Shown in pieces: positions 1-64,000 of a stretch of 64,000 nt of DNA (positions within the stretch are counted from its first letter, which is position 1; each line of letters starts with the position of its first letter). The DNA comes from a virus (taxonomy: Duplodnaviria; Caudoviricetes), in the IMG/VR virus record IMGVR_UViG_2974511964_000001, positions 64,001-128,000 of that record. One strand, written 5' to 3'. The notes beneath the pieces are model-generated. The model ran no database searches. It saw only the letters and a program-made list of their open reading frames with translations, and was not told where the DNA came from. The translations under genes were made by a program, and so were the position numbers.

Positions 1-1
1 G

Positions 2-1710
2 GAAGACTTTAGTAGAGTTAAACAAATATTTACTAACATTTTAGGGTTACCCCCATTGTCTAAGCCTAAATATAATATTGTAGCAGTCGATACCGAAACT
101 AATACACTGGAAACTAACAACAAGGGTGCTAAGCCTATTATTCTATCATTGTCATGGGAAGAGCACCAAGGAGTATGTATCCCTCTAAAGCATGATTTAG
201 TCCCAGATTTATGGACAGATGAACAGTTTAACCAAATAAAACAGTGGATACTAGATTTATTTGAAGCGGACCAGTGGAAGGTTCTACACAATGGGAAATA
301 TGATATCAAGATGTTTATGGATACTTATGGGCTAAAACATGCTCGCAAGTGTGTGGATACCTTAATCATGTTCTGGATTAGCGTTATCGAAGAAAGCACA
401 GTCAGCAAAGGGTTGAAGGATTTAGCTTGGTTATATACGGATATGGGTGGTTATGAAGAACCACTAGATGAATTTAAAGAATCCTATGTACAAAAGGATT
501 ATGACCGTTGGTATAAGGAAGAGGAGCAGCGATTAATTGATGAGGCTAAAGCTAATCCATTAAAAACAGGTAAGCCTCGCAAGCCTAAATTACCAGCCAA
601 GTCGAATTACCCCGGATTAGTTAACAAAGTGGATGGTAGCAAGTTTAACTATGAATGGATTCCATTAGAAATTATTTACCCGTATGCTGCCGGTGACACT
701 GATGCTTGTTTACGGATTTATAATCAGTTGTTTAAGAAGGTTAAAACTAATCCTAATTGGGTAAACTTAGTGTTCAATGTGTATCCTAAGCTAGATGATG
801 CCTTATGCCATATGGAACATAACGGTTTACAAATTGACAATAACAAGGCCAAAGAGCTGGCTAAGGCTTATGGTGACCGTAAAGAAAACACCTTGAATGC
901 TATTCATAAGATAGTTCCAGAGATTAAGCAGGTAGAGCAAGAGAGAATTGATAACCTAGCTAAGCGAGCTAAACTAATGGCAAGTGTTAAGCCTAAGGAT
1001 AGAACTGAGGAAGATAAAGCTTTCATCAAAGAGGCTGGTAAGTACAACGGTAACAACCCTAAGACTGGTGAGCCAAAGTATAAAGTTAATTTAGACTCGA
1101 ATAATGACCTCGGATATATTCTGTATGAAGTATTGGGGTATACCTTACCACCAGAACCAAACTTTCTAACTGATACTACTGTTAAGCACCGTATTCCACA
1201 AGATAAGCTAACTTATAAAAACTATCGAGTTAATATCGAGGCTATTGAGTATATTCGTGATAACTATGATAAGAAGCTAGGTGAGTTGCTAGTAACGTAT
1301 AGTAAGACTGTTACTGCCTTGTCAGGTTTTGTGCTTAAGTTACCAGCATTACAAGACCCTAATGGGAGAATCCATACTAGGTTTAACCCAACTGGTACAG
1401 TTACAAGCCGCCTTAGCTCGTCAGGAAATTTTAATGCTCAGAACCTTACTAGGCCAGAAACAGACCCCCGCAAGTTTAATCATAAGTATTCAGTTAAGTC
1501 AATGATTCATTCCCGTTTTAAGGGTGGTGTTATTGCCAATATTGACTTTAAATCACTGGAAGTATATGTAATGGCACTTATCTCTAAAGACCGCTCCTTA
1601 ACGCAAACATTACTAGATAATAAAGATGTTCATAAGCATAATGCTAGTGTTGCCTATGGTATACCGGAAGAGGATGTAACTAAGGATTTACGAACGAAAG
1701 CAAAAGCCGT
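2..1710 (+). CDS. polA: DNA polymerase family A, exon 1 (5'-partial; 3'-5' exonuclease, motif A, start of motif B)
   Basis: Frame is open from the window start. ExoI VAVDTET, ExoII HNGKYD, ExoIII YAAGDTD, TGTVTSRLSS, motif A NIDFKSLE; ends at RTKAKAV of motif B. Confidence 0.95.
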
Positions 1711-2858
1711 AGACTAAGTTGCGGCGTACCCCAGCGATGGGATATGGAAAACCTGTTGAAGTCGGGCATGGCTAAAGTAAGATAAAAATACCCAACCTCT
1801 GAAAAGAGGACGAGAAAGCCGATAAGAGAGCCTACGTCCATGCTAGTGGATAGTGGTAATCCCGAGCCAAGAATCTATTTATCTCTGCTGATTGAAAGGG
1901 CGGAGTAAGATAATATGAACTATCATAACTTAAAAATACTAATTAAAGACAATAATAAGTATGCTAAGAGTTTAAACAATAAATTGCATAATCTGCAAAA
2001 AAGAGTAGTTGATAAATGTACTAATCCTAATAATAAGAAATATCATGTTTACGGTGGCCGAGGAGTCTCTTATGACCCAAACTGGAATGACCCAGAAAAT
2101 TTTGTTAGAGACGCCCTATCAATAGATGGTTTTAATACTATGGAGTTCTTAAAAGGGAACCTACAGCTCGATAAGGATTGTAAAGACCCAAATGGTAAAA
2201 TGTATAATAAGAACTTATGTACTTGGCTATCTAATAATGAAAACGAGAAAGTAAAGCCATCGAGATGGAAGGACTACCATGCTTATTGTTATGACAAAGA
2301 AACGCTTTACAATTTTAATGAAATAACAAAAGCAACTGACTCACTGGGAATAAATAGAACTGCAATTAATAGAGCATTAGCTAGAAACTCTAGTGAGAAC
2401 CGTAAACTTACCCCTACAACAACAATGGGGTGGATATTCTGGGAAGGTAATAATAAACCCTCTAGATTTAAGGAGTATAGCGCTAGTAATATTGATGGTA
2501 CTATCAGGGTAAAGTCTTTAACCCAGAGCAAGGTAGAAAAACTATTAGGAATCGGTGGGTCTAAGTTTCATAAGATGTTAAAATCTGGTAAGAGTAAATG
2601 CTTGTATAAAAACAAGTTTGTACTGGAAATTTCTAATGTTGACCTAGACAAGCCGAAATATATTGTTAATTTTTAGTGGATGATAGATAGATTAAGGTGT
2701 AGAGACTATCGAAACGGTAAGCTAATATTACAGGTATTAGCTGAGAACGGAGTAGAGTACACATGCAAATGTGGAAGTGGCAGGGTTCTTATAGTAACGT
2801 ATAAGAATAGGATATAGTCCATGGTAACTTAAATAGGTGAAAACTAATCGTTACCATA
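1711..2858 (+). ncRNA. Group I self-splicing intron (IA-like) in polA motif B
   Basis: P1 GCCGU/GCGGC with U1710.G1721 wobble; Q-like GGTAATCCCGAGCCAAG (~1855-1871); P7 GAGACTA (~2702) with GATATAGTCC (~2811); P9 ATGGTAAC/GTTACCAT; P10 AAGTT/AACTT. Splicing restores KAVTFGLLYG. Confidence 0.9.
1915..2676 (+). CDS. Intron-encoded HNH-type homing endonuclease
   Basis: YGGRGV..W...F, LQLDKD...Y...C.W....N motifs, plus a C-terminal NUMOD1-like segment; lies in the intron loop closed by AATCTATTTATC/GATAGATAGATT. Confidence 0.8.
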   Translation: MNYHNLKILIKDNNKYAKSLNNKLHNLQKRVVDKCTNPNNKKYHVYGGRGVSYDPNWNDPENFVRDALSIDGFNTMEFLKGNLQLDKDCKDPNGKMYNKNLCTWLSNNENEKVKPSRWKDYHAYCYDKETLYNFNEITKATDSLGINRTAINRALARNSSENRKLTPTTTMGWIFWEGNNKPSRFKEYSASNIDGTIRVKSLTQSKVEKLLGIGGSKFHKMLKSGKSKCLYKNKFVLEISNVDLDKPKYIVNF

Positions 2859-3618
2859 AACTTTTGGCTTATTATATGGTGAGTCTGCCAGCGGTATGGC
2901 TACTAAGCAAGGTATCAGCATAGATGAAGCACAAGAAACAATTGACAAGATTCTAGGAGCTATGCCGGGGGTTAGAGACTTTATTGAACGAACACACGAA
3001 GAAGCTAAACGTAACTATTATGTAGAGACTATGGTTGGCTTTAGACGGCGTTTAGGTGACTTAAAGAGTAATGACCGTGGGAAGTCATCACGAGCACTTA
3101 GGCAGTCAGTCAATGCTATCATTCAAGGTTCTGGTTCTAGTTTGCTAGTATTAGGGTTAATTAAGGCTAGAGAGCTATTTGAGAAATATCATATGAAGTC
3201 AGTCTTAGCCATCACTGTTCATGACTCCATTGTAATTGACTGTCATCCAGATGAAGTGGCTAAGGCAATTGAGATTGTTAAGTGGAGCATGGAGCATGTA
3301 GACTTACCTATCTTAGTTAATAATGATGCTACTGGTTATAATGTGCCAGAACAGTATCAGTTACCAGACAATAAGTTTAGATTCCCACTTAGAGCCGAAC
3401 CAGAAGTAGGATTAAATTACAATGACGATGTTGACTTTGACCTAGAGGACTATAAGAAGTTCGCTAGTGCCTATGGGTATTGCCAATATAACTATGCAAT
3501 GACTAAGCTAAACCAGTTAATTGAATACGAAGTTGAACCAGAAGAGGAAGTCAACAAGAAGAAGGCTAAACTTGAAGAAGCTAAGCCAGTATTTGAAAGG
3601 CTACAATATGAAGGATGA
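2859..3618 (+). CDS. polA: DNA polymerase family A, exon 2
   Basis: TFGLLYG (motif B), YVETMVGFRRRL, RQSVNAIIQGS, motif C VHDSI. Confidence 0.95.
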
Positions 3619-3772
3619 TAACCAGTTAGAAGAAGTCAACAAAGTTATGAAAAAGTTTTATCGAGAGCACAAGCATGAGCTTGACAAAAAGTATGAGGAA
3701 TTAAAGGCATACAATGATGCTCACTATGAAGAATTTATTAATAAGCTAAAGTCGGAAATTAATAAAAAATAA
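3608..3772 (+). CDS. Small hypothetical protein
   Basis: ATG overlapping the polA end, SD-like GAAAGG upstream. Confidence 0.5.
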   Translation: MKDDNQLEEVNKVMKKFYREHKHELDKKYEELKAYNDAHYEEFINKLKSEINKK

Positions 3773-3776
3773 TGTG

Positions 3777-3815
3777 TTGACAAAGGATACCAGACATGGT
3801 ATCCTTTTATTATAG
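3777..3815 (+). promoter_or_regulatory. Hairpin sigmaA-type promoter cassette, copy 1
   Basis: TTGACA-17-TATCCT with extended TG; inverted repeat AAAGGATACC/GGTATCCTTT followed by a T-run. Confidence 0.8.
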
Positions 3816-3838
3816 AAAAAGAAAGAAGGATATTAATT

Positions 3839-4249
3839 ATGAGTTATTCAGAAGCAATGGCTAAACATTATCAAGATAAACGGAAAGATATTAATACTAA
3901 TTATCAATTAGAGGATGCAACTACTTATCTTTTCAAGAAGGGAGTAACTGTTTATTCTAAAATTAAGCTTGATAGCAATATCTTTGGTCGGGTAAAAGAA
4001 ATCATAAGAAAAAACGACAATGATTGTGATTACTTTATTGATTCCCCTATCTATTCAGATGAATTTATGAAGGAACGTAATAAGGAAATTGCTAGTGCTG
4101 AAACAGTTGATGAATTAGTAGCTTACCTAGATGACCTTGATGAAAGTATCAAAGTTATCAGGGCAGATGATTATGTGGAAAAAGGATTAGGACTTGAACA
4201 ACAGGTAGCAAGTGACGGGATTCATCTAAAGACATATCTTTACATTTAA
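3839..4249 (+). CDS. Hypothetical protein
   Basis: ORF with SD GAAGGA, downstream of the promoter. Confidence 0.75.
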   Translation: MSYSEAMAKHYQDKRKDINTNYQLEDATTYLFKKGVTVYSKIKLDSNIFGRVKEIIRKNDNDCDYFIDSPIYSDEFMKERNKEIASAETVDELVAYLDDLDESIKVIRADDYVEKGLGLEQQVASDGIHLKTYLYI

Positions 4250-4261
4250 GGAGGCTCTACC

Positions 4262-4750
4262 ATGACAGTGGCTAATAAGCTTAAGTATAATAATGAGCTA
4301 GAAGGTATCTATGAATACGCTGATAAAGTGCTAGATGGTTGGTTACAGTTTAACTATAGTCTCATGGAAGAAAGGCTAGCCAGTAAGCTAAACAAGTTCT
4401 TTGATGGAGTAGGAAAAGGCCATTTTGAAGATGTTATGGGACATGACTCTGATGAGGATGTATTGCCAATTGACATCACTGTGGACCAGGTAGCTTACCT
4501 AGCTCAGCGAGTAATTATTATAATGAATGACAGTAGCAATGTATTTGCCGCCCTAAATAATATTGTACCAGCTAGAAATATCAAGATATATGACAACTTA
4601 TTTGGTACCTATGTATCAATTGATGCTGTCAATAAGCCAATGAATTATTATCGAGGCATCTATGGAAGCATTCAAGAATTTTTAGATGATTACCATGGTA
4701 TGACAGAAACAAATTTACTTGGAGGTGACAAAGTTGGACAAAACTTATAG
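4262..4750 (+). CDS. Hypothetical protein
   Basis: ORF with SD AAGGAGG. Confidence 0.8.
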   Translation: MTVANKLKYNNELEGIYEYADKVLDGWLQFNYSLMEERLASKLNKFFDGVGKGHFEDVMGHDSDEDVLPIDITVDQVAYLAQRVIIIMNDSSNVFAALNNIVPARNIKIYDNLFGTYVSIDAVNKPMNYYRGIYGSIQEFLDDYHGMTETNLLGGDKVGQNL

Positions 4751-5339
4751 CAAACAGTTAGATGAATTTAAGCGTCTTCACCATGAATTGTCTGAGACCA
4801 TTAATAAATTCAATGAATCATTTAATAAGATTGAGGAATTAATTGATGAAATTTCTAAACGGGAGTTTGGCCTAGAGCTACCTGAGGTTAATTATGAGGA
4901 AGATAAGTACGACCCAGTACCTTGTGATGATACCGATGTTAGCGGAATTAGTATTCGGTTGACTAATGTTAATACTGGGAAGTCAGCAACCTATAGTTCG
5001 CTAGCAAAAGCTGCCAATATGAATCATATTTCTGTTAGTGCAATTAGCATTGCTAGTCGTAAGGGGAGTTTAATCTATGGTGTACTAAAGGTTGAGCGTT
5101 TAAAGGAAAAACCGTTGACGACTAATAATATGCGAAGAGTTTCGGTGTATGATGGAGATACTAATAAGGTATATAGTTCTGTTTTAGAGGCTAGTCAAGA
5201 GGTAGGAGTTAACTACTCAGATTTTTCTACCGCATTAAGCTATGGTGAGATTACAAACAAGTATGGTCATCACTACCAGATTAAACGATTAGATGAACGC
5301 AAAGACGAAAATCATAGCATTGAGTTACCTAAGATTTGA
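4719..5339 (+). CDS. Coiled-coil protein with two NUMOD1/IENR1-like DNA-binding repeats
   Basis: YSSLAKAA and VYSSVLEASQEVGV repeats; no nuclease motif. True start is probably TTG at ~4734 after GGAGG. Confidence 0.6.
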   Translation: MEVTKLDKTYSKQLDEFKRLHHELSETINKFNESFNKIEELIDEISKREFGLELPEVNYEEDKYDPVPCDDTDVSGISIRLTNVNTGKSATYSSLAKAANMNHISVSAISIASRKGSLIYGVLKVERLKEKPLTTNNMRRVSVYDGDTNKVYSSVLEASQEVGVNYSDFSTALSYGEITNKYGHHYQIKRLDERKDENHSIELPKI

Positions 5340-5354
5340 AGGTGGTGATAACTA

Positions 5355-5846
5355 ATGGCAATTGACATTACTAATATTGGGGAGATTGAAGAAATTTCTT
5401 ATCGTAACCAGAGAGGCGAAATTGTAACTATTGACCCCAAAAAGTTGTTAGGATTCAATCGTAATAACTTACCATTTGAAAGCCAAGCTAACACCTATTT
5501 TCTAGTAGCTAGATTAGCTGAACTAGCAAAATTAAAGGTTGAAAACTTAAAAGTTGACCAACGAAAACTAGAGGGTGAACTATATGCTAAGTATGCTAAT
5601 GATGATGGTTTAAAAGCGACAAATAATGGGCGTAAACCCACAGAGGGAACTATTAGCCATATGATAGATAGTGATGAGAGCATGGTAGAACTTAGCAAGA
5701 AGCTTAACAATAACAACTATAAGGCTCAGCTACTTAATCGTCTAGTAAAGGCGTTTGAACAACGTAAAGACCTAATGCAATCACTTTCTGCACAAATGAG
5801 ACAAGAAAATTCATTTGGTGTACCAAGTAATCCTGATAAACAGTAA
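5355..5846 (+). CDS. UvsY-like recombination mediator
   Basis: Helical protein with KPTEGTI and AFEQRKDLMQSL; conserved position upstream of SSB and UvsX in Herelleviridae. Confidence 0.65.
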   Translation: MAIDITNIGEIEEISYRNQRGEIVTIDPKKLLGFNRNNLPFESQANTYFLVARLAELAKLKVENLKVDQRKLEGELYAKYANDDGLKATNNGRKPTEGTISHMIDSDESMVELSKKLNNNNYKAQLLNRLVKAFEQRKDLMQSLSAQMRQENSFGVPSNPDKQ

Positions 5847-5916
5847 TTCTACGAAAAAGTGGGATTTTTGGCATCTCGTGTTATAATGTATATATTAAGA
5901 AATGAGGTAATTAATA

Positions 5917-7149
5917 ATGGACTTTAGTAAGAAACTCCAAGCTGAATTGAATAAAGCTAACAATGAAGGTGGCAGTAACAATCGTGATAATGGCCCACAA
6001 CGTAAGAGTAAGCAGGTATTTGTAAATGGTAAGAATGGGTTATTTGCTCGTATTTTACCATTGGGTGATAAGTGGTTCGCAGTTACTACTAAACGAGTAC
6101 AAATGACCTTGCCTAAGACTAACGGCGAATATACAATGAGCCCTATCTTAGATATGGATAACAAAGACGATAAGTTAGCACAACTTATTAAGAAGGTACA
6201 ACATTTTAACTATGAATATCGTGACTCGCATGATGTTGATAGCACATATGATGCTATTGGCTTAAACAAGCAACCTTATGGTGGTGGTGAACCAAATACT
6301 AGAGTACAAACACGTGTCGAATTTGTCGGTATCCAGATGGTAACTGATGCCAATGGTAACGTAACTATGGAAGCCGGCCCTAACGGACCAATCATTCGTA
6401 ACTTTTCAGCATCAGGGGCTGTGTATAATAGTTTACTTGACATCATGGCTGATAAGACTTATAAGGTTAATGGGCAACCATTTGCAGACTCCTTAGGGTT
6501 TGTATCTGCCCGTGATACGTTCCCGGTACAAGCAAAGTTGCATGGTAATCAATGGAGCGTCAATCCACGTCCAGACATTATTGTACCAACTATGAATTAT
6601 AACTACTTGGAAAAAGATGTTAGTGGTGAAGACTATAAATACTTCGATGACCCATACCGGTTTAATCAACCATTGATGGTAGCCAACCCAGACTTCTACG
6701 AACGTGTTCTCGGCCAAGTTCAGGATATTGTAGCTAAGCGTATGCTTGAATTGAAGAACCAAGATGCAGGTTATGCTGGCAATCCTTATTTACAATCAGG
6801 TTCAGAAGATAGCCAAGCATCAAATTCACCAGAACCAGACACCACTAAAACTGCTAGTGCCTATCCAGAACCATGGGCGGTATCGGGTGGAGTTCCAGAA
6901 AACCCGGGTAAGGTAGATTTAAATGAAGACAGTACCCCAGAATCACAGGTAGTTAACCAAGGATATGCTCCACAAGGCTCTCAGACAGCACCACAAGCTC
7001 AAGAATCAGCTAATACCCAGCCACAGGTACAAACACCTCAGGCAAGCCAAGAATCAAATGACAAGGCAACTAGTGCTTCTACTGATATGGGTAATGGCAT
7101 GGAAGCTGACAATAACGTTGACGACTTATTATCTAGTTTAGGATTATAA
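5917..7149 (+). CDS. Single-stranded DNA-binding protein (Herelleviridae type)
   Basis: ARILP motif, long low-complexity linker, acidic tail VDDLLSSLGL; synteny. Confidence 0.65.
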   Translation: MDFSKKLQAELNKANNEGGSNNRDNGPQRKSKQVFVNGKNGLFARILPLGDKWFAVTTKRVQMTLPKTNGEYTMSPILDMDNKDDKLAQLIKKVQHFNYEYRDSHDVDSTYDAIGLNKQPYGGGEPNTRVQTRVEFVGIQMVTDANGNVTMEAGPNGPIIRNFSASGAVYNSLLDIMADKTYKVNGQPFADSLGFVSARDTFPVQAKLHGNQWSVNPRPDIIVPTMNYNYLEKDVSGEDYKYFDDPYRFNQPLMVANPDFYERVLGQVQDIVAKRMLELKNQDAGYAGNPYLQSGSEDSQASNSPEPDTTKTASAYPEPWAVSGGVPENPGKVDLNEDSTPESQVVNQGYAPQGSQTAPQAQESANTQPQVQTPQASQESNDKATSASTDMGNGMEADNNVDDLLSSLGL

Positions 7150-7159
7150 TAGGGGGTAA

Positions 7160-8410
7160 TTGATTAATATGACGAAGGCTACTAAAGAAAGTTATACTGA
7201 TGAATTAGGGTCTTTGTTTGGAGATTTAGCTAAGGATGATGACTCCTTAGCTACTTTTTCAGATAACGACCTAGGAGAAACTAAGGATTGGGTACCCACT
7301 TTAATTCCGGCGCTAGATAAAAACTTAGTAGCCGGTATCCCAGCCAGTGGTGAAATTTCTGAAATATTTGGGGGACCTAGCGCCGGAAAATCAACCTTTG
7401 CTGGTTTAATTATGCACAATGCTCAAAAGATGGGTATTGTACCAATTTATTTTGACGTTGAAACTACTCAGCGTGCTTCTAGGCTAATGGAATTGGGTGT
7501 AGACCCTAGGTTTGTTTTGACTGTTAAGCCTAAGCGGTTAAAGAATAAAAAGATGATGCCTTTGTATATTGAAGATATTGGTGAAAAGATGATTGATATG
7601 GCCGCTAAAATTCATGACCGTGACAAGAATCTAATTACTATGTTCATTTGGGATTCCGTAGCTATGACTCAGCCAAAGATGGCAGCAGAAGCAGATGCAG
7701 ACCAACAATTGGTGGGACAACAAGCTAAGGCTTTAACAGTCATTGGCCGTAAAATTCAGGTTAATTTAGCTGCAAACAACGGCTTTTTGCTTGCGTTTAA
7801 CCAAGCTAGGGACGATTTTAATGCCCCTAATGCAAAGTATGCACAAGTTAAAACGGTTGGTGGAAAGGGCTGGTACCACTTATTATCAACCCAAATCCTA
7901 TTTAAAAAGAGCACTAAGATTAAAGCCAAATCTTCTGACAAGGAAGCAATTGGTCAGGAAACTCGTGTGTCAGTGCCAAAATCAAAGATTGGGGATAATG
8001 CTACTGATGAGGTAACTGTTGACCTAATTGGGGCGACTGGATTTGATGCTGAACGTAATTTGATTACCTCAGCAAATGACTTGGGATTAGTAGAAGGTTC
8101 AAATTGGATGACCTATGTTACTGATAATGGCGAAAAGATTAAGCTACAAGGAAAGATTGCATGGACTGAATACTTAAAGACAGATGAAGCCAGTGAGGTT
8201 AGAACAGAATTGTGGCAGAAAGTATTACTAACCTACTTTCCAAAGTGCTACCCACCATTGTTTAACTTACACGCTCGGTTGACTGTTGACAAATTCCCAG
8301 AGATTAAAGGGTTACGCAAATATTATTCTGACATTCAGGAACAGCTCCCTGATAATGAGCAGGATTATAATTATCGTACCTATATGAAAGCAGGGTTGCC
8401 ACTTGACTAG
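7160..8410 (+). CDS. recA: UvsX/RecA-like recombinase
   Basis: Walker A GGPSAGKST, FIWDSVA (Walker B), FNQARD, TVGGKG. Confidence 0.92.
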   Translation: MINMTKATKESYTDELGSLFGDLAKDDDSLATFSDNDLGETKDWVPTLIPALDKNLVAGIPASGEISEIFGGPSAGKSTFAGLIMHNAQKMGIVPIYFDVETTQRASRLMELGVDPRFVLTVKPKRLKNKKMMPLYIEDIGEKMIDMAAKIHDRDKNLITMFIWDSVAMTQPKMAAEADADQQLVGQQAKALTVIGRKIQVNLAANNGFLLAFNQARDDFNAPNAKYAQVKTVGGKGWYHLLSTQILFKKSTKIKAKSSDKEAIGQETRVSVPKSKIGDNATDEVTVDLIGATGFDAERNLITSANDLGLVEGSNWMTYVTDNGEKIKLQGKIAWTEYLKTDEASEVRTELWQKVLLTYFPKCYPPLFNLHARLTVDKFPEIKGLRKYYSDIQEQLPDNEQDYNYRTYMKAGLPLD

Positions 8411-8726
8411 AAGAAATGAAGCAGACGTCATTTTAGACGTTATGCAAACGGGTCAGGGGGCTGGTTATTCCCCTAATTATAACCAGAAAGCAATTGTTAA
8501 GGAACGTTTGGGGATTCAGTTAAAAAAACACAAGCGAGTGTTATTGGTATATCAGGATATTTATCGTCCTCAACCAGCAGCAGTGGTTACTATCACTAAG
8601 TTATACGATAACTTTGCTTTAGGATATGTTTATAATAAGCTGAGTGATACAAAGATACCATATACAATCAACTATACTTCTATTATTGCAAAGGATTACA
8701 GAGTAGAATCCGCTTACGAAGAATAA
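8403..8726 (+). CDS. Conserved hypothetical protein between recA and sigma factor
   Basis: IPYTINY motif; syntenic position. Confidence 0.75.
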   Translation: MTRRNEADVILDVMQTGQGAGYSPNYNQKAIVKERLGIQLKKHKRVLLVYQDIYRPQPAAVVTITKLYDNFALGYVYNKLSDTKIPYTINYTSIIAKDYRVESAYEE

Positions 8727-8738
8727 GGAGGGATAACT

Positions 8739-9476
8739 ATCGCTAAGAATATCACCGGTTATAACTCTGACAGTAAAAATGTATTCAATTCTGTGGGTAA
8801 TTATTATGCCCCCAAAGGTGCTTCTAACATAAAGTTTCTTAGAAGTCCTGAAAAATTACTAAAGCAGTATGACAACTTAATAAGGAGCTTAGGTAGAAAG
8901 TATGGACGGTTCCTATCATCGGAGGCCGACCGTCAAGAGCTATATTCATTCATTCAAGATGCCTTTATCTCGTTAGTAAAAGAATACGATATCAGTAGCG
9001 AAGTAGACTTTCCGGGTTATATTGTTAAGATGCTGGAGTTCAGAGTTAGTCAATCTTATGCAAAACCTGAGCAAGAGCGTAGAGACCATATCAGCCCCCT
9101 AAAGAAAGAAACCACCACTATTGAGGGTATTATTAATAGCAAGCAAATATCTGGAGACACAACTTCTATAGGGTTCAAAGGCAATGATGTTAAGAACAAA
9201 GATGGTGATATCACCCCAAAAGCTATCAGGTCTGTTGTCCATGTTCCTAGAGACAACGAGATTGATAGTACTCTGATGGAATTAATTGATGATTTAAGCA
9301 CCAGAGCACGCCTAAGCCCGATTAAGGTTGCTTTAGTAAAAGAATTTTATGAAAATGACCCCGGTGTAATAAGGGCTAAGGAGAATGTAGCCAAGCAATT
9401 AAACGTTCCTATCAGTGATGTTAAGAAAGAGTATGCAGAGCTAAAGGAATATTTAGAAATAACATACTATGATTAA
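8739..9476 (+). CDS. Phage RNA polymerase sigma factor (probable non-AUG start)
   Basis: Region-2-like QELYSFIQDAFISLVKEYD..SEVDFPGYI and a C-terminal HTH. SD AAGGAGGG sits before an in-frame ATC at 8739. Confidence 0.8.
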   Translation: MAKNITGYNSDSKNVFNSVGNYYAPKGASNIKFLRSPEKLLKQYDNLIRSLGRKYGRFLSSEADRQELYSFIQDAFISLVKEYDISSEVDFPGYIVKMLEFRVSQSYAKPEQERRDHISPLKKETTTIEGIINSKQISGDTTSIGFKGNDVKNKDGDITPKAIRSVVHVPRDNEIDSTLMELIDDLSTRARLSPIKVALVKEFYENDPGVIRAKENVAKQLNVPISDVKKEYAELKEYLEITYYD

Positions 9477-9556
9477 CATATTTGGTAACCCTTATATTAC
9501 TAGGTGTAAGGATAAGTAATATAATAAATTTAGGCACGAAGAGGAGATAATCTACT

Positions 9557-10063
9557 ATGGATTTAAAAGATACGACTATGGCAAACCTAGACGGTAAATT
9601 TATCGTCAATAACTACCCATCAGCGAGTGCTGATGTATACTTTGATGAGGGTGCAGGCCCAATTGTTTTGGCAGTTAAGTCAAACAAGGTTTATCAGGTA
9701 GGGTTAACTAAGAAAGACTTGCAAGATGTTACCAAGGGTAAGTTGATTGCTACTGTTGACGACAGTAAGAAGGAAATTTCATGGGTTCAATATCATCATA
9801 AGGACAACCTGTATGATACCTATAATGGTGTTAGGGTAAGCGGATATGATGGTGCTGATGCGGGTGTTCCTTTAATTCAGGCTATTGGCCTATTCTTTAA
9901 AGGAATCAATGTAACTGCTTATGACCCTTATATTCTAAGCTTAGACGAAATTCTAAATGCTGTTTATAATGCTGATGGTTCTAAGGCAGCTGCAACTACG
10001 ACAACCACAACTACTAAAAAGGTAGCCCCAACTACAACCACTACAACTACAGCGAGCAAATGA
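9557..10063 (+). CDS. Putative virion protein with poly-Thr C-terminus
   Basis: SD GAGGAG; tail AAATTTTTTTKKVAPTTTTTTTASK; position after the sigma factor, where relatives carry virion/Ig-like genes. Confidence 0.65.
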   Translation: MDLKDTTMANLDGKFIVNNYPSASADVYFDEGAGPIVLAVKSNKVYQVGLTKKDLQDVTKGKLIATVDDSKKEISWVQYHHKDNLYDTYNGVRVSGYDGADAGVPLIQAIGLFFKGINVTAYDPYILSLDEILNAVYNADGSKAAATTTTTTTKKVAPTTTTTTTASK

Positions 10064-10211
10064 TAACCCTGATGGGGGCCCATTTAAGATTTCTAAATCT
10101 TCTGTTTCGAGAGCATATATTAGCCCATCTTTAGTGGGCAGTGTAAAAACAACAGAAGGCTCAGCAACAATTAATGTCACACTAGAATAATTATTAAGGA
10201 GAGAATTGTTT

Positions 10212-10598
10212 ATGGCAACTAAATTTGATGTGTACAATGATAATGATACTTTAGTAGTATCTGCCCAAGAATCTCCGGTTACAGTAACTGGATTATCTCC
10301 AGATACCACATATACCGGTTGGTATGTAACGGTATCAGGACAAACTGCTAAGACTATTATTCCTGATTTCACAACTAAGTCATCTACTACGACAACTACA
10401 AGCACTACTTTAGATGTAACGACAACTACTAGTACAACTACTGTAAAACCAACTACTACAACTACCAGTACGACAACGGTAAAACCAACTACTACAACTA
10501 CTAGTACGACAACGGTAAAACCGACTACGACTACTACAACTAGTACGACAACGGTAAAACCAACTACGACTACTACTAGTACGACAACAGTAGCGTAA
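10212..10598 (+). CDS. Fn3/Ig-like domain plus mucin-like (TTTTTSTTTVKP)n protein, probably virion-associated
   Basis: VTVTGLSPDTTY Fn3-like motif followed by about 5 Thr-rich repeats. Confidence 0.75.
   Translation: MATKFDVYNDNDTLVVSAQESPVTVTGLSPDTTYTGWYVTVSGQTAKTIIPDFTTKSSTTTTTSTTLDVTTTTSTTTVKPTTTTTSTTTVKPTTTTTSTTTVKPTTTTTTSTTTVKPTTTTTSTTTVA
10415..10592 (+). repeat. Coding tandem repeat, 36-39 bp units encoding TTTTTSTTTVKP
   Basis: AGTACGACAACGGTAAAACC-type units with synonymous variation. Confidence 0.9.
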
Positions 10599-10602
10599 TT
10601 AA

Positions 10603-11490
10603 ATGAAGTATCTAACAAGCCAGAACGCAACTGTTAAGTTTAAATGGCAATTGTCCGTTTATATCACTAGTTTGTTAGAAATTGGGGTTAATCCCAATGA
10701 CATTGTAGTGCTGTTCTCGGACAGTGATAGCCATATTCCTAAATATATTAGGGACCATTACCATGTAGATGTACATGTGTATGAGGATAATCGAGAAGAC
10801 AAAAGCTATATTCCTAGTATAAAGCCTTACTTGGTTTATCGTTATTTAGATGAGAATCCTTCTGCTAGACTAGAGGATTATGTCTATACAGATTCTGATA
10901 TAATTATCAGGGAGCCACTTGATTTTAGTCTGCTACCAGCTGACTGTAAAAATTGGTATGGTTCAGATTGTGGTGGATACCTTGATATGGGATACCTAAG
11001 TTATGTTGATAATTCTGAAAAGATTATTAATGCTATGCTAGAAATAGTTGGAATTACAATTGATGATGTTAAGAGTATTGATGCTAATTGTATTGGTGCT
11101 CAATATATCCTATCAAACCCTAGTCCTGAATACTTTAAGAAAGTATATCAAGACTCTTACAAACTATACCACGCAACCACAAGGATTGAGTCTAATTTTC
11201 AAAATTGGGTAGCAGAGATGTATGCTACTTTATGGAATATGCCTCTATTTGGTATTAACCCCCATATTAGTGATGAGTTGGCCTTCACGTGGGGAACTGA
11301 TAGTGCAGAGACATTCAAAGAGAACAAGATTTATCATGATGCTGGAGTAGTTGATGGTAACCAAGGATTGTTCTACAAAGGTAATTATAATATGAGAGAG
11401 CCTTTTGATGATGATTTCAGTTTCATCAGCAAAGATAAAGCATCTTATTATTATACTCAGTATATTAAAGCAACTAAGCAATACTCATAA
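10603..11490 (+). CDS. GT-A fold glycosyltransferase, HPAT/SGT1 (GT95/GT96)-like
   Basis: DxD motif YTDSDII, SIKPY, IGAQYI, WVAEMYA and IYHDAG. Confidence 0.7.
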   Translation: MKYLTSQNATVKFKWQLSVYITSLLEIGVNPNDIVVLFSDSDSHIPKYIRDHYHVDVHVYEDNREDKSYIPSIKPYLVYRYLDENPSARLEDYVYTDSDIIIREPLDFSLLPADCKNWYGSDCGGYLDMGYLSYVDNSEKIINAMLEIVGITIDDVKSIDANCIGAQYILSNPSPEYFKKVYQDSYKLYHATTRIESNFQNWVAEMYATLWNMPLFGINPHISDELAFTWGTDSAETFKENKIYHDAGVVDGNQGLFYKGNYNMREPFDDDFSFISKDKASYYYTQYIKATKQYS

Positions 11491-11491
11491 T

Positions 11492-11518
11492 AGGCCACCT
11501 TCAATAGGTGGCCTTTTT
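11492..11518 (+). terminator. Intrinsic terminator
   Basis: AGGCCACCT-loop-AGGTGGCCT followed by a T-run. Confidence 0.9.
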
Positions 11519-11564
11519 ACTACAAATATGATACAATTAAAATAATTAAGAAAGAGGTAATAAT

Positions 11565-13271
11565 ATGGCATATTATGATAAGGAAACAAGCGATGAATTG
11601 AAAGATAAATTTAAAGATTTAGCTAAGCCAAATGGAGCAGATTTTTCAGGGCTCATAGACTACTTTGACAAAGGATTACAGGGTATGGATGACAAAGGCG
11701 ACAAAGGCGATACAGCGGTTATTGGTGAAAATTCAGTAAATACCATTAATTTAGTTGATAAAGCATCCACATATGCAAAAAGAACCGTGCTTGGCAATAT
11801 CACATCAGTTAATTGCACAAAAAAACCAGCTAATTACGATACGGCAGCAGGGACTTTAACCATTTATAAAGGTACGATTGTTACTCACGGCAAGGGAAAT
11901 TTCGAAACTTCAGCAGATGTTGTTTTAGATGTGATTGGTACTGGAAGCCGACAAAAAAAAATAATGTTTGACACAATAACTAATACTTTTTTTGCTTTAC
12001 CTTATAATGATTATACAAGCGTGAATGATGAAAATTGTTTGTTTTTAGGAACTGTTAATAGCTATCCAGATAACCAAACAATAAACTTGGTTTTCGATTG
12101 CACAATTGACGGCATTTATCCTACAGTTTCAAAAGAGAAATCAATACCGACAAAGAGTTTAAATATAAATTCAAGAGTTTCACGTATTATTTTAAACTCA
12201 AACGGTCAATTCCCTAATATGGATACGTCTAATAGAACATTAACTTTTTACAATGATACTATTTTGGTTTTGTCAACTGGTGAATATTATATTTTGCCTG
12301 AGACAGTTGTGGACTTAACTATTGACCCGTCCAGTGCTTTAAAAATATATTATGACACTTTCAACAAGGTTTTTACGGTAAGAGCCTATGGAAAACTAGT
12401 AAACGAAGATAATTGGATATTCGTTTGTGCGGTTAGAACATCTATTGGAGCATTATCTATCCCTTGTGCATACAACGTAAACGGAAAGCCTTTTGGACTT
12501 ACGATTCCTGATAGTGTAGTTAAGAATCCTCTAAATGCTCATGTTAAAGCAGTTTTACACAGAGGATATAACACGGTAGCACCAGAAAACACTATTCCTG
12601 CATACGAGTTAGCCAAAAAAATGGGTTTTAGTTATGTTGAAACAGATGTTAAATGGACGAGTGATGGCGTACCCATCTTACTACATGACGGCACGGTAGA
12701 CCGCACGTCTGACGGAACAGGAGCAATCGCTGATTTAACTTTTAGTTATGCGCGTTCGTTGGATTTCGGAAGCTGGAAAGGTAGTGAGTATGTAGGAACA
12801 TTAATTCCCACTTTTGAAGAATTTATTTTGAGTTGTAAAAAATTAAACTTGCATCCTTATATTCACATCAATGAACTTGTGACAGTTGAAAAAGCACAGG
12901 AATTAGTCGGTATAGTTAGAAAACAAGGAATGATAAGAAATGTATCGTGGATAAGTTTTACCACTGCCGCATTAACAAATATTTGTACAGCGTACCCAAA
13001 ATCGAGAATAGGCATGTTGTCGGGTACTTTTGATGGGACTATCTTAGATGATGCGAGAGCGTTAAAAACAACTGAAAACGATGTTTTCCTAGATGTAGAC
13101 ACTCCAGCATTAACAAAAGAAATGATTGAAGCTGCTTTATCGGAAGACATCTACGTAGAAACATATACGGTGGATTATAGTAATCTTGTGGAAGGTTATG
13201 TAAATATGGGGGTTAGTGGTATCACTACGAATAGCCTAAATATTGCCGAGATACTAGGCAACACATATTAA
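11565..13271 (+). CDS. Glycerophosphodiester phosphodiesterase (GDPD)-domain protein with tail-fibre-like N-terminus
   Basis: HRGY..APENT, VETDV, LLHDGTVDRT, GITTN; N-terminal LKDKF...P...DF..LID and DKGDKGD. Confidence 0.85.
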   Translation: MAYYDKETSDELKDKFKDLAKPNGADFSGLIDYFDKGLQGMDDKGDKGDTAVIGENSVNTINLVDKASTYAKRTVLGNITSVNCTKKPANYDTAAGTLTIYKGTIVTHGKGNFETSADVVLDVIGTGSRQKKIMFDTITNTFFALPYNDYTSVNDENCLFLGTVNSYPDNQTINLVFDCTIDGIYPTVSKEKSIPTKSLNINSRVSRIILNSNGQFPNMDTSNRTLTFYNDTILVLSTGEYYILPETVVDLTIDPSSALKIYYDTFNKVFTVRAYGKLVNEDNWIFVCAVRTSIGALSIPCAYNVNGKPFGLTIPDSVVKNPLNAHVKAVLHRGYNTVAPENTIPAYELAKKMGFSYVETDVKWTSDGVPILLHDGTVDRTSDGTGAIADLTFSYARSLDFGSWKGSEYVGTLIPTFEEFILSCKKLNLHPYIHINELVTVEKAQELVGIVRKQGMIRNVSWISFTTAALTNICTAYPKSRIGMLSGTFDGTILDDARALKTTENDVFLDVDTPALTKEMIEAALSEDIYVETYTVDYSNLVEGYVNMGVSGITTNSLNIAEILGNTY

Positions 13272-13470
13272 ATAATGGTTAACCAAGGTGGTTTAGATTA
13301 TCACGTTCATTGCAAAGAAACCACAGACATGCCGTATTCCATGGCGCCAGAAGACATGTTAAATTAGGAGGTAGACAATTGAATAAGCACAAATTAAAGG
13401 TACTGTTATATAGCCAATAACATTTACAGATGTTATTGAACAGTATGTATCTTCCTAAAGGAGAATAACA

Positions 13471-13968
13471 ATGGATATTTTAATTAATAAATGGTTCTTA
13501 ATTGTAGAAATAACCTATATCTTAACAGTATTCTTTGAATACTTGTCTACAATTACTGCTATCAGAAATGCTGATAGTTATGCTAGGCAAGTGGGTAATG
13601 AACTTACTAGTGATGTCATTAAGAAAGGTATCAAGTTTGGGTTTATAATGGAGGGACTAGTAGGAGCAATCCTATCAGGTGGGTTAACTGCTTTTATTAT
13701 TGCCGAGAAGGGTACCTTTACGTCTTTTGAATACGTGGTGTTTTACTTTGTTGGCTTATTTATATCATTATTTATTCGTAACTATATCTATTCTTGGGTA
13801 ACGAATGCTTATTCAGACAGACAAGTTAAGCGAATGAAGAATGCACAGGCTAAGATTATCAAGGAAGCCCAGAAAGACGTTGCTAATGGGTCTTTATCAC
13901 CTGAACAGTTAGAACATCTTATGGACTTAACTTCTGGGAAGGCACGTGATAGCCAATGGCGGAAATAA
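13471..13968 (+). CDS. Membrane protein
   Basis: Three hydrophobic segments; SD AAGGAG. Confidence 0.75.
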   Translation: MDILINKWFLIVEITYILTVFFEYLSTITAIRNADSYARQVGNELTSDVIKKGIKFGFIMEGLVGAILSGGLTAFIIAEKGTFTSFEYVVFYFVGLFISLFIRNYIYSWVTNAYSDRQVKRMKNAQAKIIKEAQKDVANGSLSPEQLEHLMDLTSGKARDSQWRK

Positions 13969-14534
13969 GTACAGTTAAAGCAGGAGTAGTAATGATAAAT
14001 TCTAATCCTTACTATTATGTGGAGGAAATTAGTGTACAAGGTGCCAGTGTTCCCTATTTAGCAGTTTATGAAATTAGTAAGGAGTCTTTGTCTCAATATG
14101 CCATAAGTAAAGACCTATCAGTGATATATAAGAAAGTTGTTCATCGTCAGGTTGACAAAACTAGAGTTATTGGCCTAACAAAATTATCAAAGTTAGTTAC
14201 TAAGGGTAAAGATAAGATTACTGAAAAGCATACACAAACTCTGGTAGCAAAACCTCTTTTCCTAGCAGAGGAAGAACCCGGAATTGATTCATTTACTAAT
14301 GAATATGGAATGGGATTTATGGAATACGTGAAGAACCCCGATGAAATTCTAAGAGCAAACATAAGTAATCAAAAAGATATGCCACCAGCAACAGTTCCTA
14401 CTGGAGTATTTATCAGTGTAAAGCATATTGCATGGCAGAAGCAGTATATTCCAATTGCAGGACTAGTTGGCTATCTGTCCGATTTAATTGATAATACTTT
14501 TGGGATGCCTTCAATTGATGTATTTGGGGGCTAG
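13956..14534 (+). CDS. Conserved hypothetical protein
   Basis: Overlapping ORF in an operon. Confidence 0.7.
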   Translation: MAEISTVKAGVVMINSNPYYYVEEISVQGASVPYLAVYEISKESLSQYAISKDLSVIYKKVVHRQVDKTRVIGLTKLSKLVTKGKDKITEKHTQTLVAKPLFLAEEEPGIDSFTNEYGMGFMEYVKNPDEILRANISNQKDMPPATVPTGVFISVKHIAWQKQYIPIAGLVGYLSDLIDNTFGMPSIDVFGG

Positions 14535-14537
14535 CTT

Positions 14538-15308
14538 ATGGCTCGTATTATGGAAGATGACGTCAAACAAGCTATTCTTAGCAACCGTCATTTGTTATCT
14601 GGATTAGGTGATTTAGGAGATACCAAAGTTATATTTGAAAAGGGCATGAATTATGGTAACTTAATAGCTGATGCTATTGCTTTTACTCAAAAACAAGGAA
14701 TCATTGGTTACGAGATTAAGACAGAGTATGACACGTTAAAAAGACTGCCAAAACAGTTGGATAGCTATGTTAGAGTATGCAACTATGTTATTGTTTTCTG
14801 TCATGATTCTAAGTTAGAGGAAGTAGAAAAGCTATTGGCTAGTAAGAACTATCCATTTGTCGGAATCATTAGTTATTCAGAATTTAATGATGATATCATT
14901 ACTGGTATGTATCGGGCTCCTCAAATTAACCCTTTATTTAAGATGAAAGCCTGCCTGTCGATGCTTTGGAAAAACGAAATATATGCCATTTTGTCGGCCT
15001 ATGTTAATCATCCGAGCAACGTGGTTAAGAATACCTATAATGAGAAGGCTACTAATGTTCATACAGCTATGCTAAGTAGAAATTCTCAGTATGGCGTGTT
15101 AAGGCGTGATATGACTAAGAGAGCAATGATTTCACTGTACGATAACCTGATTCCAGAGAATGAAGGTATCCGAATTATTTGTGAGATGTTTATCACTGAA
15201 AAGTTTGACCCTAATAAAAATTTACAGTTATACAATTATGGTGACCAGTTCACCCATGATGTAACCTTTAAAGATGGCTACAATAAGCATAACAGGAGAA
15301 GACACTAA
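14538..15308 (+). CDS. PD-(D/E)xK nuclease-like protein (sce7726/MmcB-like)
   Basis: IADAI...GYEIKTEYDTLKRLPKQLDSY. Confidence 0.7.
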   Translation: MARIMEDDVKQAILSNRHLLSGLGDLGDTKVIFEKGMNYGNLIADAIAFTQKQGIIGYEIKTEYDTLKRLPKQLDSYVRVCNYVIVFCHDSKLEEVEKLLASKNYPFVGIISYSEFNDDIITGMYRAPQINPLFKMKACLSMLWKNEIYAILSAYVNHPSNVVKNTYNEKATNVHTAMLSRNSQYGVLRRDMTKRAMISLYDNLIPENEGIRIICEMFITEKFDPNKNLQLYNYGDQFTHDVTFKDGYNKHNRRRH

Positions 15309-15326
15309 ATTGTCTTCTCTTTTTTA
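15296..15326 (+). terminator. Intrinsic terminator
   Basis: GAGAAGACA/TGTCTTCTC followed by a T-run. Confidence 0.85.
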
Positions 15327-15339
15327 TTTTAAATAAGTG

Positions 15340-15368
15340 TTGACATTGGTGTTATTGAACTGTATACT
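15340..15368 (+). promoter_or_regulatory. sigmaA-type promoter
   Basis: TTGACA-17-TATACT. Confidence 0.8.
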
Positions 15369-15401
15369 AAGCTTATTAAATAAAGGAAGAGGTAACATAA
15401 T

Positions 15402-17024
15402 ATGAAAAAATTTGATACCCAAAATAATAAGCGAGCATACATTGATTCATTGATTGAGCAACAAGACTACATTGACCCTAGGTACAATATTCATCTGTTT
15501 TCTAAGGAACGTGGTGTATACTCTGGGGTTGTTCGTTCGTTAGAGTCGCGTTCAGGCCAAGTAGACCGATTTAAGTATTACGGGTTTATTATTAACTTCC
15601 CAGAGACTTACTTTAGTTTAGAAGGTATCTCAGGTAAGAAATTAGCTAATAATGCTAAGAACTTAGGTGATGTATTTAGTAACTCCGAAGCTTTATCAGA
15701 ACAGGGGTTAAATATGCTAGTAGTTGTTGGTAATTGTCTGGCTAATATGGGTGATGAATACAGTGATAACTTAGGACGAGGCATCTATCGAGCAATTAAA
15801 AAATATCCAGCTTCTGAGCAAGTTTATATCAATTTTAAGGAACATACTAATTCTTACTTTATTCGTAGTGTACAATCATTAGATAATGCTAAGCACCGTG
15901 AATATATTAGTGCCAATGGAAATGATGAGGGCTATACTTTTAATCTACGTAAGGCGTGGGGAGTTAGTAAAGGTAACTTCAAGTTGCTAAAGGACATGGG
16001 ATACCGTGACGGTGTAGAGGTGTATGGTGACAGCAACAAGAACTTTAATCAACGGTTATCTTTACTACGATTAGCACGTACCTATGCTCATGAAGTAGAT
16101 GATGAACGAGGTTATCATGACGCCGATAAGTGGTTCAAAAGTTTATACGAGGAGTTCATGGATAATCCTTATAGGACGGTAGACCAGCACGACGATGATT
16201 TCTTCTGGTATAGTGTGCCTAATATTTATCAAGCTTCGATGTTAGCTACTAATGATAAACAAGCGTGGATGCATACGGTTAAATACTTTTATGGTAGCTT
16301 ATACCACCAACAAGCAATTGATAGCGTTAGAGGGGCTGGGCGCTTGTATCTAGACTATGCTGACTTAGTTAAAGATTTCGATAGTTGGGTGCGTTACCCT
16401 CGTTACTTAAAAGTAGCTCATGATATTGCTATTCGTAATACACATGCTTTACACAACTTTGAAGATAATCATGGTATTATCAATAAGTACCACAAGTATA
16501 ACCATCTTGAAGGCACTAATGGCGACTACAGCTTTATGCTAGCCTACGATGCGAAAGAAATTGTTGATGAAGGCCAACAACAAAGTAACTGTGTGGCAGG
16601 GTATGTTGATAGTGTTGCTACTGGTCAATCCTTGATTATGTTCTTACGTAAGGAGCAAGCTAAGTCATGGGTCACTATTGAACTACGTCAGAATAATGAT
16701 AATACGCTGACAATGTGTCAAGTGTTTGAACCATTTAATGCACCTTTGCATGATGAATCAAAACAGGCTTTACACGCATGGGCTAAGTTAAATAATATTA
16801 ATATTGCTAAGAGCATTGGTGGTTGCAGTGATACTACTGGATGGGATAAGCAGTATAAGAAGCAATTCCGTGTAATGCAACCTCTAGCTGATAGCCCTCG
16901 TATGGATAAGGTTAAAAAAGAGATGGCTGAATACCAGAAGCAAGTAGAAGCTAATAAGGACGAAAAGGCTAAGTTAACCAGTAAGTTTGAAGAAGTCAAT
17001 GCAAAAATTAAAAAAGCAGTTTAA
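15402..17024 (+). CDS. PcfJ-like domain protein
   Basis: YPRYLKVAHD...EGQQQSNCVAGY...IMFLRK...TIEL. Confidence 0.75.
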   Translation: MKKFDTQNNKRAYIDSLIEQQDYIDPRYNIHLFSKERGVYSGVVRSLESRSGQVDRFKYYGFIINFPETYFSLEGISGKKLANNAKNLGDVFSNSEALSEQGLNMLVVVGNCLANMGDEYSDNLGRGIYRAIKKYPASEQVYINFKEHTNSYFIRSVQSLDNAKHREYISANGNDEGYTFNLRKAWGVSKGNFKLLKDMGYRDGVEVYGDSNKNFNQRLSLLRLARTYAHEVDDERGYHDADKWFKSLYEEFMDNPYRTVDQHDDDFFWYSVPNIYQASMLATNDKQAWMHTVKYFYGSLYHQQAIDSVRGAGRLYLDYADLVKDFDSWVRYPRYLKVAHDIAIRNTHALHNFEDNHGIINKYHKYNHLEGTNGDYSFMLAYDAKEIVDEGQQQSNCVAGYVDSVATGQSLIMFLRKEQAKSWVTIELRQNNDNTLTMCQVFEPFNAPLHDESKQALHAWAKLNNINIAKSIGGCSDTTGWDKQYKKQFRVMQPLADSPRMDKVKKEMAEYQKQVEANKDEKAKLTSKFEEVNAKIKKAV

Positions 17025-17087
17025 GCTTGCATTATCCAAACTAGTATGTTATGATTAGTTCATCAAATGAAGAGGAGATTTTAAATT

Positions 17088-18410
17088 ATGAAATTTGTTA
17101 ATCAAAGTGCACCAGTAACCACTAAGAAGTTGGCTGTAGGGTCATTAGTTATTGAAAATATTGGAAAACGTTTGTCACCGGATTCAGTAGCCGGGCTAAA
17201 GGTAGATGACTACCATGTACTAGCATTGGGCGATAATGAAGCTAAGTTAGTGAAAATTGAAGATGGCGTTGACAATCACTTTAAGGTAACCGTAGACCCT
17301 AACCGAGTAGGTATCGGTTTAGAACCATCAGTTATGGATATTATCAATAATCGCATGGCAACGTCTACTTATACAGACCATTCCTTAGATTTTCCAGACA
17401 CTGATGATGACTTGTACACACAAGTAAAGGATTCAGTACCAATGCCGATTGATAAGGAACCCTCAACCTTAGACCAGTTAGTAGCCATTGTTAGTGATTT
17501 TTCAGTTACAAAGTATGGTCGTTTATCTAAGTTGGCAAAATTACGAGATGTAGCTGATACCTCAGATGTAGCTGAATTGATTGATGGAGCTATCAAGGAT
17601 TTAAAGGGTAAGCATATGAGTGCCAGTGATATTGCGGATAAGTACAAGGCACTAGCTAATGATTTACAAGCTAATTGCAACGATGATGATAGTGATGACG
17701 AACCCGTAACTAAACCTAATTACAAGAGAGCTATTCACTCAGCAGGGGAAGCAATTGCTAAGGCGGTATCTAGTTTTAATACATCTAAGGTAAGCGAAAC
17801 CTTATCTAAGCTAGCCGAAGAAGCCAAGACTACCAAATTAGACACTAAAGACCTAGAAAATGATGACTACTTAAAGTTCTTAGATAAGTATTTTTCAGAA
17901 TTAAAGAATAGTAAGTTGTCTAATAGCGAAATTGTAGCCTACCTTGATAAGTTGCAATTAGATGATGAATACTTGCAAAAAGGTATTAGTAATCTAAAGG
18001 ATAAAATTAAAGAAGGCACCGAAGACGCTGGTAAGATGCTAGAATTGGCTAAAGATGAATTGGACTCTCAATTCCAATTACGATTAGGGTTAGATAAGCT
18101 AATGTCATTATTAGGGTTTGAAAAAGAGGATGATTCCAAAGATGACGATGACGACCTCACTGATGATGATGATGATACCTTATTAGAATTGTTTGATGAA
18201 GTTTTTGACTCATATTATAAAGAAGGTGCTCCTAGCGATGAAGAAGCTAAGTTGCTTGTTCGGGTACTAACGACCGCTGGGTATATTGAAGATGACGACT
18301 TATACAAGTTCACTAAGAAAGTTATCTATAAGCTTACCGAAGATGATTATAAAGATAATGCTGAAAAAGTAATGGCTGATTTAGCAGAAGAATACGAACA
18401 AAAGTTTTAA
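17088..18410 (+). CDS. Acidic hypothetical protein
   Basis: Long ORF with SD AAGAGGAG and poly-Asp tracts. Confidence 0.8.
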   Translation: MKFVNQSAPVTTKKLAVGSLVIENIGKRLSPDSVAGLKVDDYHVLALGDNEAKLVKIEDGVDNHFKVTVDPNRVGIGLEPSVMDIINNRMATSTYTDHSLDFPDTDDDLYTQVKDSVPMPIDKEPSTLDQLVAIVSDFSVTKYGRLSKLAKLRDVADTSDVAELIDGAIKDLKGKHMSASDIADKYKALANDLQANCNDDDSDDEPVTKPNYKRAIHSAGEAIAKAVSSFNTSKVSETLSKLAEEAKTTKLDTKDLENDDYLKFLDKYFSELKNSKLSNSEIVAYLDKLQLDDEYLQKGISNLKDKIKEGTEDAGKMLELAKDELDSQFQLRLGLDKLMSLLGFEKEDDSKDDDDDLTDDDDDTLLELFDEVFDSYYKEGAPSDEEAKLLVRVLTTAGYIEDDDLYKFTKKVIYKLTEDDYKDNAEKVMADLAEEYEQKF

Positions 18411-18417
18411 TTAAATT

Positions 18418-18440
18418 GAGCCTGATGAGGGCTCTTTTTA
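18418..18440 (+). terminator. Intrinsic terminator
   Basis: GAGCC-loop-GGCTC followed by TTTTT. Confidence 0.75.
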
Positions 18441-18509
18441 TTACATATAATATTGACACTAACATCTTAGTATGATATGATATACCTATAAACAATAGGA
18501 GGGATTAAT

Positions 18510-19106
18510 ATGAACTTGAATTTGGAAACTGAGGAGCTAAAAACATTATTACCACATTGCAAAGTAACTGATGATTATGTTGCTTTCTTCTCAGATAAAA
18601 GTGTGTTTAGCAATGGGTATGATTGTGAGTTTAACTATGATGACAAGGGCGTACATAGCGCTCAACAAGCCTTAGTATATGGAAAAGCTTTATTGTTGGG
18701 AGATTACTCCATAGCAGAAAAGGTATTAGATACTAAGAATACCCCTATGGCTTATCACAACCTAAACAAGCAGATTAATGGTGATGTTAACTTATGGGAA
18801 AATTATCGTAGTCGAGTAATGATTTCTATTTTAGACGATAAGTTTAATGATAGCGAACGTCTATACTTGCTTAAAGCTACTGGTAACCGTAAGCTGTTAC
18901 TAGCATCCCCTTATGATAGCATTTGGGGTATTGGTGCCGGTCTTAGCAAGGTAGATACGGTATGGGATAGTTATACTGGTAAAAACTTGTTGGGTGAGTC
19001 TTTGATGAAAGTACGCAACAATAACTACAAATCATGGCCGGTATTCACTGCTCAAACACAGGAAGCTGATATTTATAGTACCTCTGCTAGCTTGCTGTCA
19101 TACTAA
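18510..19106 (+). CDS. NADAR (YbiA-like) domain protein
   Basis: FSNGY..F, SAQQ..VYGKA, KF, LLKATGNRKL..ASPYDSIWGIG, GKNLLGESLMKVR. Confidence 0.9.
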   Translation: MNLNLETEELKTLLPHCKVTDDYVAFFSDKSVFSNGYDCEFNYDDKGVHSAQQALVYGKALLLGDYSIAEKVLDTKNTPMAYHNLNKQINGDVNLWENYRSRVMISILDDKFNDSERLYLLKATGNRKLLLASPYDSIWGIGAGLSKVDTVWDSYTGKNLLGESLMKVRNNNYKSWPVFTAQTQEADIYSTSASLLSY

Positions 19107-19116
19107 GGAGGGTACT

Positions 19117-19614
19117 ATGAAACCACTCATAATTGCGGTATTGATAACCTTTTACTGTATTGCCTTAGCACTTAGCTGGTGTACAGCCCTCGAACGTTTT
19201 GCTAATCCTAATAACGAGGTAGGACAGTCACTGTTAGACAGTTCAATAGCAATGCTCATAGCTACAGTAGCAACACTGTATCTTCTAATTGGTGGCAGTG
19301 TGGTATCGTCAAGAACTGTGCATACTAGTTATCCAATTGATAGGGTTGCTAGAACGGGTGACTATGTAACTGTTGCTGCTAAGGGGCATAAGGATATTAG
19401 AATTGACCTAAGTAAAACTAAGTCGGAGCCCTATAGTGATAAGGATGTTGTTAGAATTACTGATGAACAATATATCACTAGTGTTAAACTGTTCCAAGCT
19501 ATGTTTGGCAGCGAGGTACTCGGGCACGATAAACATTATTCAGTATACCTAGATGGTCCAGACACTATTAGAGATTTATACAGCACAGGCAAGGGGTTCA
19601 CACATACTAATTAA
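19117..19614 (+). CDS. Membrane protein (paralog of the next gene)
   Basis: Two TM helices; shares ..YCI.L..SW and Y.VYL with 19627..20103. Confidence 0.75.
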   Translation: MKPLIIAVLITFYCIALALSWCTALERFANPNNEVGQSLLDSSIAMLIATVATLYLLIGGSVVSSRTVHTSYPIDRVARTGDYVTVAAKGHKDIRIDLSKTKSEPYSDKDVVRITDEQYITSVKLFQAMFGSEVLGHDKHYSVYLDGPDTIRDLYSTGKGFTHTN

Positions 19615-19626
19615 GGAGGTTAAATT

Positions 19627-20103
19627 TTGGCATTTATAATTGTAGTAGCTATGATTGCATATTGTATAGTTTTATCGTTTAGTTGGTATAATGCTATTGG
19701 ATATCTTAAGGACCCTCATAGTGGCGACTTTGAAGATATTCTGATTGGCTTAACAGTAGTTACATCAATAGTTTTAATGTTTGTTGTAAGTCTTTCAGTG
19801 CTTTATGACAGAGATGTTAGTACAAGCATCAGAATTACTGAGGTAGCTAAAGTTGGTAATCGAGTGACTGCTATCCATAACGGCGCTGAAATAACTAAAG
19901 TTAATATTGACAAGGTTAAGATAAGTGAGAATAATCATGACTATGTAAAGGTTGAAAATAGCCAGAAAATCATGCGGAGTAAAACGATGCAAGCTATAAA
20001 AGGTTCTAAAATACTAACACAGGATAAGGAATATACTGTTTATCTAGGTAATAGAAGTACCCTAAATGAATTAGGAATAAGGGTTCATAAAAGTAATAAA
20101 TAA
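19627..20103 (+). CDS. Membrane protein (paralog of the previous gene)
   Basis: Two TM helices; TTG start after AAGGAGG. Confidence 0.75.
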   Translation: MAFIIVVAMIAYCIVLSFSWYNAIGYLKDPHSGDFEDILIGLTVVTSIVLMFVVSLSVLYDRDVSTSIRITEVAKVGNRVTAIHNGAEITKVNIDKVKISENNHDYVKVENSQKIMRSKTMQAIKGSKILTQDKEYTVYLGNRSTLNELGIRVHKSNK

Positions 20104-20106
20104 GTA

Positions 20107-20145
20107 TTGACAAAGGGTGCTTTAACTGGTACCCTTATATACATA
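20107..20145 (+). promoter_or_regulatory. Hairpin promoter cassette, variant
   Basis: TTGACA-17-TACCCT; AAGGGTGC/GTACCCTT arms. Confidence 0.65.
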
Positions 20146-20175
20146 AACAAATACAATGAGAGTAGATGACAACTG

Positions 20176-20805
20176 ATGGGATTATCAAATCGAGACAAGC
20201 GGATTTTAGCAAGTAAACAAATTTACATGAGCAGATATAGCTTTCCATATCATGAGATGGCTGAGTTTCTGAACTCCGATAAGTTTATTAATATGTCTAT
20301 TGGAGACATTATTGAAACACCTCAGCTAGGAGAGGGGTTGTACGTAGACTACATTAAACGTCCCAAGTTAAAGAGTCACCTTGATAAAGAATTTGTAGAA
20401 CTGTCTTTAACTAGTAAAAGACTAGACACTTTAAAATATTCTAACAAATGCATTTGTTGTGGGCTAGAAGGAGTAGCGTTTAATCCTAGTATGTCATCAT
20501 GTACTAAAGGGTACAGAGGGCATATTAACCTTTACAGCAATAAAGGAGTATTATTTACAGTTGACCATTTAAAACCCCACTCTCTGGGCGGACGAACAGA
20601 AGCAGATAATTTAGTAACTTGCTGTATTGAGTGTAATAACTTGAAGGGTTCAACCTACAAGCCGTGGAGCTGGATTCGAGAACAGATTTTAAGAAGTAAA
20701 GGCGATATTAATAAACTATCCAACCAGCTAACTGGTGGGGGCCATTCAACTAACTACTTAACAAGCGTTTACGAAAGAATTTTATGGGAGGAGGATAACA
20801 AATGA
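20176..20805 (+). CDS. HNH endonuclease
   Basis: CICCG...TVDHLKPHSLGGRTEADNLVTCCIECNNLKG. Confidence 0.9.
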   Translation: MGLSNRDKRILASKQIYMSRYSFPYHEMAEFLNSDKFINMSIGDIIETPQLGEGLYVDYIKRPKLKSHLDKEFVELSLTSKRLDTLKYSNKCICCGLEGVAFNPSMSSCTKGYRGHINLYSNKGVLFTVDHLKPHSLGGRTEADNLVTCCIECNNLKGSTYKPWSWIREQILRSKGDINKLSNQLTGGGHSTNYLTSVYERILWEEDNK

Positions 20806-21218
20806 GAGTTAAGGACACAAAAGTAGGTCAAAAATTATACCTTAATTACTATGATTCAGACAAGGACAAAGTGATTCAGAAAGAAGTGTATGCTACTAAG
20901 GTAAACACTCAGAGGCTCTATTTCAGTACTAATCCCCATACTGATAACCTTTCTTATCAGTGGGTGAAATCTTCTGGTAAGTACCCTAAGATATACCGAG
21001 CAAACTTTTTAGAAATGTATTATTTATCGGATATTCCAGAGTTCACCGGATACTGGGAAAAACATATCGAGCAACGAGCATACTACCATAAAACGTTGAC
21101 AGAAAAGCTTAATGCTATGCTAATGGAAGGTAACACTAAGAAGCTAAGATTAGTAGCGGATAAACTAGATTATATTGACAGATATACAACAAAAGATTAT
21201 TGGGAAGAAGGAAAATAA
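20802..21218 (+). CDS. Hypothetical protein
   Basis: ORF with SD GGAGGA. Confidence 0.75.
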   Translation: MRVKDTKVGQKLYLNYYDSDKDKVIQKEVYATKVNTQRLYFSTNPHTDNLSYQWVKSSGKYPKIYRANFLEMYYLSDIPEFTGYWEKHIEQRAYYHKTLTEKLNAMLMEGNTKKLRLVADKLDYIDRYTTKDYWEEGK

Positions 21219-21220
21219 TA

Positions 21221-21703
21221 ATGACAAATCAAAAGACAGCTTACTATGCCGGAGGTTGGTTTAATGATGTACAGTGTAAACTATTATCCGATGGAAAGAA
21301 AGCTTTAATTGCTAATTCTACAGTTGACTTTGACAACTCGTATGTACCATTAGAACATCAATATAAAGGGCTAGACGTTGATAGCCACCCTGAATTAATG
21401 CAAGACCAAGAATGGCAAGCTGGCACCTATCTAGGAGATGTATCAGGTATCTCTGGCACAGACTTAGTGGTAGCTTTTATTGACCCTGATGAAGTAGACC
21501 CCGGGACTACGTTTGAAATGGGATATGGTATGGCTATTCACAAGCCAGTGGTGGTTGTTATTCCAGATAAGCCAGAAGGAGAAGTTACCGAACTTAATCT
21601 AATGGTAGCCAAAGGATGTACCCAAGTAATCACAATGAGTGAATTAGTGACTTTTAACTTTAACCTTATTCCAGCTAAGCCATATTTAGGTAAAGTATTT
21701 TAA
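21221..21703 (+). CDS. ndt: Nucleoside 2'-deoxyribosyltransferase
   Basis: YYAGGWF, YVPLEHQY, D..GI..TD, DPGTTFEMGY, LNLMV; Lactobacillus-type. Confidence 0.92.
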   Translation: MTNQKTAYYAGGWFNDVQCKLLSDGKKALIANSTVDFDNSYVPLEHQYKGLDVDSHPELMQDQEWQAGTYLGDVSGISGTDLVVAFIDPDEVDPGTTFEMGYGMAIHKPVVVVIPDKPEGEVTELNLMVAKGCTQVITMSELVTFNFNLIPAKPYLGKVF

Positions 21704-21710
21704 ATAAATA

Positions 21711-21750
21711 TTGACAAAGCATATCAGAAATTGTATGCTTTTATTATAGA
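21711..21750 (+). promoter_or_regulatory. Hairpin promoter cassette
   Basis: TTGACA-17-TATGCT; AAAGCATA/TATGCTTT arms. Confidence 0.8.
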
Positions 21751-21765
21751 AAGAAGGAATAAAAT

Positions 21766-24156
21766 ATGAGAGTCATTTATTGTACAGTAGGAATGCCAGC
21801 ATCTGGCAAGAGTACATTTTTGAAGCATTCACCATTAAAAGATTATGTGGTTGCTACTGATGAGTTACGTAAACTGGTATCAACACCACAAATTAATTAT
21901 ACACCTGACACTGATGCAATTACTGTTGGGTTAAATAATGACATTAATAAAAAGATTTGGGATATGACTTATACACTGGTTGAGGATAGAATGAAGAACG
22001 GTGAAACTATTGCAGTTGATGCAACTTTTCTGTTTAAGTCTCCCTTCTCAACTATTAAAAAGTTATGTAAGCTATACAATTATCGTTTGATTACAATTGA
22101 TTTTATTAATACCGGATTATCTTTTGAACAATTATTAGACCGAAATAATAATATTGACCGAGTGCAAGAGCACAAGGATGTATCTTATGATACTATGAAG
22201 AAGTTCTGGAATCGCCAGCAGAATATCACTGTCCCTAACAACTGGAACATGATTAAACCCGAAGAGCTAGAACAATCATTAGCTTGGCACTGCTCCAATG
22301 TTGACAACTATAAACAAGTTATCGTTATTGGGGATATTCACAGTAGCTACACAGTATTAACTGCTGCTCTTAAAGACAATGACCCAATTGATAACCCTGA
22401 TAAGTTATATGTTTTCTTAGGGGACTACTTAGACCGAGGAACTAAACCAGCAGAAACATTCAAGTGGCTATATGAACGCAAGGATTTACCTAATATGGTT
22501 CTACTACGAGGTAACCATGAGTATCATTTAGAACACCACTACCAAGGACTACCTATCACTAATAGTGGTGCTCGTAAGGAAACAATTCCAGCATTATATA
22601 AAGCAGGTATTACTAAGGAAGATATTCGTAAGTTTGTCCGTAAGCTACAAGATGTTTACTATATTGAATATCATGGTCAAAAGTATTTATTCAGCCATGC
22701 TGGGGTTCCTACAACCCCTGAGTTTTTAAAGACAACCACAGGCATTCCACTATTTGTGGATACTAAAATTGGCTTAGAAGAAATTAACCTATTAGATGAA
22801 TCTGTGTTTACTAAGGGTATTGGTGGTTTTAAAATTAATCTAGAACAATACAATCATGATTATAGTAATAGCACGGTTTACCCAATTCAAATTCACGGCC
22901 ACCGCAATGTTCAGCTTAACAAGGCTAAGTGGGATAATACCATCAACCTAGAACAACAAGTAGATACTGGGGGTAACTTAGCCATGGTAGTGCTAACGGG
23001 TGATAAGCATGAGATTAAGCTGGTTAAAAATAACGACTTTGACTATGCCTACGCTACTGACAAGGCCGATATTGATTTAAATATCCTTAGTAATGAACAG
23101 GTTAAAGACATTATGGAAAGAACCAAAGGGATTAGACAGAAACGTGATGCTAGTGGATTAACTGCTAACAACTTTACCCCAGAAGTTTTTTATGGTGATA
23201 ATTTTAATAAGTTTAGTGTAACTGCCAGAGGTCTATTTACTGACAGCAATGGTGATGTGCAACTACGTGGGTTTAACAAGTTCTTTGTTCTCGACCAGCG
23301 TCCTGAAACCAAGCTAACCGCAGTGCTAAAGAATGCTAAATACCCTGTGGTTGCTGCTAAAAAGTACGATGGTCACTTATCCTTACTAGGGTGGTACGAC
23401 GGGAAGCCCCGTATGTTTACCAAGAGTGGCTCGACTAATCTAGCCAAGGTTGACTGGCATAACTTTAGTCGGTACCTGCACGATATTGATAGGTATACAT
23501 TCATGGAAGACTGGCTAAAATTGCATCAGAATAAGACGATTTTAATGGAGTCTCTTAACGAAGCCGAAGATGCTCACTTAGTGGATACTCATGGTAAGGT
23601 TGGCTTTAGATTGTTAGAAGTAATTGAAAATAAGTATGAGCCTACTGGTGGACGTAATTTCACAGATACTAACTTGCTAACCGCATTACTAGGGGAAACT
23701 GACAAATGCTACTTTAAGATGGCTGAACGGTATGAAATTGCTAATGACAGGGAATTAATGGAACTAATTAATAGTTCTAAACAAACTAACTACAAGTTGC
23801 CATTGGGTAGTTACTATCAAGGGATTGACCCAACTACTTATGAAGGTTGGGTATTGACATTTGCTGATGGTTTTAAGATTAAGGTTAAAAATGCCTATTT
23901 CTTAGCAATCAAAGAATTTCGTAATAAGCTAGAAGTGGCCTTAGATAACCCAATGTATTATAAGGGTAACGCTTGGAATAACCTAGTTGACCGCAGTTAT
24001 AATGAACAAGCTAAGCGATTATTAAGAGCTGTTGCTGGTAAAGAGTTTGCACCTTTCTTTGAAAATCGAGATAAAATGAGTAATATTGACCTACCACAAG
24101 CTTTGAAAGCTACTGGGCTAGACCATAATAAGATTGTTGAAATTGTGAGTGACTAA
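21766..24156 (+). CDS. Polynucleotide kinase - metallophosphatase - RNA ligase fusion (PNKP-like RNA repair enzyme)
   Basis: P-loop GMPASGKST and VDAT; GDIH, GDYLDRG, RGNHE, HGH; ligase ARGLF, KFF, KYDG, EGWV, KVK. Confidence 0.9.
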   Translation: MRVIYCTVGMPASGKSTFLKHSPLKDYVVATDELRKLVSTPQINYTPDTDAITVGLNNDINKKIWDMTYTLVEDRMKNGETIAVDATFLFKSPFSTIKKLCKLYNYRLITIDFINTGLSFEQLLDRNNNIDRVQEHKDVSYDTMKKFWNRQQNITVPNNWNMIKPEELEQSLAWHCSNVDNYKQVIVIGDIHSSYTVLTAALKDNDPIDNPDKLYVFLGDYLDRGTKPAETFKWLYERKDLPNMVLLRGNHEYHLEHHYQGLPITNSGARKETIPALYKAGITKEDIRKFVRKLQDVYYIEYHGQKYLFSHAGVPTTPEFLKTTTGIPLFVDTKIGLEEINLLDESVFTKGIGGFKINLEQYNHDYSNSTVYPIQIHGHRNVQLNKAKWDNTINLEQQVDTGGNLAMVVLTGDKHEIKLVKNNDFDYAYATDKADIDLNILSNEQVKDIMERTKGIRQKRDASGLTANNFTPEVFYGDNFNKFSVTARGLFTDSNGDVQLRGFNKFFVLDQRPETKLTAVLKNAKYPVVAAKKYDGHLSLLGWYDGKPRMFTKSGSTNLAKVDWHNFSRYLHDIDRYTFMEDWLKLHQNKTILMESLNEAEDAHLVDTHGKVGFRLLEVIENKYEPTGGRNFTDTNLLTALLGETDKCYFKMAERYEIANDRELMELINSSKQTNYKLPLGSYYQGIDPTTYEGWVLTFADGFKIKVKNAYFLAIKEFRNKLEVALDNPMYYKGNAWNNLVDRSYNEQAKRLLRAVAGKEFAPFFENRDKMSNIDLPQALKATGLDHNKIVEIVSD

Positions 24157-24170
24157 ATTAAAATAATGTA

Positions 24171-24210
24171 TTGACAAAGGATACCATAGATGGTATCCTT
24201 TTATTATAGA
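24171..24210 (+). promoter_or_regulatory. Hairpin promoter cassette
   Basis: Near-identical to the 3777 copy over about 50 bp. Confidence 0.85.
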
Positions 24211-24231
24211 AAAAGAAAGAAGGATACTAGT

Positions 24232-24663
24232 ATGAGTAAATATGTAATTGCGTTAAATGAAGACGTTGAAATTTTAGATGGTGAACAGTATGACACGCTA
24301 GATGATGCAAAGGGTGTTGCTACTTCAATTTTAAAACAGCTAAGTTCTGATACCTCCAAGACTCTTGATGACTATGAAGACTTAGTATGCGAATATCTAG
24401 CTGATGAAGACGAAACTGTTGACAGTTTAACAATTTTAGAGATTACCCCAGCTTGTTTCCCTGATTTTGGGGATATGATTTTAGATGGGCTAGCGGATTA
24501 TAGTATCAGTGAAGGCAATATTGATGAGGAATACCCGGAAGCCACAAGTAAAGAACAAGATGAATTAAATGAACTCGTAACCAAGTGGATGACTGAAAAA
24601 GGATATACCCCTAACTGGTATAACACAGAATCTGTATGTTTAGTAGAATTGGAGGAAAAATAA
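24232..24663 (+). CDS. Acidic hypothetical protein
   Basis: ATG after SD GAAGGA. Confidence 0.75.
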   Translation: MSKYVIALNEDVEILDGEQYDTLDDAKGVATSILKQLSSDTSKTLDDYEDLVCEYLADEDETVDSLTILEITPACFPDFGDMILDGLADYSISEGNIDEEYPEATSKEQDELNELVTKWMTEKGYTPNWYNTESVCLVELEEK

Positions 24664-24664
24664 A

Positions 24665-24946
24665 ATGAAAATTAATGACAACCGTAATGATGACTGGAAG
24701 CTCGGGGATGTTTTATATGATAATATTTCTGAAAATTACTATTTAATTGCAAGCTACAAGCACGAAATAGGATTAGTTAATTTAGAAAGCGGGATTTCTG
24801 TGCTATCCCATAATCATGATGAATATCGTACTATCATTAACTCAGATAATTCAAATAAAAATGTGGTAAAACAAATTTTGAAACATTACAATGGAAAAGA
24901 AGATTTAGTTAAGATTGACAATGCTTACTTGAATGTGGAGGATTAA
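24665..24946 (+). CDS. Hypothetical protein (DWKxGD beta-domain family)
   Basis: Paralog of the next ORF. Confidence 0.7.
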   Translation: MKINDNRNDDWKLGDVLYDNISENYYLIASYKHEIGLVNLESGISVLSHNHDEYRTIINSDNSNKNVVKQILKHYNGKEDLVKIDNAYLNVED

Positions 24947-24950
24947 TAAA

Positions 24951-25238
24951 ATGAAAATTGATTATGATAATGCTAAACACGATAATGATAAATATAATAC
25001 TGCTAAACAGGATTGGAAAGTAGGGGACATAATCCAAGATGACCTCATTGGCGGCGGTTTGTTTATGGTAGCTGAGGTTCCTATTGATGACTATGTTCTC
25101 TATACGTTGATTAATTTAGAAGAAGGGCGTAGCTTGGTATGTACTAATACTGTTAGTGAACTACAACAAACCTATCAGGAAAAGGGTGATAGGGTTCTTA
25201 ACGGGACTTTTAAGTATATTGGTGGGGATGACAAGTAA
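24951..25238 (+). CDS. Hypothetical protein (DWKxGD beta-domain family)
   Basis: DWKVGDII...LINLEEG; SD GGAGGA. Confidence 0.7.
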   Translation: MKIDYDNAKHDNDKYNTAKQDWKVGDIIQDDLIGGGLFMVAEVPIDDYVLYTLINLEEGRSLVCTNTVSELQQTYQEKGDRVLNGTFKYIGGDDK

Positions 25239-25305
25239 GGAGTAATTTTATGTATAAAATTAGGATGACTGATAAAGCTCATAAAGTGTTTGGTGAGGTT
25301 AAATA

Positions 25306-25494
25306 ATGAGCTGGTTTAATAGAAATAAAAATTGTCCGTATTGTACTCAAACAATGCCTTTTATGAGTAGGGAAGGGATTGAGTTGAGGATTGTATATGG
25401 TAACCAACTATTTACAAGTTATGAAAGTAAACAGATTAATATCACTATTAACTATTGCCCAATGTGTGGTAGAAAGCTGATGGGAGTTAAATAA
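25306..25494 (+). CDS. Small zinc-finger protein
   Basis: CPYC...INYCPMCGRKL. Confidence 0.7.
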   Translation: MSWFNRNKNCPYCTQTMPFMSREGIELRIVYGNQLFTSYESKQINITINYCPMCGRKLMGVK

Positions 25495-25880
25495 TGGAAC
25501 AGCTAGATTTATTTGATACAACAACTAGTACAACTACTAAGAAGGTTACCCGTAAGCGTAAACGTAAGGTTAAGGTAACCACTACCACCACCACTACCAC
25601 TACACAGCCTATCAACCAGCTACTTGTTGATGAAGAGTCAAAGCTAAAAGAACTGTTATCTCAGCCCAAACAATTCGATGCTCTGAGAGGGGCTATAAGC
25701 TGGTTTAAGTCCAAACAGTATACTTGGTACTGTAACACGGTAGAACGTCCTGAGCGAGCTCTGAGGGGTCTTCAAAGCCATTTGAACGTGTCTGACGATA
25801 AATTTTATAAGATGTTGCTTAATGACAAGGTAATGGTAGGGTTAGCAAAAGGAACCTATTTAGTTTATTATAAAAAATGA
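25494..25880 (+). CDS. Hypothetical protein with Thr/Lys-rich N-terminus
   Basis: TTTSTTTKKVTRKRKRKVKVTTTTTTTTT. Confidence 0.7.
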   Translation: MEQLDLFDTTTSTTTKKVTRKRKRKVKVTTTTTTTTTQPINQLLVDEESKLKELLSQPKQFDALRGAISWFKSKQYTWYCNTVERPERALRGLQSHLNVSDDKFYKMLLNDKVMVGLAKGTYLVYYKK

Positions 25881-25881
25881 G

Positions 25882-27205
25882 TTGACAAAGCATATCAGAA
25901 ATGGTATGCTTAATACATAGATTAAATTGAAAAGAGGTGATAAAATGTATAAAGCATATAAAATTAGAATTTACCCTAATAGACAACAAGAAACACAAAT
26001 ATTATTAACATTTGGTCATACTAGATTTGTTTGGAACCAAATGTTAGCCATGCAACTAGAACGCTATAAGAATGGTGGTAAGTTTGTTAATGCTTTTGGT
26101 ATGAACTACCTATTGACGCAGTTAAAAAAGGAGTACTCGTGGCTAACTGAATCTCCTAATCAAAGCTTACAGCAGGTATGCAAAGACTTATCAGATGCTT
26201 TTAAAAATCTGTTTGGACATAGAGCGAATAAACCAAAGTATAAGAGTAGAAAATACCCAAAGCAGAGTTATAGGTGTAACCAGAGGATATCGTTAGTAGA
26301 CGGTCACCATATCAAGCTACCAAAACTTAAGACTGTGTACTACCGTTCTGGTAAAGAAATTAAAGGAAAAATTAAAAGTGTAACTATTCGTAAATCACCA
26401 ACAGGTAAATATTATGCTAGCGTTCTGACTGAAATAGAGATTAAACCTTTAGCGAAAACCAAACAAGAGGTTGGAATTGATATGGGAGTTAAGGATTTAG
26501 CAATTACTAGTGATGGTACTAAATACAGAACTATCCGCTTTGATAAGTTATTAGCTGATAAGAAGCATTATTGGGAAGTACGGTTAGCAAGACGCCAAGC
26601 GTTAGCTAAGAAAGAAATAGCATGGGATAAACACAATAGAGTATTAGAACCCAGAGAGTTATCAGATTTTAGCAACTATATGAAAGCCAAACTAATGGTA
26701 GCTAAGTACAGTGAGAAGATAGCTAATCAAAGGAAAGACTATCTTCATAAGATTAGTACTGAGTTAGTAAACCAGTATGATGTTATCAAGGTTGAAGATT
26801 TGAAAGCTAGCAATATGATGAAAAATCACAAGCTATCACGAGCGATTGCTAATCAATCATGGAGAGAGCTACGTTTGATGTTAGAATACAAGTGTGAGTG
26901 GTATGGTAAAAAATTAGTGGTTGTTAGCCCATACAAAACCAGTCAAATTTGTTCATCATGTGGATATGATGATGGCAAACATACCCTAGATGTTAGAGAA
27001 TGGGTTTGTCCTAATTGTGGAGCTAAGCATGATAGAGATATCAATGCAGCTAAGAACATTCTAAAAGCAGAAGCAAAGTAGAAACACAATGTAAGGCTAG
27101 GGACTAGCCGTGGTAAAATAGTTATAGCCTCTGTATACTGCTAGTTTAGGGTATATAAGTTGTAATGTTCCCAGAAGCTCGTTACTTTAGCAACGAGTAG
27201 TTCAT
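25882..27205 (+). mobile_element. IS200/IS605-family (IS1341-like) tnpB-only element, copy 1
   Basis: Hairpin promoter, tnpB and a ~125-nt conserved 3' end; no tnpA; flanks shared with copy 2. Confidence 0.8.
25945..27081 (+). CDS. tnpB: TnpB RNA-guided nuclease
   Basis: KAYKIRIYPN HTH; RuvC GIDMG, VEDL, HDRDINAAKN; zinc finger CSSC/CPNC. Confidence 0.95.
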   Translation: MYKAYKIRIYPNRQQETQILLTFGHTRFVWNQMLAMQLERYKNGGKFVNAFGMNYLLTQLKKEYSWLTESPNQSLQQVCKDLSDAFKNLFGHRANKPKYKSRKYPKQSYRCNQRISLVDGHHIKLPKLKTVYYRSGKEIKGKIKSVTIRKSPTGKYYASVLTEIEIKPLAKTKQEVGIDMGVKDLAITSDGTKYRTIRFDKLLADKKHYWEVRLARRQALAKKEIAWDKHNRVLEPRELSDFSNYMKAKLMVAKYSEKIANQRKDYLHKISTELVNQYDVIKVEDLKASNMMKNHKLSRAIANQSWRELRLMLEYKCEWYGKKLVVVSPYKTSQICSSCGYDDGKHTLDVREWVCPNCGAKHDRDINAAKNILKAEAK

Positions 27206-27225
27206 CAATCGTGCTATGCAGGAAG
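27082..27225 (+). ncRNA. TnpB omega/reRNA scaffold plus guide (guide ~27206-27225)
   Basis: Conserved with 32677-32803; hairpins GGCTAG/CTAGCC and CTCGTT/AACGAG; ends GTAGTTCAT, then diverges. Confidence 0.75.
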
Positions 27226-27257
27226 CTAATCACATCCGAAGAGAGGGTAGGGTAATT

Positions 27258-27593
27258 ATGCATAATTATGGTAGGACTAATAAATTTAAAACTGTTAAAA
27301 CAAAGAGCCTTAAAAATTACACCGGTATTAATGATGCCACAGGTGAACCAATCTATGTTGGGGATGTCGTTGAAAGAGTGCTTGATATGAGGAATGCATA
27401 CTCAGCAGGAGAAAATAGAGATAAAGAGAAATTCCCGGACTTTGATAAGATGGGTGAACCATTTAAGGTTAAGCGTGATTGCTACTTGTACGGCCATTGG
27501 ATTGCTAAAAGTGTAGCTGATGGCGACAAATTTGGTGTAGATGGGTTCCACTTTGGTAAAGAATTACTAAAAGTAAATGGAGGAAACAAATAA
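27258..27593 (+). CDS. YopX-like protein
   Basis: YTGINDATGEPIYVGDVV. Confidence 0.6.
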   Translation: MHNYGRTNKFKTVKTKSLKNYTGINDATGEPIYVGDVVERVLDMRNAYSAGENRDKEKFPDFDKMGEPFKVKRDCYLYGHWIAKSVADGDKFGVDGFHFGKELLKVNGGNK

Positions 27594-28711
27594 TGAAAGT
27601 AATTAGTACAGATAAAGCGACCTTCCGATTAATGGCCGGGGATGACTTAGTAGTAACAGATAACTTACCAGTAGGAACATACGAAGTGCAATTTTCTATG
27701 CGGCAAGGATATTGGTTAACTAAGCGAGATAATTTTGCTATTGGTAACAAGAAAGTATATGGCAACCAGCCAGAACGGATTAAGAAGATTTTTCATAACT
27801 TTAATAAACGTGATTCTAACTTAGGCGTTATGCTATCAGGAACTAAAGGTATGGGTAAAACTTTGTTCTCTAAGATGGTAGCTCAGGAAGCTATTAAAGA
27901 AGGTATCCCAGTAATTAATGTGGGTAACAATTATCCCGGTATTACTGATTTCTTAGATTCGATTAAGCAGGAAGCATTGGTTTTAATTGATGAATTTGAA
28001 AAACGATTCCCAGCTGATAGTGATGATAGTGATGGTCCTACTCAAAATGACTTCTTAACATTGTTAGATGGGACAGCATCTGCTAAGCATCTCTATGTAG
28101 CAACTGTGAACAATTTGCAACGGATTAATGAGTATCTAATTAACCGTCCGGGTCGTTTCTACTATCATTTTCGATTCAACTATCCTAGCTATGAAGAAGT
28201 TACTGCTTTGTTAAATGATGCAATTTCTGATGAAAACAAGGATAAAATCCCTGAGGTTCAGCGGTTAACCTCTAGTGTTAGCCTAAACTATGATGCTTTG
28301 TTAGCAATTGCTAATGAAATTAACGAAGGCTACGGTGTTAAAGATACTATTAGTGACTTAAACATTCAAGCTGATGGTAATTATGAAAGCTACAAAGCTA
28401 TGGTTACTTTTAAGAATGGTGAAACCTTTACAGTAAAGGCTTCTAATTCTAATGATGAAAGCACCATGTCAGTGTACGGGAAAGGCAATCAAACACCTAG
28501 GGAATGGTCAGCTAAACTCGAATTAGGTAAAGGAACTGTTAAACCTGATGGGACTATTGTATTCCTAAACAATGGTAAGGGTATTAGAAGTGCTAAGTAT
28601 GACGATGTGGGTAATAGCGATGAATGGAACGATACCTCTGAAAACCCGATTACTAAGGTTTTATTAAAGCGAGATGTTAAGGACAGTTATGCATTCAATC
28701 AGTTTTACTAG
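27593..28711 (+). CDS. AAA+ ATPase
   Basis: GTKGMGKT, LIDEFEK, LLDG, NRPGRF. Confidence 0.9.
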   Translation: MKVISTDKATFRLMAGDDLVVTDNLPVGTYEVQFSMRQGYWLTKRDNFAIGNKKVYGNQPERIKKIFHNFNKRDSNLGVMLSGTKGMGKTLFSKMVAQEAIKEGIPVINVGNNYPGITDFLDSIKQEALVLIDEFEKRFPADSDDSDGPTQNDFLTLLDGTASAKHLYVATVNNLQRINEYLINRPGRFYYHFRFNYPSYEEVTALLNDAISDENKDKIPEVQRLTSSVSLNYDALLAIANEINEGYGVKDTISDLNIQADGNYESYKAMVTFKNGETFTVKASNSNDESTMSVYGKGNQTPREWSAKLELGKGTVKPDGTIVFLNNGKGIRSAKYDDVGNSDEWNDTSENPITKVLLKRDVKDSYAFNQFY

Positions 28712-28726
28712 AATTTAAAATAAGTG

Positions 28727-28766
28727 TTGACAAGGGATACCAGAGATGGTATCCTTTTAATATAGA
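28727..28766 (+). promoter_or_regulatory. Hairpin promoter cassette
   Basis: TTGACA-17-TATCCT; GGATACC/GGTATCC arms. Confidence 0.8.
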
Positions 28767-28782
28767 AGGAGGGTATTACTTA

Positions 28783-29529
28783 ATGTTTAAATGGGTTAAG
28801 AAAGTAATGAATATCGGTGACAATAATAGCAATAATGACTTAAATGACAAAGGCTTACAGAGTGATTTAAATGACCTATATATTGTCTATGATAAAGTGA
28901 TTAATGATAAGCGCTTTGGCACTTGGGAAGACTCTTATGACTACCTAGAATCGTATGAGATTAAGAACATTATTTCTGATAGTATGAAGCTTACTAGCAA
29001 TCACCCAGAACTATTATTGCATTTGGGTAAGCTTAATGAGTCTGTATTTCAACTAAAGATGGCTACTACTGCTTTACTAGACATTTATGATAATAAGGAT
29101 AGCCTAGCTAAAGATGTGTATAAGCAACAGAAAAATGATGCAAAAGATGTTATTAACAAATTAGTACAGCGGATTGTAGACATTAATAAGACACTTTCTG
29201 GTATGTATAGAGATGATAACTCGTCTACCATTAGCTTTTTAAAGAAACAGATGGGTATAACTGTTGACAATCCCCAAGAAGAATATGAGAAATTTTATGA
29301 CTGGCTAGTTGTTGAGAAGTATCCCCGTCTGAACCCGGTCATTAAGTATTTATTGTTAGGAGCTAAGAAGGGTTACTATAGTGCAGATACACTAGAATCT
29401 GTCTTGTCAAATAACCCTACAATAGATGACCTAAAGAAAATAGTGGAATATCTTATTAATACTGATAATGACAATGAATTACGTATTAAGCTAAGAGACA
29501 AGGATTATGACGAGATTGTAAATTTTTAA
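28783..29529 (+). CDS. Helical hypothetical protein, N-terminal part of a probably frameshifted gene
   Basis: SD AGGAGG; ends at A AAT TTT TAA with the -1 frame open into the next ORF. Confidence 0.7.
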   Translation: MFKWVKKVMNIGDNNSNNDLNDKGLQSDLNDLYIVYDKVINDKRFGTWEDSYDYLESYEIKNIISDSMKLTSNHPELLLHLGKLNESVFQLKMATTALLDIYDNKDSLAKDVYKQQKNDAKDVINKLVQRIVDINKTLSGMYRDDNSSTISFLKKQMGITVDNPQEEYEKFYDWLVVEKYPRLNPVIKYLLLGAKKGYYSADTLESVLSNNPTIDDLKKIVEYLINTDNDNELRIKLRDKDYDEIVNF

Positions 29530-29600
29530 CTAAGGGAAGACGAGCTATCTTCACTAAGCTTAATGGTACTGGTGTATTCCCTACAGTAACGCCTACCTTA

Positions 29601-30386
29601 GTGCCGGATAGTTTCTTAGCCTTTGACGAGGCTAACAGTTACTTAGATAAACAGCAACGCTCATTAGACTATTTGGACCGTATTCAAAAATTGGCAGTGA
29701 TTACTAAAACTAGTATTGACATTAATAATACAAATGGGTATAATAGAGCAGTATATATTAATAAATTAAATCATCTTAGTAAGCTACCAACAACTAGTAT
29801 TGTGTTTACTAAATCAGCTCTTAAAGAACATGTGGGTAAGCCTATAAGTGTAGCTGAGTTTAAAGACTTAGCTGATGAGCTGAATAGTGATGATGACAGT
29901 ATGCAAGTGTCAGTTGAAAGTCAAGTTGGGCTACTAATAGTAGAACCACAATCCCAAGCAGAAGCTATGCGTAAACTTATTCGTAAATTTTGGGAACAAG
30001 GACATACCATGAATGGCGATTGGAAGGTTCCAATTGTTTCAGGTCAAGATGCTAAGTTTGTTAATATGAACATAAGCATGGGTGAGTCGAAAGGTGTAAC
30101 GAGTGACCAAGCCGAAGACCTTTATGAGCAAGTAAAGAAATTAACTAATGACCCAGAGTATGAAAGACAAATTGACAATAGGATTGAAAAAGCATACGCC
30201 AATAAACTGCGCTCTGATAAGTTTTTAAGAGAAGAAGACTTTACGGTATACCCTGAGTTCATGGATGGCACAAATAAGCAGATAGAGCATGCAGCGCAAC
30301 ACAATATTGATGCTATTAATAGTGTATTTCATACTAATACTGCTAAATTTGTAAATACTAAAGAAGAAAAGGATGAAGAATATTGA
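29601..30386 (+). CDS. Hypothetical protein, C-terminal part of the frameshifted gene; contains a portal-like segment
   Basis: No SD before the GTG; frame is open from 29511. Confidence 0.65.
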   Translation: MPDSFLAFDEANSYLDKQQRSLDYLDRIQKLAVITKTSIDINNTNGYNRAVYINKLNHLSKLPTTSIVFTKSALKEHVGKPISVAEFKDLADELNSDDDSMQVSVESQVGLLIVEPQSQAEAMRKLIRKFWEQGHTMNGDWKVPIVSGQDAKFVNMNISMGESKGVTSDQAEDLYEQVKKLTNDPEYERQIDNRIEKAYANKLRSDKFLREEDFTVYPEFMDGTNKQIEHAAQHNIDAINSVFHTNTAKFVNTKEEKDEEY

Positions 30387-31471
30387 ATAATTTAATTATT
30401 AATGCTGATAACATGGAAAACTCAACAGTTGAGAATAATGAAGTTAGCACCCAAGTAGACAGCTTAGAATTAACTGATGACAGTATTGCTAAGTTTGGCT
30501 TAGATGTCCAACGTGGCGTTGGTGAATTAACTAGTGAAATCACCCAAAGTACCAAGAATAAGAATGCGGGGGAAACTGGTGAAGCAATTACCGCCTTAAT
30601 GAAAATTATTCGTGAAAACGGCAAAGAGGAAGACCAGGGTGGTAACATTATTACCCGTTTGTTCCGCAAAGGTAAGAACTCTGTATATAATATCCAAGCT
30701 AAGAATCAAGCGGTAGACAAATCTATTGATACTATTTCTACCAAACTATCAGATTCCCAGACTGAGCTGAGCCATGACAATGAAACACTAGACAAGATGT
30801 ATGAGCAGAACAAGCAACAGTTTCAAGCCTTAAATGAACTAGTTGATATTGCTCAGGCCAAATTAAATGAGCTAGAATCGTCTATTATTCCAGAGTTAGA
30901 TAACTACATTAAAACGACTAAGGATAGCGAGGATAAAATTAATGAGGCCACAATTAAGCTTAATGAATACCAGAATATGCAGTCAGCTTTGAGCCGTAAA
31001 CTTAATAATCTAATTGCTTCTCGCCAACTAGCGTTATTACGAGCGCCTAAGCTAAAGACTTTAAAGCAAACTAACTTAACAGTCATTGATAACTTACAGA
31101 GCTCAATTAACTTTGCAATTCCACTGTGGAAACAGCAAGCAGCAGATGCTATCCTATCTAGTCGTCAACAGCAGGCTATTGAGGTTCAGAAGTTCATGAC
31201 TGAGCAGACTAATAAGATGATTGTATCTGGGGCCAATAATGTTCGTAAGGCTACTTTAGAGGCTCAAAAGCAGAGCAATGAATCCTTTGTATCGGCATCT
31301 AAATTAACACAAGCTACTGATATCTTGCGAGATACTCTCGTACAAGTGCAAAGCTTACAAAAGCAAGGAGACTCTTTACGCAAACAGGAAGCTAAGGACT
31401 TGCTACAGTCTGGGGAACACATGAAAAGTGTGGCTTTAGACTTGATGAATAATAATAAACTAATTGAATAA
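30383..31471 (+). CDS. TelA/KlaA toxic-anion-resistance family protein
   Basis: IAKFG..VQ, LSHDNETLDKMYEQN, SSINFAIPLWKQQ; long coiled coils. Confidence 0.85.
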   Translation: MNNLIINADNMENSTVENNEVSTQVDSLELTDDSIAKFGLDVQRGVGELTSEITQSTKNKNAGETGEAITALMKIIRENGKEEDQGGNIITRLFRKGKNSVYNIQAKNQAVDKSIDTISTKLSDSQTELSHDNETLDKMYEQNKQQFQALNELVDIAQAKLNELESSIIPELDNYIKTTKDSEDKINEATIKLNEYQNMQSALSRKLNNLIASRQLALLRAPKLKTLKQTNLTVIDNLQSSINFAIPLWKQQAADAILSSRQQQAIEVQKFMTEQTNKMIVSGANNVRKATLEAQKQSNESFVSASKLTQATDILRDTLVQVQSLQKQGDSLRKQEAKDLLQSGEHMKSVALDLMNNNKLIE

Positions 31472-31476
31472 AATAA

Positions 31477-32803
31477 TTGACAAAGCATACCAAAAATGGT
31501 ATGTTTAATACATATATTAAATTGAAAGGAGGTGAAAGTATGTATAAAGCGTATAAAATTAGAATTTACCCTAATAAACAACAAGAAGCACAAATATTAT
31601 TAACTTTTGGACAGACTAGATTTGTTTGGAATAAAATGTTAGATATGCAATTAGAACGATACAGGAATGGTGGTAAGTTTGTTAACGCTTTTAGTATGGA
31701 CTACCTATTGAAGCCACTGAAAAAAGAATATCCGTGGTTAACGGAGGCGCCTGCGCAAAGTCTACAACAGATATGTAAAGACTTATCAGATGCTTTTAAA
31801 AATCTGTTTGAACATAGGGCAGGCAAACCCAAGTATAAGAGCAAAAAGTACCCAAAGCAGAGTTATAGATGCAACCAAAGGATAATGTTAGTAGATGACC
31901 ACCATATCAAGTTACCTAAACTAGGTTCTGTGTACTATCGCTCTGGTAGAGAAATTAAAGGTAAGATTAAAAGCGTAACTATCCGTAAATCTGCTACCAA
32001 TAAATATTATGTTAGTGTCCTAACTGAAATAGAGATAAAACCTCTAGCGAAAATCAAGCAAGAGGTAGGTATTGATATGGGTGTTGCAGATTTAGTAATC
32101 ACTAGTGATGGTAATAAATATAAAACAGTTAGATTTGACAAATTATTAGCTGATAAAAAACACTACTGGGAAGTACGATTGGCTCGTAGAAGGGCTTTAG
32201 CTAAGAAAGAAATAGCTTGGGATAAACACAATAATGTGCTGGAACCGAGAGAGTTATCAGATTTTAGTAACTATATGAAAGCCAAGCTTATGGTAGCTAA
32301 GTATTCTGAGAAGATAGCTAACCAAAGAAAAGACTATCTTCATAAGATTAGTACCGAGCTAGTAAACCAGTATGATGTTATCAAGATTGAAGATTTGAAA
32401 GCTGGTAATATGATGCGGAATCATAAGCTTGCTAGAACAATTGTTAATCAATCATGGAGAGAGCTACGTTTAATGTTAGAATACAAATGTGAATGGTATG
32501 GTAAAGAGCTAGTAATTGTTAATCCATATAAGACCAGTCAAATCTGTTCTGACTGTGGCTATGATGACGGAAAGCATACTCTAGACGTTAGAGAATGGAT
32601 TTGTCCTAATTGTGGTGCTAAGCATGATAGAGACATTAATGCTGCTAAGAACATTTTAAAGGAAGAAGCAAAGTAGAAACACAATGTAAGGCTAGGGACT
32701 AGCCGTGGTAAGATAGTTATGACCTCTGTATATTGCTAGCTTAGGATATATAAGTTGTGATGTTCCCAGAAACTTCTTAAATTTAAAAGGAGAAATAGTC
32801 CAC
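31477..32803 (+). mobile_element. IS200/IS605-family tnpB-only element, copy 2
   Basis: Same architecture and flanks as copy 1. Confidence 0.8.
31540..32676 (+). CDS. tnpB: TnpB RNA-guided nuclease
   Basis: RuvC GIDMG/IEDL/HDRDINAA intact; zinc finger; close paralog of copy 1. Confidence 0.95.
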   Translation: MYKAYKIRIYPNKQQEAQILLTFGQTRFVWNKMLDMQLERYRNGGKFVNAFSMDYLLKPLKKEYPWLTEAPAQSLQQICKDLSDAFKNLFEHRAGKPKYKSKKYPKQSYRCNQRIMLVDDHHIKLPKLGSVYYRSGREIKGKIKSVTIRKSATNKYYVSVLTEIEIKPLAKIKQEVGIDMGVADLVITSDGNKYKTVRFDKLLADKKHYWEVRLARRRALAKKEIAWDKHNNVLEPRELSDFSNYMKAKLMVAKYSEKIANQRKDYLHKISTELVNQYDVIKIEDLKAGNMMRNHKLARTIVNQSWRELRLMLEYKCEWYGKELVIVNPYKTSQICSDCGYDDGKHTLDVREWICPNCGAKHDRDINAAKNILKEEAK

Positions 32804-32823
32804 CAATGTGGTATCCTTTTACC
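32677..32823 (+). ncRNA. TnpB omega/reRNA scaffold plus guide (guide ~32804-32823)
   Basis: Conserved scaffold; terminal hairpin CTTCTT/AAGGAG; ends ATAGTCCAC. Confidence 0.7.
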
Positions 32824-32838
32824 GTGGGGGTGAAGATA

Positions 32839-33312
32839 ATGAATGATGAACCATTAGTTAGAATTGGCGGTAGCCAATCAGACTGGAAGAAGTGGCTAAC
32901 TAAGTCCAAGGGGTTCTATCTGCAAGGGTTTACCACTAAAATTAACCAAGCCACTGACTTAGATGTCAAACAGTCTCCCTTGTACCTTACTCAATTAATC
33001 AGTAGATATCATGACCTAGACCAGAAATTAATTGGCCTTTATCGCTCAGGAGTGGATTCAAGTGTCACTTCGGTTACGTATAATTACTGGGTTGGTATGG
33101 GTAAGATTGTTATAGGCAAAGCTACAGTGCTGATTCAATCACTCAATAATGTTAATACTATTAGTTTCACCTATCAATATCGAGTAACAGCATCCGAGTA
33201 TCGGGCCAAAAACACTAACATTAAGTCCAGACATGCTGGTGGTAATAGTTTGAATGGGCAACGCAAGACTATTGCTAGGTGGCGGGACTATGACAAAGAG
33301 CGCCACAACTAA
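32839..33312 (+). CDS. Conserved hypothetical protein
   Basis: ORF; basic C-terminus with GGN. Confidence 0.7.
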   Translation: MNDEPLVRIGGSQSDWKKWLTKSKGFYLQGFTTKINQATDLDVKQSPLYLTQLISRYHDLDQKLIGLYRSGVDSSVTSVTYNYWVGMGKIVIGKATVLIQSLNNVNTISFTYQYRVTASEYRAKNTNIKSRHAGGNSLNGQRKTIARWRDYDKERHN

Positions 33313-33362
33313 CGTTATATTATTAGAAGAAGAAAACATTACAAGAAAGTAGGAATTTCATC

Positions 33363-33749
33363 ATGGGATATATTCGTAAAGAAGCAGTTGAAAAGGTTCT
33401 TAAGGCACACTCTAATGATAAGGGATTTATGAACTTGTTAGAACTTGTTAGAAAAGGTAAAAATACTAACACGTTACCTCACCCAAGATTCTCTGTTAGA
33501 GACTTAAATAAGGAAATTGTTGACCTAGTAGTAGAATTTGCACAAGACGGTAAATCACTTAATGTATACGAAGAAAGTCGAGGGTCACGTAGTTTCATTT
33601 ACCAGTTTCCCATTGAGGGAATTATTTCCAACAAGACGACAACAGCTACAACAACGACTAAAAAAGTGGTATCAACAACTACTACAACCAAGAAAGTAGT
33701 ACGTAAACGCCGTACAACCACTAAGACAACCACTAAGTCACCTAAATAA
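33363..33749 (+). CDS. Hypothetical protein with Thr/Lys-rich tail
   Basis: TTTATTTTKKVVSTTTTTKKVVRKRRTTT. Confidence 0.75.
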   Translation: MGYIRKEAVEKVLKAHSNDKGFMNLLELVRKGKNTNTLPHPRFSVRDLNKEIVDLVVEFAQDGKSLNVYEESRGSRSFIYQFPIEGIISNKTTTATTTTKKVVSTTTTTKKVVRKRRTTTKTTTKSPK

Positions 33750-33758
33750 TAAACTATA

Positions 33759-33785
33759 AAGCAATCCTATATAAGGGTTGCTTTT
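33759..33785 (+). terminator. Intrinsic terminator
   Basis: AAGCAATCC/GGGTTGCTT followed by TT. Confidence 0.75.
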
Positions 33786-33828
33786 ACTTTATACATGTGT
33801 TAAAATGGTAATAACAAATTAATTAGGA

Positions 33829-34227
33829 GTGATACTATTGAAACAAGAAGAAGCGGAGAAGTTAGACAAGGAAGGAAAGTCAATTGTATATTCTAAGCAT
33901 CTTAGTGAAGACCAATTGGCTAGTCTCAGCCAAGAGTTCCAATTAGCAGAGTTAGAAGAGGTAGCAATTTTCTCTGTGTTATCAGATGATGCCAAGAAGT
34001 TCTTATTAAAACTAGAACCAGCAACAGGGGTTATCGCTAACTCAATTGTGCTACAGGCTGAGGGGAAAGCTCCAAAAGAAATGATTAACATGGAAAATCC
34101 TTTACTAGCCAAGTTAGCTAAGGAGTATAATAACCGAGTTAAAAAGGATAAGTCTAATGCAACCGACTTGCTTAATGAACTTGCAGACCGATATGTAGAC
34201 GAGTTATATCCAGATAGTGATGAATAA
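33829..34227 (+). CDS. Hypothetical protein
   Basis: ORF with AGGAG; probable TTG start at 33838. Confidence 0.7.
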   Translation: MILLKQEEAEKLDKEGKSIVYSKHLSEDQLASLSQEFQLAELEEVAIFSVLSDDAKKFLLKLEPATGVIANSIVLQAEGKAPKEMINMENPLLAKLAKEYNNRVKKDKSNATDLLNELADRYVDELYPDSDE

Positions 34228-34516
34228 TTAGTCTGTTTTTGATAGGTAAAACATAACAGTTTTGTGCATATTTTTAGATATAATATTGTAATATTCACTT
34301 TAGGAATAACAGAACGCCTACAATTGTTCATTATATTAATTGTGTAGCCCCAAGGAAACAACTTATAAAATTGATTATACCAAGGGTTACATTAATATTC
34401 ACAATTGTTAGCCTAATAAGGGATAACTATTCAAAAAAGACATGAATATTATGGATATTGAACAAAACTTTTACTGGTTATCTATTAAAAATTTATATTG
34501 ATTGGAGTTTTAAAAC

Positions 34517-35242
34517 ATGGCAAAACGCAACAGCTTACTGGATTTGTATGAGAATCACCTTCTATTTACAAAGGTATATTCTTTATTGCAAGAGCATAAG
34601 CCATATGACTATATACTAAAGTTTTTAGATTCAGAAGGGTTCAAGTTATCTAAAGGCAGTTTATCTAAGTTAAAAGCTAAGATTACCGAAGCTGAGGAAA
34701 CGGGCGTACCTATTGATGACCTGTTAGACAAACGCCGTAAAACGAGTATTGATGATATTGATTCGGACAAGGTAGAGGGGTTTGTTGGCAACCCTAACAC
34801 GGATAATCCTAGGAGCACTCGCAAGGCCAATAACCTACCTAAGGAAACTTATGACATCCCAGAAGAAGCAGTCCCAGTAGAACATGTGCATTCTAGTAGA
34901 CAAGTCCTAGAAATGATAATGGATAAAGGATTTGCAACAGCACAGGCTACACGAGTAATCGACATGCCAACGCTATTAAAAGCAGTTGAGTTGTATAATA
35001 AATGGTATTTCCAAGAGTCAAAAGGATTAACAGCAGAATCGTTGAAACAGTATCAACTAATCAACTCATCTATAGTATCAGCAATGATTGATGTTATTCC
35101 TAAGTATGTTGAGAAAGATAAACAAGACAAGATGATTGCTGAGATGAATGACAGAGCTGCCAAGATTATTGATAATGCTGGTGCTACCCGAGAAGGTAAA
35201 GAATTACTGAAGCAATTAGAAAAGGAAGGTCTATCACTATGA
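34517..35242 (+). CDS. Conserved Herelleviridae protein, probably DNA-binding
   Basis: HTH-like N-terminus FKLSKGSLSKLK...LLDKRRK. Confidence 0.7.
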   Translation: MAKRNSLLDLYENHLLFTKVYSLLQEHKPYDYILKFLDSEGFKLSKGSLSKLKAKITEAEETGVPIDDLLDKRRKTSIDDIDSDKVEGFVGNPNTDNPRSTRKANNLPKETYDIPEEAVPVEHVHSSRQVLEMIMDKGFATAQATRVIDMPTLLKAVELYNKWYFQESKGLTAESLKQYQLINSSIVSAMIDVIPKYVEKDKQDKMIAEMNDRAAKIIDNAGATREGKELLKQLEKEGLSL

Positions 35243-35883
35243 TTGATAAAGAAACAGTTATTCCTAGTATTGATGTTGATAACCTAGAACAACCCAAGGT
35301 ATATAAGAATGCCCAATTTAGTATTGCATATGCTACTAAGTATGGTGAGATTAAATTTTGGATTAATGACAACTTTATGGTAGCAAACTATCGTGGTAAG
35401 GATTATGTTATTAGCCTACCTGTTGCAATGTTTAAACAAGCAAAGTTGGTTATTGGAGAAGTTAATCCAGAATTAGTAGGATTTATTACACCTGCTGGTT
35501 TAGGTGCTAAGCGGCTAGAATTTGATAGTAATCGAGCTATTAATCAGTTAACTGATGCTTTAAATAAAACGGATAATGTCGAACTACAGACTTCTGGAGT
35601 TGTCCAACGAGTTAGTCAGTTTATTAATTCTGGCGATTTTACAGTTGACGACAAAGCAGACTTTGATGACATTACCGAAGCTGCTGGAGACTTAGCTTTA
35701 AACACTGACGAAGCAAAAGAAGAACTGGCTAACATTATAGGTGCTAAGGGATTTGGGAAGGTCATTTCACATTCTATTAGTGACTTGGTTATGCTATTAC
35801 CACGACTACAACAGGACTTAGAGAAGAGTGGTCTATTCGATGTATTTTTGGATGGTGATAAGGTGTTTAAGGAGGCTGAGTAA
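35239..35883 (+). CDS. Hypothetical protein
   Basis: ATGA overlap in an operon. Confidence 0.75.
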   Translation: MIDKETVIPSIDVDNLEQPKVYKNAQFSIAYATKYGEIKFWINDNFMVANYRGKDYVISLPVAMFKQAKLVIGEVNPELVGFITPAGLGAKRLEFDSNRAINQLTDALNKTDNVELQTSGVVQRVSQFINSGDFTVDDKADFDDITEAAGDLALNTDEAKEELANIIGAKGFGKVISHSISDLVMLLPRLQQDLEKSGLFDVFLDGDKVFKEAE

Positions 35884-36194
35884 TGTTGGGATTATATATT
35901 ATTTTAGGTGGTTTGTGTTTAGGACTATTTATCTACTTGATTCTATATGCTCGGATGGCTAATTTGGAAGTACAATTATATGCTGACGTTGATGCTTTCC
36001 TATCAGACTGGGTAAAAGCACAAGCAGAAGTTAATCAAGTTATTAGTTCAGATTTAGATGATATCCGCGAACGAGTTAAAAATGACAATAAATTGTTATC
36101 AAAACTTGACGATATTGAGAAGAATATCAACTTAAAAACTCAAATTATTGAAGATTACAAGGAAAATGATAAAAAGGAATCTCCCACAGAATAG
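35883..36194 (+). CDS. Membrane-anchored coiled-coil protein
   Basis: N-terminal TM helix; SD AAGGAGG. Confidence 0.75.
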   Translation: MLGLYIILGGLCLGLFIYLILYARMANLEVQLYADVDAFLSDWVKAQAEVNQVISSDLDDIRERVKNDNKLLSKLDDIEKNINLKTQIIEDYKENDKKESPTE

Positions 36195-36483
36195 TAAGTT
36201 TATATTACTCTTTAGAGGGTGGGTGCTGATGAAATTATTGTGGATGGGAGTATTGCTAGTTACAGGGCTATCGTTTTACAACCCTGAGTTTATCCTATTG
36301 TTTTCAGTTATCCTATTTATTGATTGGGTAATGGGTAGTCGTAAGGACTTAATAAAACTAGTGAGATGCTTGAAGAACAAGCAACAGCTATTATCATTGA
36401 AAAGAATTAATGCTGACATTGAGAAAGAAATTAATACCTGCTACCTAAATGTCAGTAGAAATAGTAAGGACAAGTCTAAATAG
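36148..36483 (+). CDS. Membrane protein
   Basis: Two TM helices; start uncertain. Confidence 0.6.
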   Translation: MKITRKMIKRNLPQNSKFILLFRGWVLMKLLWMGVLLVTGLSFYNPEFILLFSVILFIDWVMGSRKDLIKLVRCLKNKQQLLSLKRINADIEKEINTCYLNVSRNSKDKSK

Positions 36484-36496
36484 GACTTGTCTTTTT
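36468..36496 (+). terminator. Intrinsic terminator
   Basis: GACAAGTC/GACTTGTC followed by TTTTT. Confidence 0.85.
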
Positions 36497-36538
36497 GTTT
36501 ACCATATGCTATACTAAAGATAAAGGACGTGAATTTTA

Positions 36539-37267
36539 ATGAAATATACACAATACAAGGGCAATAATAGGTGGTTTAAGCACTTACAAGATATCAAGCA
36601 GACTAAGCCTATCAGAGCAAGCATTCAGGGGCTAGAGAGCAATCTAGTGGATACAATCGTTGTTATTGATAAATTACACATGAATAAGGATTCGGCATCA
36701 TGGGATATAGAGTTAAGCAAAGAGGTGTATAAGAACGTTCCGAACCCACTAAAGGAAATTGCTGGTCAAATTGAATTTGATGAAAATACAGATAGCAAGT
36801 TCTTTATGTGGACTACTAATCATAATCGTTTATATGACCTAAGTGAAGTAGGTCCTTATACCTTATTTGAATCAAAAACAGACAGCGGAGTAATTCTAAG
36901 AGTTCTCTTCACTAAAGAAACTAACATGTTGCTGCCTATCAATACCTTGACCTTGAACGAGCATGAGCTTGGCAGAAAAGAAAGAAACACAATTAATCAT
37001 CTTATCCACCATCGGCTGGCTGGTAAACTATGGCGTGCAACTATCGTCACTAATACCACCTCACAGACAACTGAGCTATCCTATAATAATCTCAGTTTAA
37101 ATACTGTATTTGGAGAAGCAATCTCCCTGGGAAATATATACGGAATGGTATCTTACAATGCTAAAGGTAAATATAAAGTATATGTAGAAGATGATAGCGC
37201 TACTATCCAAATCGTTCAGCCATATCATACTGTTATTCTAATTAAGTTTCTACCACTAAGATTATAA
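36539..37267 (+). CDS. Hypothetical protein
   Basis: ORF with SD AAAGGA. Confidence 0.75.
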   Translation: MKYTQYKGNNRWFKHLQDIKQTKPIRASIQGLESNLVDTIVVIDKLHMNKDSASWDIELSKEVYKNVPNPLKEIAGQIEFDENTDSKFFMWTTNHNRLYDLSEVGPYTLFESKTDSGVILRVLFTKETNMLLPINTLTLNEHELGRKERNTINHLIHHRLAGKLWRATIVTNTTSQTTELSYNNLSLNTVFGEAISLGNIYGMVSYNAKGKYKVYVEDDSATIQIVQPYHTVILIKFLPLRL

Positions 37268-37278
37268 CAATAATATCA

Positions 37279-37305
37279 ATGACTGTCTAATAGGCGGTCA
37301 TTTTT
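37279..37305 (+). terminator. Intrinsic terminator
   Basis: ATGACTGTC/GGCGGTCAT followed by a T-run. Confidence 0.85.
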
Positions 37306-37382
37306 ATTATGCCTAAAAGGAGGTGGGTATAATACTAACCCCCACTAGGTTATTTTAAGAACTATAATACTTAGTTGTAAAC

Positions 37383-37562
37383 TGTCCCGATTTATTAGTA
37401 ATTTTTTCAAAAAGTTTCCCCGAAAATTTTACCCCCACCTCAGTATCTGAAATTTGCAAATAATAAGTATAATCCTGTCCGGATTTATGAGTAATTTTTT
37501 CAAAAAGTTTCTTTTAAAAAATTTATGGGCGTGCTGGTGGGTGAGCAATGGGCGTGCTAGTG
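37383..37562. repeat. Direct repeats at the left edge of the early block
   Basis: 36-mer at 37383 and 37476 (2 mismatches); ATGGGCGTGCT at 37525 and 37548. Confidence 0.85.
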
Positions 37563-37706
37563 TTGTGCTTGATTGAGATACAAATACAGTTTTAACACCT
37601 TATATAGTAGGAAAAATAATTGAAACGATTTTAATAAAAAGTGTTGACACTAACAACGCCTAGCTATATACTATAGTCATTCAAGTAAAGGAGAGGGCGC
37701 TACATT

Positions 37707-37904
37707 ATGAACGATAGAGAACCAGCACCAAGCAAAAAGCATAAGTTACCTAAATGGATAAAGTTACTATTATGGATTGCAGCCTTTTACATTCTATGGA
37801 ATGCAGGCAAGATGATAGTTGTTTACATTCTATGGTACCCGGGACGAATGCTATTAATGATAGGGTTAGCGTTATTATTAAGTGGACTATTCAACAGACA
37901 CTAG
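37707..37904 (+). CDS. Small membrane protein
   Basis: Own promoter, SD AAGGAG, hydrophobic. Confidence 0.7.
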   Translation: MNDREPAPSKKHKLPKWIKLLLWIAAFYILWNAGKMIVVYILWYPGRMLLMIGLALLLSGLFNRH

Positions 37905-37980
37905 AAAATATCGAAATAGGTATTGACATGATATGTAATTGATGATATTATAAAATAAAAAAGTAAAGGGGTCTTACATT

Positions 37981-38151
37981 ATGTTATTCTTAATCAAAAT
38001 GTTTATTATCGGAGCAATTATTGGGAGTGTCGCGGGAGTTATTGAAGGGCTGATTAATGCTAATGTAAAAAATGATGAGACAGCTAAAACGTTAAACCGA
38101 TATGTTACTGCAATAACTTGGCTTGTGTACATTTATGTATGTATCTTTTAA
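37981..38151 (+). CDS. Small membrane protein (56 aa, not in ORF track)
   Basis: Promoter at 37923, TACATT-ATG leader, MLFLIKMFIIGAIIG. Confidence 0.65.
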   Translation: MLFLIKMFIIGAIIGSVAGVIEGLINANVKNDETAKTLNRYVTAITWLVYIYVCIF

Positions 38152-38160
38152 GGAGGTATA

Positions 38161-38460
38161 ATGATGATTATCAATAAAAACAATGTCAGTAGTTTTAAGT
38201 TTCAACCCTATGACAACCGAACATATAACCGGCCTAACATTCTATACCGGCAAGCCACCGAGTTATATAACAGGGGCTTACAGTACGTTTTGAGGGGCTA
38301 TAAACCTCTTAATGATAACGGGGTTATAATTGCTTGCAATCCTACACCGGAACAAGTAGTGAACTACGTTGATACTACTAATTATAGTAGCTACTGGCTA
38401 GAGATTGCACGGCCATTAGGTGGGAAAATTAAGGTTAAAAAAGTTTCATTATATGGTTGA
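38161..38460 (+). CDS. Hypothetical early protein
   Basis: SD AAGGAGGT. Confidence 0.75.
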   Translation: MMIINKNNVSSFKFQPYDNRTYNRPNILYRQATELYNRGLQYVLRGYKPLNDNGVIIACNPTPEQVVNYVDTTNYSSYWLEIARPLGGKIKVKKVSLYG

Positions 38461-38519
38461 CTATAAAATAGTATAATGCTATGCTATACACGTGAGATAG
38501 TCAAGAAACAAAATACTAT

Positions 38520-38535
38520 TGTTTCACGTGAAACA
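38520..38535. promoter_or_regulatory. parS: parS site (ParB/Spo0J binding)
   Basis: TGTTTCACGTGAAACA, a perfect match to the consensus TGTTNCACGTGAAACA. Confidence 0.85.
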
Positions 38536-38556
38536 ACTGAAAGGAAGTAATACATT

Positions 38557-38964
38557 GTGAAATTCAAAGAGTTTATGAACCATGGTAAAACTGAAAACGA
38601 GATTAAGCAAGATATTTACAAGTATGGTAAGCAACTAGACACAATTGGAAAGCCGGCGAACAGCCATATGCAACTTTACAAGGTACAGCAGTACGACAGC
38701 GGACGCCGGGCAGTTAACCTTGGCACTTATGACATGTATTTTCAGAACATTGCAGAACTAAATTTATATCGCAAACCCTTGGTCAAGTTAGTGAGTGATG
38801 GAATTGACTATGTGTTATATTTTCAGATTATTCAGCAGGCTATTTTAATGGATAACAAGCGAAATGTAAAACTAGTAACAAAACCATCATTCTCGGACTT
38901 TTTGGGGGCTGATGATGATTTAACAAATTTATTTCAAAATACGCTTGACAAGTTGCGAGAATAA
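38557..38964 (+). CDS. Hypothetical early protein
   Basis: SD GAAAGGA, TACATT-GTG. Confidence 0.75.
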   Translation: MKFKEFMNHGKTENEIKQDIYKYGKQLDTIGKPANSHMQLYKVQQYDSGRRAVNLGTYDMYFQNIAELNLYRKPLVKLVSDGIDYVLYFQIIQQAILMDNKRNVKLVTKPSFSDFLGADDDLTNLFQNTLDKLRE

Positions 38965-39004
38965 CCGTATGCTATAGTTATTCAAGTAAAGGAGGTTATA
39001 GAAT

Positions 39005-39082
39005 ATGGCTACATTAAAACTAGTATTTATTATTGTAATTGCTATCTATGCTTACAAAAAGTATAAAGACAATCAGAAATAA
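39005..39082 (+). CDS. 25-aa membrane peptide (not in ORF track)
   Basis: Promoter at 38945, SD AAAGGAGG, MATLKLVFIIVIAIYAYKKYKDNQK. Confidence 0.6.
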   Translation: MATLKLVFIIVIAIYAYKKYKDNQK

Positions 39083-39159
39083 AGTTTTAAAAAGTTCTTG
39101 ACAGGTTATCAATTAAGATATATAATTAAGACATTAAATAAGAAAAGAGATAATACATT

Positions 39160-39435
39160 ATGAAAATTTTAGACACATTCGAATTACAACCACAATTAGA
39201 CCATGCACAATCATTCTACCGCAAGGCGTTCACTTTGCATAATAATGATGAAACAATTGACTTAAAATCTTATGATACTATTGTTGCAAAATGGAGCATG
39301 GGCGAAGTTATTGTTAACGGGACTTATTCGGCCACTACGTTGCGTCACATTAAGGAATTTATTTATCAGACTACTGGCGTTAGTGGTTTGACTAAAAAGG
39401 ATATTGAAACGGATTATTACTTGCCATATAATTAA
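39160..39435 (+). CDS. Conserved phage hypothetical protein
   Basis: SFYRKA...LKSYDTIVA...YSATTLRHIKEF. Confidence 0.75.
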   Translation: MKILDTFELQPQLDHAQSFYRKAFTLHNNDETIDLKSYDTIVAKWSMGEVIVNGTYSATTLRHIKEFIYQTTGVSGLTKKDIETDYYLPYN

Positions 39436-39508
39436 TTAAAAAGCTGTTGACACTCTGCAATAGATATGATAAGCTAACTATAACAAATTAAGAAAGAGGT
39501 TTTATATT

Positions 39509-39757
39509 ATGAAATTAGGAACAGCGATTGAACTTTTACAAGATGATACTTTTGACATGCAGGAAGCCTTTTACTCGGACCTAGCTGGTGATGTATATGC
39601 TGAATACACGCTTAGGGTAACTGATGCAGAAACCCTTTTGACCGAGCTAGAACTTGACTTGTCTGGTATTGATGACTATGACGCGTTACACGATGCGGTT
39701 GAGGACGAACTTGCTAATAGTTTTGATGGTGGCGTTGATGGTGTAGAAACAGTATAG
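39509..39757 (+). CDS. Very acidic small early protein
   Basis: About 23 D/E versus 2 K/R in 82 aa; own promoter. Confidence 0.75.
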   Translation: MKLGTAIELLQDDTFDMQEAFYSDLAGDVYAEYTLRVTDAETLLTELELDLSGIDDYDALHDAVEDELANSFDGGVDGVETV

Positions 39758-39767
39758 GGCGCAACGG

Positions 39768-39792
39768 ACTAGCTTAATAGGCTAGTTTTTTT
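39768..39792 (+). terminator. Intrinsic terminator
   Basis: ACTAGC/GCTAGT followed by a T-run. Confidence 0.8.
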
Positions 39793-40004
39793 ATTAAACT
39801 GATTGACATTCGTACAAGTCTATGCTTTCGGTTCTAGCTGTGATTGTGGCTAATTATACCGGACTAGTTTAAAATGGCTTAAAACGGCTTATATAACCTT
39901 GTAGGCATATGGTATAAAAATACAATTATTTAAAAATAAGGGTTGACAGCTTAGACTATTAAATGATATATTTTAATCATTGATAAGCAAGGAACAAGCA
40001 ATAA

Positions 40005-40020
40005 TGTTTCACGTGAAACA
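40005..40020. promoter_or_regulatory. parS: parS site (ParB/Spo0J binding)
   Basis: TGTTTCACGTGAAACA within the extended palindrome AATGTTTCACGTGAAACATT. Confidence 0.85.
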
Positions 40021-40095
40021 TTTAAAATAAACGCTTGACAAGCCCTCAACTATCATGTATACTTAAGTCATTCAATAAGGAAAGGACGTTATAAC

Positions 40096-40230
40096 ATGCT
40101 TATTATCAGTATGGAAACATTACCTAAAATCATTGAGCTAGCACTTGCAATCTATGGGGGTATTAAGCTAGCAGACAAGTTTTTCCCCAGCATTAAGCAA
40201 TCAAAATTCTTTGAAAGTTTTTTCAATTAA
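40096..40230 (+). CDS. 44-aa membrane peptide (not in ORF track)
   Basis: Promoter at 40034, SD AAAGGA. Confidence 0.6.
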   Translation: MLIISMETLPKIIELALAIYGGIKLADKFFPSIKQSKFFESFFN

Positions 40231-40297
40231 GCTATTGACATTTAAAAATAACAAGCTTATAATTAAGACATTAAATAAGAAGAGGAGTTAATACATT

Positions 40298-40669
40298 ATG
40301 AGCAATGAAATTAGAGATGGCCTAATGAACAACGTGACACGGTATGATGATATTCAGGAATACGGAAAGTATAACGCAGGGGCAACAACGGAAGACCTAC
40401 AAGAATTGATTTATAATGGTTGGATTGCTGAATTGACACCGGGAACTTACAATGGTGCACTTGATAAGTTTGACCGGGTCACTAAGCTAACTGATAATGA
40501 TATTATTGGCGCTATTAAGTTGAATATAGCGGAAGATGACACAATAATGGAAACAATCGAATCTTTTTATTCCGGTGATAGTACCTCTGATATGCAAGCA
40601 TTAGCTTATACGGAAATTTATGATGTGTTTACAATTGGTCAACGATTATATGTTGACATGGATAAATAA
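40298..40669 (+). CDS. Acidic early protein
   Basis: SD GAGGAG, TACATT-ATG. Confidence 0.75.
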   Translation: MSNEIRDGLMNNVTRYDDIQEYGKYNAGATTEDLQELIYNGWIAELTPGTYNGALDKFDRVTKLTDNDIIGAIKLNIAEDDTIMETIESFYSGDSTSDMQALAYTEIYDVFTIGQRLYVDMDK

Positions 40670-40718
40670 ACCTGATATACTGTATTCAGTTAATAAATAA
40701 GAAAAGGAAGTTATAAAC

Positions 40719-41021
40719 ATGACAGCAAGTGAAAAATTAACACAACTAATTGAAAACGATAAGTTAACGGACGACCAACTAGATAACTTGAATAACTGGG
40801 GTATTCTAACCGTATCAGAGTTGAGAGAATATTTAATTGACTTGATTCATAAATTAAAAAATGAAACTTATAGCGTTGACTATGAGGAAGCAGTTGTAGC
40901 ATTATATGATTTACTTGATTATAGTGATGATTATTTTGTGATTTATGATGAGGCCGACGTAAGCGAATTAGATTTTGATACCTTGATGGACGCCCTAGAC
41001 ACTGCACTAGATGTTGACTAG
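40719..41021 (+). CDS. Very acidic early protein
   Basis: D/E-rich; own promoter embedded in the end of the upstream ORF. Confidence 0.75.
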   Translation: MTASEKLTQLIENDKLTDDQLDNLNNWGILTVSELREYLIDLIHKLKNETYSVDYEEAVVALYDLLDYSDDYFVIYDEADVSELDFDTLMDALDTALDVD

Positions 41022-41037
41022 AAAAGAGGAAATTAAA

Positions 41038-41409
41038 ATGAAACTATATAAATTATTAATTGCTGTTGTTGCCGGGGTTACATTGTCACTAGTTACCGCA
41101 TATAATGCGGATGCTAGCAGGCCGAATTATGCTTATACCTTAACACGGACTAAGCAACACGCTGTTAAGCTTACCAATACCGGACGTACTGAAAACATGT
41201 ACCGAGTAACCGTTAAGACTGGTAAAGCTGTAAGATGGTATTACATGGCTTTAAATGCTAAACAGTCATGGCTAGTTAAACAGCCTCGTAAGTATAGTGT
41301 TACTGTTCGGCGTGTATCTAAAAGTGATGAGAAGCGCAATGCAGACCCACGTAACCACTTTACACCATTAGGAATTAGAAACACTCAACGAACCGTATGG
41401 AATCGTTAG
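41038..41409 (+). CDS. Secreted basic protein
   Basis: Signal peptide MKLYKLLIAVVAGVTLSLVTAYNADA; K/R-rich mature part. Confidence 0.7.
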   Translation: MKLYKLLIAVVAGVTLSLVTAYNADASRPNYAYTLTRTKQHAVKLTNTGRTENMYRVTVKTGKAVRWYYMALNAKQSWLVKQPRKYSVTVRRVSKSDEKRNADPRNHFTPLGIRNTQRTVWNR

Positions 41410-41436
41410 AATAGGATAATTGGAGGAATTTAAAAA

Positions 41437-41598
41437 ATGGGATTTACTGAAGTTTTAACAATTGTATTTGTAGTATGTAAGCTACTAGGTATTATTACTT
41501 GGTCATGGTGGCTTGTATTGTTACCTGAAATTATTGCCGGTGTACTTTATATCAGTTTTGTAGGAATTACATTATTCGGAGTGTTTAAACGCTACTAG
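41437..41598 (+). CDS. 53-aa membrane protein (LKL.G.I.WSWW.V..P family; not in ORF track)
   Basis: SD GGAGG; LTIVFVVCKLLGIITWSWWLVLLP. Confidence 0.7.
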   Translation: MGFTEVLTIVFVVCKLLGIITWSWWLVLLPEIIAGVLYISFVGITLFGVFKRY

Positions 41599-41608
41599 AG
41601 TAATTAAG

Positions 41609-41635
41609 GACTAGTCTATCATGGCTAGTCTTTTT
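41609..41635 (+). terminator. Intrinsic terminator
   Basis: GACTAG/CTAGTC followed by TTTTT. Confidence 0.8.
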
Positions 41636-41649
41636 GTATGGTCATTGAA

Positions 41650-41940
41650 TAGCGTGTATATAAGCGTGTATATAAGCGTGTATACGAGCCGTTATAGGTG
41701 CATGGCAGTATATAGGGCAATAGGTAGTGGGATAGCAATATATAGACAATGTACATTAGTACATACATACGAGCCTACAATACATACATACCTAAGAGGT
41801 AGACAGTACATACATATATACGAGCCTAGCAATACACACATATAGATATATATACGAGCCTAGCAATACACACATATAGATATATATACGAGCCTACAAT
41901 ATATAGTCAATAGGTAGGCAATACATACATACGAGCCTAA
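41650..41940. repeat. Non-coding tandem/dispersed repeat array
   Basis: AGCGTGTATATA x3; ATACGAGCC x6; an exact 34-bp tandem duplication at 41814-41881. Confidence 0.9.
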
Positions 41941-42761
41941 GGTTCACCTATCTTACTAATAATATTACAGTACACAGCCAGCCTAGTTAGTTGACCAGCT
42001 AACCAATCACGTATACAACTAGCCGATTGCTTAATCACTGTACTAGCTAACCAATATGCAATCATATCATGCTGGTTTATATCAACTTATTATGGCTACA
42101 TGTATAGGCTACCTATATACGGCTTATATATGGGCGTGTATTAACAGTTAGCCGTATATAGGTGTAATTATACTGGTGGCAATATAAACGGCTTAGAATG
42201 GCTGCTAGGGGGCTTATATAGGGCGCTTATATTGGTAGCCTATTGCTGCATACAAAAATAACCCTATATACTTTCATATAGGGGTTGACCAGTGGCTAAA
42301 TACATGTTATAATTAGTTATACAATAAAAGAGGAGGTAAAGATAAAACTACATAGTACGGTTACCATGGCTACATAGTCCAAAAGCCTTACTAGTTCTGT
42401 ACGAGGAGTGTATACTTTTTTAAAAATTAACTTAACAATTCCCTAATCATATCCGGTATAGCTTAGACCGTGTAGCTGTGGTGCTGGTACTATTGAGCTG
42501 TTATTAACCTCCTTTACTTTATATACTAAGTATACAGCTATATGGGGTAAATGTCAACCTTTTTAGCAAATTAATTTAAGCTATACCAATTCTAAAATAG
42601 GTCAATACTCACCATAGGCTACATCGACTATAAACGCCGGTATAATAACATTCCTTAAAATAACGATAAAACCGTACCAATTTATTTTGAAATAGTTGTT
42701 GACAGGTTACAAACTAGGGTATATACTATAGTCAATCAATAAGAAAAGAGGAAATTACATT

Positions 42762-43016
42762 ATGAAATTAGATATTAACGTATTAAACCTATTACTCAAC
42801 AAGGAAACCATCCGCTTTATTGCTCAACCTGATAAGAACGGCTTCAGCAAGTCGGTAGTTGTTGGCTCGGTTGGTCATGTATACTCATTAGAGAGAGTAA
42901 GTAGCTTTGAACCATGTAGCAGTCTTACGAACAACAACGTTATCTTAGATGGGGTTAATAAGGATTATAAAACCTTGATGGCGTATCTCAAAGCTAATAA
43001 ATACGAATTATTTTAA
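42762..43016 (+). CDS. Hypothetical early protein
   Basis: Promoter at 42699, TACATT-ATG. Confidence 0.75.
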   Translation: MKLDINVLNLLLNKETIRFIAQPDKNGFSKSVVVGSVGHVYSLERVSSFEPCSSLTNNNVILDGVNKDYKTLMAYLKANKYELF

Positions 43017-43086
43017 ATAGTTCTTGACAAGCCCGAGTATAGGGCATATGATTAAGACATTAAATAAGGAAAAGGAGTATTACATT

Positions 43087-43332
43087 ATGGAAAAACGTGA
43101 AGCATTTGCAAGCATTTCAATTACTAACACAACGGCGCTACTTATTACAGACATCGACGAAGCAGGTGAAAACGTGACCTATTGCGTCAGTGTACTGGAC
43201 GAAGCACAAGCGCCTAAAAGCCACCATGCTAAAATTAGTTACACTATTAAAGATAACGAACCATACTTTAATAGCATTCTAGGACGAATGCATTTGTCTG
43301 AAGCAATGAAGATTACACCAGTTGAAATTTAA
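43087..43332 (+). CDS. Hypothetical early protein
   Basis: SD AAGGAG, TACATT-ATG. Confidence 0.75.
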   Translation: MEKREAFASISITNTTALLITDIDEAGENVTYCVSVLDEAQAPKSHHAKISYTIKDNEPYFNSILGRMHLSEAMKITPVEI

Positions 43333-43408
43333 TTTTGAAAAGTAGTTGACAGGTAGCCATATACCTGCTATACTATAATCAATAAATAAGGAAAGCAGGA
43401 ATTACATT

Positions 43409-43741
43409 ATGATTTTAACAAGCATATTAGACACGGTAAATAGCATTAACGAAGCATGGTTACGGGAATCGTTAAAACGAGAAGCAACCGCTATTAATAA
43501 CAGCACCGATACCCATATGGAAGTTTATAATAACAAGCCTAATCATTTTACAATTGTGGTTGATGATTCGCTTGAATACATGTTAGATACTACCGACTAT
43601 ACAGCTGAACTAACACACCACCCATCAATCTTTAATGATGACACGTTGGAAACCTTACTAGTTGCTATCGTCGATGACAGTGATGATTTTGAAGATAAGC
43701 TAGCATTTGAAGTTATCATGGCTATTTATCATACACTATAA
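43409..43741 (+). CDS. Acidic early protein
   Basis: Promoter at 43347, TACATT-ATG. Confidence 0.75.
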   Translation: MILTSILDTVNSINEAWLRESLKREATAINNSTDTHMEVYNNKPNHFTIVVDDSLEYMLDTTDYTAELTHHPSIFNDDTLETLLVAIVDDSDDFEDKLAFEVIMAIYHTL

Positions 43742-43962
43742 AGCAATTAGGGTTATCCATGGGGGTAGCCCTTTTATATACATCCGTTTATACGCCACTA
43801 TAAGCTTGTTACGGACGTTTTATATTAGGGGTAGTATAATTACACTAGGCATAGTCTAAAACGTCTCACAGGGCTTGTATGGACGTTATAGAGGTATTGA
43901 CACCACCATTATACTATGTTATGCTATATTAGAGTTGAAAGCAGTTGAAAGGTGGTACACTA

Positions 43963-44223
43963 ATGACTAATCATAACAAGCAACAACAAGCATATGCAAC
44001 ACCAGTTAAGGACAAGCTACGGCTATTAACAGGTAAAGTTATCACGCTTAATACCTATAACACTAACTACCCAGTTGAATTTGTCGAACCATTGTTATTC
44101 TATATTGCTTATGGCTTACCTGATAAACTAGACACTAACACATTGACTAGCTATTTCAATCAACACTACACCAAGGGTACACCACTTAATAAAGTAGGAC
44201 TGCACTTAATTAACCCTCACTAG
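43963..44223 (+). CDS. Hypothetical early protein
   Basis: Promoter at 43896, SD GAAAGGTGG. Confidence 0.65.
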   Translation: MTNHNKQQQAYATPVKDKLRLLTGKVITLNTYNTNYPVEFVEPLLFYIAYGLPDKLDTNTLTSYFNQHYTKGTPLNKVGLHLINPH

Positions 44224-44412
44224 GCTATTTTGATAGCTATAAATTAATTTCAATTAGGTGGTTGCATTCAATTGCCTAATATGGTATATTTAAAGAGTAG
44301 AAAAACAAGACATCAACCGGCAAAATAAAATAAATTAAATTCAATTAGTTGTTGACATGTTAGAATATGAGGTTTATACTTAAGTCATTCAATAAGCAAA
44401 GGGGTTTTATAC

Positions 44413-44754
44413 ATGATTAAATTAGAGAACACGATTAAAGTTTTTGTACCAGTAACTAACAATGACGGGGTAAAGGTTGACTTAAACCCTGAAATTAAAG
44501 CCGCCTTAACGGTTATCGGGGGCGCCACTACCTATACAGCCCGAGGCAATTGGACGGACAATAACAGGCTGTACACCGATAACATTAACGTTATGCAGTT
44601 CAATACTATGGACTTTAACAAGGACACTACTCGGGTTATCAGTGACCTAATTCGTGCAATCTTTATTAAAGCCGAGCAACTAGCCGTTAGCGTTGAAATT
44701 AACGGGGTTCTATACATTTTAGAAAGTACTGAAGATATTAAAGAATTATTTTAA
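44413..44754 (+). CDS. DUF3574/PII-like fold protein (possible SAM-lyase relative)
   Basis: FVP...GGATT..ARGNW...D...QLAVSV pattern. Confidence 0.5.
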   Translation: MIKLENTIKVFVPVTNNDGVKVDLNPEIKAALTVIGGATTYTARGNWTDNNRLYTDNINVMQFNTMDFNKDTTRVISDLIRAIFIKAEQLAVSVEINGVLYILESTEDIKELF

Positions 44755-44825
44755 AATAGCTGTTGACAACTTAAAAAGTAGGGTATATACTTAAGTCATT
44801 AAATAAGAAAAGGAAGTTATACATT

Positions 44826-44963
44826 ATGACATCACGCAAAAACAACTGCTCAACTATCAAGGCCACTAAGGGTAACCAAGTTCGTTACTTGTCTACACGG
44901 GACGAAACTAAAGGATTAGACATTCAATTAGACTTATTGGAGTGGACACTAACAGCTATCTAA
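44826..44963 (+). CDS. 45-aa early protein (not in ORF track)
   Basis: Promoter at 44764, SD AAGGA, TACATT-ATG. Confidence 0.65.
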   Translation: MTSRKNNCSTIKATKGNQVRYLSTRDETKGLDIQLDLLEWTLTAI

Positions 44964-44980
44964 CAATATTATAATTATTA

Positions 44981-45009
44981 ACGGCTATCCATTAGGACGG
45001 CCGTTTTTT
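44981..45009 (+). terminator. Intrinsic terminator
   Basis: ACGGC/GCCGT followed by a T-run. Confidence 0.8.
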
Positions 45010-45629
45010 GTTGTCTATAATAGCATATCATGCACAATGCTATATAACGCATTGTAAGCCGTTCTAATCCATTTTAAGCTAGGCCGGTGTAATTACACTA
45101 ATATATAGATTAACACTCTTACACGCTATGTATGAAGCATACAGCTATACTAACGATATTATTAACACGTTACAGCGTGCTACAATAAAATTATATTATA
45201 ATTCGTGTATAAATTAACACGGTATATGCAATCCGCTATAATGTTACATTTATATTATTTTTATAAAATTCCCTTGACATTGTCGGCGTATAGTGTTATG
45301 TATCACACCCCCTCCCCCCTGTCAAGCCCCATACATAGGGGTACCTTGTCTACCTGCCTCGCTCAACCTTAGGCACAAATATTTTAGCCCAAAATTTTAG
45401 CATATTATACGGTATACTGAACACTATAATGAACTCCCATATGCACTGCCATATACCCTCCCCCCATTAAATAAATGAGCAGCTAATTCTAAATACCGGT
45501 ATATAAACAAATCCTAAAAACGCCCCCATAAAATTTTTGGCCTAATCAAGGCTATCGTAAATAAAAAGACTGCTCAATTAAGAGTAGCCTTTAGAATACT
45601 AATATTGAATTGTACTTTTATCAGTATTA

Positions 45630-45860
45630 TTACTCTGCAACTTTGGTTAGCAGCGGCATCCCATCTGAGTGAGACATAATAACTAATTTATTAATACCTT
45701 CATAGTCAGAATTAATTGTAAATGGCCGGCTAATACAAAAAGTATTTCCATCCATATTCTTAACCATAGCAAATTTATCTTTACTATCTTTACCAACGAT
45801 TTTAGCAACAGTGTCTGAACTACAAATGTTCTCTTTTGTGTAATAATCCTTAAATGTCAT
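45630..45860 (-). CDS. Hypothetical protein
   Basis: SD AAGGAG. Confidence 0.7.
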   Translation of the reverse strand: MTFKDYYTKENICSSDTVAKIVGKDSKDKFAMVKNMDGNTFCISRPFTINSDYEGINKLVIMSHSDGMPLLTKVAE

Positions 45861-45889
45861 AATTACTCTCCTTTTGTGTCTTTAACAAA

Positions 45890-46243
45890 TTATTTAACTA
45901 ATGTGAACCCTAAGCTATCCACAAGATAGCCTAACTTCTTTATTTCGATATCTTTATTAACAACAGTCCAATCATCTGTGTTAACAATTGAAACGAACGA
46001 GGGACTTTCTTGGATTACTATAAAGTAAGCATCCCCTTTTCGTAATTTACTCCCAACCCCCAGTTCAGAATACTCTTCCCAACTTTGAGTCATATCCGCC
46101 CTGCATGGCAGGTAGTATTTGCCGTTGTTATAAACAGCCTGGTTAAAAGCATCTAAATGAATATAAGAACCTTTAGGCCAATTAACCCCACGTACTCTTG
46201 TACCATTCATTAATACCATTTCTAGAGCTTCATCAAATTCCAT
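45890..46243 (-). CDS. Tad2/DUF2829-like domain plus C-terminal beta-domain, paralog 1
   Basis: MEFDEALE...G.RVR..W...YI...D....WE. Confidence 0.65.
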   Translation of the reverse strand: MEFDEALEMVLMNGTRVRGVNWPKGSYIHLDAFNQAVYNNGKYYLPCRADMTQSWEEYSELGVGSKLRKGDAYFIVIQESPSFVSIVNTDDWTVVNKDIEIKKLGYLVDSLGFTLVK

Positions 46244-46245
46244 AA

Positions 46246-46686
46246 CTAGTTATCCCCCTCTGTATTAGCTAATCTATTGTGATGCTTCCTAGCAACATTC
46301 CAAACCTCATCAAGTTCATTCTTGTCAGACTTACTAGCTATCGAAAGGCTCTGAAAATTCAACATACTAACAAGTTGTCCCTCATCAATACCTTTGGCTA
46401 TTTCAACGAATGTTTTATCATCTAGGATTGCATAAGTACCGTCAGCTTCCTTAATCAACCGATACTTACTGGTGCTACCATATTGAGTTAATAGTGCACC
46501 TGCTGATGGAATATCAGCAATTTCCCAATCTGCAATAAAATCTTTCTTACTGAGACTAAACGGACTTCCAGTATTACCTACAACATCACCATCATCATTT
46601 AGCATAATATAACCATATCCTGTTGAGTTTACTCGTGTTACCTTTTTACCGTCTAACATAGCTTGTAATGCTTCACTAAATTTCAT
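46246..46686 (-). CDS. Tad2/DUF2829-like domain plus C-terminal beta-domain, paralog 2
   Basis: MKFSEALQAMLDGKKVTR...YI...S..DFIADWEI. Confidence 0.7.
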   Translation of the reverse strand: MKFSEALQAMLDGKKVTRVNSTGYGYIMLNDDGDVVGNTGSPFSLSKKDFIADWEIADIPSAGALLTQYGSTSKYRLIKEADGTYAILDDKTFVEIAKGIDEGQLVSMLNFQSLSIASKSDKNELDEVWNVARKHHNRLANTEGDN

Positions 46687-46708
46687 AGTTAATCCTCCTA
46701 GATTAGTT

Positions 46709-46945
46709 TTATTCTTTACAAGTCCGGCCATGAAACCACATGAGCGTATCCATTTCCTCGTGAGGGCTGTCTAGCTTGGTTTCAACTATACGGATTCCAA
46801 AATATTCAGCATCTTCAAAGCAAGAAATATAACGACTTGCCTTTTCCTTCGTAGAAAACACACCTAGAATACCACACATTAGGTTTGTATGGTCTTCGTT
46901 GTAACTTTCATATTCACATTCTTGATAAACAAGGTATACTGTCAT
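46709..46945 (-). CDS. Hypothetical protein
   Basis: VYLV...ILGVFSTKEKA phage motif; SD GGAGG. Confidence 0.7.
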   Translation of the reverse strand: MTVYLVYQECEYESYNEDHTNLMCGILGVFSTKEKASRYISCFEDAEYFGIRIVETKLDSPHEEMDTLMWFHGRTCKE

Positions 46946-46974
46946 ATTGGACCCTCCGTTATTAATTATAGATT

Positions 46975-47703
46975 CTAGTCACCCACGTTTAGGAGAGTGT
47001 ACCCCTCAACCCTAAGCAGTATCTTGAGCATATCTTCTCTAATGTGTTCCCTTACTACCATATAGGTTTCTGTATTAACAATCGAATAGGTGTTATCCGG
47101 GGAAACAACTATCTTATAGAAGTTGCCGTTATTATGCTTTAAAACAGTACCCGCCATAGAGTAACTGTAGTGCCAATCATGGTACGTACTAGAATCGCTA
47201 AAAAGATAGGTGTCTCCATTTTCATCAATAAAGTCGTTGTTATCAGCATCTAGCATAATATATTCATTCGGTTCCCAGCAGTCGGCTCTAACTTTTTTGC
47301 CCTTCAGCATAGCGCGCAACGCCTCATTAAAATTCATACTAATTTCTCCTTGTACTGTAGGACTGTCTGCTATGAATCCCAGCCCATATACTACATCATC
47401 TACATAAGTATTAGGAATATCCTCAATTAAAGTTGCCCAACATGACATACTAACAATAGAATAGGTGTGGTCGTCTGCTAGTACAATAATAAAATCATTG
47501 CTGTTGCAGTGCAATATCATCCCAGACTTATCGACTACTCCCATACCCGTTCCAAGCTCATATGTGCTTCTCTCTACTAGCTTAGGTCCAGAAGAAGTCT
47601 TAATACCTAAAGGATTTTTGAAGGAATCAATAGGATGGTCGCAATGCTTGTTCAATACCTTGTCAAAATTCAGCTTATTACTAGTAATTTCATTTAACTT
47701 CAT
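46975..47703 (-). CDS. Beta-domain - Tad2-like - beta-domain protein, paralog 3
   Basis: Internal MNFNEALRAMLKGKKVRADCW with its own SD (ATG at 47337). Confidence 0.65.
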   Translation of the reverse strand: MKLNEITSNKLNFDKVLNKHCDHPIDSFKNPLGIKTSSGPKLVERSTYELGTGMGVVDKSGMILHCNSNDFIIVLADDHTYSIVSMSCWATLIEDIPNTYVDDVVYGLGFIADSPTVQGEISMNFNEALRAMLKGKKVRADCWEPNEYIMLDADNNDFIDENGDTYLFSDSSTYHDWHYSYSMAGTVLKHNNGNFYKIVVSPDNTYSIVNTETYMVVREHIREDMLKILLRVEGYTLLNVGD

Positions 47704-47721
47704 GGCTTATCCTCCTATTGA

Positions 47722-48081
47722 CTAATTACTATATTTAATTACTTTCATACCATACGATTTAATAACATCATCAAGTCTATCCTTATAGATATCACCAATA
47801 AATACTCTCCAAGTTTTAATATCAACAAGGTCTAACCTGCCACGGTTATTCCAAACAACCCGATACCGGTCTTCTAGATGGCTTAGCAGCGCTCCTACAG
47901 TAACTTTAGGCTGGTATAGGTTCCACTCTGCTTCATATAGTCTATCACCAATAGAATATGGAAAACCCTGTTCATCTACAATTTTGTTATCAACCAACTC
48001 AATATAGTCATGTCCAGCCCAGGTTTTACAACAAACCCTTTTACCTTCCAACAGGCATTGCAATGCTTCACTAAAAGTCAT
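47722..48081 (-). CDS. Tad2/DUF2829-like domain plus C-terminal beta-domain, paralog 4
   Basis: MTFSEALQCLLEGKRV..KTW...YI. Confidence 0.65.
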   Translation of the reverse strand: MTFSEALQCLLEGKRVCCKTWAGHDYIELVDNKIVDEQGFPYSIGDRLYEAEWNLYQPKVTVGALLSHLEDRYRVVWNNRGRLDLVDIKTWRVFIGDIYKDRLDDVIKSYGMKVIKYSN

Positions 48082-48389
48082 AATAATTCCTCCTTGATAG
48101 TATTATCGCTAACATAGATGTTTGAAGAAAGCAGTGTTGGCGAATACGTTCTAGCTAGCTGAGTAAGTGTGTTCCTTACTACTGAGACATCAATAGCAGA
48201 GACCACTGCGACATCTAGTGTAATGTCATAAACAGTATCTCCATTTTTAGGAAATGAATAAGAAGTTAAATAATGCGGGTGGAACCTTACAATAGTGTCT
48301 AAAATGCTTGTAAATTGGCTTTCGGTTAAATTAATAAACCCTAAAGACGCATGTACTAAAAATTTTGATTTTACTTCACTTGTTTTCAT
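48078..48389 (-). CDS. Hypothetical protein
   Basis: SD AAGGAG. Confidence 0.7.
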   Translation of the reverse strand: MKTSEVKSKFLVHASLGFINLTESQFTSILDTIVRFHPHYLTSYSFPKNGDTVYDITLDVAVVSAIDVSVVRNTLTQLARTYSPTLLSSNIYVSDNTIKEELL

Positions 48390-48391
48390 GC

Positions 48392-48568
48392 TTAGCTCTC
48401 CTTTGACTTATTGTCTTTCTTGTATGCTCTGTACTCTTCTTGACTTAAGCCTAGTTTAACTCGTTCAGCTAGATTAGTCAACTCCTTTTTAAACTCGTCA
48501 CTTTCGTTATACGCTAGTACCTTTCTGGCAAGTGGGTCGTTCTTATTGACCATGTCTTTTAAACTCAT
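48392..48568 (-). CDS. 58-aa protein, paralog of 52695..52859 (not in ORF track)
   Basis: MSLKDMVNKNDPLARKVLAY..S.EFKKEL..LAERVKLGLSQE. Confidence 0.7.
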   Translation of the reverse strand: MSLKDMVNKNDPLARKVLAYNESDEFKKELTNLAERVKLGLSQEEYRAYKKDNKSKES

Positions 48569-48939
48569 AGGGATTTATCCTTGTTATATAACGCTTCACG
48601 AGCTTCATCTGCCAGTTTAATTTGATTAGTCAAAACTTTATCTTTGACATCCGGATTGTCAGGTCTAATGCCTGCCTTTAAAGCCATCTCAATAATACCG
48701 CCCATATCTTCTGAGCTAAACTCCCACGGTTCATAGACGTCTTCCATGGTATACTTAGCAAAGTCAGCCATATACTCGTAAAATTCCTGCATACTAACAG
48801 GGACCCATTCTTTTAAATCTTTCTCATGCTGCTGTTCTGCAAGTTCATTATTAACTTTGTCTAGCTGTTTGTTTAACTTCCTCTTTTGCTCTAATAGTTC
48901 ACTATCCGTTTTAGTCATTATTGATTTCTCCTTTACCAA
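48565..48939 (-). CDS. Hypothetical protein
   Basis: ORF in an operon. Confidence 0.7.
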   Translation of the reverse strand: MVKEKSIMTKTDSELLEQKRKLNKQLDKVNNELAEQQHEKDLKEWVPVSMQEFYEYMADFAKYTMEDVYEPWEFSSEDMGGIIEMALKAGIRPDNPDVKDKVLTNQIKLADEAREALYNKDKSL

Positions 48940-49514
48940 AGTCCTAGGTATTCCCGATAGGGATATGGGCTATCCTTGTGTTTTGAAACATCAACAGATT
49001 CTCCAAACTTTTCACAGGCTCTATTAACACTATCTTTTAAGAATTTCTCAAAAGACCCATCCCTCAAAGTAAAGTCACTAGCTGGGAACTCTGAGGGTAT
49101 ATCATAACTATTTAGCTTCTTCAAGTAATTAATAACCTGTCTAAAGTTTTCACATTTATATATGTCATCTTTAAGCTTGTTTAAATATGCTACTTGGGAT
49201 TCGTGAGCCTGAAACGCTATATGCTTTAATTCTGGGATAGTCCATACATTCATAATTAAACCGTATTCATCTCTAATGTATAAGTAGGTGACCGTACTAT
49301 TATGCCTATTCATAAAATCTAAATATTTCTCATTCTTGTCACCTTGATACCAGTCTTTAGCTAGTTCTTCGTTATATCCCTGGTCAAAGTTATATATAAC
49401 CCCTTGCGCAGCATTCGACCAAAGACACTCTTCCCCAAATTTAGAGCGCCCTAGTACCTTTTCACCCCAATAATTTAAACCATTAATAAGTGCTTCTTCA
49501 TCTATTTGCTTCAT
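48933..49514 (-). CDS. Hypothetical protein
   Basis: SD AGGAGGA. Confidence 0.75.
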   Translation of the reverse strand: MKQIDEEALINGLNYWGEKVLGRSKFGEECLWSNAAQGVIYNFDQGYNEELAKDWYQGDKNEKYLDFMNRHNSTVTYLYIRDEYGLIMNVWTIPELKHIAFQAHESQVAYLNKLKDDIYKCENFRQVINYLKKLNSYDIPSEFPASDFTLRDGSFEKFLKDSVNRACEKFGESVDVSKHKDSPYPYREYLGLW

Positions 49515-49525
49515 TTTTAGTCCTC

Positions 49526-49894
49526 CTAGTCAGTAGAGCCATCATTGATAACTTCCATACCCAATGATTTAATAGTGTCATCAATTTTATCCATATGAAT
49601 ATCTCCGATAAATACTCCCCAAGTCTTAGTATTAACAATGTCTAGTTTGCCCTTTTTATTGAAAACAACCCGATATTGGCTTCCGTAATAGCTTAGCAGT
49701 GTTCCTACAGTAACTTTAGACTGATATAGTTCCCAACTAAGCATAAGGTCTGTCTTGTCAATAGTGTAGATGTTCCCAAGGCTATCAATAATATGGTCAT
49801 GGGAACCTATCATGATATAATAATTGTCCCACCAGTAAATTTGTCTAACTTTATTGCCATCTAATAATGCATCCATTGCTTCACTAAATTCCAT
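49526..49894 (-). CDS. Tad2/DUF2829-like domain plus C-terminal beta-domain, paralog 5
   Basis: MEFSEAMDALLDGNKVRQIYW...DLMLSWEL; C-terminus close to 47722..48081. Confidence 0.65.
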   Translation of the reverse strand: MEFSEAMDALLDGNKVRQIYWWDNYYIMIGSHDHIIDSLGNIYTIDKTDLMLSWELYQSKVTVGTLLSYYGSQYRVVFNKKGKLDIVNTKTWGVFIGDIHMDKIDDTIKSLGMEVINDGSTD

Positions 49895-49903
49895 AATAAT
49901 CTC

Positions 49904-50350
49904 CTAATCAACATCCTCTAAAGCTACTTTGTTCCAGTCAATCGCGACGTCATCACGACTTTTTAGTTGTTCAATTTGTTCGGGCGAAAAATCATCTATA
50001 ACAGAAGTTAAATCCTCATCTACTAAACGTCCTAAATATGCCCGTTGACCCCAACTAAAAACATCAACATGAAGGTAACTGTTTTCATCCGTTGAAACTA
50101 CCTTTACTCGCTTTCTAATAACGCCCTTACGCTCTGAAATAGGGGTTTTAGCATAGGCTACAATAGCATCAAACAAGTCGTCACTTACACCAGACATATA
50201 GTGTAAGTCAACCATATTCTGATATTCTTCACTAATTGCTGCAACTGTATCACCGCCGATTTCACCAGATACCCTAGTTTCACATTCTCCTACTTTTACA
50301 ATATAACCCGGCGTCTTGGTTACTATTTTAATAAATTCTTCTGTCTTCAT
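49904..50350 (-). CDS. Hypothetical protein (lactic-acid-bacteria phage family)
   Basis: MKTEEFIK...YAKTPISER...EQIEQLK. Confidence 0.7.
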   Translation of the reverse strand: MKTEEFIKIVTKTPGYIVKVGECETRVSGEIGGDTVAAISEEYQNMVDLHYMSGVSDDLFDAIVAYAKTPISERKGVIRKRVKVVSTDENSYLHVDVFSWGQRAYLGRLVDEDLTSVIDDFSPEQIEQLKSRDDVAIDWNKVALEDVD

Positions 50351-50419
50351 ACTAATCCTCCTTACCTTTCCTAAGTAACTTGGTTGCATCTACAAAATCC
50401 ACATTGATTGTCTCTGGGA

Positions 50420-50707
50420 TTATCCTAAGTCTGACGAAATTAGTAATAGTCCATACTGTTCAAACTGTTTAATAAGTTCTTCAAGTGTGTTCTCATTATA
50501 GTCAGCAGCATTAATCAGCGTATTCCAAGCATAGGGAGATGACACTTCTTTACACGAAGCGTCATCATCATAGTCTTTACCTACTACATCCTCATAATAA
50601 TCAGCCCATGCTTCTCCCTGACTATTAGCTGCTATTAAGGCATAGTAGTCGTTTTCTGGTTCATTAAACTCATAATACTTATGTTTAATTTCTGTTGTCA
50701 TTTTCAT
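50420..50707 (-). CDS. Acidic hypothetical protein
   Basis: YYEF...YYALIAA. Confidence 0.7.
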   Translation of the reverse strand: MKMTTEIKHKYYEFNEPENDYYALIAANSQGEAWADYYEDVVGKDYDDDASCKEVSSPYAWNTLINAADYNENTLEELIKQFEQYGLLLISSDLG

Positions 50708-50760
50708 ATCCGTCTATCCTTATTAAATAATAATAGTATATTAAAAATTGTTTGTCAAGT

Positions 50761-51045
50761 CTAAAATAACTTTCTACCACACTTAGGGCAATAGTTAGCT
50801 GGAGTACTAGCGAACCCCTTGCTAGTAGACATTACTAGGTCAAAGTATTTAATTCCACAACTTGTATCTGAGTCTATCCCAAGGTCCCAGCCTGCTTCAT
50901 CAACCATGTTCTTATAAGGCATATGACAATACTCACATGTTTCTTGTTCTAGAACATTCAATTGTTTTATCAAAAGAGACTTATATGGGTTATCATCATT
51001 AGTGGCTTCAATCTTAGCTTTTAAATCAGTAATACTACTTGTCAT
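50761..51045 (-). CDS. Zinc-finger protein
   Basis: CEYCH...NYCPKCGRKL; related to 25306..25494. Confidence 0.7.
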   Translation of the reverse strand: MTSSITDLKAKIEATNDDNPYKSLLIKQLNVLEQETCEYCHMPYKNMVDEAGWDLGIDSDTSCGIKYFDLVMSTSKGFASTPANYCPKCGRKLF

Positions 51046-51099
51046 TTTCTTACACCCCTAGTTTGTATATTATTCAGTAAGATAGTTTCATTTTCGTCC

Positions 51100-51378
51100 C
51101 TAGTACCATTTAGCTTCCCCAAAGATAAGTTCTTTTGGTGCTATTAAATCTAGTTCAACATTTTGAGTCTTAGCATATTCCTCGTAGTATTTATAGTTAG
51201 CCGTAATATGCTTAATTTCATCAGTAGTAAAGCCACTACAGAACAATAGCGCTGAGTGTTTGCCTTGATAGGCACTAGTTTGCATCACCTTAAACATCTT
51301 ATTCCATAATTCAGGCTTAACCTGCCGTTCTCGGTAAGTCTTAGCAATTATTCTTAGTTGTTCTCCGCTTGTCAACAT
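51100..51378 (-). CDS. Hypothetical protein
   Basis: SD GGAGGA. Confidence 0.7.
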   Translation of the reverse strand: MLTSGEQLRIIAKTYRERQVKPELWNKMFKVMQTSAYQGKHSALLFCSGFTTDEIKHITANYKYYEEYAKTQNVELDLIAPKELIFGEAKWY

Positions 51379-51683
51379 GAACTATCCTCCAAATCGCTGT
51401 TCTTAACAAACACGCCGTCAACCATCTTGCCAGTTCGATTCTTAATTGTGTTGTATGCTTCTTTGACACATTCATCTAAATGCAAACCATTTTGCAATGC
51501 ATAGATTGTCAATACCACGAAAATGTCGCCAATGCTATCAATCTGTTTGTCTCGATAACCTTTATTGTGAGCTTCGGCAAGCTCACCCATCTCTTCTACT
51601 AGTTTAATTAACTGTTTATCAGGGTTCGTTTTATCTAGACCACGATGAGTGGCCCATGATTCGATTGATTTATAATAATCCAT
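51372..51683 (-). CDS. MazG-like NTP pyrophosphohydrolase
   Basis: KLVEEMGELA...DSIGD...AYNTIKNRTGKMVDGVFVK. Confidence 0.9.
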   Translation of the reverse strand: MDYYKSIESWATHRGLDKTNPDKQLIKLVEEMGELAEAHNKGYRDKQIDSIGDIFVVLTIYALQNGLHLDECVKEAYNTIKNRTGKMVDGVFVKNSDLEDSSC

Positions 51684-51997
51684 TACTTATTTACCTCTTT
51701 ACTTGTAGTTTTTAATAATTCTAGCTTTTTAATAATATCTTCATAACCTATATAGTTTAAAGAGTTACCCTGTTCATAGTCTAAAAATCTTGATAAGCTT
51801 AATCCTGTATACCTAGCTGCTTGCTTCTGGCTAATAGATAACTCTGTTTCTAGCTGAATTATATGCTGTGAATAAACAAATTGTTTACTGTTAGCATACA
51901 TACCACTATCATTTAGAAACTTAGCAAGTCTCTTGGCTGCCTTTCTATCACGCTTGCGCTCACTATTCATTGGTATCACTATCCACATTATAGCCAT
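51683..51997 (-). CDS. XRE-like HTH protein
   Basis: LSISQKQAARYTGLSLSRFLDYEQG. Confidence 0.65.
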   Translation of the reverse strand: MAIMWIVIPMNSERKRDRKAAKRLAKFLNDSGMYANSKQFVYSQHIIQLETELSISQKQAARYTGLSLSRFLDYEQGNSLNYIGYEDIIKKLELLKTTSKEVNK

Positions 51998-52322
51998 GCT
52001 TCTTAACTAGTTCAATATCATTAGCATCATACAATTCATAGCCTTTAGCTAGTAAGCGTGAAACGTAGATATAGTTATAGAATACTGCCACAGCGATTTG
52101 AATAATCAATACTGTAATTGGACTAACAGCATAACCGGCTACACTTAATACACAGAATACGCCAAATGCCCCTAACCAATCTCCCCGGAATAGTGGTGCA
52201 AATACTCCAAAAAAGAATGTCGTCCATGAAATACCTAGTGGGGATGATTTAATCTTACCGTTCTTCTTGTCAATAAATTTAACCTTGTGTCCTGCGTCTT
52301 GAAATAATGTTGTAAAGTTCAT
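51963..52322 (-). CDS. Membrane protein (DUF2628-like)
   Basis: GISWTTFFFG.F.PLFRGDW...YN..Y...LL.KGY. Confidence 0.7.
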   Translation of the reverse strand: MNFTTLFQDAGHKVKFIDKKNGKIKSSPLGISWTTFFFGVFAPLFRGDWLGAFGVFCVLSVAGYAVSPITVLIIQIAVAVFYNYIYVSRLLAKGYELYDANDIELVKKHGYNVDSDTNE

Positions 52323-52380
52323 AATGTTTTGCCTCTTTCTTTATTTAATGGCCTAATTTTATACCTATTGTTACTGCTTG

Positions 52381-52656
52381 TCAACCAATATATGGCTTTC
52401 CTGTAAAAAGTTGTCCTAGTACATACAGAGTAAACAGTGCAAATGCAAGCACAACCAATAGTAGTATAATATCATTTAGCTTGCTTATCCACCTCTGACT
52501 AGCTAGCCAACTCCTAATCTTAACAATACCTGAATGTGGCACAATGTACCTAAATGCCATCCCCAGTAACTTTAACATCCATGCGAAAGCCCAGAATAAA
52601 AATGCTGCCCCGGCTATAGCTAGGATTCCAACAAATATATCTATAATAATTATCAT
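52381..52656 (-). CDS. Membrane protein
   Basis: Two TM helices. Confidence 0.65.
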   Translation of the reverse strand: MIIIIDIFVGILAIAGAAFLFWAFAWMLKLLGMAFRYIVPHSGIVKIRSWLASQRWISKLNDIILLLVVLAFALFTLYVLGQLFTGKPYIG

Positions 52657-52694
52657 GGTTACAATATAACCCCCTTGTTAATCATTTTGTAGAT

Positions 52695-52859
52695 TCATTT
52701 TTCATTAGACTTTTTATACTTTTTAAAATCTTCTTGGCTTAACCCTAGTCTAACTCTTTCTGCTAAAAGGTCTAACTCCTTCTTAAACTCTTTGCTGTCT
52801 TGATAAGCTAATACTTTCTTAGCTACGGGGTCGTTTTTATTAACCATATCTCTAAACAT
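52695..52859 (-). CDS. 54-aa protein, paralog of 48392..48568 (not in ORF track)
   Basis: MFRDMVNKNDPVAKKVLAYQDSKEFKKELDLLAERVRLGLSQE. Confidence 0.7.
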   Translation of the reverse strand: MFRDMVNKNDPVAKKVLAYQDSKEFKKELDLLAERVRLGLSQEDFKKYKKSNEK

Positions 52860-52873
52860 CTAACCATCCTCTA

Positions 52874-53203
52874 TTATTTAACAGAAATCCATAGTCCATG
52901 ATTACTAAGCTCAACTAAATAGCCTAATGCATGAAATATGCTAACAATCCATTTTATATTAGTTTTAGAGTTCAATTTATCAATATCTACTAATGTCACA
53001 GGGTTACCACGAAAAACAGCATTATCAATAACCTTTTTCATGATGTAGCTAAAGTCAGACTTAGTTTCGTCACAAGGACTTTTATCAATTAGGCGCTTAG
53101 CATCTTTAGCCAGATACTCACGAGCCTCAGCATTAGACATGATTGAACTAATTCCCTTATAAAGTACACTATTGTCAAACTCGACTTCTTTGTATTCTCG
53201 CAT
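52874..53203 (-). CDS. Hypothetical protein
   Basis: ORF in an operon. Confidence 0.7.
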   Translation of the reverse strand: MREYKEVEFDNSVLYKGISSIMSNAEAREYLAKDAKRLIDKSPCDETKSDFSYIMKKVIDNAVFRGNPVTLVDIDKLNSKTNIKWIVSIFHALGYLVELSNHGLWISVK

Positions 53204-53208
53204 ATGTC

Positions 53209-53667
53209 TTAGCCCTCCTCAATTTGATAACCATCTAGCCACGCACGGACAAACGTTTCAGAATTGTCTTCCATATACTCAGCTAGATTGTCGTCTCTAA
53301 TGAAATGATGCGTAGCGTCCCAAATGTCATCACCTTGTGACTTCATGTCAGCAATATATTCAGCAACATAATGTGGAATTACTGGTAACTCGGCATACTG
53401 TTGTTTGAACTCTTTATCGGCCATAACTTTAATCTCGTCTGTTTCATTAACAACCCAATCACCAATTTCAAATGAAACTTCATTATCGTCTGGAAAGGCA
53501 TCAGGTTCTGGTTCAAAATCGTCAATCAATATTGAATAATAAGCTGGCTCACCTGTTAGTGCATCAACTAAGGAATCTGGCATAACTTCATAGCCAAATA
53601 GACTTGTCTGACTCCCATCAAATTTTAGGGCTTCTATTGGTTTGTCATTTCTACGATAAGCTCTCAT
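53209..53667 (-). CDS. DUF1642-domain protein
   Basis: IEALKFDG...GDWVV...F...Y plus PVIPHYVAEYI...FVRAWLDGYQIE. Confidence 0.8.
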   Translation of the reverse strand: MRAYRRNDKPIEALKFDGSQTSLFGYEVMPDSLVDALTGEPAYYSILIDDFEPEPDAFPDDNEVSFEIGDWVVNETDEIKVMADKEFKQQYAELPVIPHYVAEYIADMKSQGDDIWDATHHFIRDDNLAEYMEDNSETFVRAWLDGYQIEEG

Positions 53668-53669
53668 TT

Positions 53670-54104
53670 TTATTTGCCACCCTTCATAAGACTAGAATTT
53701 TTATAAATATTACCAATAACTTCAAATTGAAAGCTCCAAGAGTCATACAGGCATGGTTCAAGTACATGTGCCCTTACTGGTTTTAAAAACACACCTGGTC
53801 GCCCAAGTGAATCTTATGAAACTACTTCATTAACCATTGGCTCCATTGTTAATTCACTTGCATCAGACCACACATTGACGATATCGCCAATATAAATTCC
53901 CTTACCATTAACATCTCTCAGTCCGGTAAACTGTAACAGTTCAACATCATCGTTCTTAATGTCCCAAGTTTCGTTTTTCCTATTTACAATAACGTTAACA
54001 GAGCTTGGTGTCCCTTGGGTATCGCCATTCTGGATTGCTGATACATAGTCAGCCATTATCTTCCTGTACCCGTTCCAAGCTTTGAACCTAATTACTCTCG
54101 TCAT
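53670..54104 (-). pseudogene. YopX-family gene with an in-frame premature TAA at 53814-53816
   Basis: IRFKAW...QFTGLRDVNGKGIYIGDIV; the frame continues past the stop to EVIGNIYKN. Confidence 0.8.
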
Positions 54105-54166
54105 ATTAAACGCCTCTTTCCTTTCTATAATAAAATTATATCACCACTGGTATGTTCTTGTCAAGT

Positions 54167-55021
54167 TTATTTTATGTTGTTTGTTTTTCTCTTCATCAAC
54201 TTTTCAACTTTGGAGGCCACAATGTCGCCTAGTTTGTCTCTGGTGGTCTCTACTGCCTTGTTATCGGCGTTTGTGAACCAGTAACCCTTGGTTTGGCTTA
54301 GTCTGTCTTTAATAACGCTGTTAATATTCCCTAAGTTAACCTCAAGTTCCCGACTCGCTTCACTCTGCGATTCAAACCGTGAAGCCTCTTGTGTCTTCAA
54401 ATTGATTGCAAACACGCCACCTTTGAAATTAATATCAGCCTTGATTTTTCGTAATTTATCTTTGTCGGCTTCAACGCCGTTGCCATTGTCTTCTGTGAAC
54501 CAATAGCCACCAGCCGTTTTATATTGGCCTTTAATAACTTTAGTAATATCTGGTTGGCTAACCTCAAGTTCCCGACTCGCTTCACTTTGCGACTTGAACC
54601 TAAACACTTCTAATGTGTTTAAGTTGATTGCATACAAGGAATGGCCTCTCGATTCTGTGCTTGACACTCCGTATTTTTCTGTGTATTGGCGATTGTACGA
54701 AGCGTCACACCATTCAAGATTATCAACATTATTGTTAGTTCTATTGCAATCCTTATGGTTCACCTGTGGCAAATTATCAGGGTTCGGAATGAACGTTTGG
54801 GCAACGAGACGGTGGACTTTTATAGTGACCGTTTTACCGTTTGCGTTGAACGATACTTGCATATAGCCATCTTTATTACGCCATTGTTTTAGAATATGAC
54901 CTTGTATGATACGTGTTCCTCTTTTAGTTGTAACCACTCTATCTAGCGTACGAACATCACCGAACGGACTAACCTCGATAAACGAAAACTCCGGATAAGT
55001 TTTCCAAACTTCAATTTTCAT
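54167..55021 (-). CDS. NUMOD4-HNH homing endonuclease with two NUMOD1-like repeats
   Basis: EVWK...VSPFGDVR, VHRLVAQTF, VNHKD.NRTNN.VDNLEW; F.SQSEASRELEV x2. Confidence 0.92.
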   Translation of the reverse strand: MKIEVWKTYPEFSFIEVSPFGDVRTLDRVVTTKRGTRIIQGHILKQWRNKDGYMQVSFNANGKTVTIKVHRLVAQTFIPNPDNLPQVNHKDCNRTNNNVDNLEWCDASYNRQYTEKYGVSSTESRGHSLYAINLNTLEVFRFKSQSEASRELEVSQPDITKVIKGQYKTAGGYWFTEDNGNGVEADKDKLRKIKADINFKGGVFAINLKTQEASRFESQSEASRELEVNLGNINSVIKDRLSQTKGYWFTNADNKAVETTRDKLGDIVASKVEKLMKRKTNNIK

Positions 55022-55043
55022 ACAACTATCCTTCTTTCCTCTT

Positions 55044-55083
55044 CTATAATAAAAGCATACCCTTTTCTAGTATGCTTTGTCAA
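55044..55083 (-). promoter_or_regulatory. Hairpin promoter cassette
   Basis: TTGACA-18-TATGCT; AAAGCATAC/GTATGCTTT arms. Confidence 0.8.
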
Positions 55084-55087
55084 TACT

Positions 55088-55357
55088 TTATTTATAAACT
55101 GTTAATACTTGGTAGGCGCCTTTTGAGATAACTAAGGGTGAGCTTAAATGAAGATAATTTGTACCATCCTTTAGTTCATCCTTAGTAAACTCTCTAGATA
55201 CCCAAATAAGGTGCTGTTCGTTTTCTAGCGTGCTGAACACAACCAGCTTAATGCCAGTTAATAAATTGTTATTGTTAAAGTCAACCTTAAAAGGGATAGC
55301 AATTACCCCAGTGTTTCCATCACTACGCCTTGAAGCTAACTCCGTTTTATCATTCAT
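55088..55357 (-). CDS. Hypothetical protein
   Basis: SD GAGG. Confidence 0.65.
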   Translation of the reverse strand: MNDKTELASRRSDGNTGVIAIPFKVDFNNNNLLTGIKLVVFSTLENEQHLIWVSREFTKDELKDGTNYLHLSSPLVISKGAYQVLTVYK

Positions 55358-55370
55358 TATGCTAACCTCG

Positions 55371-56330
55371 CTAAATCATATTCTTAACTTTTAGTGCTAC
55401 ATACTTACGAGCTTGTGCCCGTGATACCCGAATTAATTGTTTAATCTCTGCTGGTAACTCCGGCGATTCTTCAATAGCATCCAGCAGCACCTCAGTCGCC
55501 ACCTTATTAGTATTACCATTACGCATCCAGTCAAATGACAACTCACTAGGAAGTTCGCCCTCATCCTGACCTTCTAATACCTTCTTAGATACTCGGGCTA
55601 AGGTTACATTATTATTAATCCACTCAGTTAAGCTAATAGACTCTGAGTGTTCCTTAACGTGCTTGGACTCTTTAAAGGTAGCATTGACTAGCTTAATCCG
55701 CAAGGGGCCTGTAGTAGTCTGTGAAGTAGGTACTGTCTTGCTTAAATCAGTAACTACAATACCTTCCATATTACCACTGGCTGAGTAATTAGACTTATCA
55801 GAATATTTAGCTTGAATCTTAGGTAAGTCATTGAACCCAATTCCAGTAACGTTATCCTCTAATAAAGGTGCCATTTCAATTCCATCTACACCATATAATA
55901 CATCCTTATATAGCTTTTCAGCCTCATGATATCCTAGATACTTATGAGACGCTTTATCGTACACGTCAAACAGATACCACTTGTGATAGTATTCATCCTT
56001 ATACTGTACTCGGTGCTTAGTTAACCATTCGCCAAACACAATGTAGTTATCTCCAATGTGCTTTAAATAATCTGCGTTATCATTAACGAATCCATAGAAT
56101 CCATTTAGTTTTTTATCAGCGTCTAATTCCCCTTTATGAGAGTAAGACTTAACCTCGCCATCAAGTACCTCTACAGATGCATTAGAACCATCCAGCTTTT
56201 CAGTAATAACTAAAGTGTCTTCCGGTTCAATAGTAATAACTTCTTTGTTCTCATTAGATAACTTATTTTCAAACAATTGTTCATTTTCATAAGCATTAAT
56301 CTTTTGGAATTTACGCATATTGGCATTCAC
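55371..56330 (-). CDS. RNA ligase, Rnl2 family
   Basis: ITEKLDGSN, FGEW, LFDV, MEGIVV, RIKLVN..FKE. Confidence 0.88.
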   Translation of the reverse strand: MNANMRKFQKINAYENEQLFENKLSNENKEVITIEPEDTLVITEKLDGSNASVEVLDGEVKSYSHKGELDADKKLNGFYGFVNDNADYLKHIGDNYIVFGEWLTKHRVQYKDEYYHKWYLFDVYDKASHKYLGYHEAEKLYKDVLYGVDGIEMAPLLEDNVTGIGFNDLPKIQAKYSDKSNYSASGNMEGIVVTDLSKTVPTSQTTTGPLRIKLVNATFKESKHVKEHSESISLTEWINNNVTLARVSKKVLEGQDEGELPSELSFDWMRNGNTNKVATEVLLDAIEESPELPAEIKQLIRVSRAQARKYVALKVKNMI

Positions 56331-56633
56331 CTACTTTTCTAGTAGTCCATTAACATACTTGATATTTACCTTTAATTGGTCAATATAATCTTGTACACTA
56401 ATAACTTTATCTTTGTTCTTAGCAATTACTTCTTCCTTAGCATAGTTACTTAAAGCATTACCTAGACTCGGATAGTATCCAACTGTAGCTGGACTTGGCT
56501 TAACCTCTTTAGTCTTAGAGTCAACCGTAGTGAACACTTTACCTTTATTGTCCAATCTGCGTTGTAACATCCAGTTACTATGATTAGACACAACAACTTG
56601 GTAATTTCCATCAATATCAATAGTGGTAGCCAT
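56331..56633 (-). CDS. Hypothetical protein
   Basis: VGYYPSL..AL motif; SD GGGAGG. Confidence 0.7.
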   Translation of the reverse strand: MATTIDIDGNYQVVVSNHSNWMLQRRLDNKGKVFTTVDSKTKEVKPSPATVGYYPSLGNALSNYAKEEVIAKNKDKVISVQDYIDQLKVNIKYVNGLLEK

Positions 56634-56934
56634 TATTAAGCGCCTCCCTTTCAATTTGTTTATAGTTAACAGTGTCGACAGTATAACTTCCGTTAATAAC
56701 AACTAGCATCCCACCAAACATACTCATTAACTTATTGGCAACTTCAATTTCGCTGTCAGTCAGTGACTTTAACCTAATTGCATCCAGCGGGTTATTAGAT
56801 AGATATTCAGAACACAGCGTAGACGTATAAATTGCTTGCACCTCTGATAGATAGCCTCCCGGGAACTTAATAGCGTATCTCATAATAGCACTCTTGTCAT
56901 AGTGAGAATCATTAAACTCATTCATTGTCATCAC
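56617..56934 (-). CDS. Hypothetical protein
   Basis: ORF in an operon. Confidence 0.65.
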   Translation of the reverse strand: MMTMNEFNDSHYDKSAIMRYAIKFPGGYLSEVQAIYTSTLCSEYLSNNPLDAIRLKSLTDSEIEVANKLMSMFGGMLVVINGSYTVDTVNYKQIEREALNNGYHY

Positions 56935-57157
56935 TCTTTTCCAATAGTTTAATCCATCGTTCTAAATACCATTTAGCCTTATTCAAATCTTCTATCTTGT
57001 TTTTCTTATAAGGTGCTCGCAAAATGTATTTAACAACGTTAAAGAATAGGCCGCCTTCAAATGGCTTAATAGGGGCTCCTTCTAGCTGGTCTTCAATAAT
57101 ATTAATTACTTCTAGCTTCCCATGATTATAATGCTCTGGGTGGTTTACCATGCTCAT
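56918..57157 (-). CDS. DUF3310 (T7 gp1.7-like nucleotide kinase family) protein
   Basis: VNHPEHY...EVI...NVVKYILRA..K...EDL.KA.WYL. Confidence 0.88.
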   Translation of the reverse strand: MSMVNHPEHYNHGKLEVINIIEDQLEGAPIKPFEGGLFFNVVKYILRAPYKKNKIEDLNKAKWYLERWIKLLEKSDDNE

Positions 57158-57160
57158 GAC

Positions 57161-57409
57161 TTATTCTCCTTCTCCAGATTCAATAATACTTGTCATTGCT
57201 TCAATTTTGTTTTTTAGTGAATTGATACTTAGTGCTTGCTCTCGCTTAGAATCACTACTTCGTGGTCGATGGCGTTGTACGTCTACTAATTGCCACTCAG
57301 TCAATTTTAGTAGTACCTTAGCTTGACCAATATTGTCAAAAACTACTTGACCATTTTTAATCAAACTGTTTTCATATTTAGCCATATAGTCCATATAGTT
57401 AATTACCAT
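57161..57409 (-). CDS. Hypothetical protein
   Basis: ORF in an operon. Confidence 0.65.
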   Translation of the reverse strand: MVINYMDYMAKYENSLIKNGQVVFDNIGQAKVLLKLTEWQLVDVQRHRPRSSDSKREQALSINSLKNKIEAMTSIIESGEGE

Positions 57410-57630
57410 TTGTTTGTGTCCCTCTTTCGGTTTCGAGTTACAACTAATGTAATACTGTTTGGAATTGTTACTAGCTCAGTTATTACTATTAGTTCCCAGA
57501 CAAAATTAGTTTTCATAAATAGGAGAAATAGAACTAACATAATAATTAAATTAATACCAATAACCTCTCCTAATAATGATAAAGGCCCCTGATACCTTTT
57601 GCGCTTATACTTCTTAATATATTTATCCAT
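57403..57630 (-). CDS. Membrane protein
   Basis: Two TM helices. Confidence 0.65.
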   Translation of the reverse strand: MDKYIKKYKRKRYQGPLSLLGEVIGINLIIMLVLFLLFMKTNFVWELIVITELVTIPNSITLVVTRNRKRDTNKW

Positions 57631-57632
57631 AA

Positions 57633-57980
57633 TTAGTACCCGTATACATTACTGATAAACAGCTTATTTGACAGATTTACTCGGCTTTCATTAATATTCT
57701 TTAAGTAGTAGTCCTTGATAGTAGATAATAATGGTTCTAAATTTTCAAGCTTGTCAAAACGAGTTACAGCCGAACCCAGCATACGGTGGTTGTAAACACT
57801 AACCTGTACCTTACCTTTTGACTGATGAACTTTTAGTCCTTCATAATTAGGGTCAACGCTTAGTAAGTCTGACAAGTTAGCACATTGTTTAATGCTATCA
57901 AGGGACAATCCAGTCGTTTCCATGTATCGTTTACTTTCCTTACCGTTAACAGATTTTGATAATTTACTTAATTTAATCAT
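57633..57980 (-). CDS. Hypothetical protein
   Basis: SD AAGGAG before the ATG at 57980. Confidence 0.7.
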   Translation of the reverse strand: MIKLSKLSKSVNGKESKRYMETTGLSLDSIKQCANLSDLLSVDPNYEGLKVHQSKGKVQVSVYNHRMLGSAVTRFDKLENLEPLLSTIKDYYLKNINESRVNLSNKLFISNVYGY

Positions 57981-58049
57981 ATTGATATCTCCTTTTATAT
58001 TTGATGAGTTCATGTTATCACGTTTTATTATGGCTGTCAACACTTATTT

Positions 58050-58202
58050 CTAGAGTTTGCTGGTACAAATTATTAATAAAAATGTCAATCCCACCACTAG
58101 AGCATTTACTAATACCATAAGCATCAACGTTCCCCATCCTAGGTTAGTGAATAACATCAGTAACACCATCAAAATAATAGCTAAAATTACAATAGTTTCC
58201 AT
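58050..58202 (-). CDS. 50-aa membrane peptide (not in ORF track)
   Basis: Downstream of a hairpin promoter; METIVILAIILMVLLMLF. Confidence 0.6.
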   Translation of the reverse strand: METIVILAIILMVLLMLFTNLGWGTLMLMVLVNALVVGLTFLLIICTSKL

Positions 58203-58223
58203 AGCATGTGCCTCTTTCCTTTT

Positions 58224-58263
58224 CTATATTAAAAAGGATACCATTTCTGGTATCCTATGTCAA
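58224..58263 (-). promoter_or_regulatory. Hairpin promoter cassette
   Basis: TTGACA-17-TATCCT; AGGATACCA/TGGTATCCT arms. Confidence 0.8.
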
Positions 58264-58267
58264 CATA

Positions 58268-58582
58268 TTATCTAAATGTTTTTAAAAGTATTTTATCAAT
58301 CATCTGTGGAGAAGGTTTATCATCTAGTATTCTGACAATTACATATGGTAGCTGTCTACGCTTTTCAATGTTTGGAATATTAAGGTTAGCTCTAAAGGGG
58401 TCTAAGCATAAATCATAATAAGTTTCTGTACAATAGAACACCTTCTCTAATTCATCTTTATCATCACTATAGTTAGTTGGTAAATCATTTACATAGGTAT
58501 CAAATGGTTCAATCTTGCCAAAATAAGCTCTTAATGCTGGCAATGCCACATCGCCAGTAGTTAATACTAGAATAGGTTTCAT
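58268..58582 (-). CDS. Hypothetical protein
   Basis: SD AAGGAGG before the ATG at 58582. Confidence 0.7.
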   Translation of the reverse strand: MKPILVLTTGDVALPALRAYFGKIEPFDTYVNDLPTNYSDDKDELEKVFYCTETYYDLCLDPFRANLNIPNIEKRRQLPYVIVRILDDKPSPQMIDKILLKTFR

Positions 58583-58595
58583 CACTTGGCCTCCT

Positions 58596-60392
58596 TTACT
58601 TAACTTCAAATTTTTGGTCCTTATAATATTTAACACGTTGTTTAGCCTGATTAAATAAATATTCAGCGTTCCTATCAATGATATCAAATATATATACTTC
58701 ATGTTTATCTGCTGATATACGGAGTAAACGACCAATTCTTTGAAGAGTCTGAACAAATGATTTTCCGGCACTAGCATAAATCATATAACGAATATTTGGA
58801 ATGTCGATACCTTCGTCCATTACTTTAGTACCAATAAGAACTTTTAATTCTCCAGAGCGAACCCGGTTTAATATGTCGGTGCGCTCCTCTGTAGTATTTT
58901 TCCCTTGAATGAAAGCATACTCGGTATCAGTTTTTCCTAAATATTCAGCGATGTTCTCTCCGTGTTCAATAGAGTTAACTACAATAAGTACAGCTCCGTT
59001 ATCAAGGCTAGACAACTTACTTCCTAGTTCAGCTATCAGCTTATTCCTGTCTTCATTATTAGTTATACCTATTTGGTAAGTCAGCTGGTATTTAACTAGA
59101 CTCTCTTGGTTGCTTGGGGTCCCTTTTGGAATGCTGCGATTGACTTGTTTTTCTAAATCGACTGGTTTATTAAAGTCAACTAGCTTGATATGAGGTCTTG
59201 CAGATACCCCTTGCTCAATCATTTGGTGATTATCAATATCATATATAATATCCCCAAGAACGCTTTTAATCTTAGCCATCTCTACCTTTTTACCTTTATC
59301 TAAGGTACCGGTCAACCCAATTCTCAAACGAGCATTAGGTAAGAATTTAAAGGCTTCCTGATATGAGTCAGATGAAGCGTGTTGGCATTCGTCAACCATA
59401 ACAATCTTTACATGTGATAAGTATTCTACTGCCACATTATATTTGTCAAATCCTTTGGCGTTCTTCTTAGAAATTAGTTTATTGTATCGCTTTTTAAAGT
59501 TTTCAAAATATTTGATGACAGCTTTATCAGAATCCAAAGAAACTGCAAGTGAAGCTAGCTCTTGTTTGTCATCTATTTCATACTTATACTTAGGTTTAAA
59601 ATTCTTAGCATACCCTTTTAACGACTGCCTAGGATTAACCGAATCAAGAATATCTTTAGCATATACAGTTGCCATTCGCTTTAGTAGCTTATCTTTGGCA
59701 GAAGTTAGCTTAACAGCATCCTCAGGGTTCTTAAGGGCTTTGTTAAGCGTCTGAATAGTGGCACAGGTAACTTGCTTAAGGTCACGATTACCGTCTCCCC
59801 ATAGACCCACAGGCACTCCTAAATACCCTTCCATATTCTTGTGAACTTGATTCATAATAGAAGTATTAGGTGCAATAAACAAAACATTGTCAGTGCTATC
59901 TAATTCTGGTAAAACTTTAGCAATAGATGTAATAGAAATTAATGTCTTACCGGCGTTAGTTGCAGCTAGTACAATCCCTGTTTGATTAGCATAAACAGAC
60001 TTAATTGCTTCTAGCTGATAATCACGAATAGTTACTTTTCTAACCCCTTCACCCTGCATCACAACTTCTTCTGGTAGAGATTTGCTAGGTGCAATCTTTA
60101 TTCCTCTAACATCCTCTAATGAATACTTGATATAGGCATTCTTATTCTGTTCCCGTTGTAATAGCAATAGTAGGTCGCTTACTAGTCCCGTAGGTACTAA
60201 GTTATTATCTAAATCACATAAGTTAACCCGACCATCCCATGTATGATACTTTCTAAAAGAAGCCTTCCTAAACCGGTTAGGGTCTAATGGGTCTAACTCT
60301 TCATGGATTCTATCTTTTATATATTTTATAAATCTATCAGTTTCAGTATCAAAATAAATTTTGGCATAGCTATTACCTATGGTTATTTTCAA
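58596..60392 (-). CDS. SF2 DExH helicase (UvsW-like; Herelleviridae helicase A)
   Basis: RDYQ, ATNAGKT, VDECQH, GLTGT, EGIDIP, QRIGRLLR. Confidence 0.93.
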   Translation of the reverse strand: MKITIGNSYAKIYFDTETDRFIKYIKDRIHEELDPLDPNRFRKASFRKYHTWDGRVNLCDLDNNLVPTGLVSDLLLLLQREQNKNAYIKYSLEDVRGIKIAPSKSLPEEVVMQGEGVRKVTIRDYQLEAIKSVYANQTGIVLAATNAGKTLISITSIAKVLPELDSTDNVLFIAPNTSIMNQVHKNMEGYLGVPVGLWGDGNRDLKQVTCATIQTLNKALKNPEDAVKLTSAKDKLLKRMATVYAKDILDSVNPRQSLKGYAKNFKPKYKYEIDDKQELASLAVSLDSDKAVIKYFENFKKRYNKLISKKNAKGFDKYNVAVEYLSHVKIVMVDECQHASSDSYQEAFKFLPNARLRIGLTGTLDKGKKVEMAKIKSVLGDIIYDIDNHQMIEQGVSARPHIKLVDFNKPVDLEKQVNRSIPKGTPSNQESLVKYQLTYQIGITNNEDRNKLIAELGSKLSSLDNGAVLIVVNSIEHGENIAEYLGKTDTEYAFIQGKNTTEERTDILNRVRSGELKVLIGTKVMDEGIDIPNIRYMIYASAGKSFVQTLQRIGRLLRISADKHEVYIFDIIDRNAEYLFNQAKQRVKYYKDQKFEVK

Positions 60393-60843
60393 CAGATGCT
60401 ACCTCCAATTCTAATCCTAAATCATTAATGATAGTTGTAGCTTGGCTATCTGATAAGTATAAAACTTTATCCATTAACTTCTTCTTAAGATTGATGCGTT
60501 TAGCTACCATTAAATTTAACCCAATATACGTTCGTGCCGAGCTGTACTTGTCTTGCTCAAACTTATAACCCTCAAAAGGCCAATTATTATAAATTTCCTG
60601 TTTGTTAACACTTTGGCTTACTATTAATGGAACTATTATATTAACTATCAAATCCTCAGGGTCCGAGGAAGCTCCTATGAATTTATCTGATAGTCCATCT
60701 CGATTACAATATAGTAATTTATTAGGAGTATCTGTAAAATAATACTCACCTGCATGGTCTTTATATAAATAAAACAACTTGGCTACACCCCACATTTTAA
60801 TCAATACTATATTATAACACAGTATTAGCAGGTTTGCAACCAA
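60373..60843 (-). CDS. Hypothetical protein (true start probably ~60780)
   Basis: ORF upstream of the helicase. Confidence 0.6.
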   Translation of the reverse strand: MVANLLILCYNIVLIKMWGVAKLFYLYKDHAGEYYFTDTPNKLLYCNRDGLSDKFIGASSDPEDLIVNIIVPLIVSQSVNKQEIYNNWPFEGYKFEQDKYSSARTYIGLNLMVAKRINLKKKLMDKVLYLSDSQATTIINDLGLELEVASVENNHR

Positions 60844-60866
60844 ATTGTTTAATTTTAACTAAATTT

Positions 60867-61205
60867 TTATAAAGCTAAGCATACTTTTAAAGTATGTTCC
60901 ATCTTACTTTCTTCCTCTTTGCTAATATGACCAATATATTCAACTAAATCAGCTTTATTAACGGTAACAATAGCTTCAGTTAGCCCTAAACTTTTTCTAG
61001 GTGTTTCCTTAACAATAAAATGTGTTGGCAACGGTACTTTGTGTTGGGTTGTTAGTGGTACTACAATTGTGTTGGGGCTATGCAGATTTCCTAAATTATT
61101 TTGCACAACTACACAAGGCCGTCTCCCAGATTGGATATGGCTCCATGATGGTTGTTCTGGTAAATTAATGTAGTAAATATCCCCACGTTCTAAATCGTTA
61201 TTCAT
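60867..61205 (-). CDS. PemK/MazF-family endoribonuclease
   Basis: RGDIYY.NL...QSGRRPCVVVQN..GN..SP..IVVPLTT. Confidence 0.9.
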   Translation of the reverse strand: MNNDLERGDIYYINLPEQPSWSHIQSGRRPCVVVQNNLGNLHSPNTIVVPLTTQHKVPLPTHFIVKETPRKSLGLTEAIVTVNKADLVEYIGHISKEEESKMEHTLKVCLAL

Positions 61206-61226
61206 TATGATAACTTCCTTTCTTTT

Positions 61227-61266
61227 TCTATAATAAAAGGATACCATTTCTGGTATCCTTTGTCAA
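61227..61266 (-). promoter_or_regulatory. Hairpin promoter cassette
   Basis: Near-identical to the 3777 and 24171 copies. Confidence 0.85.
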
Positions 61267-61269
61267 CAC

Positions 61270-61452
61270 TTAATCGTGAGTTTCTTCATCGTAATGTTCG
61301 TATTCTTCCATGATATCCATAGTTTCATAAGCATCTTCAAGTTCACTATTTAGATAATCGTTTTCTTCCTCTAGTTCCTCCACTCGGTGTTCCAAATAGT
61401 TGATACGGTCATACATCTCCTGATTACTTGAGAATGGTTCCTTATTATTCAT
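61270..61452 (-). CDS. Small acidic coiled-coil protein
   Basis: SD AGGGGG. Confidence 0.65.
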   Translation of the reverse strand: MNNKEPFSSNQEMYDRINYLEHRVEELEEENDYLNSELEDAYETMDIMEEYEHYDEETHD

Positions 61453-61638
61453 TAGTATTGCCCCCTAAGATATAATTAATTGGTTTTGTTGCGGTTTCGC
61501 TGGTAAGCTTGATTTCCTTAGTCTTAGCCAAATTAAGATAGACAAACTCTTTGCTATTCCATATTAAAAATCTCCTTATCGTTTTATACACATAGTATAC
61601 TATTAGATAAGGAGATTGTCAATAATTTTATTTAATTA

Positions 61639-62403
61639 TTATTTAGCGTTGGCTTTAGAGAACCATTTGCTGTCAAAGAACGCAACCAAGTCATTCATAA
61701 TATATAACATATAAGTGAAGAACAGAACCCAAACAGCTTCTCCTTGCATTGCAGTTACAAGCCACAGAACGACTGAGCTAAGCCCCTGTGCAAACCAGAA
61801 GTAGTAAGAAGCACGGAAACGGCGAACGGTTAAGATTGCCCCCGTAAGACCGATAGTAGCGGCAAATGCGTCAATAAACGGACGAGGACTCGTTAAGATA
61901 ACCGTATCAAGACCATATGTCACGATAAAGAAACCAACGAAAGTTAATGCCGTCTGCAAAGCGAACTTGGAGTTCATCTTACGAGGTTCTAAATCTTTAC
62001 CATTATTCCAAGTCTTATTAAATAGCACCGGCAAGTCCAACAGAAAGATATAGAAGCCTTGCATAACAATATCAGAGAAGTTCCCTGTCTTTAATGCCAC
62101 GTAAATCAGCATAGCCGCAGAAACGAAGCCCAGAACACCGTTGATAGGACGTCCGTTCGTGATACTTAAAGTACAAGTAAAACCAATCAACCCGGCAACC
62201 GTTGAAGTTACTCCCAAACCAGTAATTCCATGACCAAGACCAACGTATAACAGGAACAGCCAACCAATTACCAGCAAGACATAGCTGGACTTTGTCCAGC
62301 CGGTCATCTGGTCTTTGTACCAACGCCAATTAAATACCCGACTAACTGATTCCGGGTTATATCCTAAATCCACCACTGTATTACCTTGTGTTTCTTGCTG
62401 CAA
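61639..62403 (-). CDS. pnuC: PnuC-family nucleoside/vitamin transporter (lactobacillus PnuC/PnuN type)
   Basis: Multi-TM protein; GFTCT..I..GRPING, W, PFIDAF, YYFW..Q. Confidence 0.85.
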   Translation of the reverse strand: MQQETQGNTVVDLGYNPESVSRVFNWRWYKDQMTGWTKSSYVLLVIGWLFLLYVGLGHGITGLGVTSTVAGLIGFTCTLSITNGRPINGVLGFVSAAMLIYVALKTGNFSDIVMQGFYIFLLDLPVLFNKTWNNGKDLEPRKMNSKFALQTALTFVGFFIVTYGLDTVILTSPRPFIDAFAATIGLTGAILTVRRFRASYYFWFAQGLSSVVLWLVTAMQGEAVWVLFFTYMLYIMNDLVAFFDSKWFSKANAK

Positions 62404-62484
62404 AATAAAAACTTCCTTCTATATTTATTTAGGTCAATCTATGCTTAGACTGCCTTGTCCGCCTATAATGGCATCTTTCCTATA

Positions 62485-62700
62485 TTAATCTAACCTCTTA
62501 ATCAAATCACTATATGAATAACTACCACGCAATTCTTTGTATGCATCCATGTTAGCCTTAATCCAATTACTAGCATCACCAATAGCTATATCTGATTGGT
62601 GGTCTAATATCTCTAATTGGCTGTTATACGTTTTTAGCCATAGTTCCATATCAATAATCAACTTCAACTGCTTATCTGTCGCTAGTTTCAATAGGTTCAC
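62485..62700 (-). CDS. Hypothetical protein
   Basis: ATDKQL..I motif. Confidence 0.6.
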   Translation of the reverse strand: MNLLKLATDKQLKLIIDMELWLKTYNSQLEILDHQSDIAIGDASNWIKANMDAYKELRGSYSYSDLIKRLD

Positions 62701-62706
62701 CCCAAT

Positions 62707-63216
62707 CTATTCTGAATATTGGTTCTCATCATTAGTTCTAATAATAGACTTGATTACTGGTGAATCCATACAATCTTCTAACACATGTACTGCATTTTGG
62801 TCAACGTAATATAACTCTTTAACTTTGTCAATATCTTTGCTCCAGAACACATTCATCATAGCTAACGATTTTTCTAGTTCTGGATGACCAGTTCCTAATG
62901 CAATTCCATAATCATCAGATAATCCAGTATCAATTAAGTCAACTGCCTGTTCCATCATTGTTTCATACAAATGGTTAAGTACACTTGATGAACTAGCCTT
63001 GCAAAAGCCAATTAGAGCGAACCCACCAGAATTAGTTTTTCCTAATTTTCGTTTTCCTTCGCTACTTTGGCTCATGACATAATCTTTAATCTGATTATAC
63101 TGAGCAGCAGTGACATACTTATTACGAACTACCATATGTGCCGGAAACTCTGGGTTTAACAACAGTGTCATCTCAACATATGGATAGACGTCTTTACTAC
63201 GCTTGATAGGACTCAC
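62707..63216 (-). CDS. Hypothetical protein
   Basis: GTG start after GAGG. Confidence 0.7.
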   Translation of the reverse strand: MSPIKRSKDVYPYVEMTLLLNPEFPAHMVVRNKYVTAAQYNQIKDYVMSQSSEGKRKLGKTNSGGFALIGFCKASSSSVLNHLYETMMEQAVDLIDTGLSDDYGIALGTGHPELEKSLAMMNVFWSKDIDKVKELYYVDQNAVHVLEDCMDSPVIKSIIRTNDENQYSE

Positions 63217-63218
63217 CT

Positions 63219-63890
63219 CTAGTCTTCTTTTACATCAACTGTAGCTGTAGTATCAGTAGTATCTTCCGCCGTAGCATCTACTGACTTATCTTCGAGCTTC
63301 TTAACTCTATCTGACAGAGTTGCTAATACCGCTTCTACATCAACCTTAGGCTTTGGTTCTCCTACTGTGTAATAGATATCTAAATACCCTTGTTGAGGTG
63401 TGTCAGGTTCAATCAAGCGTGGGTCAATGAAGGTAGATGGATTACTAGTATCATCTGATAAGTGTACCGTTACATAATCCGTATTGAATCGCTTAGCTAC
63501 TGATTCAATAACCTTTTCTACTAATGCATCAGACTTAATAGCATCTTCTCCATAGTTATTGTCATACAAGTTACGTTTTAAGTCTGTTACTAGCTGTTTA
63601 TCAAAGATAATACGCAAGTTACCAGTATTGCCATATCGGTGTTCTACTCGATTATCAAAGGCATTTGAGGTTAAGATAGTAGTTACTAAACCCTTTGCAA
63701 TATCATCAAGCGGGTTAATATCTACTTGCTTACCTAATTCCTTTTTAGTAAATAATCCTACTCCTAATTCTGTAATCTTTGAGTATCCTTTATCAGATAT
63801 CGTAGCCGTTAACCCTGAATCCGTAATTGTCAGCCCTTTGAAATGGATTAAATTAGCCCCATCAATAATTCCTTCTTTGTCGTCATACAT
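63219..63890 (-). CDS. Hypothetical protein
   Basis: SD AAAGGA before the ATG at 63890; promoter upstream. Confidence 0.7.
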   Translation of the reverse strand: MYDDKEGIIDGANLIHFKGLTITDSGLTATISDKGYSKITELGVGLFTKKELGKQVDINPLDDIAKGLVTTILTSNAFDNRVEHRYGNTGNLRIIFDKQLVTDLKRNLYDNNYGEDAIKSDALVEKVIESVAKRFNTDYVTVHLSDDTSNPSTFIDPRLIEPDTPQQGYLDIYYTVGEPKPKVDVEAVLATLSDRVKKLEDKSVDATAEDTTDTTATVDVKED

Positions 63891-64000
63891 TATAATATTA
63901 CTTCCTTTCCTTAACATGTTAAGGATAACATGTATAGTATTCATTGTCAACACTTACTTAAAATTAATTTTAGGAGTTGTCATGTGTTACTTTAGCAGCC

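Follow-up and report, generated by a model that had tools for sequence, protein, structure and literature searches.

For T4-type phages, whose hosts are Gram-negative, there are published accounts of composite promoter/terminator cassettes by which accessory genes are shuffled: these PeSL (promoter-early stem-loop) cassettes are described from RB49/phi1, PST and nt-1 (Arbiol et al. 2010, PMC2839356; Comeau et al. 2014, PMC4122927). Their stems usually consist of G-runs and C-runs and occupy five placements, and promoter, terminator and mini-circle activity were all measured. The early promoters of Kayvirus vB_SauM-515A1, mapped by RNA-seq, provide a second point of reference: they consist of TTGACW, 17 bases, TRTGN and TATANT, with transcription starting 6 bases past the -10 box (PMC7698491).

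Here we describe a unit of ~55 bases that is repeated between the non-structural genes of a Harbinvirus phage, and that a first-pass annotation of this DNA had likened to the PeSL cassettes. The comparison is apt: according to the published description, a PeSL may have its stem-loop between the two promoter boxes (-35 and -10) or overlapping them (PMC2839356). Both elements join a short intergenic AT-rich stretch to a strong sigma-70-type promoter and a stable stem-loop inside or overlapping it; both span the gap from stop to start codon, are dense among accessory genes, and lie at some of the indel junctions between close relatives. On the other hand, the Lactobacillus units occur in unrelated phages (Herelleviridae and Tybeckvirinae siphoviruses) of a Gram-positive host; in every copy it is the TGn and -10 box that form the 3' arm of an AU-rich stem; a third of the copies have no U-run; and breakpoints at the units are not enriched over those at other gene junctions.

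Results

A repeated unit between the non-structural genes

The window that we analysed (64,000 bases) comprises bases 64001-128000 of the 138-kb genome of a virulent Harbinvirus (Herelleviridae) phage whose host is Lactobacillus plantarum. All ten copies that the first-pass annotation had listed, together with a degenerate one at 54164, were found at their positions, which confirms the repeat element; a further copy, absent from that list, lies at 63950 (- strand). The in-window tally is 10 hairpin copies and 2 degenerate ones. A covariance-model scan of the whole genome finds 14 copies, of which three are strong copies beyond the window (genome positions 63027, + strand; 133125 and 134669, - strand); this model places no copy in genome bases 1-63000, the region of the virion genes as judged from synteny with the annotated Lpa804 genome. 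A 15-base core, allowing at most 3 mismatches, has 17 matches in the window (11 motif copies, 1 palindromic echo of the 58263 copy, and 5 unrelated) against 2.2 expected and at most 7 in 100 shuffles. An Rfam search returned no match for the units. The in-window features are as follows:

3777..3831, + strand: class I (U-rich tail); fold -15.5 kcal/mol, z -4.9; lies after an 83-aa ORF that follows the DNA polymerase, and heads a unit beginning with a 136-aa ORF
20107..20161, + strand: class II (no U-run); stem GGGTGC/GTACCC; heads HNH, a 138-aa ORF and nucleoside deoxyribosyltransferase
21711..21765, + strand: class I; weakest hairpin (-7.8 kcal/mol); precedes a 796-aa kinase-phosphatase-RNA ligase
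24171..24225, + strand: class I; next gene 44% identical to the homologue behind the ATCC 8014-B2 siphovirus motif
25882..25936, + strand: class II; TnpB no. 1 directly downstream
28727..28781, + strand: class I; heads a 248-aa / 261-aa / TelA unit
31477..31531, + strand: class II; TnpB no. 2 directly downstream
32802..32840, + strand: loop, 3' arm and leader left from the resident motif displaced by the TnpB no. 2 insertion
54110..54164, - strand: degenerate (TTGACA, 18 bases, TGa-TATAAT); hairpin absent (z +0.25), leader retained; precedes a YopX-like gene
55029..55083, - strand: class I, loop with one extra base; precedes an I-HmuI-like HNH endonuclease
58209..58263, - strand: class I; fold -18 kcal/mol, z -6.3; precedes a 50-aa ORF
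61212..61266, - strand: class I; precedes a PemK/MazF-like gene
61562..61622, - strand: related design; TTGACA, 17 bases, TATACT inside an 11-12 bp stem, the 3' arm being the SD
63896..63950, - strand: weak; promoter intact (TTGACA, 17 bases, TGt-TATCCT), canonical hairpin decayed; covariance-model E 3.8e-7

Each copy had been placed just after a stop codon and ahead of an SD. The upstream ORF does end 1-15 bases before TTGACA in 11/11 cases (the in-window copies whose upstream ORF also lies in the window), and every in-window copy has an SD and a start codon behind it; outside the window, two copies lack an SD and stand at the head of non-coding units. Pfam assignments agree with the mobile and accessory cargo that had been proposed (two TnpB, two HNH, PemK/MazF, the kinase-phosphatase-RNA ligase fusion and TelA), and the cargo also includes ORFs of no assigned function. 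The fold given earlier for the related design at 61562-61622, in which the spacer pairs with the SD, is confirmed (-20.1 kcal/mol); T5 and then an ATG-GAA-TAG mini-ORF lie downstream.

Promoter features

When 62 copies, drawn from four phages, are aligned, no variation is seen in TTGACA (unchanged in 62/62) or at positions 1 (T), 2 (A) and 6 (T) of the -10 box, TATNCT, and the TG of the TGn is at least 90% conserved. The two hexamers are separated by 17 bases, or by 18 in a few copies; an AT-rich stretch, AAATAAGTG, lies upstream of them, and every copy shares the orientation of its two flanking genes. This pattern of conservation fits the requirements of sigma-A (TTGACA, a spacer within one base of 17, TGn and TATNCT), in keeping with the promoter reading of the first-pass annotation. 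The Kayvirus early promoters have the same build, their -10 box often being TATACT, and likewise occur in many copies per genome; the terminators, however, are described there only as GC-rich stem-loops followed by poly-T, and the promoter account in that report includes no complementarity between spacer and -10 box (PMC7698491).

Where copies have degenerated, the hairpin is lost and a perfect TGnTATAAT is gained at the same place. The genome also contains a second, hairpin-less family of TATACT promoters, with about a dozen members, in which the spacer sequence is free. Hairpins serve as promoters in coliphage N4, whose virion RNA polymerase reads extruded, single-stranded hairpins that have no -35 or -10 boxes. 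A short hairpin is common to the N4 promoters and the Lactobacillus units; the latter differ in that both sigma-A boxes are intact and invariant.

Distribution in other phages and hosts

The motif is also present, in near-identical sequence, in unrelated L. plantarum siphoviruses (Tybeckvirinae). For three siphoviruses, a motif-headed unit of the Harbinvirus phage contains a homologue (37-44% amino acid identity) of the gene that follows the motif, whereas 0/3 of the genes upstream of the siphovirus motifs have such a homologue. Among representative genomes, the strict motif gives only 4 matches (three Cytophagales-type MAGs and one unclassified MAG); it is absent from the Lactobacillaceae representatives and is, therefore, not common to a host regulon.

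Pairing between the spacer and the -10 region

As the first-pass annotation had stated, the spacer is complementary to the TGn and -10 box, and the arms co-vary; one of the arm types that it gave, GGGTGC/GTACCC, contains a G.T wobble, and a fourth type, GAATACC/GGTATTC, is found outside the window. The arms are 8-11 bp long and enclose a loop of 4-8 bases; the stem is AU-rich, with only 4 G-C pairs. Across an 11-pair helix, 93.1% of 550 cells are paired, as against 86.6% in shuffles (0/500 as high) and only 38-50% in slid controls. Pair 15-33 is represented as GC (20), CG (16) and AU (9), and pair 19-29 as CG (27), UG (13) and UA (6); furthermore, 22/22 distinct database copies are complementary at the pair that the search pattern left free. 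Fold energies range from -7.8 to -18 kcal/mol, and 7/10 copies fold better than all of their 200 shuffles; only 1.5% of random genomic 36-mers reach -10 kcal/mol. G.U cells outnumber A.C cells (42 vs 6); this resembles selection at the RNA level, but is confounded because 8/11 positions of the 5' arm yield a wobble upon any transition. The covariation supports a base-paired hairpin.

These data bear on the proposal, also made in the first-pass annotation, of an operator function for the palindrome: a dimeric regulator, of phage or host origin, would bind across the spacer and -10 box and switch this class of promoters as a group, leaving the hairpin-less TATACT family unregulated. The palindrome does occupy a classical operator position, its spacer is conserved here and free in the second family, the pairing is maintained even where no U-run follows, and unrelated phages of the same host carry near-identical sequence. 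Nevertheless, the central position (pair 15-33) changes on both arms together, with intermediates in just 5/50 cells, as is expected of base pairing and not of bases recognised by a protein; the nine inner pairs tolerate 39 wobble cells, although these disrupt the symmetry of the DNA; and the host-genome survey argues against a shared regulon. The compensatory changes thus disfavour an operator, which we regard as quite unlikely.

U-rich tails and termination

The first-pass annotation described a T-run after each copy. We find one in 7/10 in-window hairpin copies; those at 20107, 25882 and 31477 have only TT. In the whole genome 8/14 copies have a U-rich tail and resemble intrinsic terminators. 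The resemblance lies in a hairpin that starts soon after a stop codon, with an A-run before it, and that is followed by UUUUAUUAU in 40 of the 62 aligned copies, where six or more of the 9 bases next to the inner stem are T. The motif differs from an intrinsic terminator in the scarcity of G-C pairs, in the absence of a U-run from the other 22/62, in doubling as a promoter, and in escaping a simple terminator scan, which flagged 0/7 copies in window positions 19000-33000 under a rule that takes the tail to start where the stem, at its full extension, ends. Termination by the U-tailed copies is plausible from these sequence features.

In the Harbinvirus genome, moreover, the stems of 5/6 tail-less copies are still strong and show their own compensatory variants (GAATACC/GGTATTC and GGGTGC/GTACCC). 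Termination is therefore not the sole role of the hairpin, and something besides classical termination maintains the pairing. One candidate is an RNA hairpin that is not a terminator at all, acting instead as a 3'-end protector, a pause site, or a processing mark that divides a long transcript; the compensated tail-less stems would suit this role, as would stems that are short and AU-rich and that start 7-21 bases past the upstream stop codon. Bearing in mind that the majority of copies do carry the U-rich tail that a terminator needs, we also assign this possibility a low probability.

Breakpoints and sister phages

The copy at 21711 is a recombinant: its left half matches copy 1, and its right half copy 2, of a pair that in three sister phages encloses additional genes (1.1-1.6 kb), and in Semele and Lpa804 a ~50-base direct repeat lies on either side of these genes. 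The crossover falls inside the loop/-10 region. Lpa804 is without the first two genes behind the 20107 copy (HNH and the 138-aa ORF), the breakpoint being just past the motif, and TnpB no. 2 is inserted within a resident motif, for which Bacchae, Lpa804 and a metagenome contig have the empty site (joint 31482>32802). In pairwise comparisons, 13/51 indel events have a boundary in a motif, and 9/104 breakpoints fall in motifs against 1.6 under a uniform expectation. There is, however, no excess over other gene junctions (7/15 motif junctions with breakpoints vs 42/117; Fisher p 0.41), nor any motif enrichment against the other spacers of at least 40 bases, where 31/58 have breakpoints. The earlier suggestion that the units offer recombination homology is thus borne out at one motif-to-motif junction (21711).

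The position of the 21711 crossover, and that of TnpB no. 2 inside a motif, would also be compatible with pairing in DNA, whereby a cruciform extruded from supercoiled phage DNA either gates the promoter or offers a structure-specific nuclease a cut site, creating hot spots; the phage has a RusA-like resolvase, a RusA-like resolvase and a UvsX-like recombinase are annotated in the sister phages, and a similar idea appears in the discussion of PeSLs by their authors (PMC2839356). We consider this very unlikely: the lengths of arm and loop are only marginally suited to extrusion, the DNA often has G.T cells, and breakpoints show no excess over other junctions. That the units are relics or ends of IS200/IS605-type elements is hardly credible and largely refuted, for although three TnpB genes in the Harbinvirus genome and several in sister phages lie directly behind a copy, and one TnpB has a copy on each side, most copies head ordinary, unrelated genes and so do not behave as a subterminal hairpin tied to TnpA/TnpB, the TnpB-associated copies differ in motif variant (the Semele copy at 81606 combines a GGGTACC stem with a TAGTATAG leader), the three siphovirus loci contain no transposase among the annotated genes displayed, and there is no TnpA among the sister-phage annotations shown or the 22 in-window ORFs scanned with Pfam.

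Discussion

We hypothesize, and think it probable, that the unit is a composite of a host sigma-A promoter and a hairpin, a cassette that insulates transcription units, attenuates read-through, and is occasionally a crossover point. The unit fills the whole gap between the upstream gene's stop codon and the next gene's ribosome-binding site. By analogy with the mapped Kayvirus promoters, transcription would start ~6 bases past the -10 box, so that a unit's own transcripts should be without the hairpin. Transcripts reading through from upstream, by contrast, would carry both arms (AAAGGAUACCA and UGGUAUCCUUU) and may fold into the 8-11 bp hairpin; given the U-rich tail that follows in about two thirds of copies, it would be expected to halt or weaken read-through. 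Each unit would thus be insulated and have a promoter of its own. Genes just behind the units could be gained, lost or swapped at crossovers, a general role that we infer from the one crossover at 21711; we regard the units as at least occasional crossover points because their ~50 conserved bases are repeated at intervals of 1.5-3 kb and are shared with other L. plantarum phages.

A bolder version, which we find unlikely, makes the unit a portable expression plug common to phage families that are unrelated but infect one host: a promoter-plus-gene segment would exit one genome as a small circle, arising between two copies, and enter another through a single crossover in the ~50-base unit, the pairing, conserved even where the U-run is missing, would mark the unit for structure-specific recombination or nicking, and the phage's TnpB genes would have adopted the plug as both promoter and landing site. 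Entry by a single crossover would leave a direct repeat, like the one on either side of the additional genes at the 21711 junction.

A literature search found no paper that combines PeSL and Herelleviridae, and the paper describing the sister phages mentions promoters once in passing, and terminators, hairpins and motifs not at all. By their likeness to the T4-type cassettes, the Lactobacillus-phage units would be a further case of PeSL-like composite cassettes. The compensated stems without a U-run pose a specific question, namely the purpose of the pairing. If the units behave as we propose for the composite cassette, they would supply a ready map of transcription units for the Harbinvirus group, a compact, self-insulating expression part for Lactiplantibacillus engineering, and an instance of one regulatory plug, with homologous cargo, common to phage families that infect a single host.

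A predicted promoter repeated between genes

The window occupies bases 64001–128000 of a virus record of 137,973 bases, and over long stretches it is 92–96% identical to Semele, Bacchae and Lpa804, myophages of Lactobacillus plantarum (Herelleviridae, genus Harbinvirus) that we refer to as the sister phages. Genes to the left of ~45.4 kb are on the + strand, and those between 45.6 kb and the right end are on the - strand. The first-pass annotation had described a repeated intergenic element of ~55 bases, in which TTGACA is followed by a spacer that pairs with its own -10 box; copies are named here by their first base in the window. This feature is real and strongly non-random: a search with a 15-base core at up to three mismatches returned 17 matches against 2.2 expected (at most 7 in 100 shuffles), and sorting by flanks yielded 11 motif copies, one hit that is the mirror arm of 58263, and five unrelated sequences. 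The annotation had also proposed scanning the genome and its relatives. A profile built from 13 copies recovers those 13 genome-wide, together with a weaker copy at 63950 (- strand, E 3.8e-7); the degenerate copy at 54164 (- strand) gives a faint signal, and no full-length motif is found in genome bases 1–63000. With a covariance model we count 14 copies in this genome, 18 in Semele, 18 in Bacchae and 17 in Lpa804.

The placement of the copies is as had been described, just behind a stop codon and ahead of a Shine-Dalgarno sequence (SD). In all 11 in-window copies that have their upstream ORF inside the window, that ORF ends 1–15 bases before TTGACA, and an SD and start codon are located 25–35 bases past the -10 box. 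The accessory cargo named in the annotation is borne out by Pfam. Two further copies, outside the window, each head a ~150-base unit that has no ORF. Genome-wide there are ~40 sensibly placed promoter-like sites of this general kind, 14 of them of the hairpin type and about a dozen in the second family described below.

An almost gapless alignment of 62 copies from four phages (50 distinct rows) has invariant columns at TTGACA and, in a hexamer 17 bases on, at T and A (positions 1–2) and T (position 6); a TG three bases ahead of this -10 hexamer is at least 90% conserved. Such conservation is the signature of an extended -10 promoter for sigma-A (TTGACA-N14-TGn-TAT(C/G/T/A)CT), and we consider it highly probable that the motif acts as a promoter. 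As far as the consulted portion of the Kayvirus (Staphylococcus) study goes, 58 early promoters mapped by RNA-seq have a common build with the motif (TTGACW, 17 bases, TRTGN, TATANT), and their transcripts start 6 bases past the -10 box (PMC7698491). By that rule, motif transcripts would start in ATTATAG or ATACATA, past the 3' arm of the hairpin. The hairpin-less copies (54164 and its orthologues) carry a perfect TGaTATAAT in the same place and keep the leader.

The spacer is paired with the -10 box

Read as its reverse complement, the spacer AAAGGATACCA gives TGGTATCCTTT, which comprises TGn, the -10 box and TT. Across the 62-copy alignment the resulting 11-pair helix is 93.1% paired, a value reached by 0/500 shuffles (86.6%); sliding the partners by 1–3 columns lowers pairing to 38–50%. 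Pair 15-33 (numbered by alignment column), which holds the fourth base of the -10 box, is G-C in 20 rows, C-G in 16, A-U in 9 and other in 5; pair 19-29 is C-G (27), U-G (13) or U-A (6), and pair 16-32 is A-U (40), G-U (7) or G-C (2). The varying positions are those where the -10 box can afford variation. Independently, a database search with both bases of pair 15-33 unconstrained in the pattern retrieved 22 distinct copies, and 22/22 were complementary. The co-varying arms reported in the first pass were therefore confirmed, with compensatory changes at pair 15-33. RNA folds of the ten good in-window copies range from -7.8 to -18 kcal/mol and seven beat all 200 shuffles, the weakest hairpins being those at 21711 (z -1.5) and 20107 (z -2.8). 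We did not accept the asymmetry among helix cells (42 wobble versus 6 A.C) as deciding for a hairpin at the RNA level, because the base content of the 5' arm favours it: any transition at 8/11 of the arm's positions yields a wobble. It is very probable that the pairing is under selection.

Two other promoter designs are present in the window:

37600–44800 (genome 101644–108763), + strand: second promoter family, about a dozen TTGACA-N17-TATACT promoters with a conserved TAAGTCATTCAATAAGGAAAGGAG leader
61562–61622, - strand: promoter whose spacer ATCTCCTTATC pairs with the SD, GATAAGGAGAT, 29 bases downstream, followed by T5 and a two-codon ORF (ATG GAA TAG)

Members of the second family have free spacers and no hairpin, with a small ORF behind each copy; spacer hairpins were considered for this family and rejected, since the three promoters that fold near -7.8 kcal/mol are at chance level (6.8% of random 36-mers reach -7.5). 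The spacer–SD pairing had been noted earlier, at 61569–61622, and its fold of -20.1 kcal/mol agrees with that description. There, the SD would be masked in read-through RNA and free in promoter-started RNA.

Does the hairpin terminate transcription?

The hairpin starts 7–21 bases past the upstream stop. A T-run had been claimed behind each copy; at least 6 T in the 9 bases after the hairpin (UUUUAUUAU) are found in 40/62 copies, and these U-tailed copies resemble intrinsic terminators in sequence, with a stem that is rather AU-rich. The other 22/62 have poor tails (UUAAUACAU, UUAUAUACA), which count against a pure terminator; among the ten in-window hairpin copies the claimed T-run is present in seven, and 20107, 25882 and 31477 are tail-less. 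Stems are still strong (-11 to -13 kcal/mol) in 5/6 poor-tail copies of this genome, and poor-tail copies have compensatory variants of their own (GAATACC/GGTATTC, GGGTGC/GTACCC); the pairing is therefore kept where classical termination looks weak. A simple terminator scan of 19000–33000, which counts the tail only after the fully extended stem, flagged 0/7 copies, and Rfam at gathering thresholds gave no match in the window and three loci. We judge the odds that the motif terminates transcription to be even. Possible roles for the pairing in the compensated stems that have no U-run are factor-assisted termination, protection of RNA 3' ends, recognition by a structure-reading protein or a role at the DNA level.

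Breakpoints and recombination at the motif

The element had also been proposed to offer recombination homology. When this genome is compared with the three sister phages, 9/104 clustered alignment ends fall inside motif intervals against 1.6 expected if uniform. This excess vanishes against other gene junctions: breakpoints occur at 7/15 motif junctions versus 42/117 others (Fisher p 0.41), and at 31/58 other spacers of at least 40 bases. We scored 51 pairwise indel or replacement events, which are non-independent across relatives: motifs harbour one boundary or more in 13 of them, and both boundaries in 4. In the motif-dense 20–33 kb the promoter-side boundary is nearly always just inside or after the unit, so that the variable genes lie directly behind it. 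Four RNA runs gave only short, low-depth contigs of relatives; these reveal neither transcript starts or ends nor strand, and we used them for structural joints alone (24212>25517, 31482>32802 and 27542>28715).

One crossover is explicit. At the deoxyribosyltransferase/RNA ligase junction, Semele, Bacchae and Lpa804 have 1.1–1.6 kb of extra genes, bounded by copy 1 (TTGACAAAGCATATCAGgAATTG, then unrelated sequence) and a complete copy 2. The single copy here, 21711, matches copy 1 in its left part, including an odd TTG, and copy 2 in its right part from TATGCTTTT; in Semele and Lpa804 the repeat also covers ~24 bases at the end of the upstream gene, and a metagenome contig also carries the alternative allele (loose end at 21733). 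Such a junction repeat is apparently what one crossover with a circle, or the reversal of that crossover, leaves behind. The recombination claim stands to this extent: judged from aligned genomes, such a role is shown once, at 21711, and the motif has no breakpoint excess over other junctions.

Further features were noted:

21766–24156: 796-aa RNA repair enzyme headed by the recombinant copy, a fusion of P-loop kinase, metallophosphatase and T4 Rnl1-type RNA ligase
25882–27593: TnpB no. 1 with its own motif, in place of the resident motif and about 400 bases at the start of a Bacchae gp097 homologue
27216–27593: ORF, the leftover 3' part of that homologue
27100–27210 and 32690–32800: ~110 conserved bases after the stop codons of TnpB no. 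1 and no. 2, up to ATGTTCCCAGAA, divergent beyond
Genome 133100–134700 (outside the window), - strand: third TnpB (396 aa) flanked by a pair of 181-base direct repeats (87% identical) that lack an ORF and each open with a motif copy

TnpB no. 2 and its own copy (31477) sit at a resident copy, of which the loop, 3' arm and leader are still present at 32802–32840; Bacchae, Lpa804 and a metagenome contig have an intact unit at the empty site. The ~110 conserved bases are probably a guide-RNA scaffold with differing guides. No clear tie between guide and motif emerged: the sequence past the scaffold varies between copies. The 181-base repeats could be small RNAs that are driven by a promoter and akin to the TnpB guide.

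Spread among phages

Model hits extend to other Herelleviridae genera of L. plantarum/pentosus (LP65, 8; LpeD, 10) and to the siphoviruses ATCC 8014-B2 (3), Gut-P1 (2) and Maenad (1), with up to 92% identity over ~50 bases; an Enterococcus Herelleviridae phage has a single weak, hairpin-less look-alike. A host origin finds no support: the strict motif is absent from species-representative bacterial genomes, save four MAG matches. Three of these are related Bacteroidota contigs (Chryseolinea / Cytophagales) with the string TTGACAAAGGATAYC-TTTTT-AGGTATCCTTTTTT, a hairpin plus T6 that looks like an ordinary terminator matching the pattern by chance; the fourth, from an unclassified MAG, lacks a T-run past the stem.

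Three siphoviruses were examined for cargo; in each, a gene that follows the unit is homologous to one in this genome, which is likewise in a motif-headed unit.

Homologues of genes behind siphovirus motif copies
8014-B2 gp043: first gene after 24171; 44% over 132 aa
Maenad MazF (second gene behind the motif): first gene after 61266; 39%
Gut-P1 gene 79: second gene after 20107; 37%

None of the genes upstream of these units (0/3) has a homologue in this genome; promoter and cargo therefore seem to move as a pair, with the unit conserved far above its cargo.

Comparison with PeSL cassettes

The promoter-early stem-loop (PeSL) cassettes of T4-type phages appear, from the portions of the two reports consulted, to be the closest described system. 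These portions describe units with a strong sigma-70 promoter and an AT-rich stretch, for which activity as promoter and as terminator was measured; the cassettes lie at indel junctions and form mini-circles (PMC2839356, PMC4122927). Our literature search found no paper joining PeSL with Herelleviridae, and nothing relevant on LP65 or 8014-B2 promoters; the Semele/Bacchae paper does not mention these units. The PeSL-like reading of the first-pass annotation stands for the sequence-level features, and in part for breakpoints. Unlike PeSL as described there, the present units belong to another phage lineage and another host, have a fixed layout, with the extended -10 box serving as the 3' arm, have an AU-rich stem and are common to several phage families. 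On balance we lean towards a PeSL-like composite cassette of promoter and hairpin as the best reading of these units.

Follow-up and report, generated by a model that had tools for sequence, protein, structure and literature searches.

The virus window analysed here, a 64,000-nucleotide stretch from the 137,973-bp genome of a large Lactobacillus plantarum phage, contains a locus in which a gene for a protein with a poly-Thr tail (A) and a gene for a Thr-rich repeat protein (B) are followed by a gene for a putative glycosyltransferase (C; Table 1). This arrangement raises the question of whether the phage glycosylates its own virion proteins. We consider it likely, with a probability of about 0.72, that A, B and C constitute a late, self-contained module for virion O-glycosylation. 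An original prediction, made from the letters alone, had described a protein with a poly-Thr tail, a protein with (TTTTTSTTTVKP)n repeats and a DxD protein with WVAEMYA, and all three were found where it had placed them.

Table 1. Features of the A-B-C locus (positions are those of the window)
Feature	Position	Strand	Description
ORF A / protein A	9557-10063	+	168 aa; phrog_21586, E 2e-82
Poly-Thr tag of A	9995-10051	+	T7-KKVAP-T7; 3 residues from C-terminus
ORF B / protein B	10212-10598	+	128 aa; phrog_14018/341
Thr-rich repeat region of B	10380-10595	+	residues 57-128; five TTTTTSTTTVKP-type units, end ...TSTTTVA
ORF C / protein C	10603-11490	+	295 aa; phrog_4417, without Pfam family
DxD motif of C	10891-10899	+	D97-S-D99 after strand 92-96; predicted metal/nucleotide-sugar site
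Q-N-W-V-A-E-M-Y motif of C	11200-11223	+	residues 200-207; family signature
Invariant His245 of C	11335-11337	+	H-D-A-G; candidate third metal ligand
Intrinsic terminator	11492-11514	+	9-bp stem with 6 GC pairs, 5-nt loop, then T-run TTTTTACT

The three genes had been read as one transcription unit, and their co-orientation, the 4-nt gap between B and C and the strong terminator at the 3' end argue for this. No promoter was found for A-B-C by a sigma-70 scan, which gave fewer sites than shuffled sequences. The ATG of B has AAGGAGAG just 5' of it, and the start of C has no obvious Shine-Dalgarno sequence. An ORF on the minus strand (9953-10630) was rejected as a gene, being a poly-Val mirror of the Thr codons. 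The gene right after the terminator encodes a glycerophosphodiester phosphodiesterase of the teichoic-acid type.

In B, a short Fn3-like N-terminal domain (~55 aa) precedes a mucin-like Thr-rich region. With 59 Thr, about 44-46% of its residues, it is the Thr-richest ORF of the genome; the next reaches 16%, and runs of five or more Thr/Ser residues occur in just 7 ORFs of the whole genome, so the tracts are far from what chance would produce. Tandem Repeats Finder detected a 36-nt period with 4.7 copies and 86% matches. Pairwise comparison of the full repeat units gave 26 synonymous codon differences against 3 nonsynonymous ones, which are due to a one-codon indel offset, and all four Thr codons are used. 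This confirms the synonymous variation noticed earlier and indicates that selection acts on the B peptide and not on the DNA repeat; mixed codons and synonymous differences likewise rule out Thr tracts that are simple repeats at the DNA level. Across related phages, the number of repeat units in B ranges from 3 to 5.

The description of B as Fn3-like is partly borne out. Residues 7-45 of B gave a Pfam fn3 match below threshold (E = 0.0018, with 18.9 bits where the cut-off is 25). Homologues in other phages possess a complete second fn3 domain, which their annotations name. Where B homologues occur without the glycosyltransferase, the repeats are replaced by a further fn3 domain or by a short end. 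In the siphophages P1, Maenad, Lenus and SHEF2, B homologues lie directly 3' of the major capsid gene, where a head-decoration gene usually lies. The phrog label of B reads 'major tail protein', a label we rejected because the real tail-tube genes are elsewhere and B homologues come after the capsid gene.

A combines a globular domain of ~140 aa with a C-terminal tail that ends in ...AAATTTTTTTKKVAPTTTTTTTASK and contains two Thr7 runs. Among close relatives the length of this tag differs by indels and the globular domain is conserved. Residues 139-168 were predicted to be disordered (AF2, pLDDT <50); the AF2 model of A, built from 10 shallow homologues, had no confident fold (pLDDT 54.5), and A had no match in the structural Atlas. 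A shares 33% identity (E = 2e-17) with LP65 orf51, whose GenBank annotation is 'structural protein 2-D,MS', and peptides covering 62% of another A homologue, ORF106 of phage 3-521, were recovered from CsCl-purified particles (PMC6563214, Table 4). Together with the B homologues that adjoin the capsid gene, these homologues uphold the claim that the Thr-rich proteins belong to the virion, and we predict that A is a virion protein and a glycosylation substrate. The only proteome of a close relative, that of Dionysus, is too shallow for A or B and uninformative for C, comprising four virion proteins and twelve others given as 'peg' numbers.

C, which is single-copy in the phage genome, matched phrog_4417 with an E of 6.5e-134 (residues 1-292 of 293 profile positions). 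At E ≤ 1e-3 its relatives comprise 716 representatives of clusters at 50% identity, all annotated 'hypothetical' and none with a Pfam domain, and C itself matched no Pfam glycosyltransferase family, PF01501 included, at E ≤ 1. A comparison of the C profile with PDB chains returned TAL-effector repeat matches only, which we judged spurious. The AF2 model of C (pLDDT 97.5, pTM 0.94) forms a single globular domain from residue 1, and no transmembrane segment was found (highest 19-residue Kyte-Doolittle mean of 1.2). Foldseek matched this model to WbbM, UGGT, LgtC and glycogenin at E of about 1e-7, and VIA-align gave Z scores of 15.6 for glycogenin, 15.3 for Skp1 alpha-GalT, 14.9 for LgtC and 14.4 for GlyE, the top matches covering 209-240 aligned residues at an rmsd of 3.3-4.0 Å with 9-12% sequence identity. 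The enzymes matched are DxD- and Mn2+-dependent GT-A glycosyltransferases. On the strength of the model we therefore predict with high confidence that C is a GT-A-fold glycosyltransferase nearest to the retaining GT8/GT24 enzymes; its activity and its donor would be those that fold and motifs suggest. Glycogenin, Skp1 alpha-GalT, UGGT, PBCV-1 A64R and GlyE, an enzyme of the pneumococcal serine-rich-repeat pathway, are among the fold matches that have proteins as their acceptors.

C shares its fold with GT8/GT24 enzymes over nearly the full length, with the DxD after the same strand (beta-4); C also has a conserved His in its C-terminal part. In 80 relatives of C, D99, M206, H245, G248 and K259 are invariant, and conservation of D97, Q200 and W202 reaches 90% or more. 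Alignment by hhalign of the C family with five bacterial GT8 proteins, which reached a probability of 8.8% over 91 columns, lined up the C DxD on theirs. By the fold match, His245 may correspond to the His that completes the Mn2+ site in GT8 enzymes such as LgtC and glycogenin, although the spacing of H245, G248 and K259 is unlike the GT8 H-x-x-G-x-x-K motif. C also differs in its Q-x-W-x-A-E-M signature, which is specific to the family, and in its predicted acceptor, a homopolymeric Thr tract. The Q-N-W-V-A-E-M-Y motif alone was found in at least 599 IMG/VR stretches, and 595 of the matches listed encode a C relative.

The same structural comparisons bear on the possibility that what C adds to the tags is not a plain sugar but, for example, a sugar-phosphate, a glycerol-phosphate or a nucleotide, which we regard as improbable. 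The tags would in that case bear phospho-glycosyl or other decorations instead of simple O-glycans. The GT-A fold also houses phosphotransferases such as GNPTAB and CpsY as well as nucleotidyltransferases, which C matched at Z 9-10, and the phosphodiesterase gene directly 3' of the terminator as well as the radical-SAM/SPASM or methyltransferase domains fused to some C relatives would be in keeping with such chemistry. However, every one of the top matches, at Z 14-15.6, is a Leloir glycosyltransferase, with the phospho- and nucleotidyltransferases ranking far lower, the DxD and invariant His of C would suit the metal site of GT8, and GT2 domains fused to other C relatives suggest glycan building. 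The L. plantarum phage genome contains no GT2 or GT1/GT4 Pfam domain and no sugar-activation genes; with no second glycosyltransferase, the glycan, if any, may therefore be a single sugar.

The original prediction had placed C with the plant and algal HPAT/SGT1 peptide O-glycosyltransferases (GT95/GT96), an assignment for which support is weak. The closest solved folds were those of GT8/GT24 enzymes; for GT95 and GT96 there is no solved structure. C did not match the HPAT family PF23452 at E ≤ 1, and a six-frame search with PF23452 at E ≤ 10 gave no match in the whole phage genome, nor in any control genome. What stood in its favour is that PF23452, the sole glycosyltransferase family matched by any of the 80 C relatives, was matched by two of them below threshold (best E = 1.3e-4), and that in the Atlas a Chlorophyta cluster with PF23452 in 99% of its members adjoins C (TM 0.76 by query), as do two viral clusters with PF23452 in 10% of members. 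A GT-A-like fold has been predicted for GT95 (PMC8476585), which is related to GT96 (PMC8012813). The substrates of HPAT/SGT1 enzymes are hydroxy-amino-acid repeats in extended, mucin-like proteins, and C is encoded beside poly-Thr tags; in contrast to C, which is soluble and would act in the bacterial cytoplasm, they have a type II membrane anchor and reside in the Golgi, and their acceptor is Hyp or Ser where that of C would be Thr. Kinship between C and HPAT/SGT1 is remote at best.

We examined the association of C with Thr-rich proteins across phages and bacteria, defining a tagged gene as an ORF on the same strand with a run of at least six Thr/Ser residues, at least five of them Thr. Of 92 loci that encode a C homologue, 91 had at least one such ORF, usually with the tag 1-5 residues from the C-terminus, and after dereplication at 70% identity the same was true of 25 of 26 clusters. 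The sole untagged cluster is LP65, which has TTTETQTQTQ repeats instead. The expected co-occurrence of C with Thr-rich neighbours was confirmed. Tagged proteins included major head proteins (phrog_544, phrog_29 and phrog_10), a protease-capsid fusion (phrog_3270) and major tail proteins (phrog_238, phrog_88, phrog_820 and phrog_1407), so that the carriers are mutually unrelated capsid, tail-tube and decoration proteins. The tags are often common to several proteins of one phage, and the C gene lies within late structural operons, 0-60 nt after a tagged capsid or tail gene.

Loss of the enzyme was accompanied by loss of the tag. P1, Maenad, Lenus, SHEF2 and 3-521 keep a B homologue, and 3-521 an A homologue as well; C was absent from their entire records (profile search; positive control 5/5), and no poly-Thr was found on their A/B homologues, capsid or tail-tube proteins. 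The tail sheath of the L. plantarum phage has a Thr8 loop, and that of 3-521, which lacks the glycosyltransferase, is without it. In species-representative bacterial genomes, we located loci by a degenerate DNA pattern for QxWxAEMW and used its chance matches as negative controls: tags were present at 11 of 16 C-positive loci vs 1 of 64 C-negative loci (Fisher p = 4.7e-9). Four of the five untagged C-positive loci are truncated, and the fifth, which is complete, has no more than a degenerate tail (...TTPATTAG). We also drew an unbiased sample of 67 viral loci that contain an in-frame run of eight or more Thr; C was present in 5 of them, always immediately 3' of the tagged virion gene, against a background of at least 599 motif matches among 2.9 million contigs. 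In the other 62, no C was present in the stretch fetched around the tract, so the tag does not strictly require C. The association of enzyme and tag is near-obligatory and reciprocal, and holds across non-homologous capsid, tail-tube, sheath and decoration proteins and across hosts from Bacillota to Bacteroidota. Comparative genomics thereby lends strong support to the core of the prediction, a phage glycosyltransferase that would act on Thr-rich virion proteins.

This distribution is difficult to explain if C targets wall teichoic acid, a cell-wall polysaccharide, a lipid carrier or phage DNA and the poly-Thr stretches are unmodified hydrophilic spacers. O-antigen or teichoic acid of the host and phage DNA are indeed the targets of many phage glycosyltransferases, and the next gene encodes a teichoic-acid-type phosphodiesterase. 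We nevertheless give such a target little credence, as it leaves unexplained why C sits in late structural operons just past a tagged gene, why unrelated proteins carry tags solely where C is present and why C was directly 3' of the tagged gene in the unbiased poly-Thr sample; C also has no membrane segment, unlike lipid-linked cell-wall glycosyltransferases. Even less plausible is that host enzymes, such as the general GtfA/GtfB O-GlcNAc system of L. plantarum, glycosylate the tags, or that the tags stay unmodified, with C serving as a poly-Thr-binding chaperone or assembly factor that lacks catalytic activity: tagged phages without the C family exist, but the invariant DxD, His and Lys and the conserved signature over 716 cluster representatives point to a conserved active site, and hosts from Bacillota to Bacteroidota share no single system.

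In the reading that we favour, glycosylation of tagged virion proteins by C, the enzyme would be a small, soluble cytoplasmic GT-A protein whose metal ligands are the DxD and probably the His. Made in small amounts via its coupling to B, it would take a nucleotide-sugar from the host and add the sugar to hydroxyls of the poly-Thr tags, which would be disordered, mostly C-terminal and exposed on the surface of virion proteins. In the L. plantarum phage the tails of A and B are likely substrates and the Thr8 loop of the tail sheath a probable one. The outcome would be particles with short mucin-like glycopeptide brushes. Thr as the acceptor, the identity of the sugar, a retaining mechanism and low output of C are what we infer from these features, and the benefit to the phage could lie in shielding, stability or adhesion.

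The co-occurrence of tag and enzyme, the unrelated carriers, the joint loss and the contrast in bacterial genomes also suggest an enzyme-plus-tag pair that is portable. A broader reading would have poly-Thr plus a short phage-specific suffix serve as an encodable O-glycosylation tag that is read by C and has moved horizontally, together with the enzyme, onto unrelated capsid, tail-tube, sheath and decoration proteins of hundreds of phages of Bacillota and Bacteroidota, with C a prokaryotic-virus branch of the HPAT/SGT1 lineage; we advance it tentatively, at somewhat less than even odds. If portable, the tag would represent a widespread, undescribed route to 'phage mucins', and our literature search returned nothing relevant on poly-threonine phage tags or glycosylated virions of Gram-positive phages. 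If C does glycosylate tagged proteins, sugar-coating of particles would be common in phages of lactic acid bacteria, enterococci, staphylococci, listeriae and clostridia, including dairy-spoilage phages and phages considered for therapy, and would influence how stable, adhesive and immunogenic the particles are and possibly which hosts they infect. Such an activity would moreover give a function to a large 'hypothetical' family, explain the puzzling poly-Thr tails on capsid and tail proteins, and provide a minimal cytoplasmic O-glycosylation tool for recombinant proteins or phage display, composed of a 295-aa soluble enzyme and a tag of 7-10 residues.

To our knowledge, experimental proof of phage virion glycosylation is confined to a few mycobacteriophages, in which it reportedly changes antibody recognition. 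Among other viruses, the chlorovirus PBCV-1 encodes A64R, a soluble GT-A enzyme that acts on the virus's own major capsid protein and to which C has a fold match (Z 11.3), although this fold is farther from C than GT8 and the host is eukaryotic. PBCV-1 glycans occupy specific sites of a folded capsid protein, not a disordered homopolymer tag. In the mycobacteriophages Che8, Corndog and Myrna, capsid and tail-tube subunits are glycosylated by phage-encoded glycosyltransferases and the glycans are on the particle surface (Freeman et al., 2023, as described in PMC12363180). Judged by its genes, the pairing of a C-type enzyme with poly-Thr would be a new version of such glycosylation. The Che8 type uses another enzyme family: the C profile had no match at E ≤ 1 anywhere in the Che8 record (positive controls 5/5), there is no poly-Thr in Che8, and a tblastn search with C returned no Mycobacterium phage among its matches. 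In C phages, by contrast, one small glycosyltransferase gene beside its substrates would suffice, and the hosts are Bacillota and some Bacteroidota. In these phages the glycosyltransferase gene is tightly linked to genes for tagged virion proteins, the putative substrates. The two substrates of Che8 also share a C-terminal ending (...TGS and ...DGS), much as C phages often share tags among their own proteins.

The virus record that contains the window is 137,973 bp long, and the window shares 90-96% nucleotide identity with the Lactobacillus plantarum myophages Semele, Lpa804 and Bacchae. The original prediction had described three co-oriented genes, here called A, B and C, with Thr tracts and a terminator, and these features were borne out. 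Upstream of the unit are genes for a UvsX/RecA-like protein and a phage sigma factor. A sigma-70 scan did not identify its promoter, which is unsurprising because the phage carries its own sigma factor. The Thr-rich half of B is a 36-nt repeat present in 4.7 copies, and the differences among repeat units are synonymous in 26 cases versus 3 that are not, with all four Thr codons in use. Since this variation is nearly all synonymous and the Thr codons are mixed, selection acts on the peptide, as had been claimed. A Val-rich ORF on the opposite strand was rejected as the mirror image of the A and B Thr codons. Directly past the terminator is a gene whose product has, at its C-terminus, a glycerophosphodiester phosphodiesterase domain (Pfam GDPD, E 2e-33). 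Its relatives in PHROG bear the label tail fibre or virion structural protein; the product is probably a virion-associated enzyme for teichoic-acid degradation, expressed from a separate transcription unit.

Features of the A-B-C unit and other loci of the same phage (window coordinates unless stated)
Feature	Position	Strand	Description
A	9557-10063	+	168 aa; C-terminal end T7-KKVAP-T7-ASK
B	10212-10598	+	128 aa; good ribosome-binding site
C	10603-11490	+	295 aa; start 4 nt past B stop, no evident Shine-Dalgarno sequence
Hairpin and T-run	11492-11514	+	9-bp GC-rich stem, 3' of C
Val-rich ORF	9953-10630	-	225 aa; not a gene
GDPD-domain protein	11565-13271	+	568 aa
Small basic protein	25491-25877	+	phrog_38737; T9 near N-terminus
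Small basic protein	33327-33746	+	phrog_34928; STTTTT plus TTTKTTTK near C-terminus
Tail sheath	14130-15974 of own genome (L097), outside window		phrog_279; 615 aa

C is a member of phrog_4417, a PHROG without known function, and matched no Pfam family. An exhaustive HMMER search returned 716 related cluster representatives at E<=1e-3, and all relatives listed with source names are 'hypothetical'. The DxD motif and the signature that had first been noticed in C are both conserved across an alignment of 80 family members, in which the shared elements are the DxD motif, a Q-x-W-x-A-E-M signature and H-x-x-G...K. Y69, D99, Y131, G165, M206, H245, G248 and K259 are invariant in this alignment, and D97, Q200 and W202 nearly so. 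With the same alignment as input, AlphaFold2 produced a model of C (pLDDT 97.5, pTM 0.94) that matched GT-A glycosyltransferases in a Foldseek search of the PDB at E ~1e-7, namely the WbbM C-terminal domain, the UGGT catalytic domain, LgtC and glycogenin. An exhaustive structural scan gave Z scores of 15.6 for glycogenin, 15.3 for Skp1 alpha-galactosyltransferase, 14.9 for LgtC, 14.6 for WbbM, 14.4 for both UGGT and GlyE of the pneumococcal serine-rich-repeat pathway, 11.3 for the capsid-glycosylating A64R of PBCV-1, and 9-10 for nucleotidyl- and phosphotransferases. In a viral structure library, the entries of the C family are uncharacterised proteins, with viral GT8-like enzymes as the nearest neighbours after them. 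C lacks a hydrophobic segment and is single-copy, and no GT2 or GT1/GT4 domain was found elsewhere in the phage genome. We conclude that C is a putative soluble, metal-dependent Leloir-type glycosyltransferase (GT) of GT8/GT24-like architecture; because of this architecture, we infer by analogy a retaining mechanism.

Longer relatives of C (P0087, P0104, P0071, P0058, P0152) are fused to GT2 / Glyco_transf_7C, to radical-SAM and SPASM domains, or to an N-terminal methyltransferase, which hints at more elaborate glycans or modifications in some other phages. Part of a C homologue (E 5e-56) was also present on a 1196-bp contig (L265) of a MAG labelled Poseidonia sp., a marine archaeon; the contig probably is viral or was binned wrongly.

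Membership of GT8 by sequence was rejected, as C has no PF01501 match and hhalign of the C family against five bacterial GT8 proteins gave a probability of only 8.8%, though both DxD motifs align. The HPAT (GT95)/SGT1 (GT96)-like assignment originally proposed gained limited support. PF23452 (HPAT) is the only GT family matched by any relative of C (2/80, best E 1.3e-4), and the ESM Atlas neighbours of C include an algal cluster (99% PF23452, TM 0.76) as well as viral clusters in which 10% of members carry PF23452. A GT-A-like fold is predicted for GT95 (PMC8476585), a relative of GT96 (PMC8012813). On these grounds a distant relationship is possible, if only remotely so, but C itself has no PF23452 match and is without the type II anchor of HPAT/SGT1 enzymes.

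By tblastn, C was found in 72 phage records, with hosts including Enterococcus, Lactobacillus, Staphylococcus, Lactococcus, Clostridium, Arcanobacterium and Chryseobacterium. All annotated examples have the C homologue in the late structural operon, directly 3' of a capsid, tail-tube or small decoration gene, and the upstream neighbours bear poly-Thr C-terminal ends. The phiFL1A tail-tube protein ends in ...TTTTTSTTTTTTSSTTTTTTTQASSK, iLp84 has a capsid protein ending in ...PTTTTTTTSK and a 125-aa protein with (T6-7 VKP)n, and in phage 1706 T9-10 HHD terminates both the capsid-protease fusion and the major structural protein. A signature-motif search of IMG/VR matched at least 599 stretches, 595 of them confirmed relatives of C, and 80 loci were taken for the scan. 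Scoring as a tag any run of at least six Thr/Ser residues with at least five Thr, we observed one or more tagged ORFs in 91 of 92 C-positive loci, all on the strand of C and with most tracts 1-5 residues from the C-terminus. The predicted co-occurrence of the GT with Thr-rich neighbours across phages thus held, also after dereplication at 70% GT identity (25/26 clusters tagged). The untagged cluster is LP65, where the A and B homologues bear TTTETQTQTQ repeats. Tag carriers are non-homologous to one another and comprise four major-head and at least four major-tail families. In metagenomic phages (L130:3207-9413, L148:7135-12111, L175:1965-3878, L104:1145-2818) C lies 3' of very large virion or extended tail-tube proteins, in which the Thr8+ tracts are internal interdomain linkers and not C-terminal tails.

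This association was replicated independently in bacterial genomes: 80 loci from species-representative genomes were retrieved with the signature motif written as a degenerate DNA pattern. Sixteen contained a true C homologue (Salinicoccus, Trichococcus, S. aureus, Lentibacillus, Lacticaseibacillus, Latilactobacillus, Gracilibacillus, Listeria, Anaerorhabdus, Arachidicoccus and others), and 11 of these 16 were tagged versus a tract in 1 of the 64 chance matches without C (Fisher p 4.7e-9). Four of the five untagged C-positive loci are truncated at the gene, and in the fifth the upstream protein ends in a degenerate tail, ...TTPATTAG. The Fn3-like domain of B also occurs in phages P1, Maenad, Lenus and SHEF2, directly 3' of the capsid gene, and in myophage 3-521, where B and A homologues likewise lie past the sigma-factor gene. 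When the five complete records were searched with the C profile, no homologue was found; as a positive control the profile recovered C in 5/5 cases, the most divergent included. In these GT-less phages the B homologues run on into a second fn3 domain or end short, and no capsid or tail-tube protein has a poly-Thr end. The A and B homologues of 3-521 (L096:3467-4495) share a near-identical 20-residue end, ...TVG[TS]VTTTATTATI[SP]L, which may be an anchoring or oligomerisation strand or a tag remnant. For the reverse comparison we sampled viral loci that contain nine consecutive ACN codons; 67 of the 80 encode an in-frame Thr8+ tract. C was present in 5/67, always immediately 3' of the tagged gene (tail-tube or large virion structural protein), which is a large enrichment over the frequency of the C family in the collection. 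Poly-Thr tracts are widespread without C, for example in giant viruses and other phages, and a tag implies the enzyme only partly.

A is 33% identical to LP65 orf51, annotated in GenBank as 'structural protein 2-D,MS'. If table ORF numbers correspond to locus tags, the A homologue ORF106 (7 peptides, 62% coverage) and the small B-like ORF108 of 3-521 were both detected in CsCl-purified virions (PMC6563214 Table 4). B homologues sit at the head-decoration position, and 'major tail protein', the name that PHROG gives to B, has probably been propagated in error. In phage LpeD (MF787246.1) the depositors labelled the B homologue 'glycoprotein', a name for which we found no supporting data and which may come from likeness to Thr-rich eukaryotic or viral glycoproteins.

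That C would glycosylate Thr-rich virion proteins, the core of the 'phage mucin' reading, is a prediction that comparative evidence supports well (tags with the enzyme, none in the five GT-less phages, and replication in bacterial genomes). In such a scheme, A and B would be synthesised in bulk late in infection and C at a low level, probably via translational coupling to B. By means of its DxD/His metal site, C would transfer sugar from a host nucleotide-sugar to the disordered poly-Thr tags; this step would take place in the cytoplasm, ahead of assembly or in its course. Head and tail would then bear glycopeptide brushes on the tagged proteins. This coat may shield the particle against proteases or antibodies, add to its colloidal stability, help it adhere to polysaccharide matrices or mask it from host sensors.

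The mycobacteriophages Che8, Corndog and Myrna use GTs of their own to glycosylate capsid and tail-tube subunits (Freeman 2023, cited through PMC12363180). The Che8 record holds no member of the C family, and its capsid and tail-tube proteins end in ...TGS and ...DGS without poly-Thr. The principle proposed here is therefore the same, a phage GT acting on the phage's own virion proteins, whereas enzyme family, tag and host range differ. In open-access literature text we found no description of poly-Thr tags or of the C enzyme family in phages.

Residues following the Thr run tend to agree among the tags of one phage (HHD/HHD, AAV/AAV, SHA/SHA, A/A; L009, L080, L082, L085, L042 and other loci). 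Suffixes were identical in 5/29 within-phage pairs versus 4% of between-phage pairs (permutation p 0.006), which fits either a recognition element or copied tag DNA. The tail sheath of the window phage is a likely additional substrate of C: an inserted loop, ...VGTTTTTTTTVTAG, has eight consecutive Thr at residue 296, and the C-terminus is Thr/Ser-rich. The loop is present in GT-positive Bacchae and Lpa804, Thr/Ser-rich in LP65 and absent from GT-less 3-521. Thr runs were also observed in the two small basic proteins listed in the table.

Follow-up and report, generated by a model that had tools for sequence, protein, structure and literature searches.

Results

Two tnpB cassettes under predicted phage promoters

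The window (the whole stretch of DNA that was analysed, 64,000 nt) comes from the 137,973-bp, 98% complete genome of a lytic Lactiplantibacillus plantarum phage and carries two tnpB genes, the features of which are collected in Table 1. Both open reading frames scored above the Pfam cut-offs for HTH_OrfB_IS605 (PF12323), OrfB_IS605 (PF01385), and Cas12f1-like_TNB (PF07282), and the two proteins reached 355 and 357 bits with NCBIfam guided_TnpB (NF040570, cut-off 100). They share 87-88% identity and begin with the ATG codons at 25945 and 31540, the TTG starts of the open reading frame list not being the true ones. The best solved relative was ISDra2 TnpB (E 1.5e-68, full-length alignment). Alignment to its GVDVG, (T)EHL, and HDRDENAA motifs located D179, E284, and D365, bearing out the claim of a preliminary description of this DNA that the D-E-D RuvC triad is kept in both proteins; two CxxC pairs were also found in each, and the HTH/WED-REC, RuvC, and zinc-finger TNB architecture of TnpB is complete.

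Table 1. Positions of the cassette features, the shared block, and related targets in the window
Feature	Position	Strand	Description	Basis
Empty target, Semele's third tnpB cassette	17048..17063	+	15/16 guide match, 5′ flank AGTAT	
Cassette 1 hairpin promoter	25882..25910	+	-35 TTGACA; 9-bp inverted repeat AAGCATATC/GGTATGCTT; extended -10 TGgTATGCT	
tnpB1	25945..27081	+	378 aa; RuvC D179/E284/D365; two CxxC	Pfam, NCBIfam, alignment to ISDra2 TnpB; dN/dS 0.07-0.10 with paralogues
OmegaRNA 1 scaffold/transposon right end	27082..27205	+	ends ...GAGTAGTTCAT	relatives' alignment, covariation, fold
Guide 1	27206..27225	+	CAATCGTGCTATGCAGGAAG; first bases of right flank, YopX-like coding DNA	
YopX-like gene	27216..27593	+	cut by cassette 1 to its last 125 codons	full length 224-246 aa elsewhere
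Block near-unchanged relative to Semele	31433..32853	+	cassette 2 with ~44 nt of left flank and 50 nt of right flank	
Cassette 2 hairpin promoter	31477..31505	+	AAGCATACC/GGTATGTTT; -10 TATGTT	
tnpB2	31540..32676	+	378 aa; RuvC and zinc-finger residues as tnpB1	Pfam, NCBIfam
OmegaRNA 2 scaffold/right end	32677..32803	+	ends ...AAATAGTCCAC	relatives' alignment, covariation, fold
Guide 2	32804..32823	+	CAATGTGGTATCCTTTTACC; from the next gene's resident hairpin promoter (loop, right half)	
Empty target, L137 tnpB cassette	36472..36491	+	within an intrinsic terminator (36466-36494), in its left arm	

Eight copies of the hairpin promoter motif were counted in the window, against zero expected, and 10 in the genome; complete copies at 25882 and 31477 lie directly 5′ of the two tnpB genes, and each unit does begin at such a promoter, as had been described. 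Only 65 nt (promoter and ribosome-binding site) precede tnpB, compared with a left end of ~210 nt in the bacterial relatives. No left-end hairpin was found, nor a second copy of the right-end hairpin motif in the window. The reported lack of tnpA was confirmed, the Y1 transposase domain (PF01797) being absent from the 98%-complete genome and present in the control genomes. Domains, triad, scaffold, promoter copies, and the absence of PF01797 thus agree with the earlier view of two transposase-less TnpB-omegaRNA units, catalytically intact as judged by the triad, with phage promoters, and they support the reading of both as left-end-less, apparently active units under predicted phage promoters.

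The 30-nt core of the cassette 1 promoter is identical to copies at genome position 63027, in contig L137, and in the siphophage Satyr. The same core stands upstream of unrelated genes, which it is predicted to drive, here and in Satyr, and the cassette 1 promoter differs from the one resident at that site in the three empty alleles. The stem halves of the cassette promoters match each other (AAGCATAYC/GGTATGYTT), whereas the resident-type stem is AAGGATACC/GGTATCCTT, and comparison with empty alleles indicated that the cassette 2 promoter takes the place of the resident promoter's left half. The empty alleles settle that the promoter on the left is a whole, self-matched unit, carried along by the cassette, and that it is no left half of resident origin. 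The preliminary description had joined the left half to each guide to rebuild an empty promoter; because the two stem types differ, such a promoter would have mismatched arms. Nor does the element donate only a replacement -10, as was then proposed, since a whole promoter with matching stem halves comes with it.

OmegaRNA scaffolds, right ends, and guides

The two units share a scaffold of ~125 nt for which 25 phage and bacterial relatives gave a 33-pair consensus fold with compensatory change at 19 of the 33 pairs. The terminal stem, already thought to be kept by compensation, is among the covarying pairs (G-C to C-G in copy 2). The omegaRNA 1 scaffold may start inside the 3′ end of the tnpB1 open reading frame. 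In multi-copy bacterial relatives the similarity ends exactly after ...GTAGTTCAC, and the terminus among independent copies is GTAGTTCAY; this stop fixes the right ends at 27205 and 32803 and thereby confirms both guides of the preliminary description. Each unit has the structured 3′ scaffold of a TnpB system, ending at the right end, with a guide drawn from the flank.

A likeness of both guides to the right half of the hairpin promoter had also been suggested. It held for guide 2, which the empty alleles show to be part of a resident hairpin promoter and which contains the next gene's resident -10 (TATCCT, 32812-32817), and failed for guide 1, whose promoter-like octamer TGCTATGC sits in coding DNA and is about as frequent in the genome (four occurrences) as expected by chance. 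The 13 nt that guide 2 was said to share with several promoter copies were recovered (TGGTATCCTTTTA) at four others; the other promoter copies mismatch four of the first five positions of guide 2. Repetition of the earlier search of the window, extended to the whole genome, again revealed no seed-matched target for either guide. Comparison of the guides with IMG/VR and 401 Lactobacillaceae genomes gave no better-than-chance match, which leaves only the orthologous empty site as a plausible target.

Empty alleles and mosaic flanks

Six related genomes or contigs served for comparison, among them the Harbinvirus phages Semele, Bacchae, and Lpa804 and the metagenome contigs L135 and L137. Site 1 is empty in the three named phages, where the YopX-like gene encodes 224-246 aa. 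The guide 1 target comprises its codons I-N-R-A-M-Q-E-A, ~340 nt downstream of the resident promoter; guide 1 matches Bacchae at 20/20 positions and Semele at 17/20, and has no other match in the window phage's own genome. Cassette 1 replaced the promoter body and ~104 codons of this gene, with loss of the intervening ~340 nt of coding sequence. Site 1 as a promoter insertion was ruled out, as the guide 1 target is coding DNA far from the promoter; the empty alleles place this insertion outside the promoter motif, an outcome that the preliminary description had itself held to count against its model.

Site 2 is occupied in the window phage and Semele and empty in Bacchae, Lpa804, L135, and L137. 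The empty allele of Bacchae and L135 reads TTGACAATTAGGATAC|CAATATGGTATCC, with the right junction in the resident promoter loop, so that the proposed insertion into the loop stands for the right junction of cassette 2 and not for site 1. The resident left promoter half is lost at site 2, and the surviving empty alleles mismatch guide 2 at position 5. Cassette 2 differs from the Semele copy at the same site by 4 of ~1395 nt (99.7% identity), and the shared block contains four substitutions and one indel between edges formed by patches of ~20% divergence. The haplotype switches at 25-40 nt from the left edge of the cassette and at 30-50 nt from its right edge; beyond the block the window phage carries an Lpa804-type and Semele a Bacchae-type haplotype, each shared with a different empty phage. 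This short shared flank tract is what co-conversion would leave, and plain recombination gives an identical pattern. Since hyper-divergent mosaic patches also occur away from tnpB (e.g. 29898-30097), general phage recombination could have produced the site 2 pattern without a nuclease.

Related cassettes elsewhere in the genus

Four tnpB lineages were found in Harbinvirus, all of intact 378-aa genes with the RuvC triad and zinc finger complete; they form one clade (support 100/100) with dN/dS of 0.07-0.10 at dS of 0.8-1.0. The four lineages are old and site-specific, have been under long-term purifying selection, and all appear functional. Each site is present or absent among phages that are ~95% identical, and, as in homing genes, presence and absence concern one locus with the recognition sequence lying in the empty allele. 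Where Semele has its third tnpB cassette, the window phage has a PcfJ-like gene (15402-17024). Sites 3 and 4 are not promoters; a third, distant tnpB of this genome adjoins ACCAAT|CATGG of a resident hairpin promoter. In Mooreparkvirus, left-end-less copies under phage promoters recur, each with an empty site in a sister phage, and in Tybeckvirus 521B left-end-less copies have no common upstream region.

Target flanks

The empty sites sought in relatives to define ends and TAM settled the anatomy and returned non-canonical flanks: GAAAT 5′ of the site 1 target and GATAC at site 2. Neither is TNTAT, the flank inferred for the canonical relatives, which have TTTAT in bacteria and TCTAT in the case of the TnpA-bearing IS of phage Lbab1; a strict TAM requirement would leave both sites uncut. 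Residues aligned with those that reportedly contact the TAM in the 2023 ISDra2 structures are changed, and the proteins lack a 3-aa loop (ISDra2 Q121-T123).

Discussion

With a phage promoter, a guide directed at the empty spot of sister phages, and neither transposase nor left end, these units most likely spread as homing endonuclease genes do and not as transposons. The best explanation of cassettes 1 and 2, and in our judgment a probable one, is that they are free-standing RNA-guided homing nuclease cassettes, each comprising a complete phage hairpin promoter, ribosome-binding site, tnpB, and an omegaRNA scaffold derived from an old IS605-type right end. One IS200/IS605-family element would have entered the Harbinvirus lineage and lost tnpA and its left end, and its descendants would have radiated into at least four site-specific lineages. 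Predicted transcription from the phage promoter would read through the right end, so that the guide, after presumed RNA processing, would be the first 16-20 nt of whatever lies rightward. During mixed infection with a cassette-free relative, the TnpB-omegaRNA complex would cut the orthologous empty site, and recombinational repair from the cassette-bearing genome would copy the cassette with a few tens of flanking bases, a process amounting to intronless, TnpA-independent homing. Occupation of new sites would be rare and due to illegitimate recombination, with a left crossover that often falls in or near a resident promoter and a right join at the right end, sometimes at microhomology, with possible deletion of resident DNA. 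Homing against empty alleles of related phages had been among the earlier proposals, and the 20/20 match of guide 1 in Bacchae and the mosaic flanks make it the best reading.

A possible but distinctly less likely account holds that the cassettes are passengers: promoter repeats and ordinary homologous exchange would shuffle tnpB like any accessory gene, and TnpB cutting would be irrelevant to spread at these two sites but might serve another purpose, such as damage to competitor genomes without copying or an unknown guide-independent role. The non-canonical target flanks, the left junctions at a shared promoter, the reuse of its 30-nt core by unrelated genes and another phage family, and the mosaic divergence elsewhere in the region all fit that account. 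Against it, purifying selection on the protein, catalytic residues, and RNA scaffold in four lineages calls for an RNA-tied function, the guides match only empty alleles, and the block shared with Semele reaches only a very short way beyond cassette 2 in either direction, as break-initiated conversion predicts.

The preliminary description favored insertion into the promoter loop with the left half kept and a new -10 supplied, the promoter-half guides then homing into promoters or regulating them. The right junction of cassette 2, the position of the distant third tnpB, and the 13 nt that guide 2 has in common with four promoter copies are in its favor. We nevertheless consider this model improbable: the empty alleles contradict it at site 1, whose target lies in a coding sequence and 340 nt away from the promoter; neither site 3 nor site 4 is a promoter; the left half of the promoter forms its stem with the right half that the cassette itself carries and not with the resident one; and the other promoter copies mismatch within the first five guide positions. 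Regulation by promoter binding is likewise unlikely in view of those mismatches and the intact RuvC site.

An IS200/IS605 insertion sequence was rejected as an identity for either unit, there being no TnpA, no left-end hairpin, and, owing to the deletions at sites 1 and 2, no clean insertion 3′ of a target motif without loss of DNA. Transposition in trans, by a Y1 TnpA of the host or a co-infecting element acting on the right-end hairpin that the cassettes have kept and on a stand-in for the left end, would fit the conserved hairpin and TTCAY terminus, and phage Lbab1 does contain a complete TnpA+TnpB element cleanly inserted after TCTAT. Kyrkou et al. (PMC6669764) found no homologue in L. plantarum, which counts against this route. 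It is very improbable also because the genome lacks TnpA and the cassettes a left-end hairpin, the flanks lack TNTAT, and resident DNA has been deleted or replaced at sites 1-3, an outcome not produced by single-strand transposition. Least probable of all are domesticated RNA-guided repressors that bind DNA beside the cassette without cutting, in the manner of the TldR genes that Wiegand et al. reportedly described in 2024 as transposase-less and under host-type promoters: those two traits are shared, but every copy retains an intact RuvC triad and an intact zinc finger, and the only genomic guide match, the cassette's own flank, is preceded by the right end and not by a TAM.

A broader version of RNA-guided homing can be offered only tentatively, and we think it doubtful as a whole. 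In it, lytic Herelleviridae phages of lactobacilli would hold a class of TnpB that gave up transposition and that, once tnpA and the left end were lost, spreads across the phage pangenome solely by RNA-guided homing together with promoter-anchored or near-cognate ectopic repair; TAM reading would be relaxed through loss of the 3-aa contact loop, and the C at -3 of the right end would be the sole mark that separates self from target (D-A-Y in targets, C-A-Y in right ends). If so, the CAAT...TGnTATSC shared by guides 1 and 2 would record an off-target cut by one cassette, which seeded the other site.

Comparison with known systems

Both proteins resemble ISDra2 TnpB (PDB 8BF8/8EXA/8H1J) in domain order, D-E-D triad, zinc finger, and full-length similarity, and in an omegaRNA scaffold that overlaps the right end with its guide read from the flank; they differ in that tnpA and the left end are lacking and a phage promoter replaces the left-end promoter. 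The Lbab1 IS (gp93 tnpA and gp92 tnpB) and the multi-copy elements of Companilactobacillus and Sporolactobacillus encode TnpB proteins 58-63% identical (intact copies), with the same scaffold and the right-end terminus GTAGTTCAY, but they possess a left end with a right-end-like hairpin and are cleanly inserted after TCTAT or TTTAT, neither of which applies to the window cassettes. The PeSL promoter-stem-loop cassettes of T4-type phages, reportedly described by Arbiol et al. in 2010, are similar in that an early-type promoter containing an inverted repeat recurs at the borders of accessory-gene cassettes, where it could provide a point for crossovers; they belong to another phage family and differ in sequence, whereas the cassette here encodes a nuclease and its guide points at the next module.

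The free-standing homing genes of T-even phages (SegB, SegF, and Mob) offer further likenesses: a nuclease gene between conserved phage genes that some close relatives have and others lack, a target in the gene-lacking allele, and short flanking tracts that travel along, as in the concept of intronless homing with co-conversion (reviewed in PMC13565253). Here, in contrast, recognition would use a guide RNA taken from the flank, presence of the insert would separate self from non-self, and cutting is predicted. The spread of IS605 between plasmid copies, driven by TnpB and independent of TnpA (PMC11870625), has the logic that we propose for these phages, namely cleavage of the homologous site that lacks the element and repair by which the element is copied in, although a complete IS on plasmids is involved there and the transposon parts are lost here; for phages, such 'transposon non-restorative homing' has been raised as a theoretical possibility only (PMC13565253).

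TnpB-omegaRNA cassettes without a transposase

The ORF list and Pfam revealed two OrfB/TnpB genes in the window. BLASTP placed their real starts at ATG 25945 and ATG 31540 (378 aa each, 87-88% identity), both products are labeled RNA-guided endonuclease TnpB by NCBIfam, and the best solved relative, matched over its full length, is ISDra2 TnpB. The two proteins possess the RuvC residues D179, E284, and D365 along with two CxxC pairs. The tails located 3' of the genes were aligned with 22 relatives (from three other phages, Companilactobacillus, Sporolactobacillus, and others), yielding a consensus fold of 33 pairs, 19 of which display compensatory change; these include the terminal stem, with C-G in copy 2 in place of the G-C found in the others. 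No Rfam family matched the region. We are highly confident that the elements are TnpB-omegaRNA cassettes, and the two units recognized in the preliminary description, with an intact triad, promoters, a covarying scaffold, and no transposase, were confirmed.

In bacterial genomes that contain several independent copies of related elements, the similarity stops exactly after GTAGTTCAC, which sets the right ends of the cassettes at 27205 and 32803 and upholds the guides proposed earlier (CAATCG... and CAATGT...). Inclusion of CAAT in the right end was considered and rejected because the bacterial and other phage copies end in TTCAY followed by unrelated bases and because CAAT is present at both empty sites of Bacchae. 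In the bacterial relatives, the left end spans ~210 nt and contains a hairpin resembling that of the right end; a second copy of the hairpin is absent from the window, where only a promoter and ribosome-binding site precede the phage copies, and no Y1 transposase was found in the genome. The cassettes are not transposons in their present form.

Features of the window and parent genome (window coordinates unless marked)
Feature	Position	Strand	Remark
Structured tails	3' of both tnpB genes		124-127 nt; shared by both copies
Hairpin promoters	3777, 21711, 24171, 25882, 28727, 31477	+	
Hairpin promoters	58263, 61266	-	
YopX-like remnant	27216-27593		C-terminal 125 codons vs 224-246 aa in sister phages
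PcfJ-like gene	15402-17024		540 aa; present also in Bacchae, Lpa804
Third tnpB (L006)	genome 132700-134700, outside window	-	374 aa; 40% identical

Empty alleles and the DNA replaced by the cassettes

The region matches myophages of Lactobacillus (Lactiplantibacillus) plantarum belonging to the genus Harbinvirus (Herelleviridae), with 92-95% identity to the sister phages Semele, Bacchae, and Lpa804 across 25000-33500; the parent virus record is 137,973 bp and 98% complete, and the window covers its positions 64001-128000. IMG/VR queries with TnpB and the TelA-like neighbor returned no further Harbinvirus genomes except copies of Bacchae and Lpa804, and a metagenome scan provided two useful contigs, L135 and L137. 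The search for empty sites in related genomes, suggested in the preliminary description, uncovered alleles lacking the cassette for both site 1 and site 2.

Semele, Bacchae, and Lpa804 all lack the cassette at site 1. Homology to the window breaks within the resident promoter right after TTGACA and resumes at CAATCGTGC..., which in the empty phages encodes I-N-R-A-M-Q-E-A at approximately codon 101 of the YopX-like protein; cassette 1 has therefore taken the place of the promoter body and of ~340 nt of coding sequence. Guide 1, the first flanking bases to the right of the cassette, matches Bacchae at 20/20 and Semele at 17/20 positions. An in-frame stop lies immediately before the YopX-like remnant, which lacks an obvious Shine-Dalgarno sequence. 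Adjacent to cassette 1, an AAA ATPase gene (27593-28711) occupies the same place in phages without the cassette and thus does not belong to the element.

At site 2, the cassette is present in Semele and absent from Bacchae, Lpa804, L135, and L137. The empty allele of Bacchae and L135 consists of TTGACAATTAGGATAC followed by CAATATGGTATCCTTTTAAT, with variants of the same resident promoter in Lpa804 and L137; guide 2 is therefore the loop and right arm of the next gene's resident hairpin promoter, the left arm of which was eliminated by cassette 2. The proposal that the elements insert into a promoter loop thus holds for the right junction of copy 2 only, as the target at site 1 is coding sequence and the promoter travels with the cassette.

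For two additional sites, the window phage provides the empty allele. At site 3, a third Semele cassette replaces the PcfJ-like gene, exactly from its ATG, and its guide matches window positions 17048-17063 at 15/16. The resident DNA following this gene (window 15402-17063 region) ends in TAGTTCAT; this octamer (17056-17063) is the terminus of the tnpB right end, yet no tnpB is located there, and Semele has two 16-nt units that each end in TAGTTCAT. At site 4, the cassette of L137 lies inside the terminator at 36466-36494. The cassettes thereby account for part of the differences in Harbinvirus gene content, including the truncated YopX-like gene here and the PcfJ-like gene lost in Semele.

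Both guides begin with CAAT and contain TGnTATSC. We did not accept this likeness as proof of guide-directed retargeting, which we hold as a conjecture because, by a rough estimate, each genome should contain tens to hundreds of sequences that lie within 4-5 edits of a given 14-18-mer.

The hairpin promoter as a cassette component

The motif TTGACA-AAGSATAYC-N6-TGGTATSC occurs eight times in the window (none in shuffles) and 10 times in the genome, with one copy 34-35 nt ahead of each tnpB start. The arms of the tnpB promoters (AAGCATAYC and GGTATGYTT) pair mutually, as do those of the resident type (AAGGATACC and GGTATCCTT), and the two types exhibit a double, compensatory difference at stem position 4. 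The promoter that had been rebuilt earlier by joining a left half to each guide does not survive this comparison, since a chimera of the tnpB left arm and the site-2 right arm would mismatch. By these pairings, the promoter is the cassette's own part. The 30-nt core of promoter 1 is identical before an unrelated gene (genome position 63027), before the L137 cassette, and ahead of other genes in the unrelated siphophage Satyr, and nearly identical at window position 21711; it is therefore a general-purpose promoter/operator module of L. plantarum phages, which the cassettes employ. Neither tnpB is separated from the next gene by a terminator-like site, which makes read-through into the flank plausible.

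Overall, the hairpin promoters comprise three stem subtypes distinguished by the base pair at stem position 4 (G-C, C-G, or A-T), where both partners change in a compensatory way. The palindrome is probably an operator for a dimeric regulator, as it lies between the -35 and -10 elements, outside the transcript.

Other TnpB loci

The third stem subtype (AAGAATACC/GGTATTCTT) flanks the distant third tnpB on both sides, accompanied by a duplicated leader of ~70 nt, and arrays of ~36-nt repeats spaced by 60-70 nt come next. This locus looks like a TnpB with CRISPR-like arrays; similar arrays are reported beside tnpB in Thermus Lalka phages (PMC11437467). Among the Mooreparkvirus copies (loci L117-L128; Lbab1, Lb338-1), Lbab1 gp92/gp93 is the sole complete IS with tnpA. 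Each of the copies lacking the left transposon end (LE-less) has an empty site in a sister phage, and several are bordered by direct duplications of resident leader and ribosome-binding site sequence that measure 13, 44, or 79 nt, as if a circular or copied intermediate had integrated by a single crossover.

History and lateral transfer of the cassettes

The copies at sites 1-3 share 82-85% DNA identity. Across sites 1-4, dS is 0.8-1.0 (silent sites saturated), dN/dS is 0.07-0.10 (strongly constrained), and every copy comprises exactly 378 codons. In a phylogeny that includes other phage and bacterial relatives, the Harbinvirus copies form one clade (support 100/100), those from Mooreparkvirus and Tybeckvirus fall into separate clades, and the sole Mooreparkvirus copy that retains tnpA and the left end is sister to five LE-less copies. 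The simplest history is that each phage genus was entered once, that the transposon parts were then lost, and that the cassettes subsequently spread to new sites without a transposase.

At site 2, the block 31433-32853 differs from Semele by four substitutions and one indel, and beyond it there are 28 differences in the next 130 nt to the left and about 20 in 150 nt to the right. A comparison that also includes the four empty sequences shows that the variants common to the two occupied alleles extend only ~25-40 nt to the left and 30-50 nt to the right of the cassette; past these flanks, the window has the Lpa804-type haplotype and Semele the Bacchae-type. Cassette 2, with its very short flanks, was therefore transferred from one background to another, or the surrounding backgrounds were swapped. 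This pattern is what nuclease-initiated gene conversion would leave. Ordinary recombination can produce it as well, and comparable divergent patches occur away from tnpB (29898-30097); the sharing of two haplotype classes across different phages points to frequent exchange of short tracts. The most likely reading, held with moderate confidence, is that the cassettes persist and spread as RNA-guided homing nuclease genes. The patches at 29898-30097 and 31309-31432, one within the 261-aa ORF that precedes telA and the other in the 3'-terminal part of the telA-like gene, diverge from Semele by 17-25% amid 97-99% identical sequence.

Target-adjacent motif

The motif 5' of the target (TAM) is the weak point of the homing reading. 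The TnpA-bearing element of Lbab1 is cleanly inserted after TCTAT, bacterial left ends start directly after TTTAT, and two LE-less Mooreparkvirus copies have TTTAT and TGTAT ahead of their targets. The 5' flanks of the four Harbinvirus targets are GAAAT, GATAC, AGTAT, and AGGAC; site 3 alone is near TNTAT. Each of the four has A at -2 and a pyrimidine at -1, and none has C at -3. The right ends all read C-A-Y, with TTCAT and TCCAC as the two right-end flanks in the window. The TAM contacts of ISDra2 TnpB are presumably Y52, S56, K76, F77, Q80, T123, and N124, and the ISDra2 residues in our alignment agree with this list at each position. Canonical relatives have S-T at the K76/F77 positions and keep a three-residue loop. 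Because the Harbinvirus and LE-less Mooreparkvirus clades have changed residues at the mapped contact positions and have lost the loop, a changed or relaxed TAM is possible, as a prediction from four sites.

Guide matches elsewhere

Consistent with the lack of a seed-matched target in the preliminary description, neither guide has a match with fewer than five mismatches in the genome. Of the first five positions of guide 2, four are mismatched in the other promoter copies, and these guide-match results argue against the suggestion that the cassettes bind promoters as regulators, and against self-targeting. Exact 16-mer searches of IMG/VR returned 20 and 23 matches for the two guides, the level roughly estimated for chance, with Bacchae as the sole related match. 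Host targeting was rejected, as the matches in 401 Lactobacillaceae genomes (10 and 31 at ≤1 mismatch) were near those of reversed controls (8 and 17) and the lone exact match, with a GC-rich, non-TAM flank, diverges after base 16.

Relation to known systems

Cas12 descends from TnpB, whose natural function is understood chiefly as helping IS200/IS605 transposons to stay in place. The Harbinvirus phages represent a natural system in which nuclease and RNA have long persisted without any transposase, and pairs of occupied and empty alleles are ready in isolated, culturable phages (this phage or Semele versus Bacchae or Lpa804). The system bears on whether an RNA-guided nuclease can be a free-standing homing or gene-drive element among viruses, on how such an element acquires new targets, and on how much TAM it needs. 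In the account of Kyrkou et al. (2019), the genes are paralogous transposases that the neighboring AAA ATPase may control, and no homologue was detected in L. plantarum (PMC6669764); our analysis corrects that annotation. Our literature search on phage TnpB homing found no experimental report, and a 2026 review lists homing between co-infecting phages as a theoretical possibility only (PMC13565253). For IS605 elements of bacteria, homing by TnpB is established (10.1101/2023.03.14.532601, PMC10690162), and TnpA-independent spread is reported among plasmid copies (PMC11870625, as described in PMC13565253).

Follow-up and report, generated by a model that had tools for sequence, protein, structure and literature searches.

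Two parS sites in an early module

The window, which is the whole stretch of DNA analysed here (64,000 nt, bases 64001-128000 of the 137,973-bp virus record IMGVR_UViG_2974511964_000001), contains two perfect copies of the 16-mer parS sequence TGTTTCACGTGAAACA, at 38520-38535 (site A) and 40005-40020 (site B). A scan of the window allowing up to two mismatches returned no third match, and the rest of the 137,973-bp phage genome contains no parS beyond these two. At least two matches occurred in 0 of 100 dinucleotide-preserving shuffles of the window (shuffle mean, 0.03), and a chance origin of the pair was rejected (2 observed versus 0.03 expected). Both sites are intergenic; site A is flanked by the open reading frames (ORFs) 38161-38460 and 38557-38964, and site B by ORFs 39509-39757 and 40096-40230. 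The features of the locus (positions in the window) are as follows.

37644-45372, plus strand: early module with both parS sites; ~17 near-consensus promoters, with a small ORF after each
38457-38485, plus strand: promoter PA, TTGACT-17-TATGCT with a TG extension, sigma-A-type; 34 nt separate the end of its -10 from site A
38498-38519, plus strand: A-rich leader TAGTCAAGAAACAAAATACTAT, which moves with parS as one ~36-nt unit (cassette alignment)
38520-38535, no strand assigned: parS site A, an exact TGTTTCACGTGAAACA inside the 135-aa gene's 5' leader
38557-38964, plus strand: 135-aa early gene directly 3' of site A; phrog_33154, no assigned function
39766-39788, plus strand: terminator-like hairpin and T-run, ending the upstream unit ahead of the site B region
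39943-39972, plus strand: promoter PB1, TTGACA-18-TATATT with TG, sigma-A-type; its -10 ends 32 nt before site B
40005-40020, no strand assigned: parS site B, an exact TGTTTCACGTGAAACA with a promoter on either side, the two in tandem
40035-40063, plus strand: promoter PB2, TTGACA-17-TATACT; its -35 starts 14 nt past site B, and it drives the 44-aa ORF 40096-40230

The early module (about 37.6-45.4 kb, ~7.8 kb) has the parS sites near its upstream end and stops at a convergent junction with genes on the minus strand. An earlier, sequence-only reading of this DNA had described two perfect parS sites in the early region, both intergenic and downstream of promoters at 38457 and 39943, with no ORF between the second of these promoters and the next. 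The scan and its shuffles bear out the first point, the ORF and promoter positions the second, and the lack of any plus-strand ORF after PB1 and before the promoter at 40035 the third.

Following the terminator, positions 39790-40095 form a 300-bp stretch without genes that contains repeated GGACTAG motifs; a promoter-like TTGACA at 39803 has too short a spacer, and the PB1-parS-PB2 unit then comes. Proteins neighbouring the parS sites were assigned only to PHROGs families of unassigned function. ESM Atlas matches of these proteins to portal fragments were set aside (too few shared features to trust), and the AlphaFold model of the 135-aa protein was of low confidence (mean pLDDT, 64.5) and not good enough to support a fold search. 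A box scan of the phage genome found no Noc site, cre, CodY box, or LexA box and a single perfect DnaA box, which is distant from the parS sites; no host-regulator box besides parS was enriched.

In its layout the module is similar to the host-takeover modules found in the terminal repeats of SPO1- and K-like phages, and the annotation of the phage K record gives an 8.5-kb terminal repeat of small genes. From the layout of the region, we infer that the early module with both parS sites may be a terminal repeat, in which case each virion would carry four parS.

Phage identity and relatives

The region shares 85-92% identity with three L. plantarum myoviruses of the genus Harbinvirus (Herelleviridae), namely Semele, Bacchae, and Lpa804; LP65 and LpeD are more distant relatives. 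In the published description of L. plantarum phages, lysogeny genes were not found and most genes were unassigned, and the authors considered the phages most likely purely virulent (PMC6669764); parS and terminal repeats are both unmentioned in that paper.

Sister phages scanned for parS were Bacchae, Lpa804, and Semele (Dionysus and Bromius lay outside the comparison), and, of the 22 metagenome homologues of the 135-aa protein, contexts were read at six JGI/NCBI loci. Within the homologous early region, perfect sites number two in Bacchae (plus one variant) and three in Lpa804, and Semele has three one-mismatch sites; LpeD, which belongs to another genus (Elpedvirus), has two perfect sites beside homologous genes. 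Among the metagenome relatives, L276 carries sites A and C, L273 sites A and B, and L277 site C. The orthologue of site A is present in Bacchae, Lpa804, Semele, L273, and L276, and a homologous promoter-parS-promoter unit stands at site B in Semele, Bacchae, Lpa804, and L273. In Bacchae and Lpa804, site C stands ahead of a homologue of ORF 39509-39757, an ORF that has no site here. Conservation in relatives, proposed earlier as a check, was thus found (two or three sites in Bacchae, Lpa804, Semele, LpeD, and L276); site positions are partly non-orthologous, and therefore the number of sites is kept better than their place.

No parS was detected in LP65, the siphovirus Lenus, SPO1, phage K, or phiEF24C; LP65 infects the same host species, yet is without parS. 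A control scan of phi29 returned four copies of TGTTCCACGTGAAACA. Listeria phage A511 has a single perfect parS (L268:1639-1654; record positions 21138-21153; minus strand), which overlaps the GTG start codon and ribosome-binding-site spacer of gp51 among tRNA-repair genes and lies outside the annotated 3.1-kb terminal repeat.

Several matches elsewhere are recorded as side observations. The IMG/VR viral contigs L023, L062, and L008/L022 have four or five perfect 16-mers within <1-3 kb and have the appearance of genuine centromere arrays belonging to plasmid-like elements or prophages. In searches of landfill, compost, and digester metagenomes with window positions 38518-38535 and 40003-40024 (runs X1, X5, and X13), many contigs match the 16-mer alone and their flanks diverge; a few have two copies 19-34 nt apart, which reflects the commonness of the site in these communities, not the phage. 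An RNA-library contig touches a sister-type site, which is not proof of transcription.

Host ParABS and absence of phage ParB

The earlier observation that the window is without parA and parB extends to the whole phage genome, in which no ParB_N (PF02195), HTH_ParB (PF17762), or ParA-type AAA_31 (PF13614) domain was found. A self-contained ParABS cassette of the plasmid or plasmid-prophage type was ruled out by this absence of parA and parB from the 137,973 bp.

A host proxy was chosen with the L. plantarum-specific recA primer planF (PMC6343053) across 401 Lactobacillaceae genomes. The sole exact match was genome G289 (one contig, 3,242,936 bp), a proxy identified by this primer only; primer pREV was too conserved to pick it out. 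G289 has six perfect copies of TGTTTCACGTGAAACA and four one-mismatch copies, two of the latter being TGTTCCACGTGAAACA. Measured from dnaA, the ten copies span -237 to +230 kb, no farther away than 7.3% of the genome length, and they are alike in the 16-mer only, with unrelated flanks. The genome encodes a noc-parA-parB locus, and its ParB (296 aa) is closest to Bacillus subtilis Spo0J (6sdk; E = 4e-67), with a well-conserved helix-turn-helix. The locus (C1:438269-441000) lies ~438 kb from dnaA and outside the ten-parS span; in B. subtilis it is next to the origin. Across the Lactobacillaceae, the consensus TGTTNCACGTGAAACA was found in 292 of the 401 genomes.

The earlier reading was to be abandoned if the host lacked ParB or used a different parS. 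Since the proxy has a Spo0J-like ParB together with ParA and Noc, and the same 16-mer in six perfect copies near its origin, the host-parS reading is refuted on neither count. Its description of the sites as host-type centromere sites stands and can be made more specific, in that they are the host's own 16-mer carried by a most likely virulent phage that has no ParB. The consequences that it envisaged, ParB-SMC positioning of phage DNA, segregation in a carrier state, titration of ParB, and damping of early promoters, are candidates. The variant at Semele site B is TGTTCCACGTGAAACA, a change at position 5 that occurs twice in the host proxy and is also the form found in phi29. At site A, Bacchae and Semele have a central CG-to-TG change; this variant is absent from the host proxy, and these may therefore be weakened sites.

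The small number of host sites bears on whether the phage sites act as a decoy. Replicating phage DNA would multiply them far above the host's ten and drain ParB from the host origin, and SMC loading and ParA control would be lost with ParB, disturbing segregation, replication control, or division. Arithmetically, hundreds of phage copies would be expected to outcompete the host, because it has only about ten sites and because ~20 Spo0J dimers are present per site in B. subtilis (PMC4052768); the parS sites also lie amid host-takeover-like early genes. The gain is nevertheless doubtful for a phage that lyses the cell anyway, and a decoy needs many genome copies and would therefore act late, which leaves the promoter-linked early position unexplained. 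B. subtilis suffers only mildly from losing Spo0J. Titration of ParB is thus quantitatively plausible but of doubtful benefit, and we regard it as improbable.

Promoter-parS cassettes

Cassette anatomy was surveyed at 13 parS sites in five phages. Nine sites lie 32-34 nt past the -10 of a TTGACN-17/18-TAnnnT promoter, which places them at about +26 to +43 of the transcript (assuming a start ~7 nt past the -10). At 6 of the 13, the -35 of the next promoter begins 14-24 nt downstream (exactly 14 nt in four), and 4 of the 13 are without an upstream promoter. Across eight aligned cassettes, the 16-mer is the best-kept block after the promoter hexamers, with a loosely kept CAAGRAACAA leader on its 5' side. 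Two environmental relatives (L274 and L275) retain the site A gene together with its promoter and ribosome-binding site and miss exactly the ~36-nt leader-plus-parS. The unit is therefore discrete and dispensable for expression of its gene and, given so clean an absence of site A, for viability as well. The promoter-linked spacing of parS and the ~36-nt leader-plus-parS unit are new here.

Both deletion-type leader variants were located (L274:100-272 and L275:770-938); a CACGTGA repeat that occurs upstream of the missing segment and within parS could have mediated the deletion. Semele has an inserted gene between the promoter-parS unit and the 135-aa gene and a second copy of the unit directly before the 135-aa gene, so that the site A unit is duplicated around the insertion (L122:4020-4473); both copies have the central CG-to-TG/CA change.

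This anatomy raises the alternative that ParB is mainly a borrowed transcription factor. ParB sitting at about +26 to +43 would block or pace RNA polymerase leaving the upstream early promoter; 14 nt ahead of the next -35, in the zone used by activators and UP elements, it would tune the downstream promoter, and early expression would follow host ParB and cell-cycle state. Both spacings speak for such a role, the 32-34 nt in 9 of 13 sites having been kept despite diverged leaders, as does the repression of promoters by Pseudomonas aeruginosa ParB at parS3 and parS4 (PMC5521831). The constant spacing may, however, be inherited rather than selected, because the cassettes look homologous. The upstream promoter is missing at four sites, and the relatives without site A retain the same promoter and ribosome-binding site. 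B. subtilis genes within Spo0J spreading zones are unsilenced (Breier and Grossman 2007, as cited in PMC4052768), which argues against damping of promoters by spreading. As the main function of the sites, transcriptional control is possible but unlikely.

The sites could also act without host ParB, as an operator for an unrecognised phage protein, as an RNA hairpin in early leaders (a stabiliser, attenuator, or terminator), or as a packaging signal. They are transcribed within 5' leaders, the isolated 24-nt RNA folds better than shuffles (z = -2.7), the central CG-to-TG variants would sit in the hairpin loop, and every neighbouring protein is without an assigned function. The hairpin is weak, however (-5.4 to -6.4 kcal/mol), and is missing from the best fold of the site A leader; the leaders fold no more stably than shuffles, the terminator scan does not list the palindrome, and the stem shows no covariation, the host's parS being kept letter for letter. 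An intrinsic terminator or structured RNA leader was ruled out by the weak hairpin, the shuffle-like leaders, and invariance in place of covariation. A packaging or repeat-boundary signal was rejected on the distance from parS to parS, which varies from 0.4 to 5.1 kb among phages. We consider any function of the sites apart from host ParB very improbable.

Proposed role of host ParB

On balance, we favour the phage 16-mers as genuine loading sites for the host's chromosomal Spo0J-type ParB, with a phi29-like piggy-back without spores as the likeliest benefit. The basis for host ParB is the identity to host sites, the host ParABS genes, the absence of a phage ParB, conservation over two phage genera, and the promoter-linked cassette. 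Judged from these sequences, host ParB probably binds the phage parS sites, and we infer every consequence that binding would have for the phage.

Soon after phage entry, host ParB would nucleate at the early-region sites and, once closed into a CTP clamp, would spread across some kilobases and bridge DNA. Spo0J is described as spreading over 10-20 kb, bridging separate DNA molecules, and recruiting SMC (PMC4052768). Phage DNA would in this way be tied to the ParB/ParA/SMC machinery of the host origin region, and a phage genome stalled in a slow-growing or starved cell would be kept with the nucleoid and carried until growth returns. ParB may modulate early promoters too, because the sites lie at about +26 to +43 of the early transcript.

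Carriage in a stalled infection ranks first as the single most likely purpose, although we put it forward tentatively. Partition offers less to a single non-replicating genome than to a plasmid, and a documented stalled or carrier state is absent for these phages.

A broader proposal is that large lytic phages that have long terminal repeats, Herelleviridae among them, generally make use of orphan host parS in first-expressed, probably terminally repeated DNA. ParB would load on entering DNA, and bridging or condensate formation would join the repeat-bearing genome ends or sister genomes; by recruiting SMC as well, ParB might shape the opening phase of infection. On this view, a small insertable unit of promoter, leader, and parS, found in some relatives and missing in others, would spread from one early leader to another. 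We hold this generalisation to be distinctly improbable.

A literature search found no published report of parS in Lactobacillus phages. If host ParB loads on these phages, as we favour, the phi29 trick is not specific to sporulation, and would represent a wider means for virulent phages to connect to the machinery of bacterial chromosome segregation and condensin. Two points would become testable in a tractable lactic acid bacterium, namely whether "strictly lytic" Herelleviridae pass through a concealed carried or stalled state and whether ParB can act on phage early promoters. Loading of this kind would also bear on phage persistence in food fermentations and in L. plantarum starter and probiotic cultures.

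Comparison with known systems

Firmicutes chromosomal ParABS (B. subtilis Soj-Spo0J-parS, with SMC loading) uses the identical 16-bp site, and the host here has the full set with origin-proximal sites; the phage differs in carrying the cis site alone, on a replicon without known stable inheritance.

Centromere sites on a phage genome are also a feature of P1 ParABS and N15 SopAB. Those of N15 are dispersed and near phage promoters. P1 and N15 are, however, temperate and encode dedicated ParA and ParB proteins of distinct site specificity, whereas the phage here has neither protein and uses the host site.

Proximity of a ParB-family site to promoters has parallels among repressors. KorB is a repressor next to its site. 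In P. aeruginosa, parS3 and parS4 likewise lie close to promoters (PMC5521831), but no Firmicutes Spo0J-type ParB, the type considered here, is known to act as a repressor (PMC4052768).

Phages phi29 and Nf are virulent, likewise without ParB, and equipped with several host chromosomal parS, host Spo0J being the presumed or shown binder (Meijer et al. 2005, as summarised in PMC2731898). For phi29, the same source gives five parS, versus the four copies of TGTTCCACGTGAAACA in our control scan, and involves Spo0J in moving the stalled genome into the prespore (PMC2731898). The phage here is a 138-kb Herelleviridae myovirus and phi29 a 19-kb protein-primed podovirus. Unlike the host of phi29, L. 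plantarum is, to our knowledge, non-sporulating and without Spo0A; if so, entrapment in spores with the help of Spo0A boxes cannot be the purpose. In further contrast to phi29, the box scan found no companion host-regulator boxes in the phage here, and parS is built into promoter-leader cassettes of the early module. With the host's own parS, neither ParB nor ParA of its own, and several copies kept in relatives, the phage appears from its sequence to carry a device of the phi29 kind, here in another phage family, with a host that does not sporulate, and set in promoter-leader cassettes.
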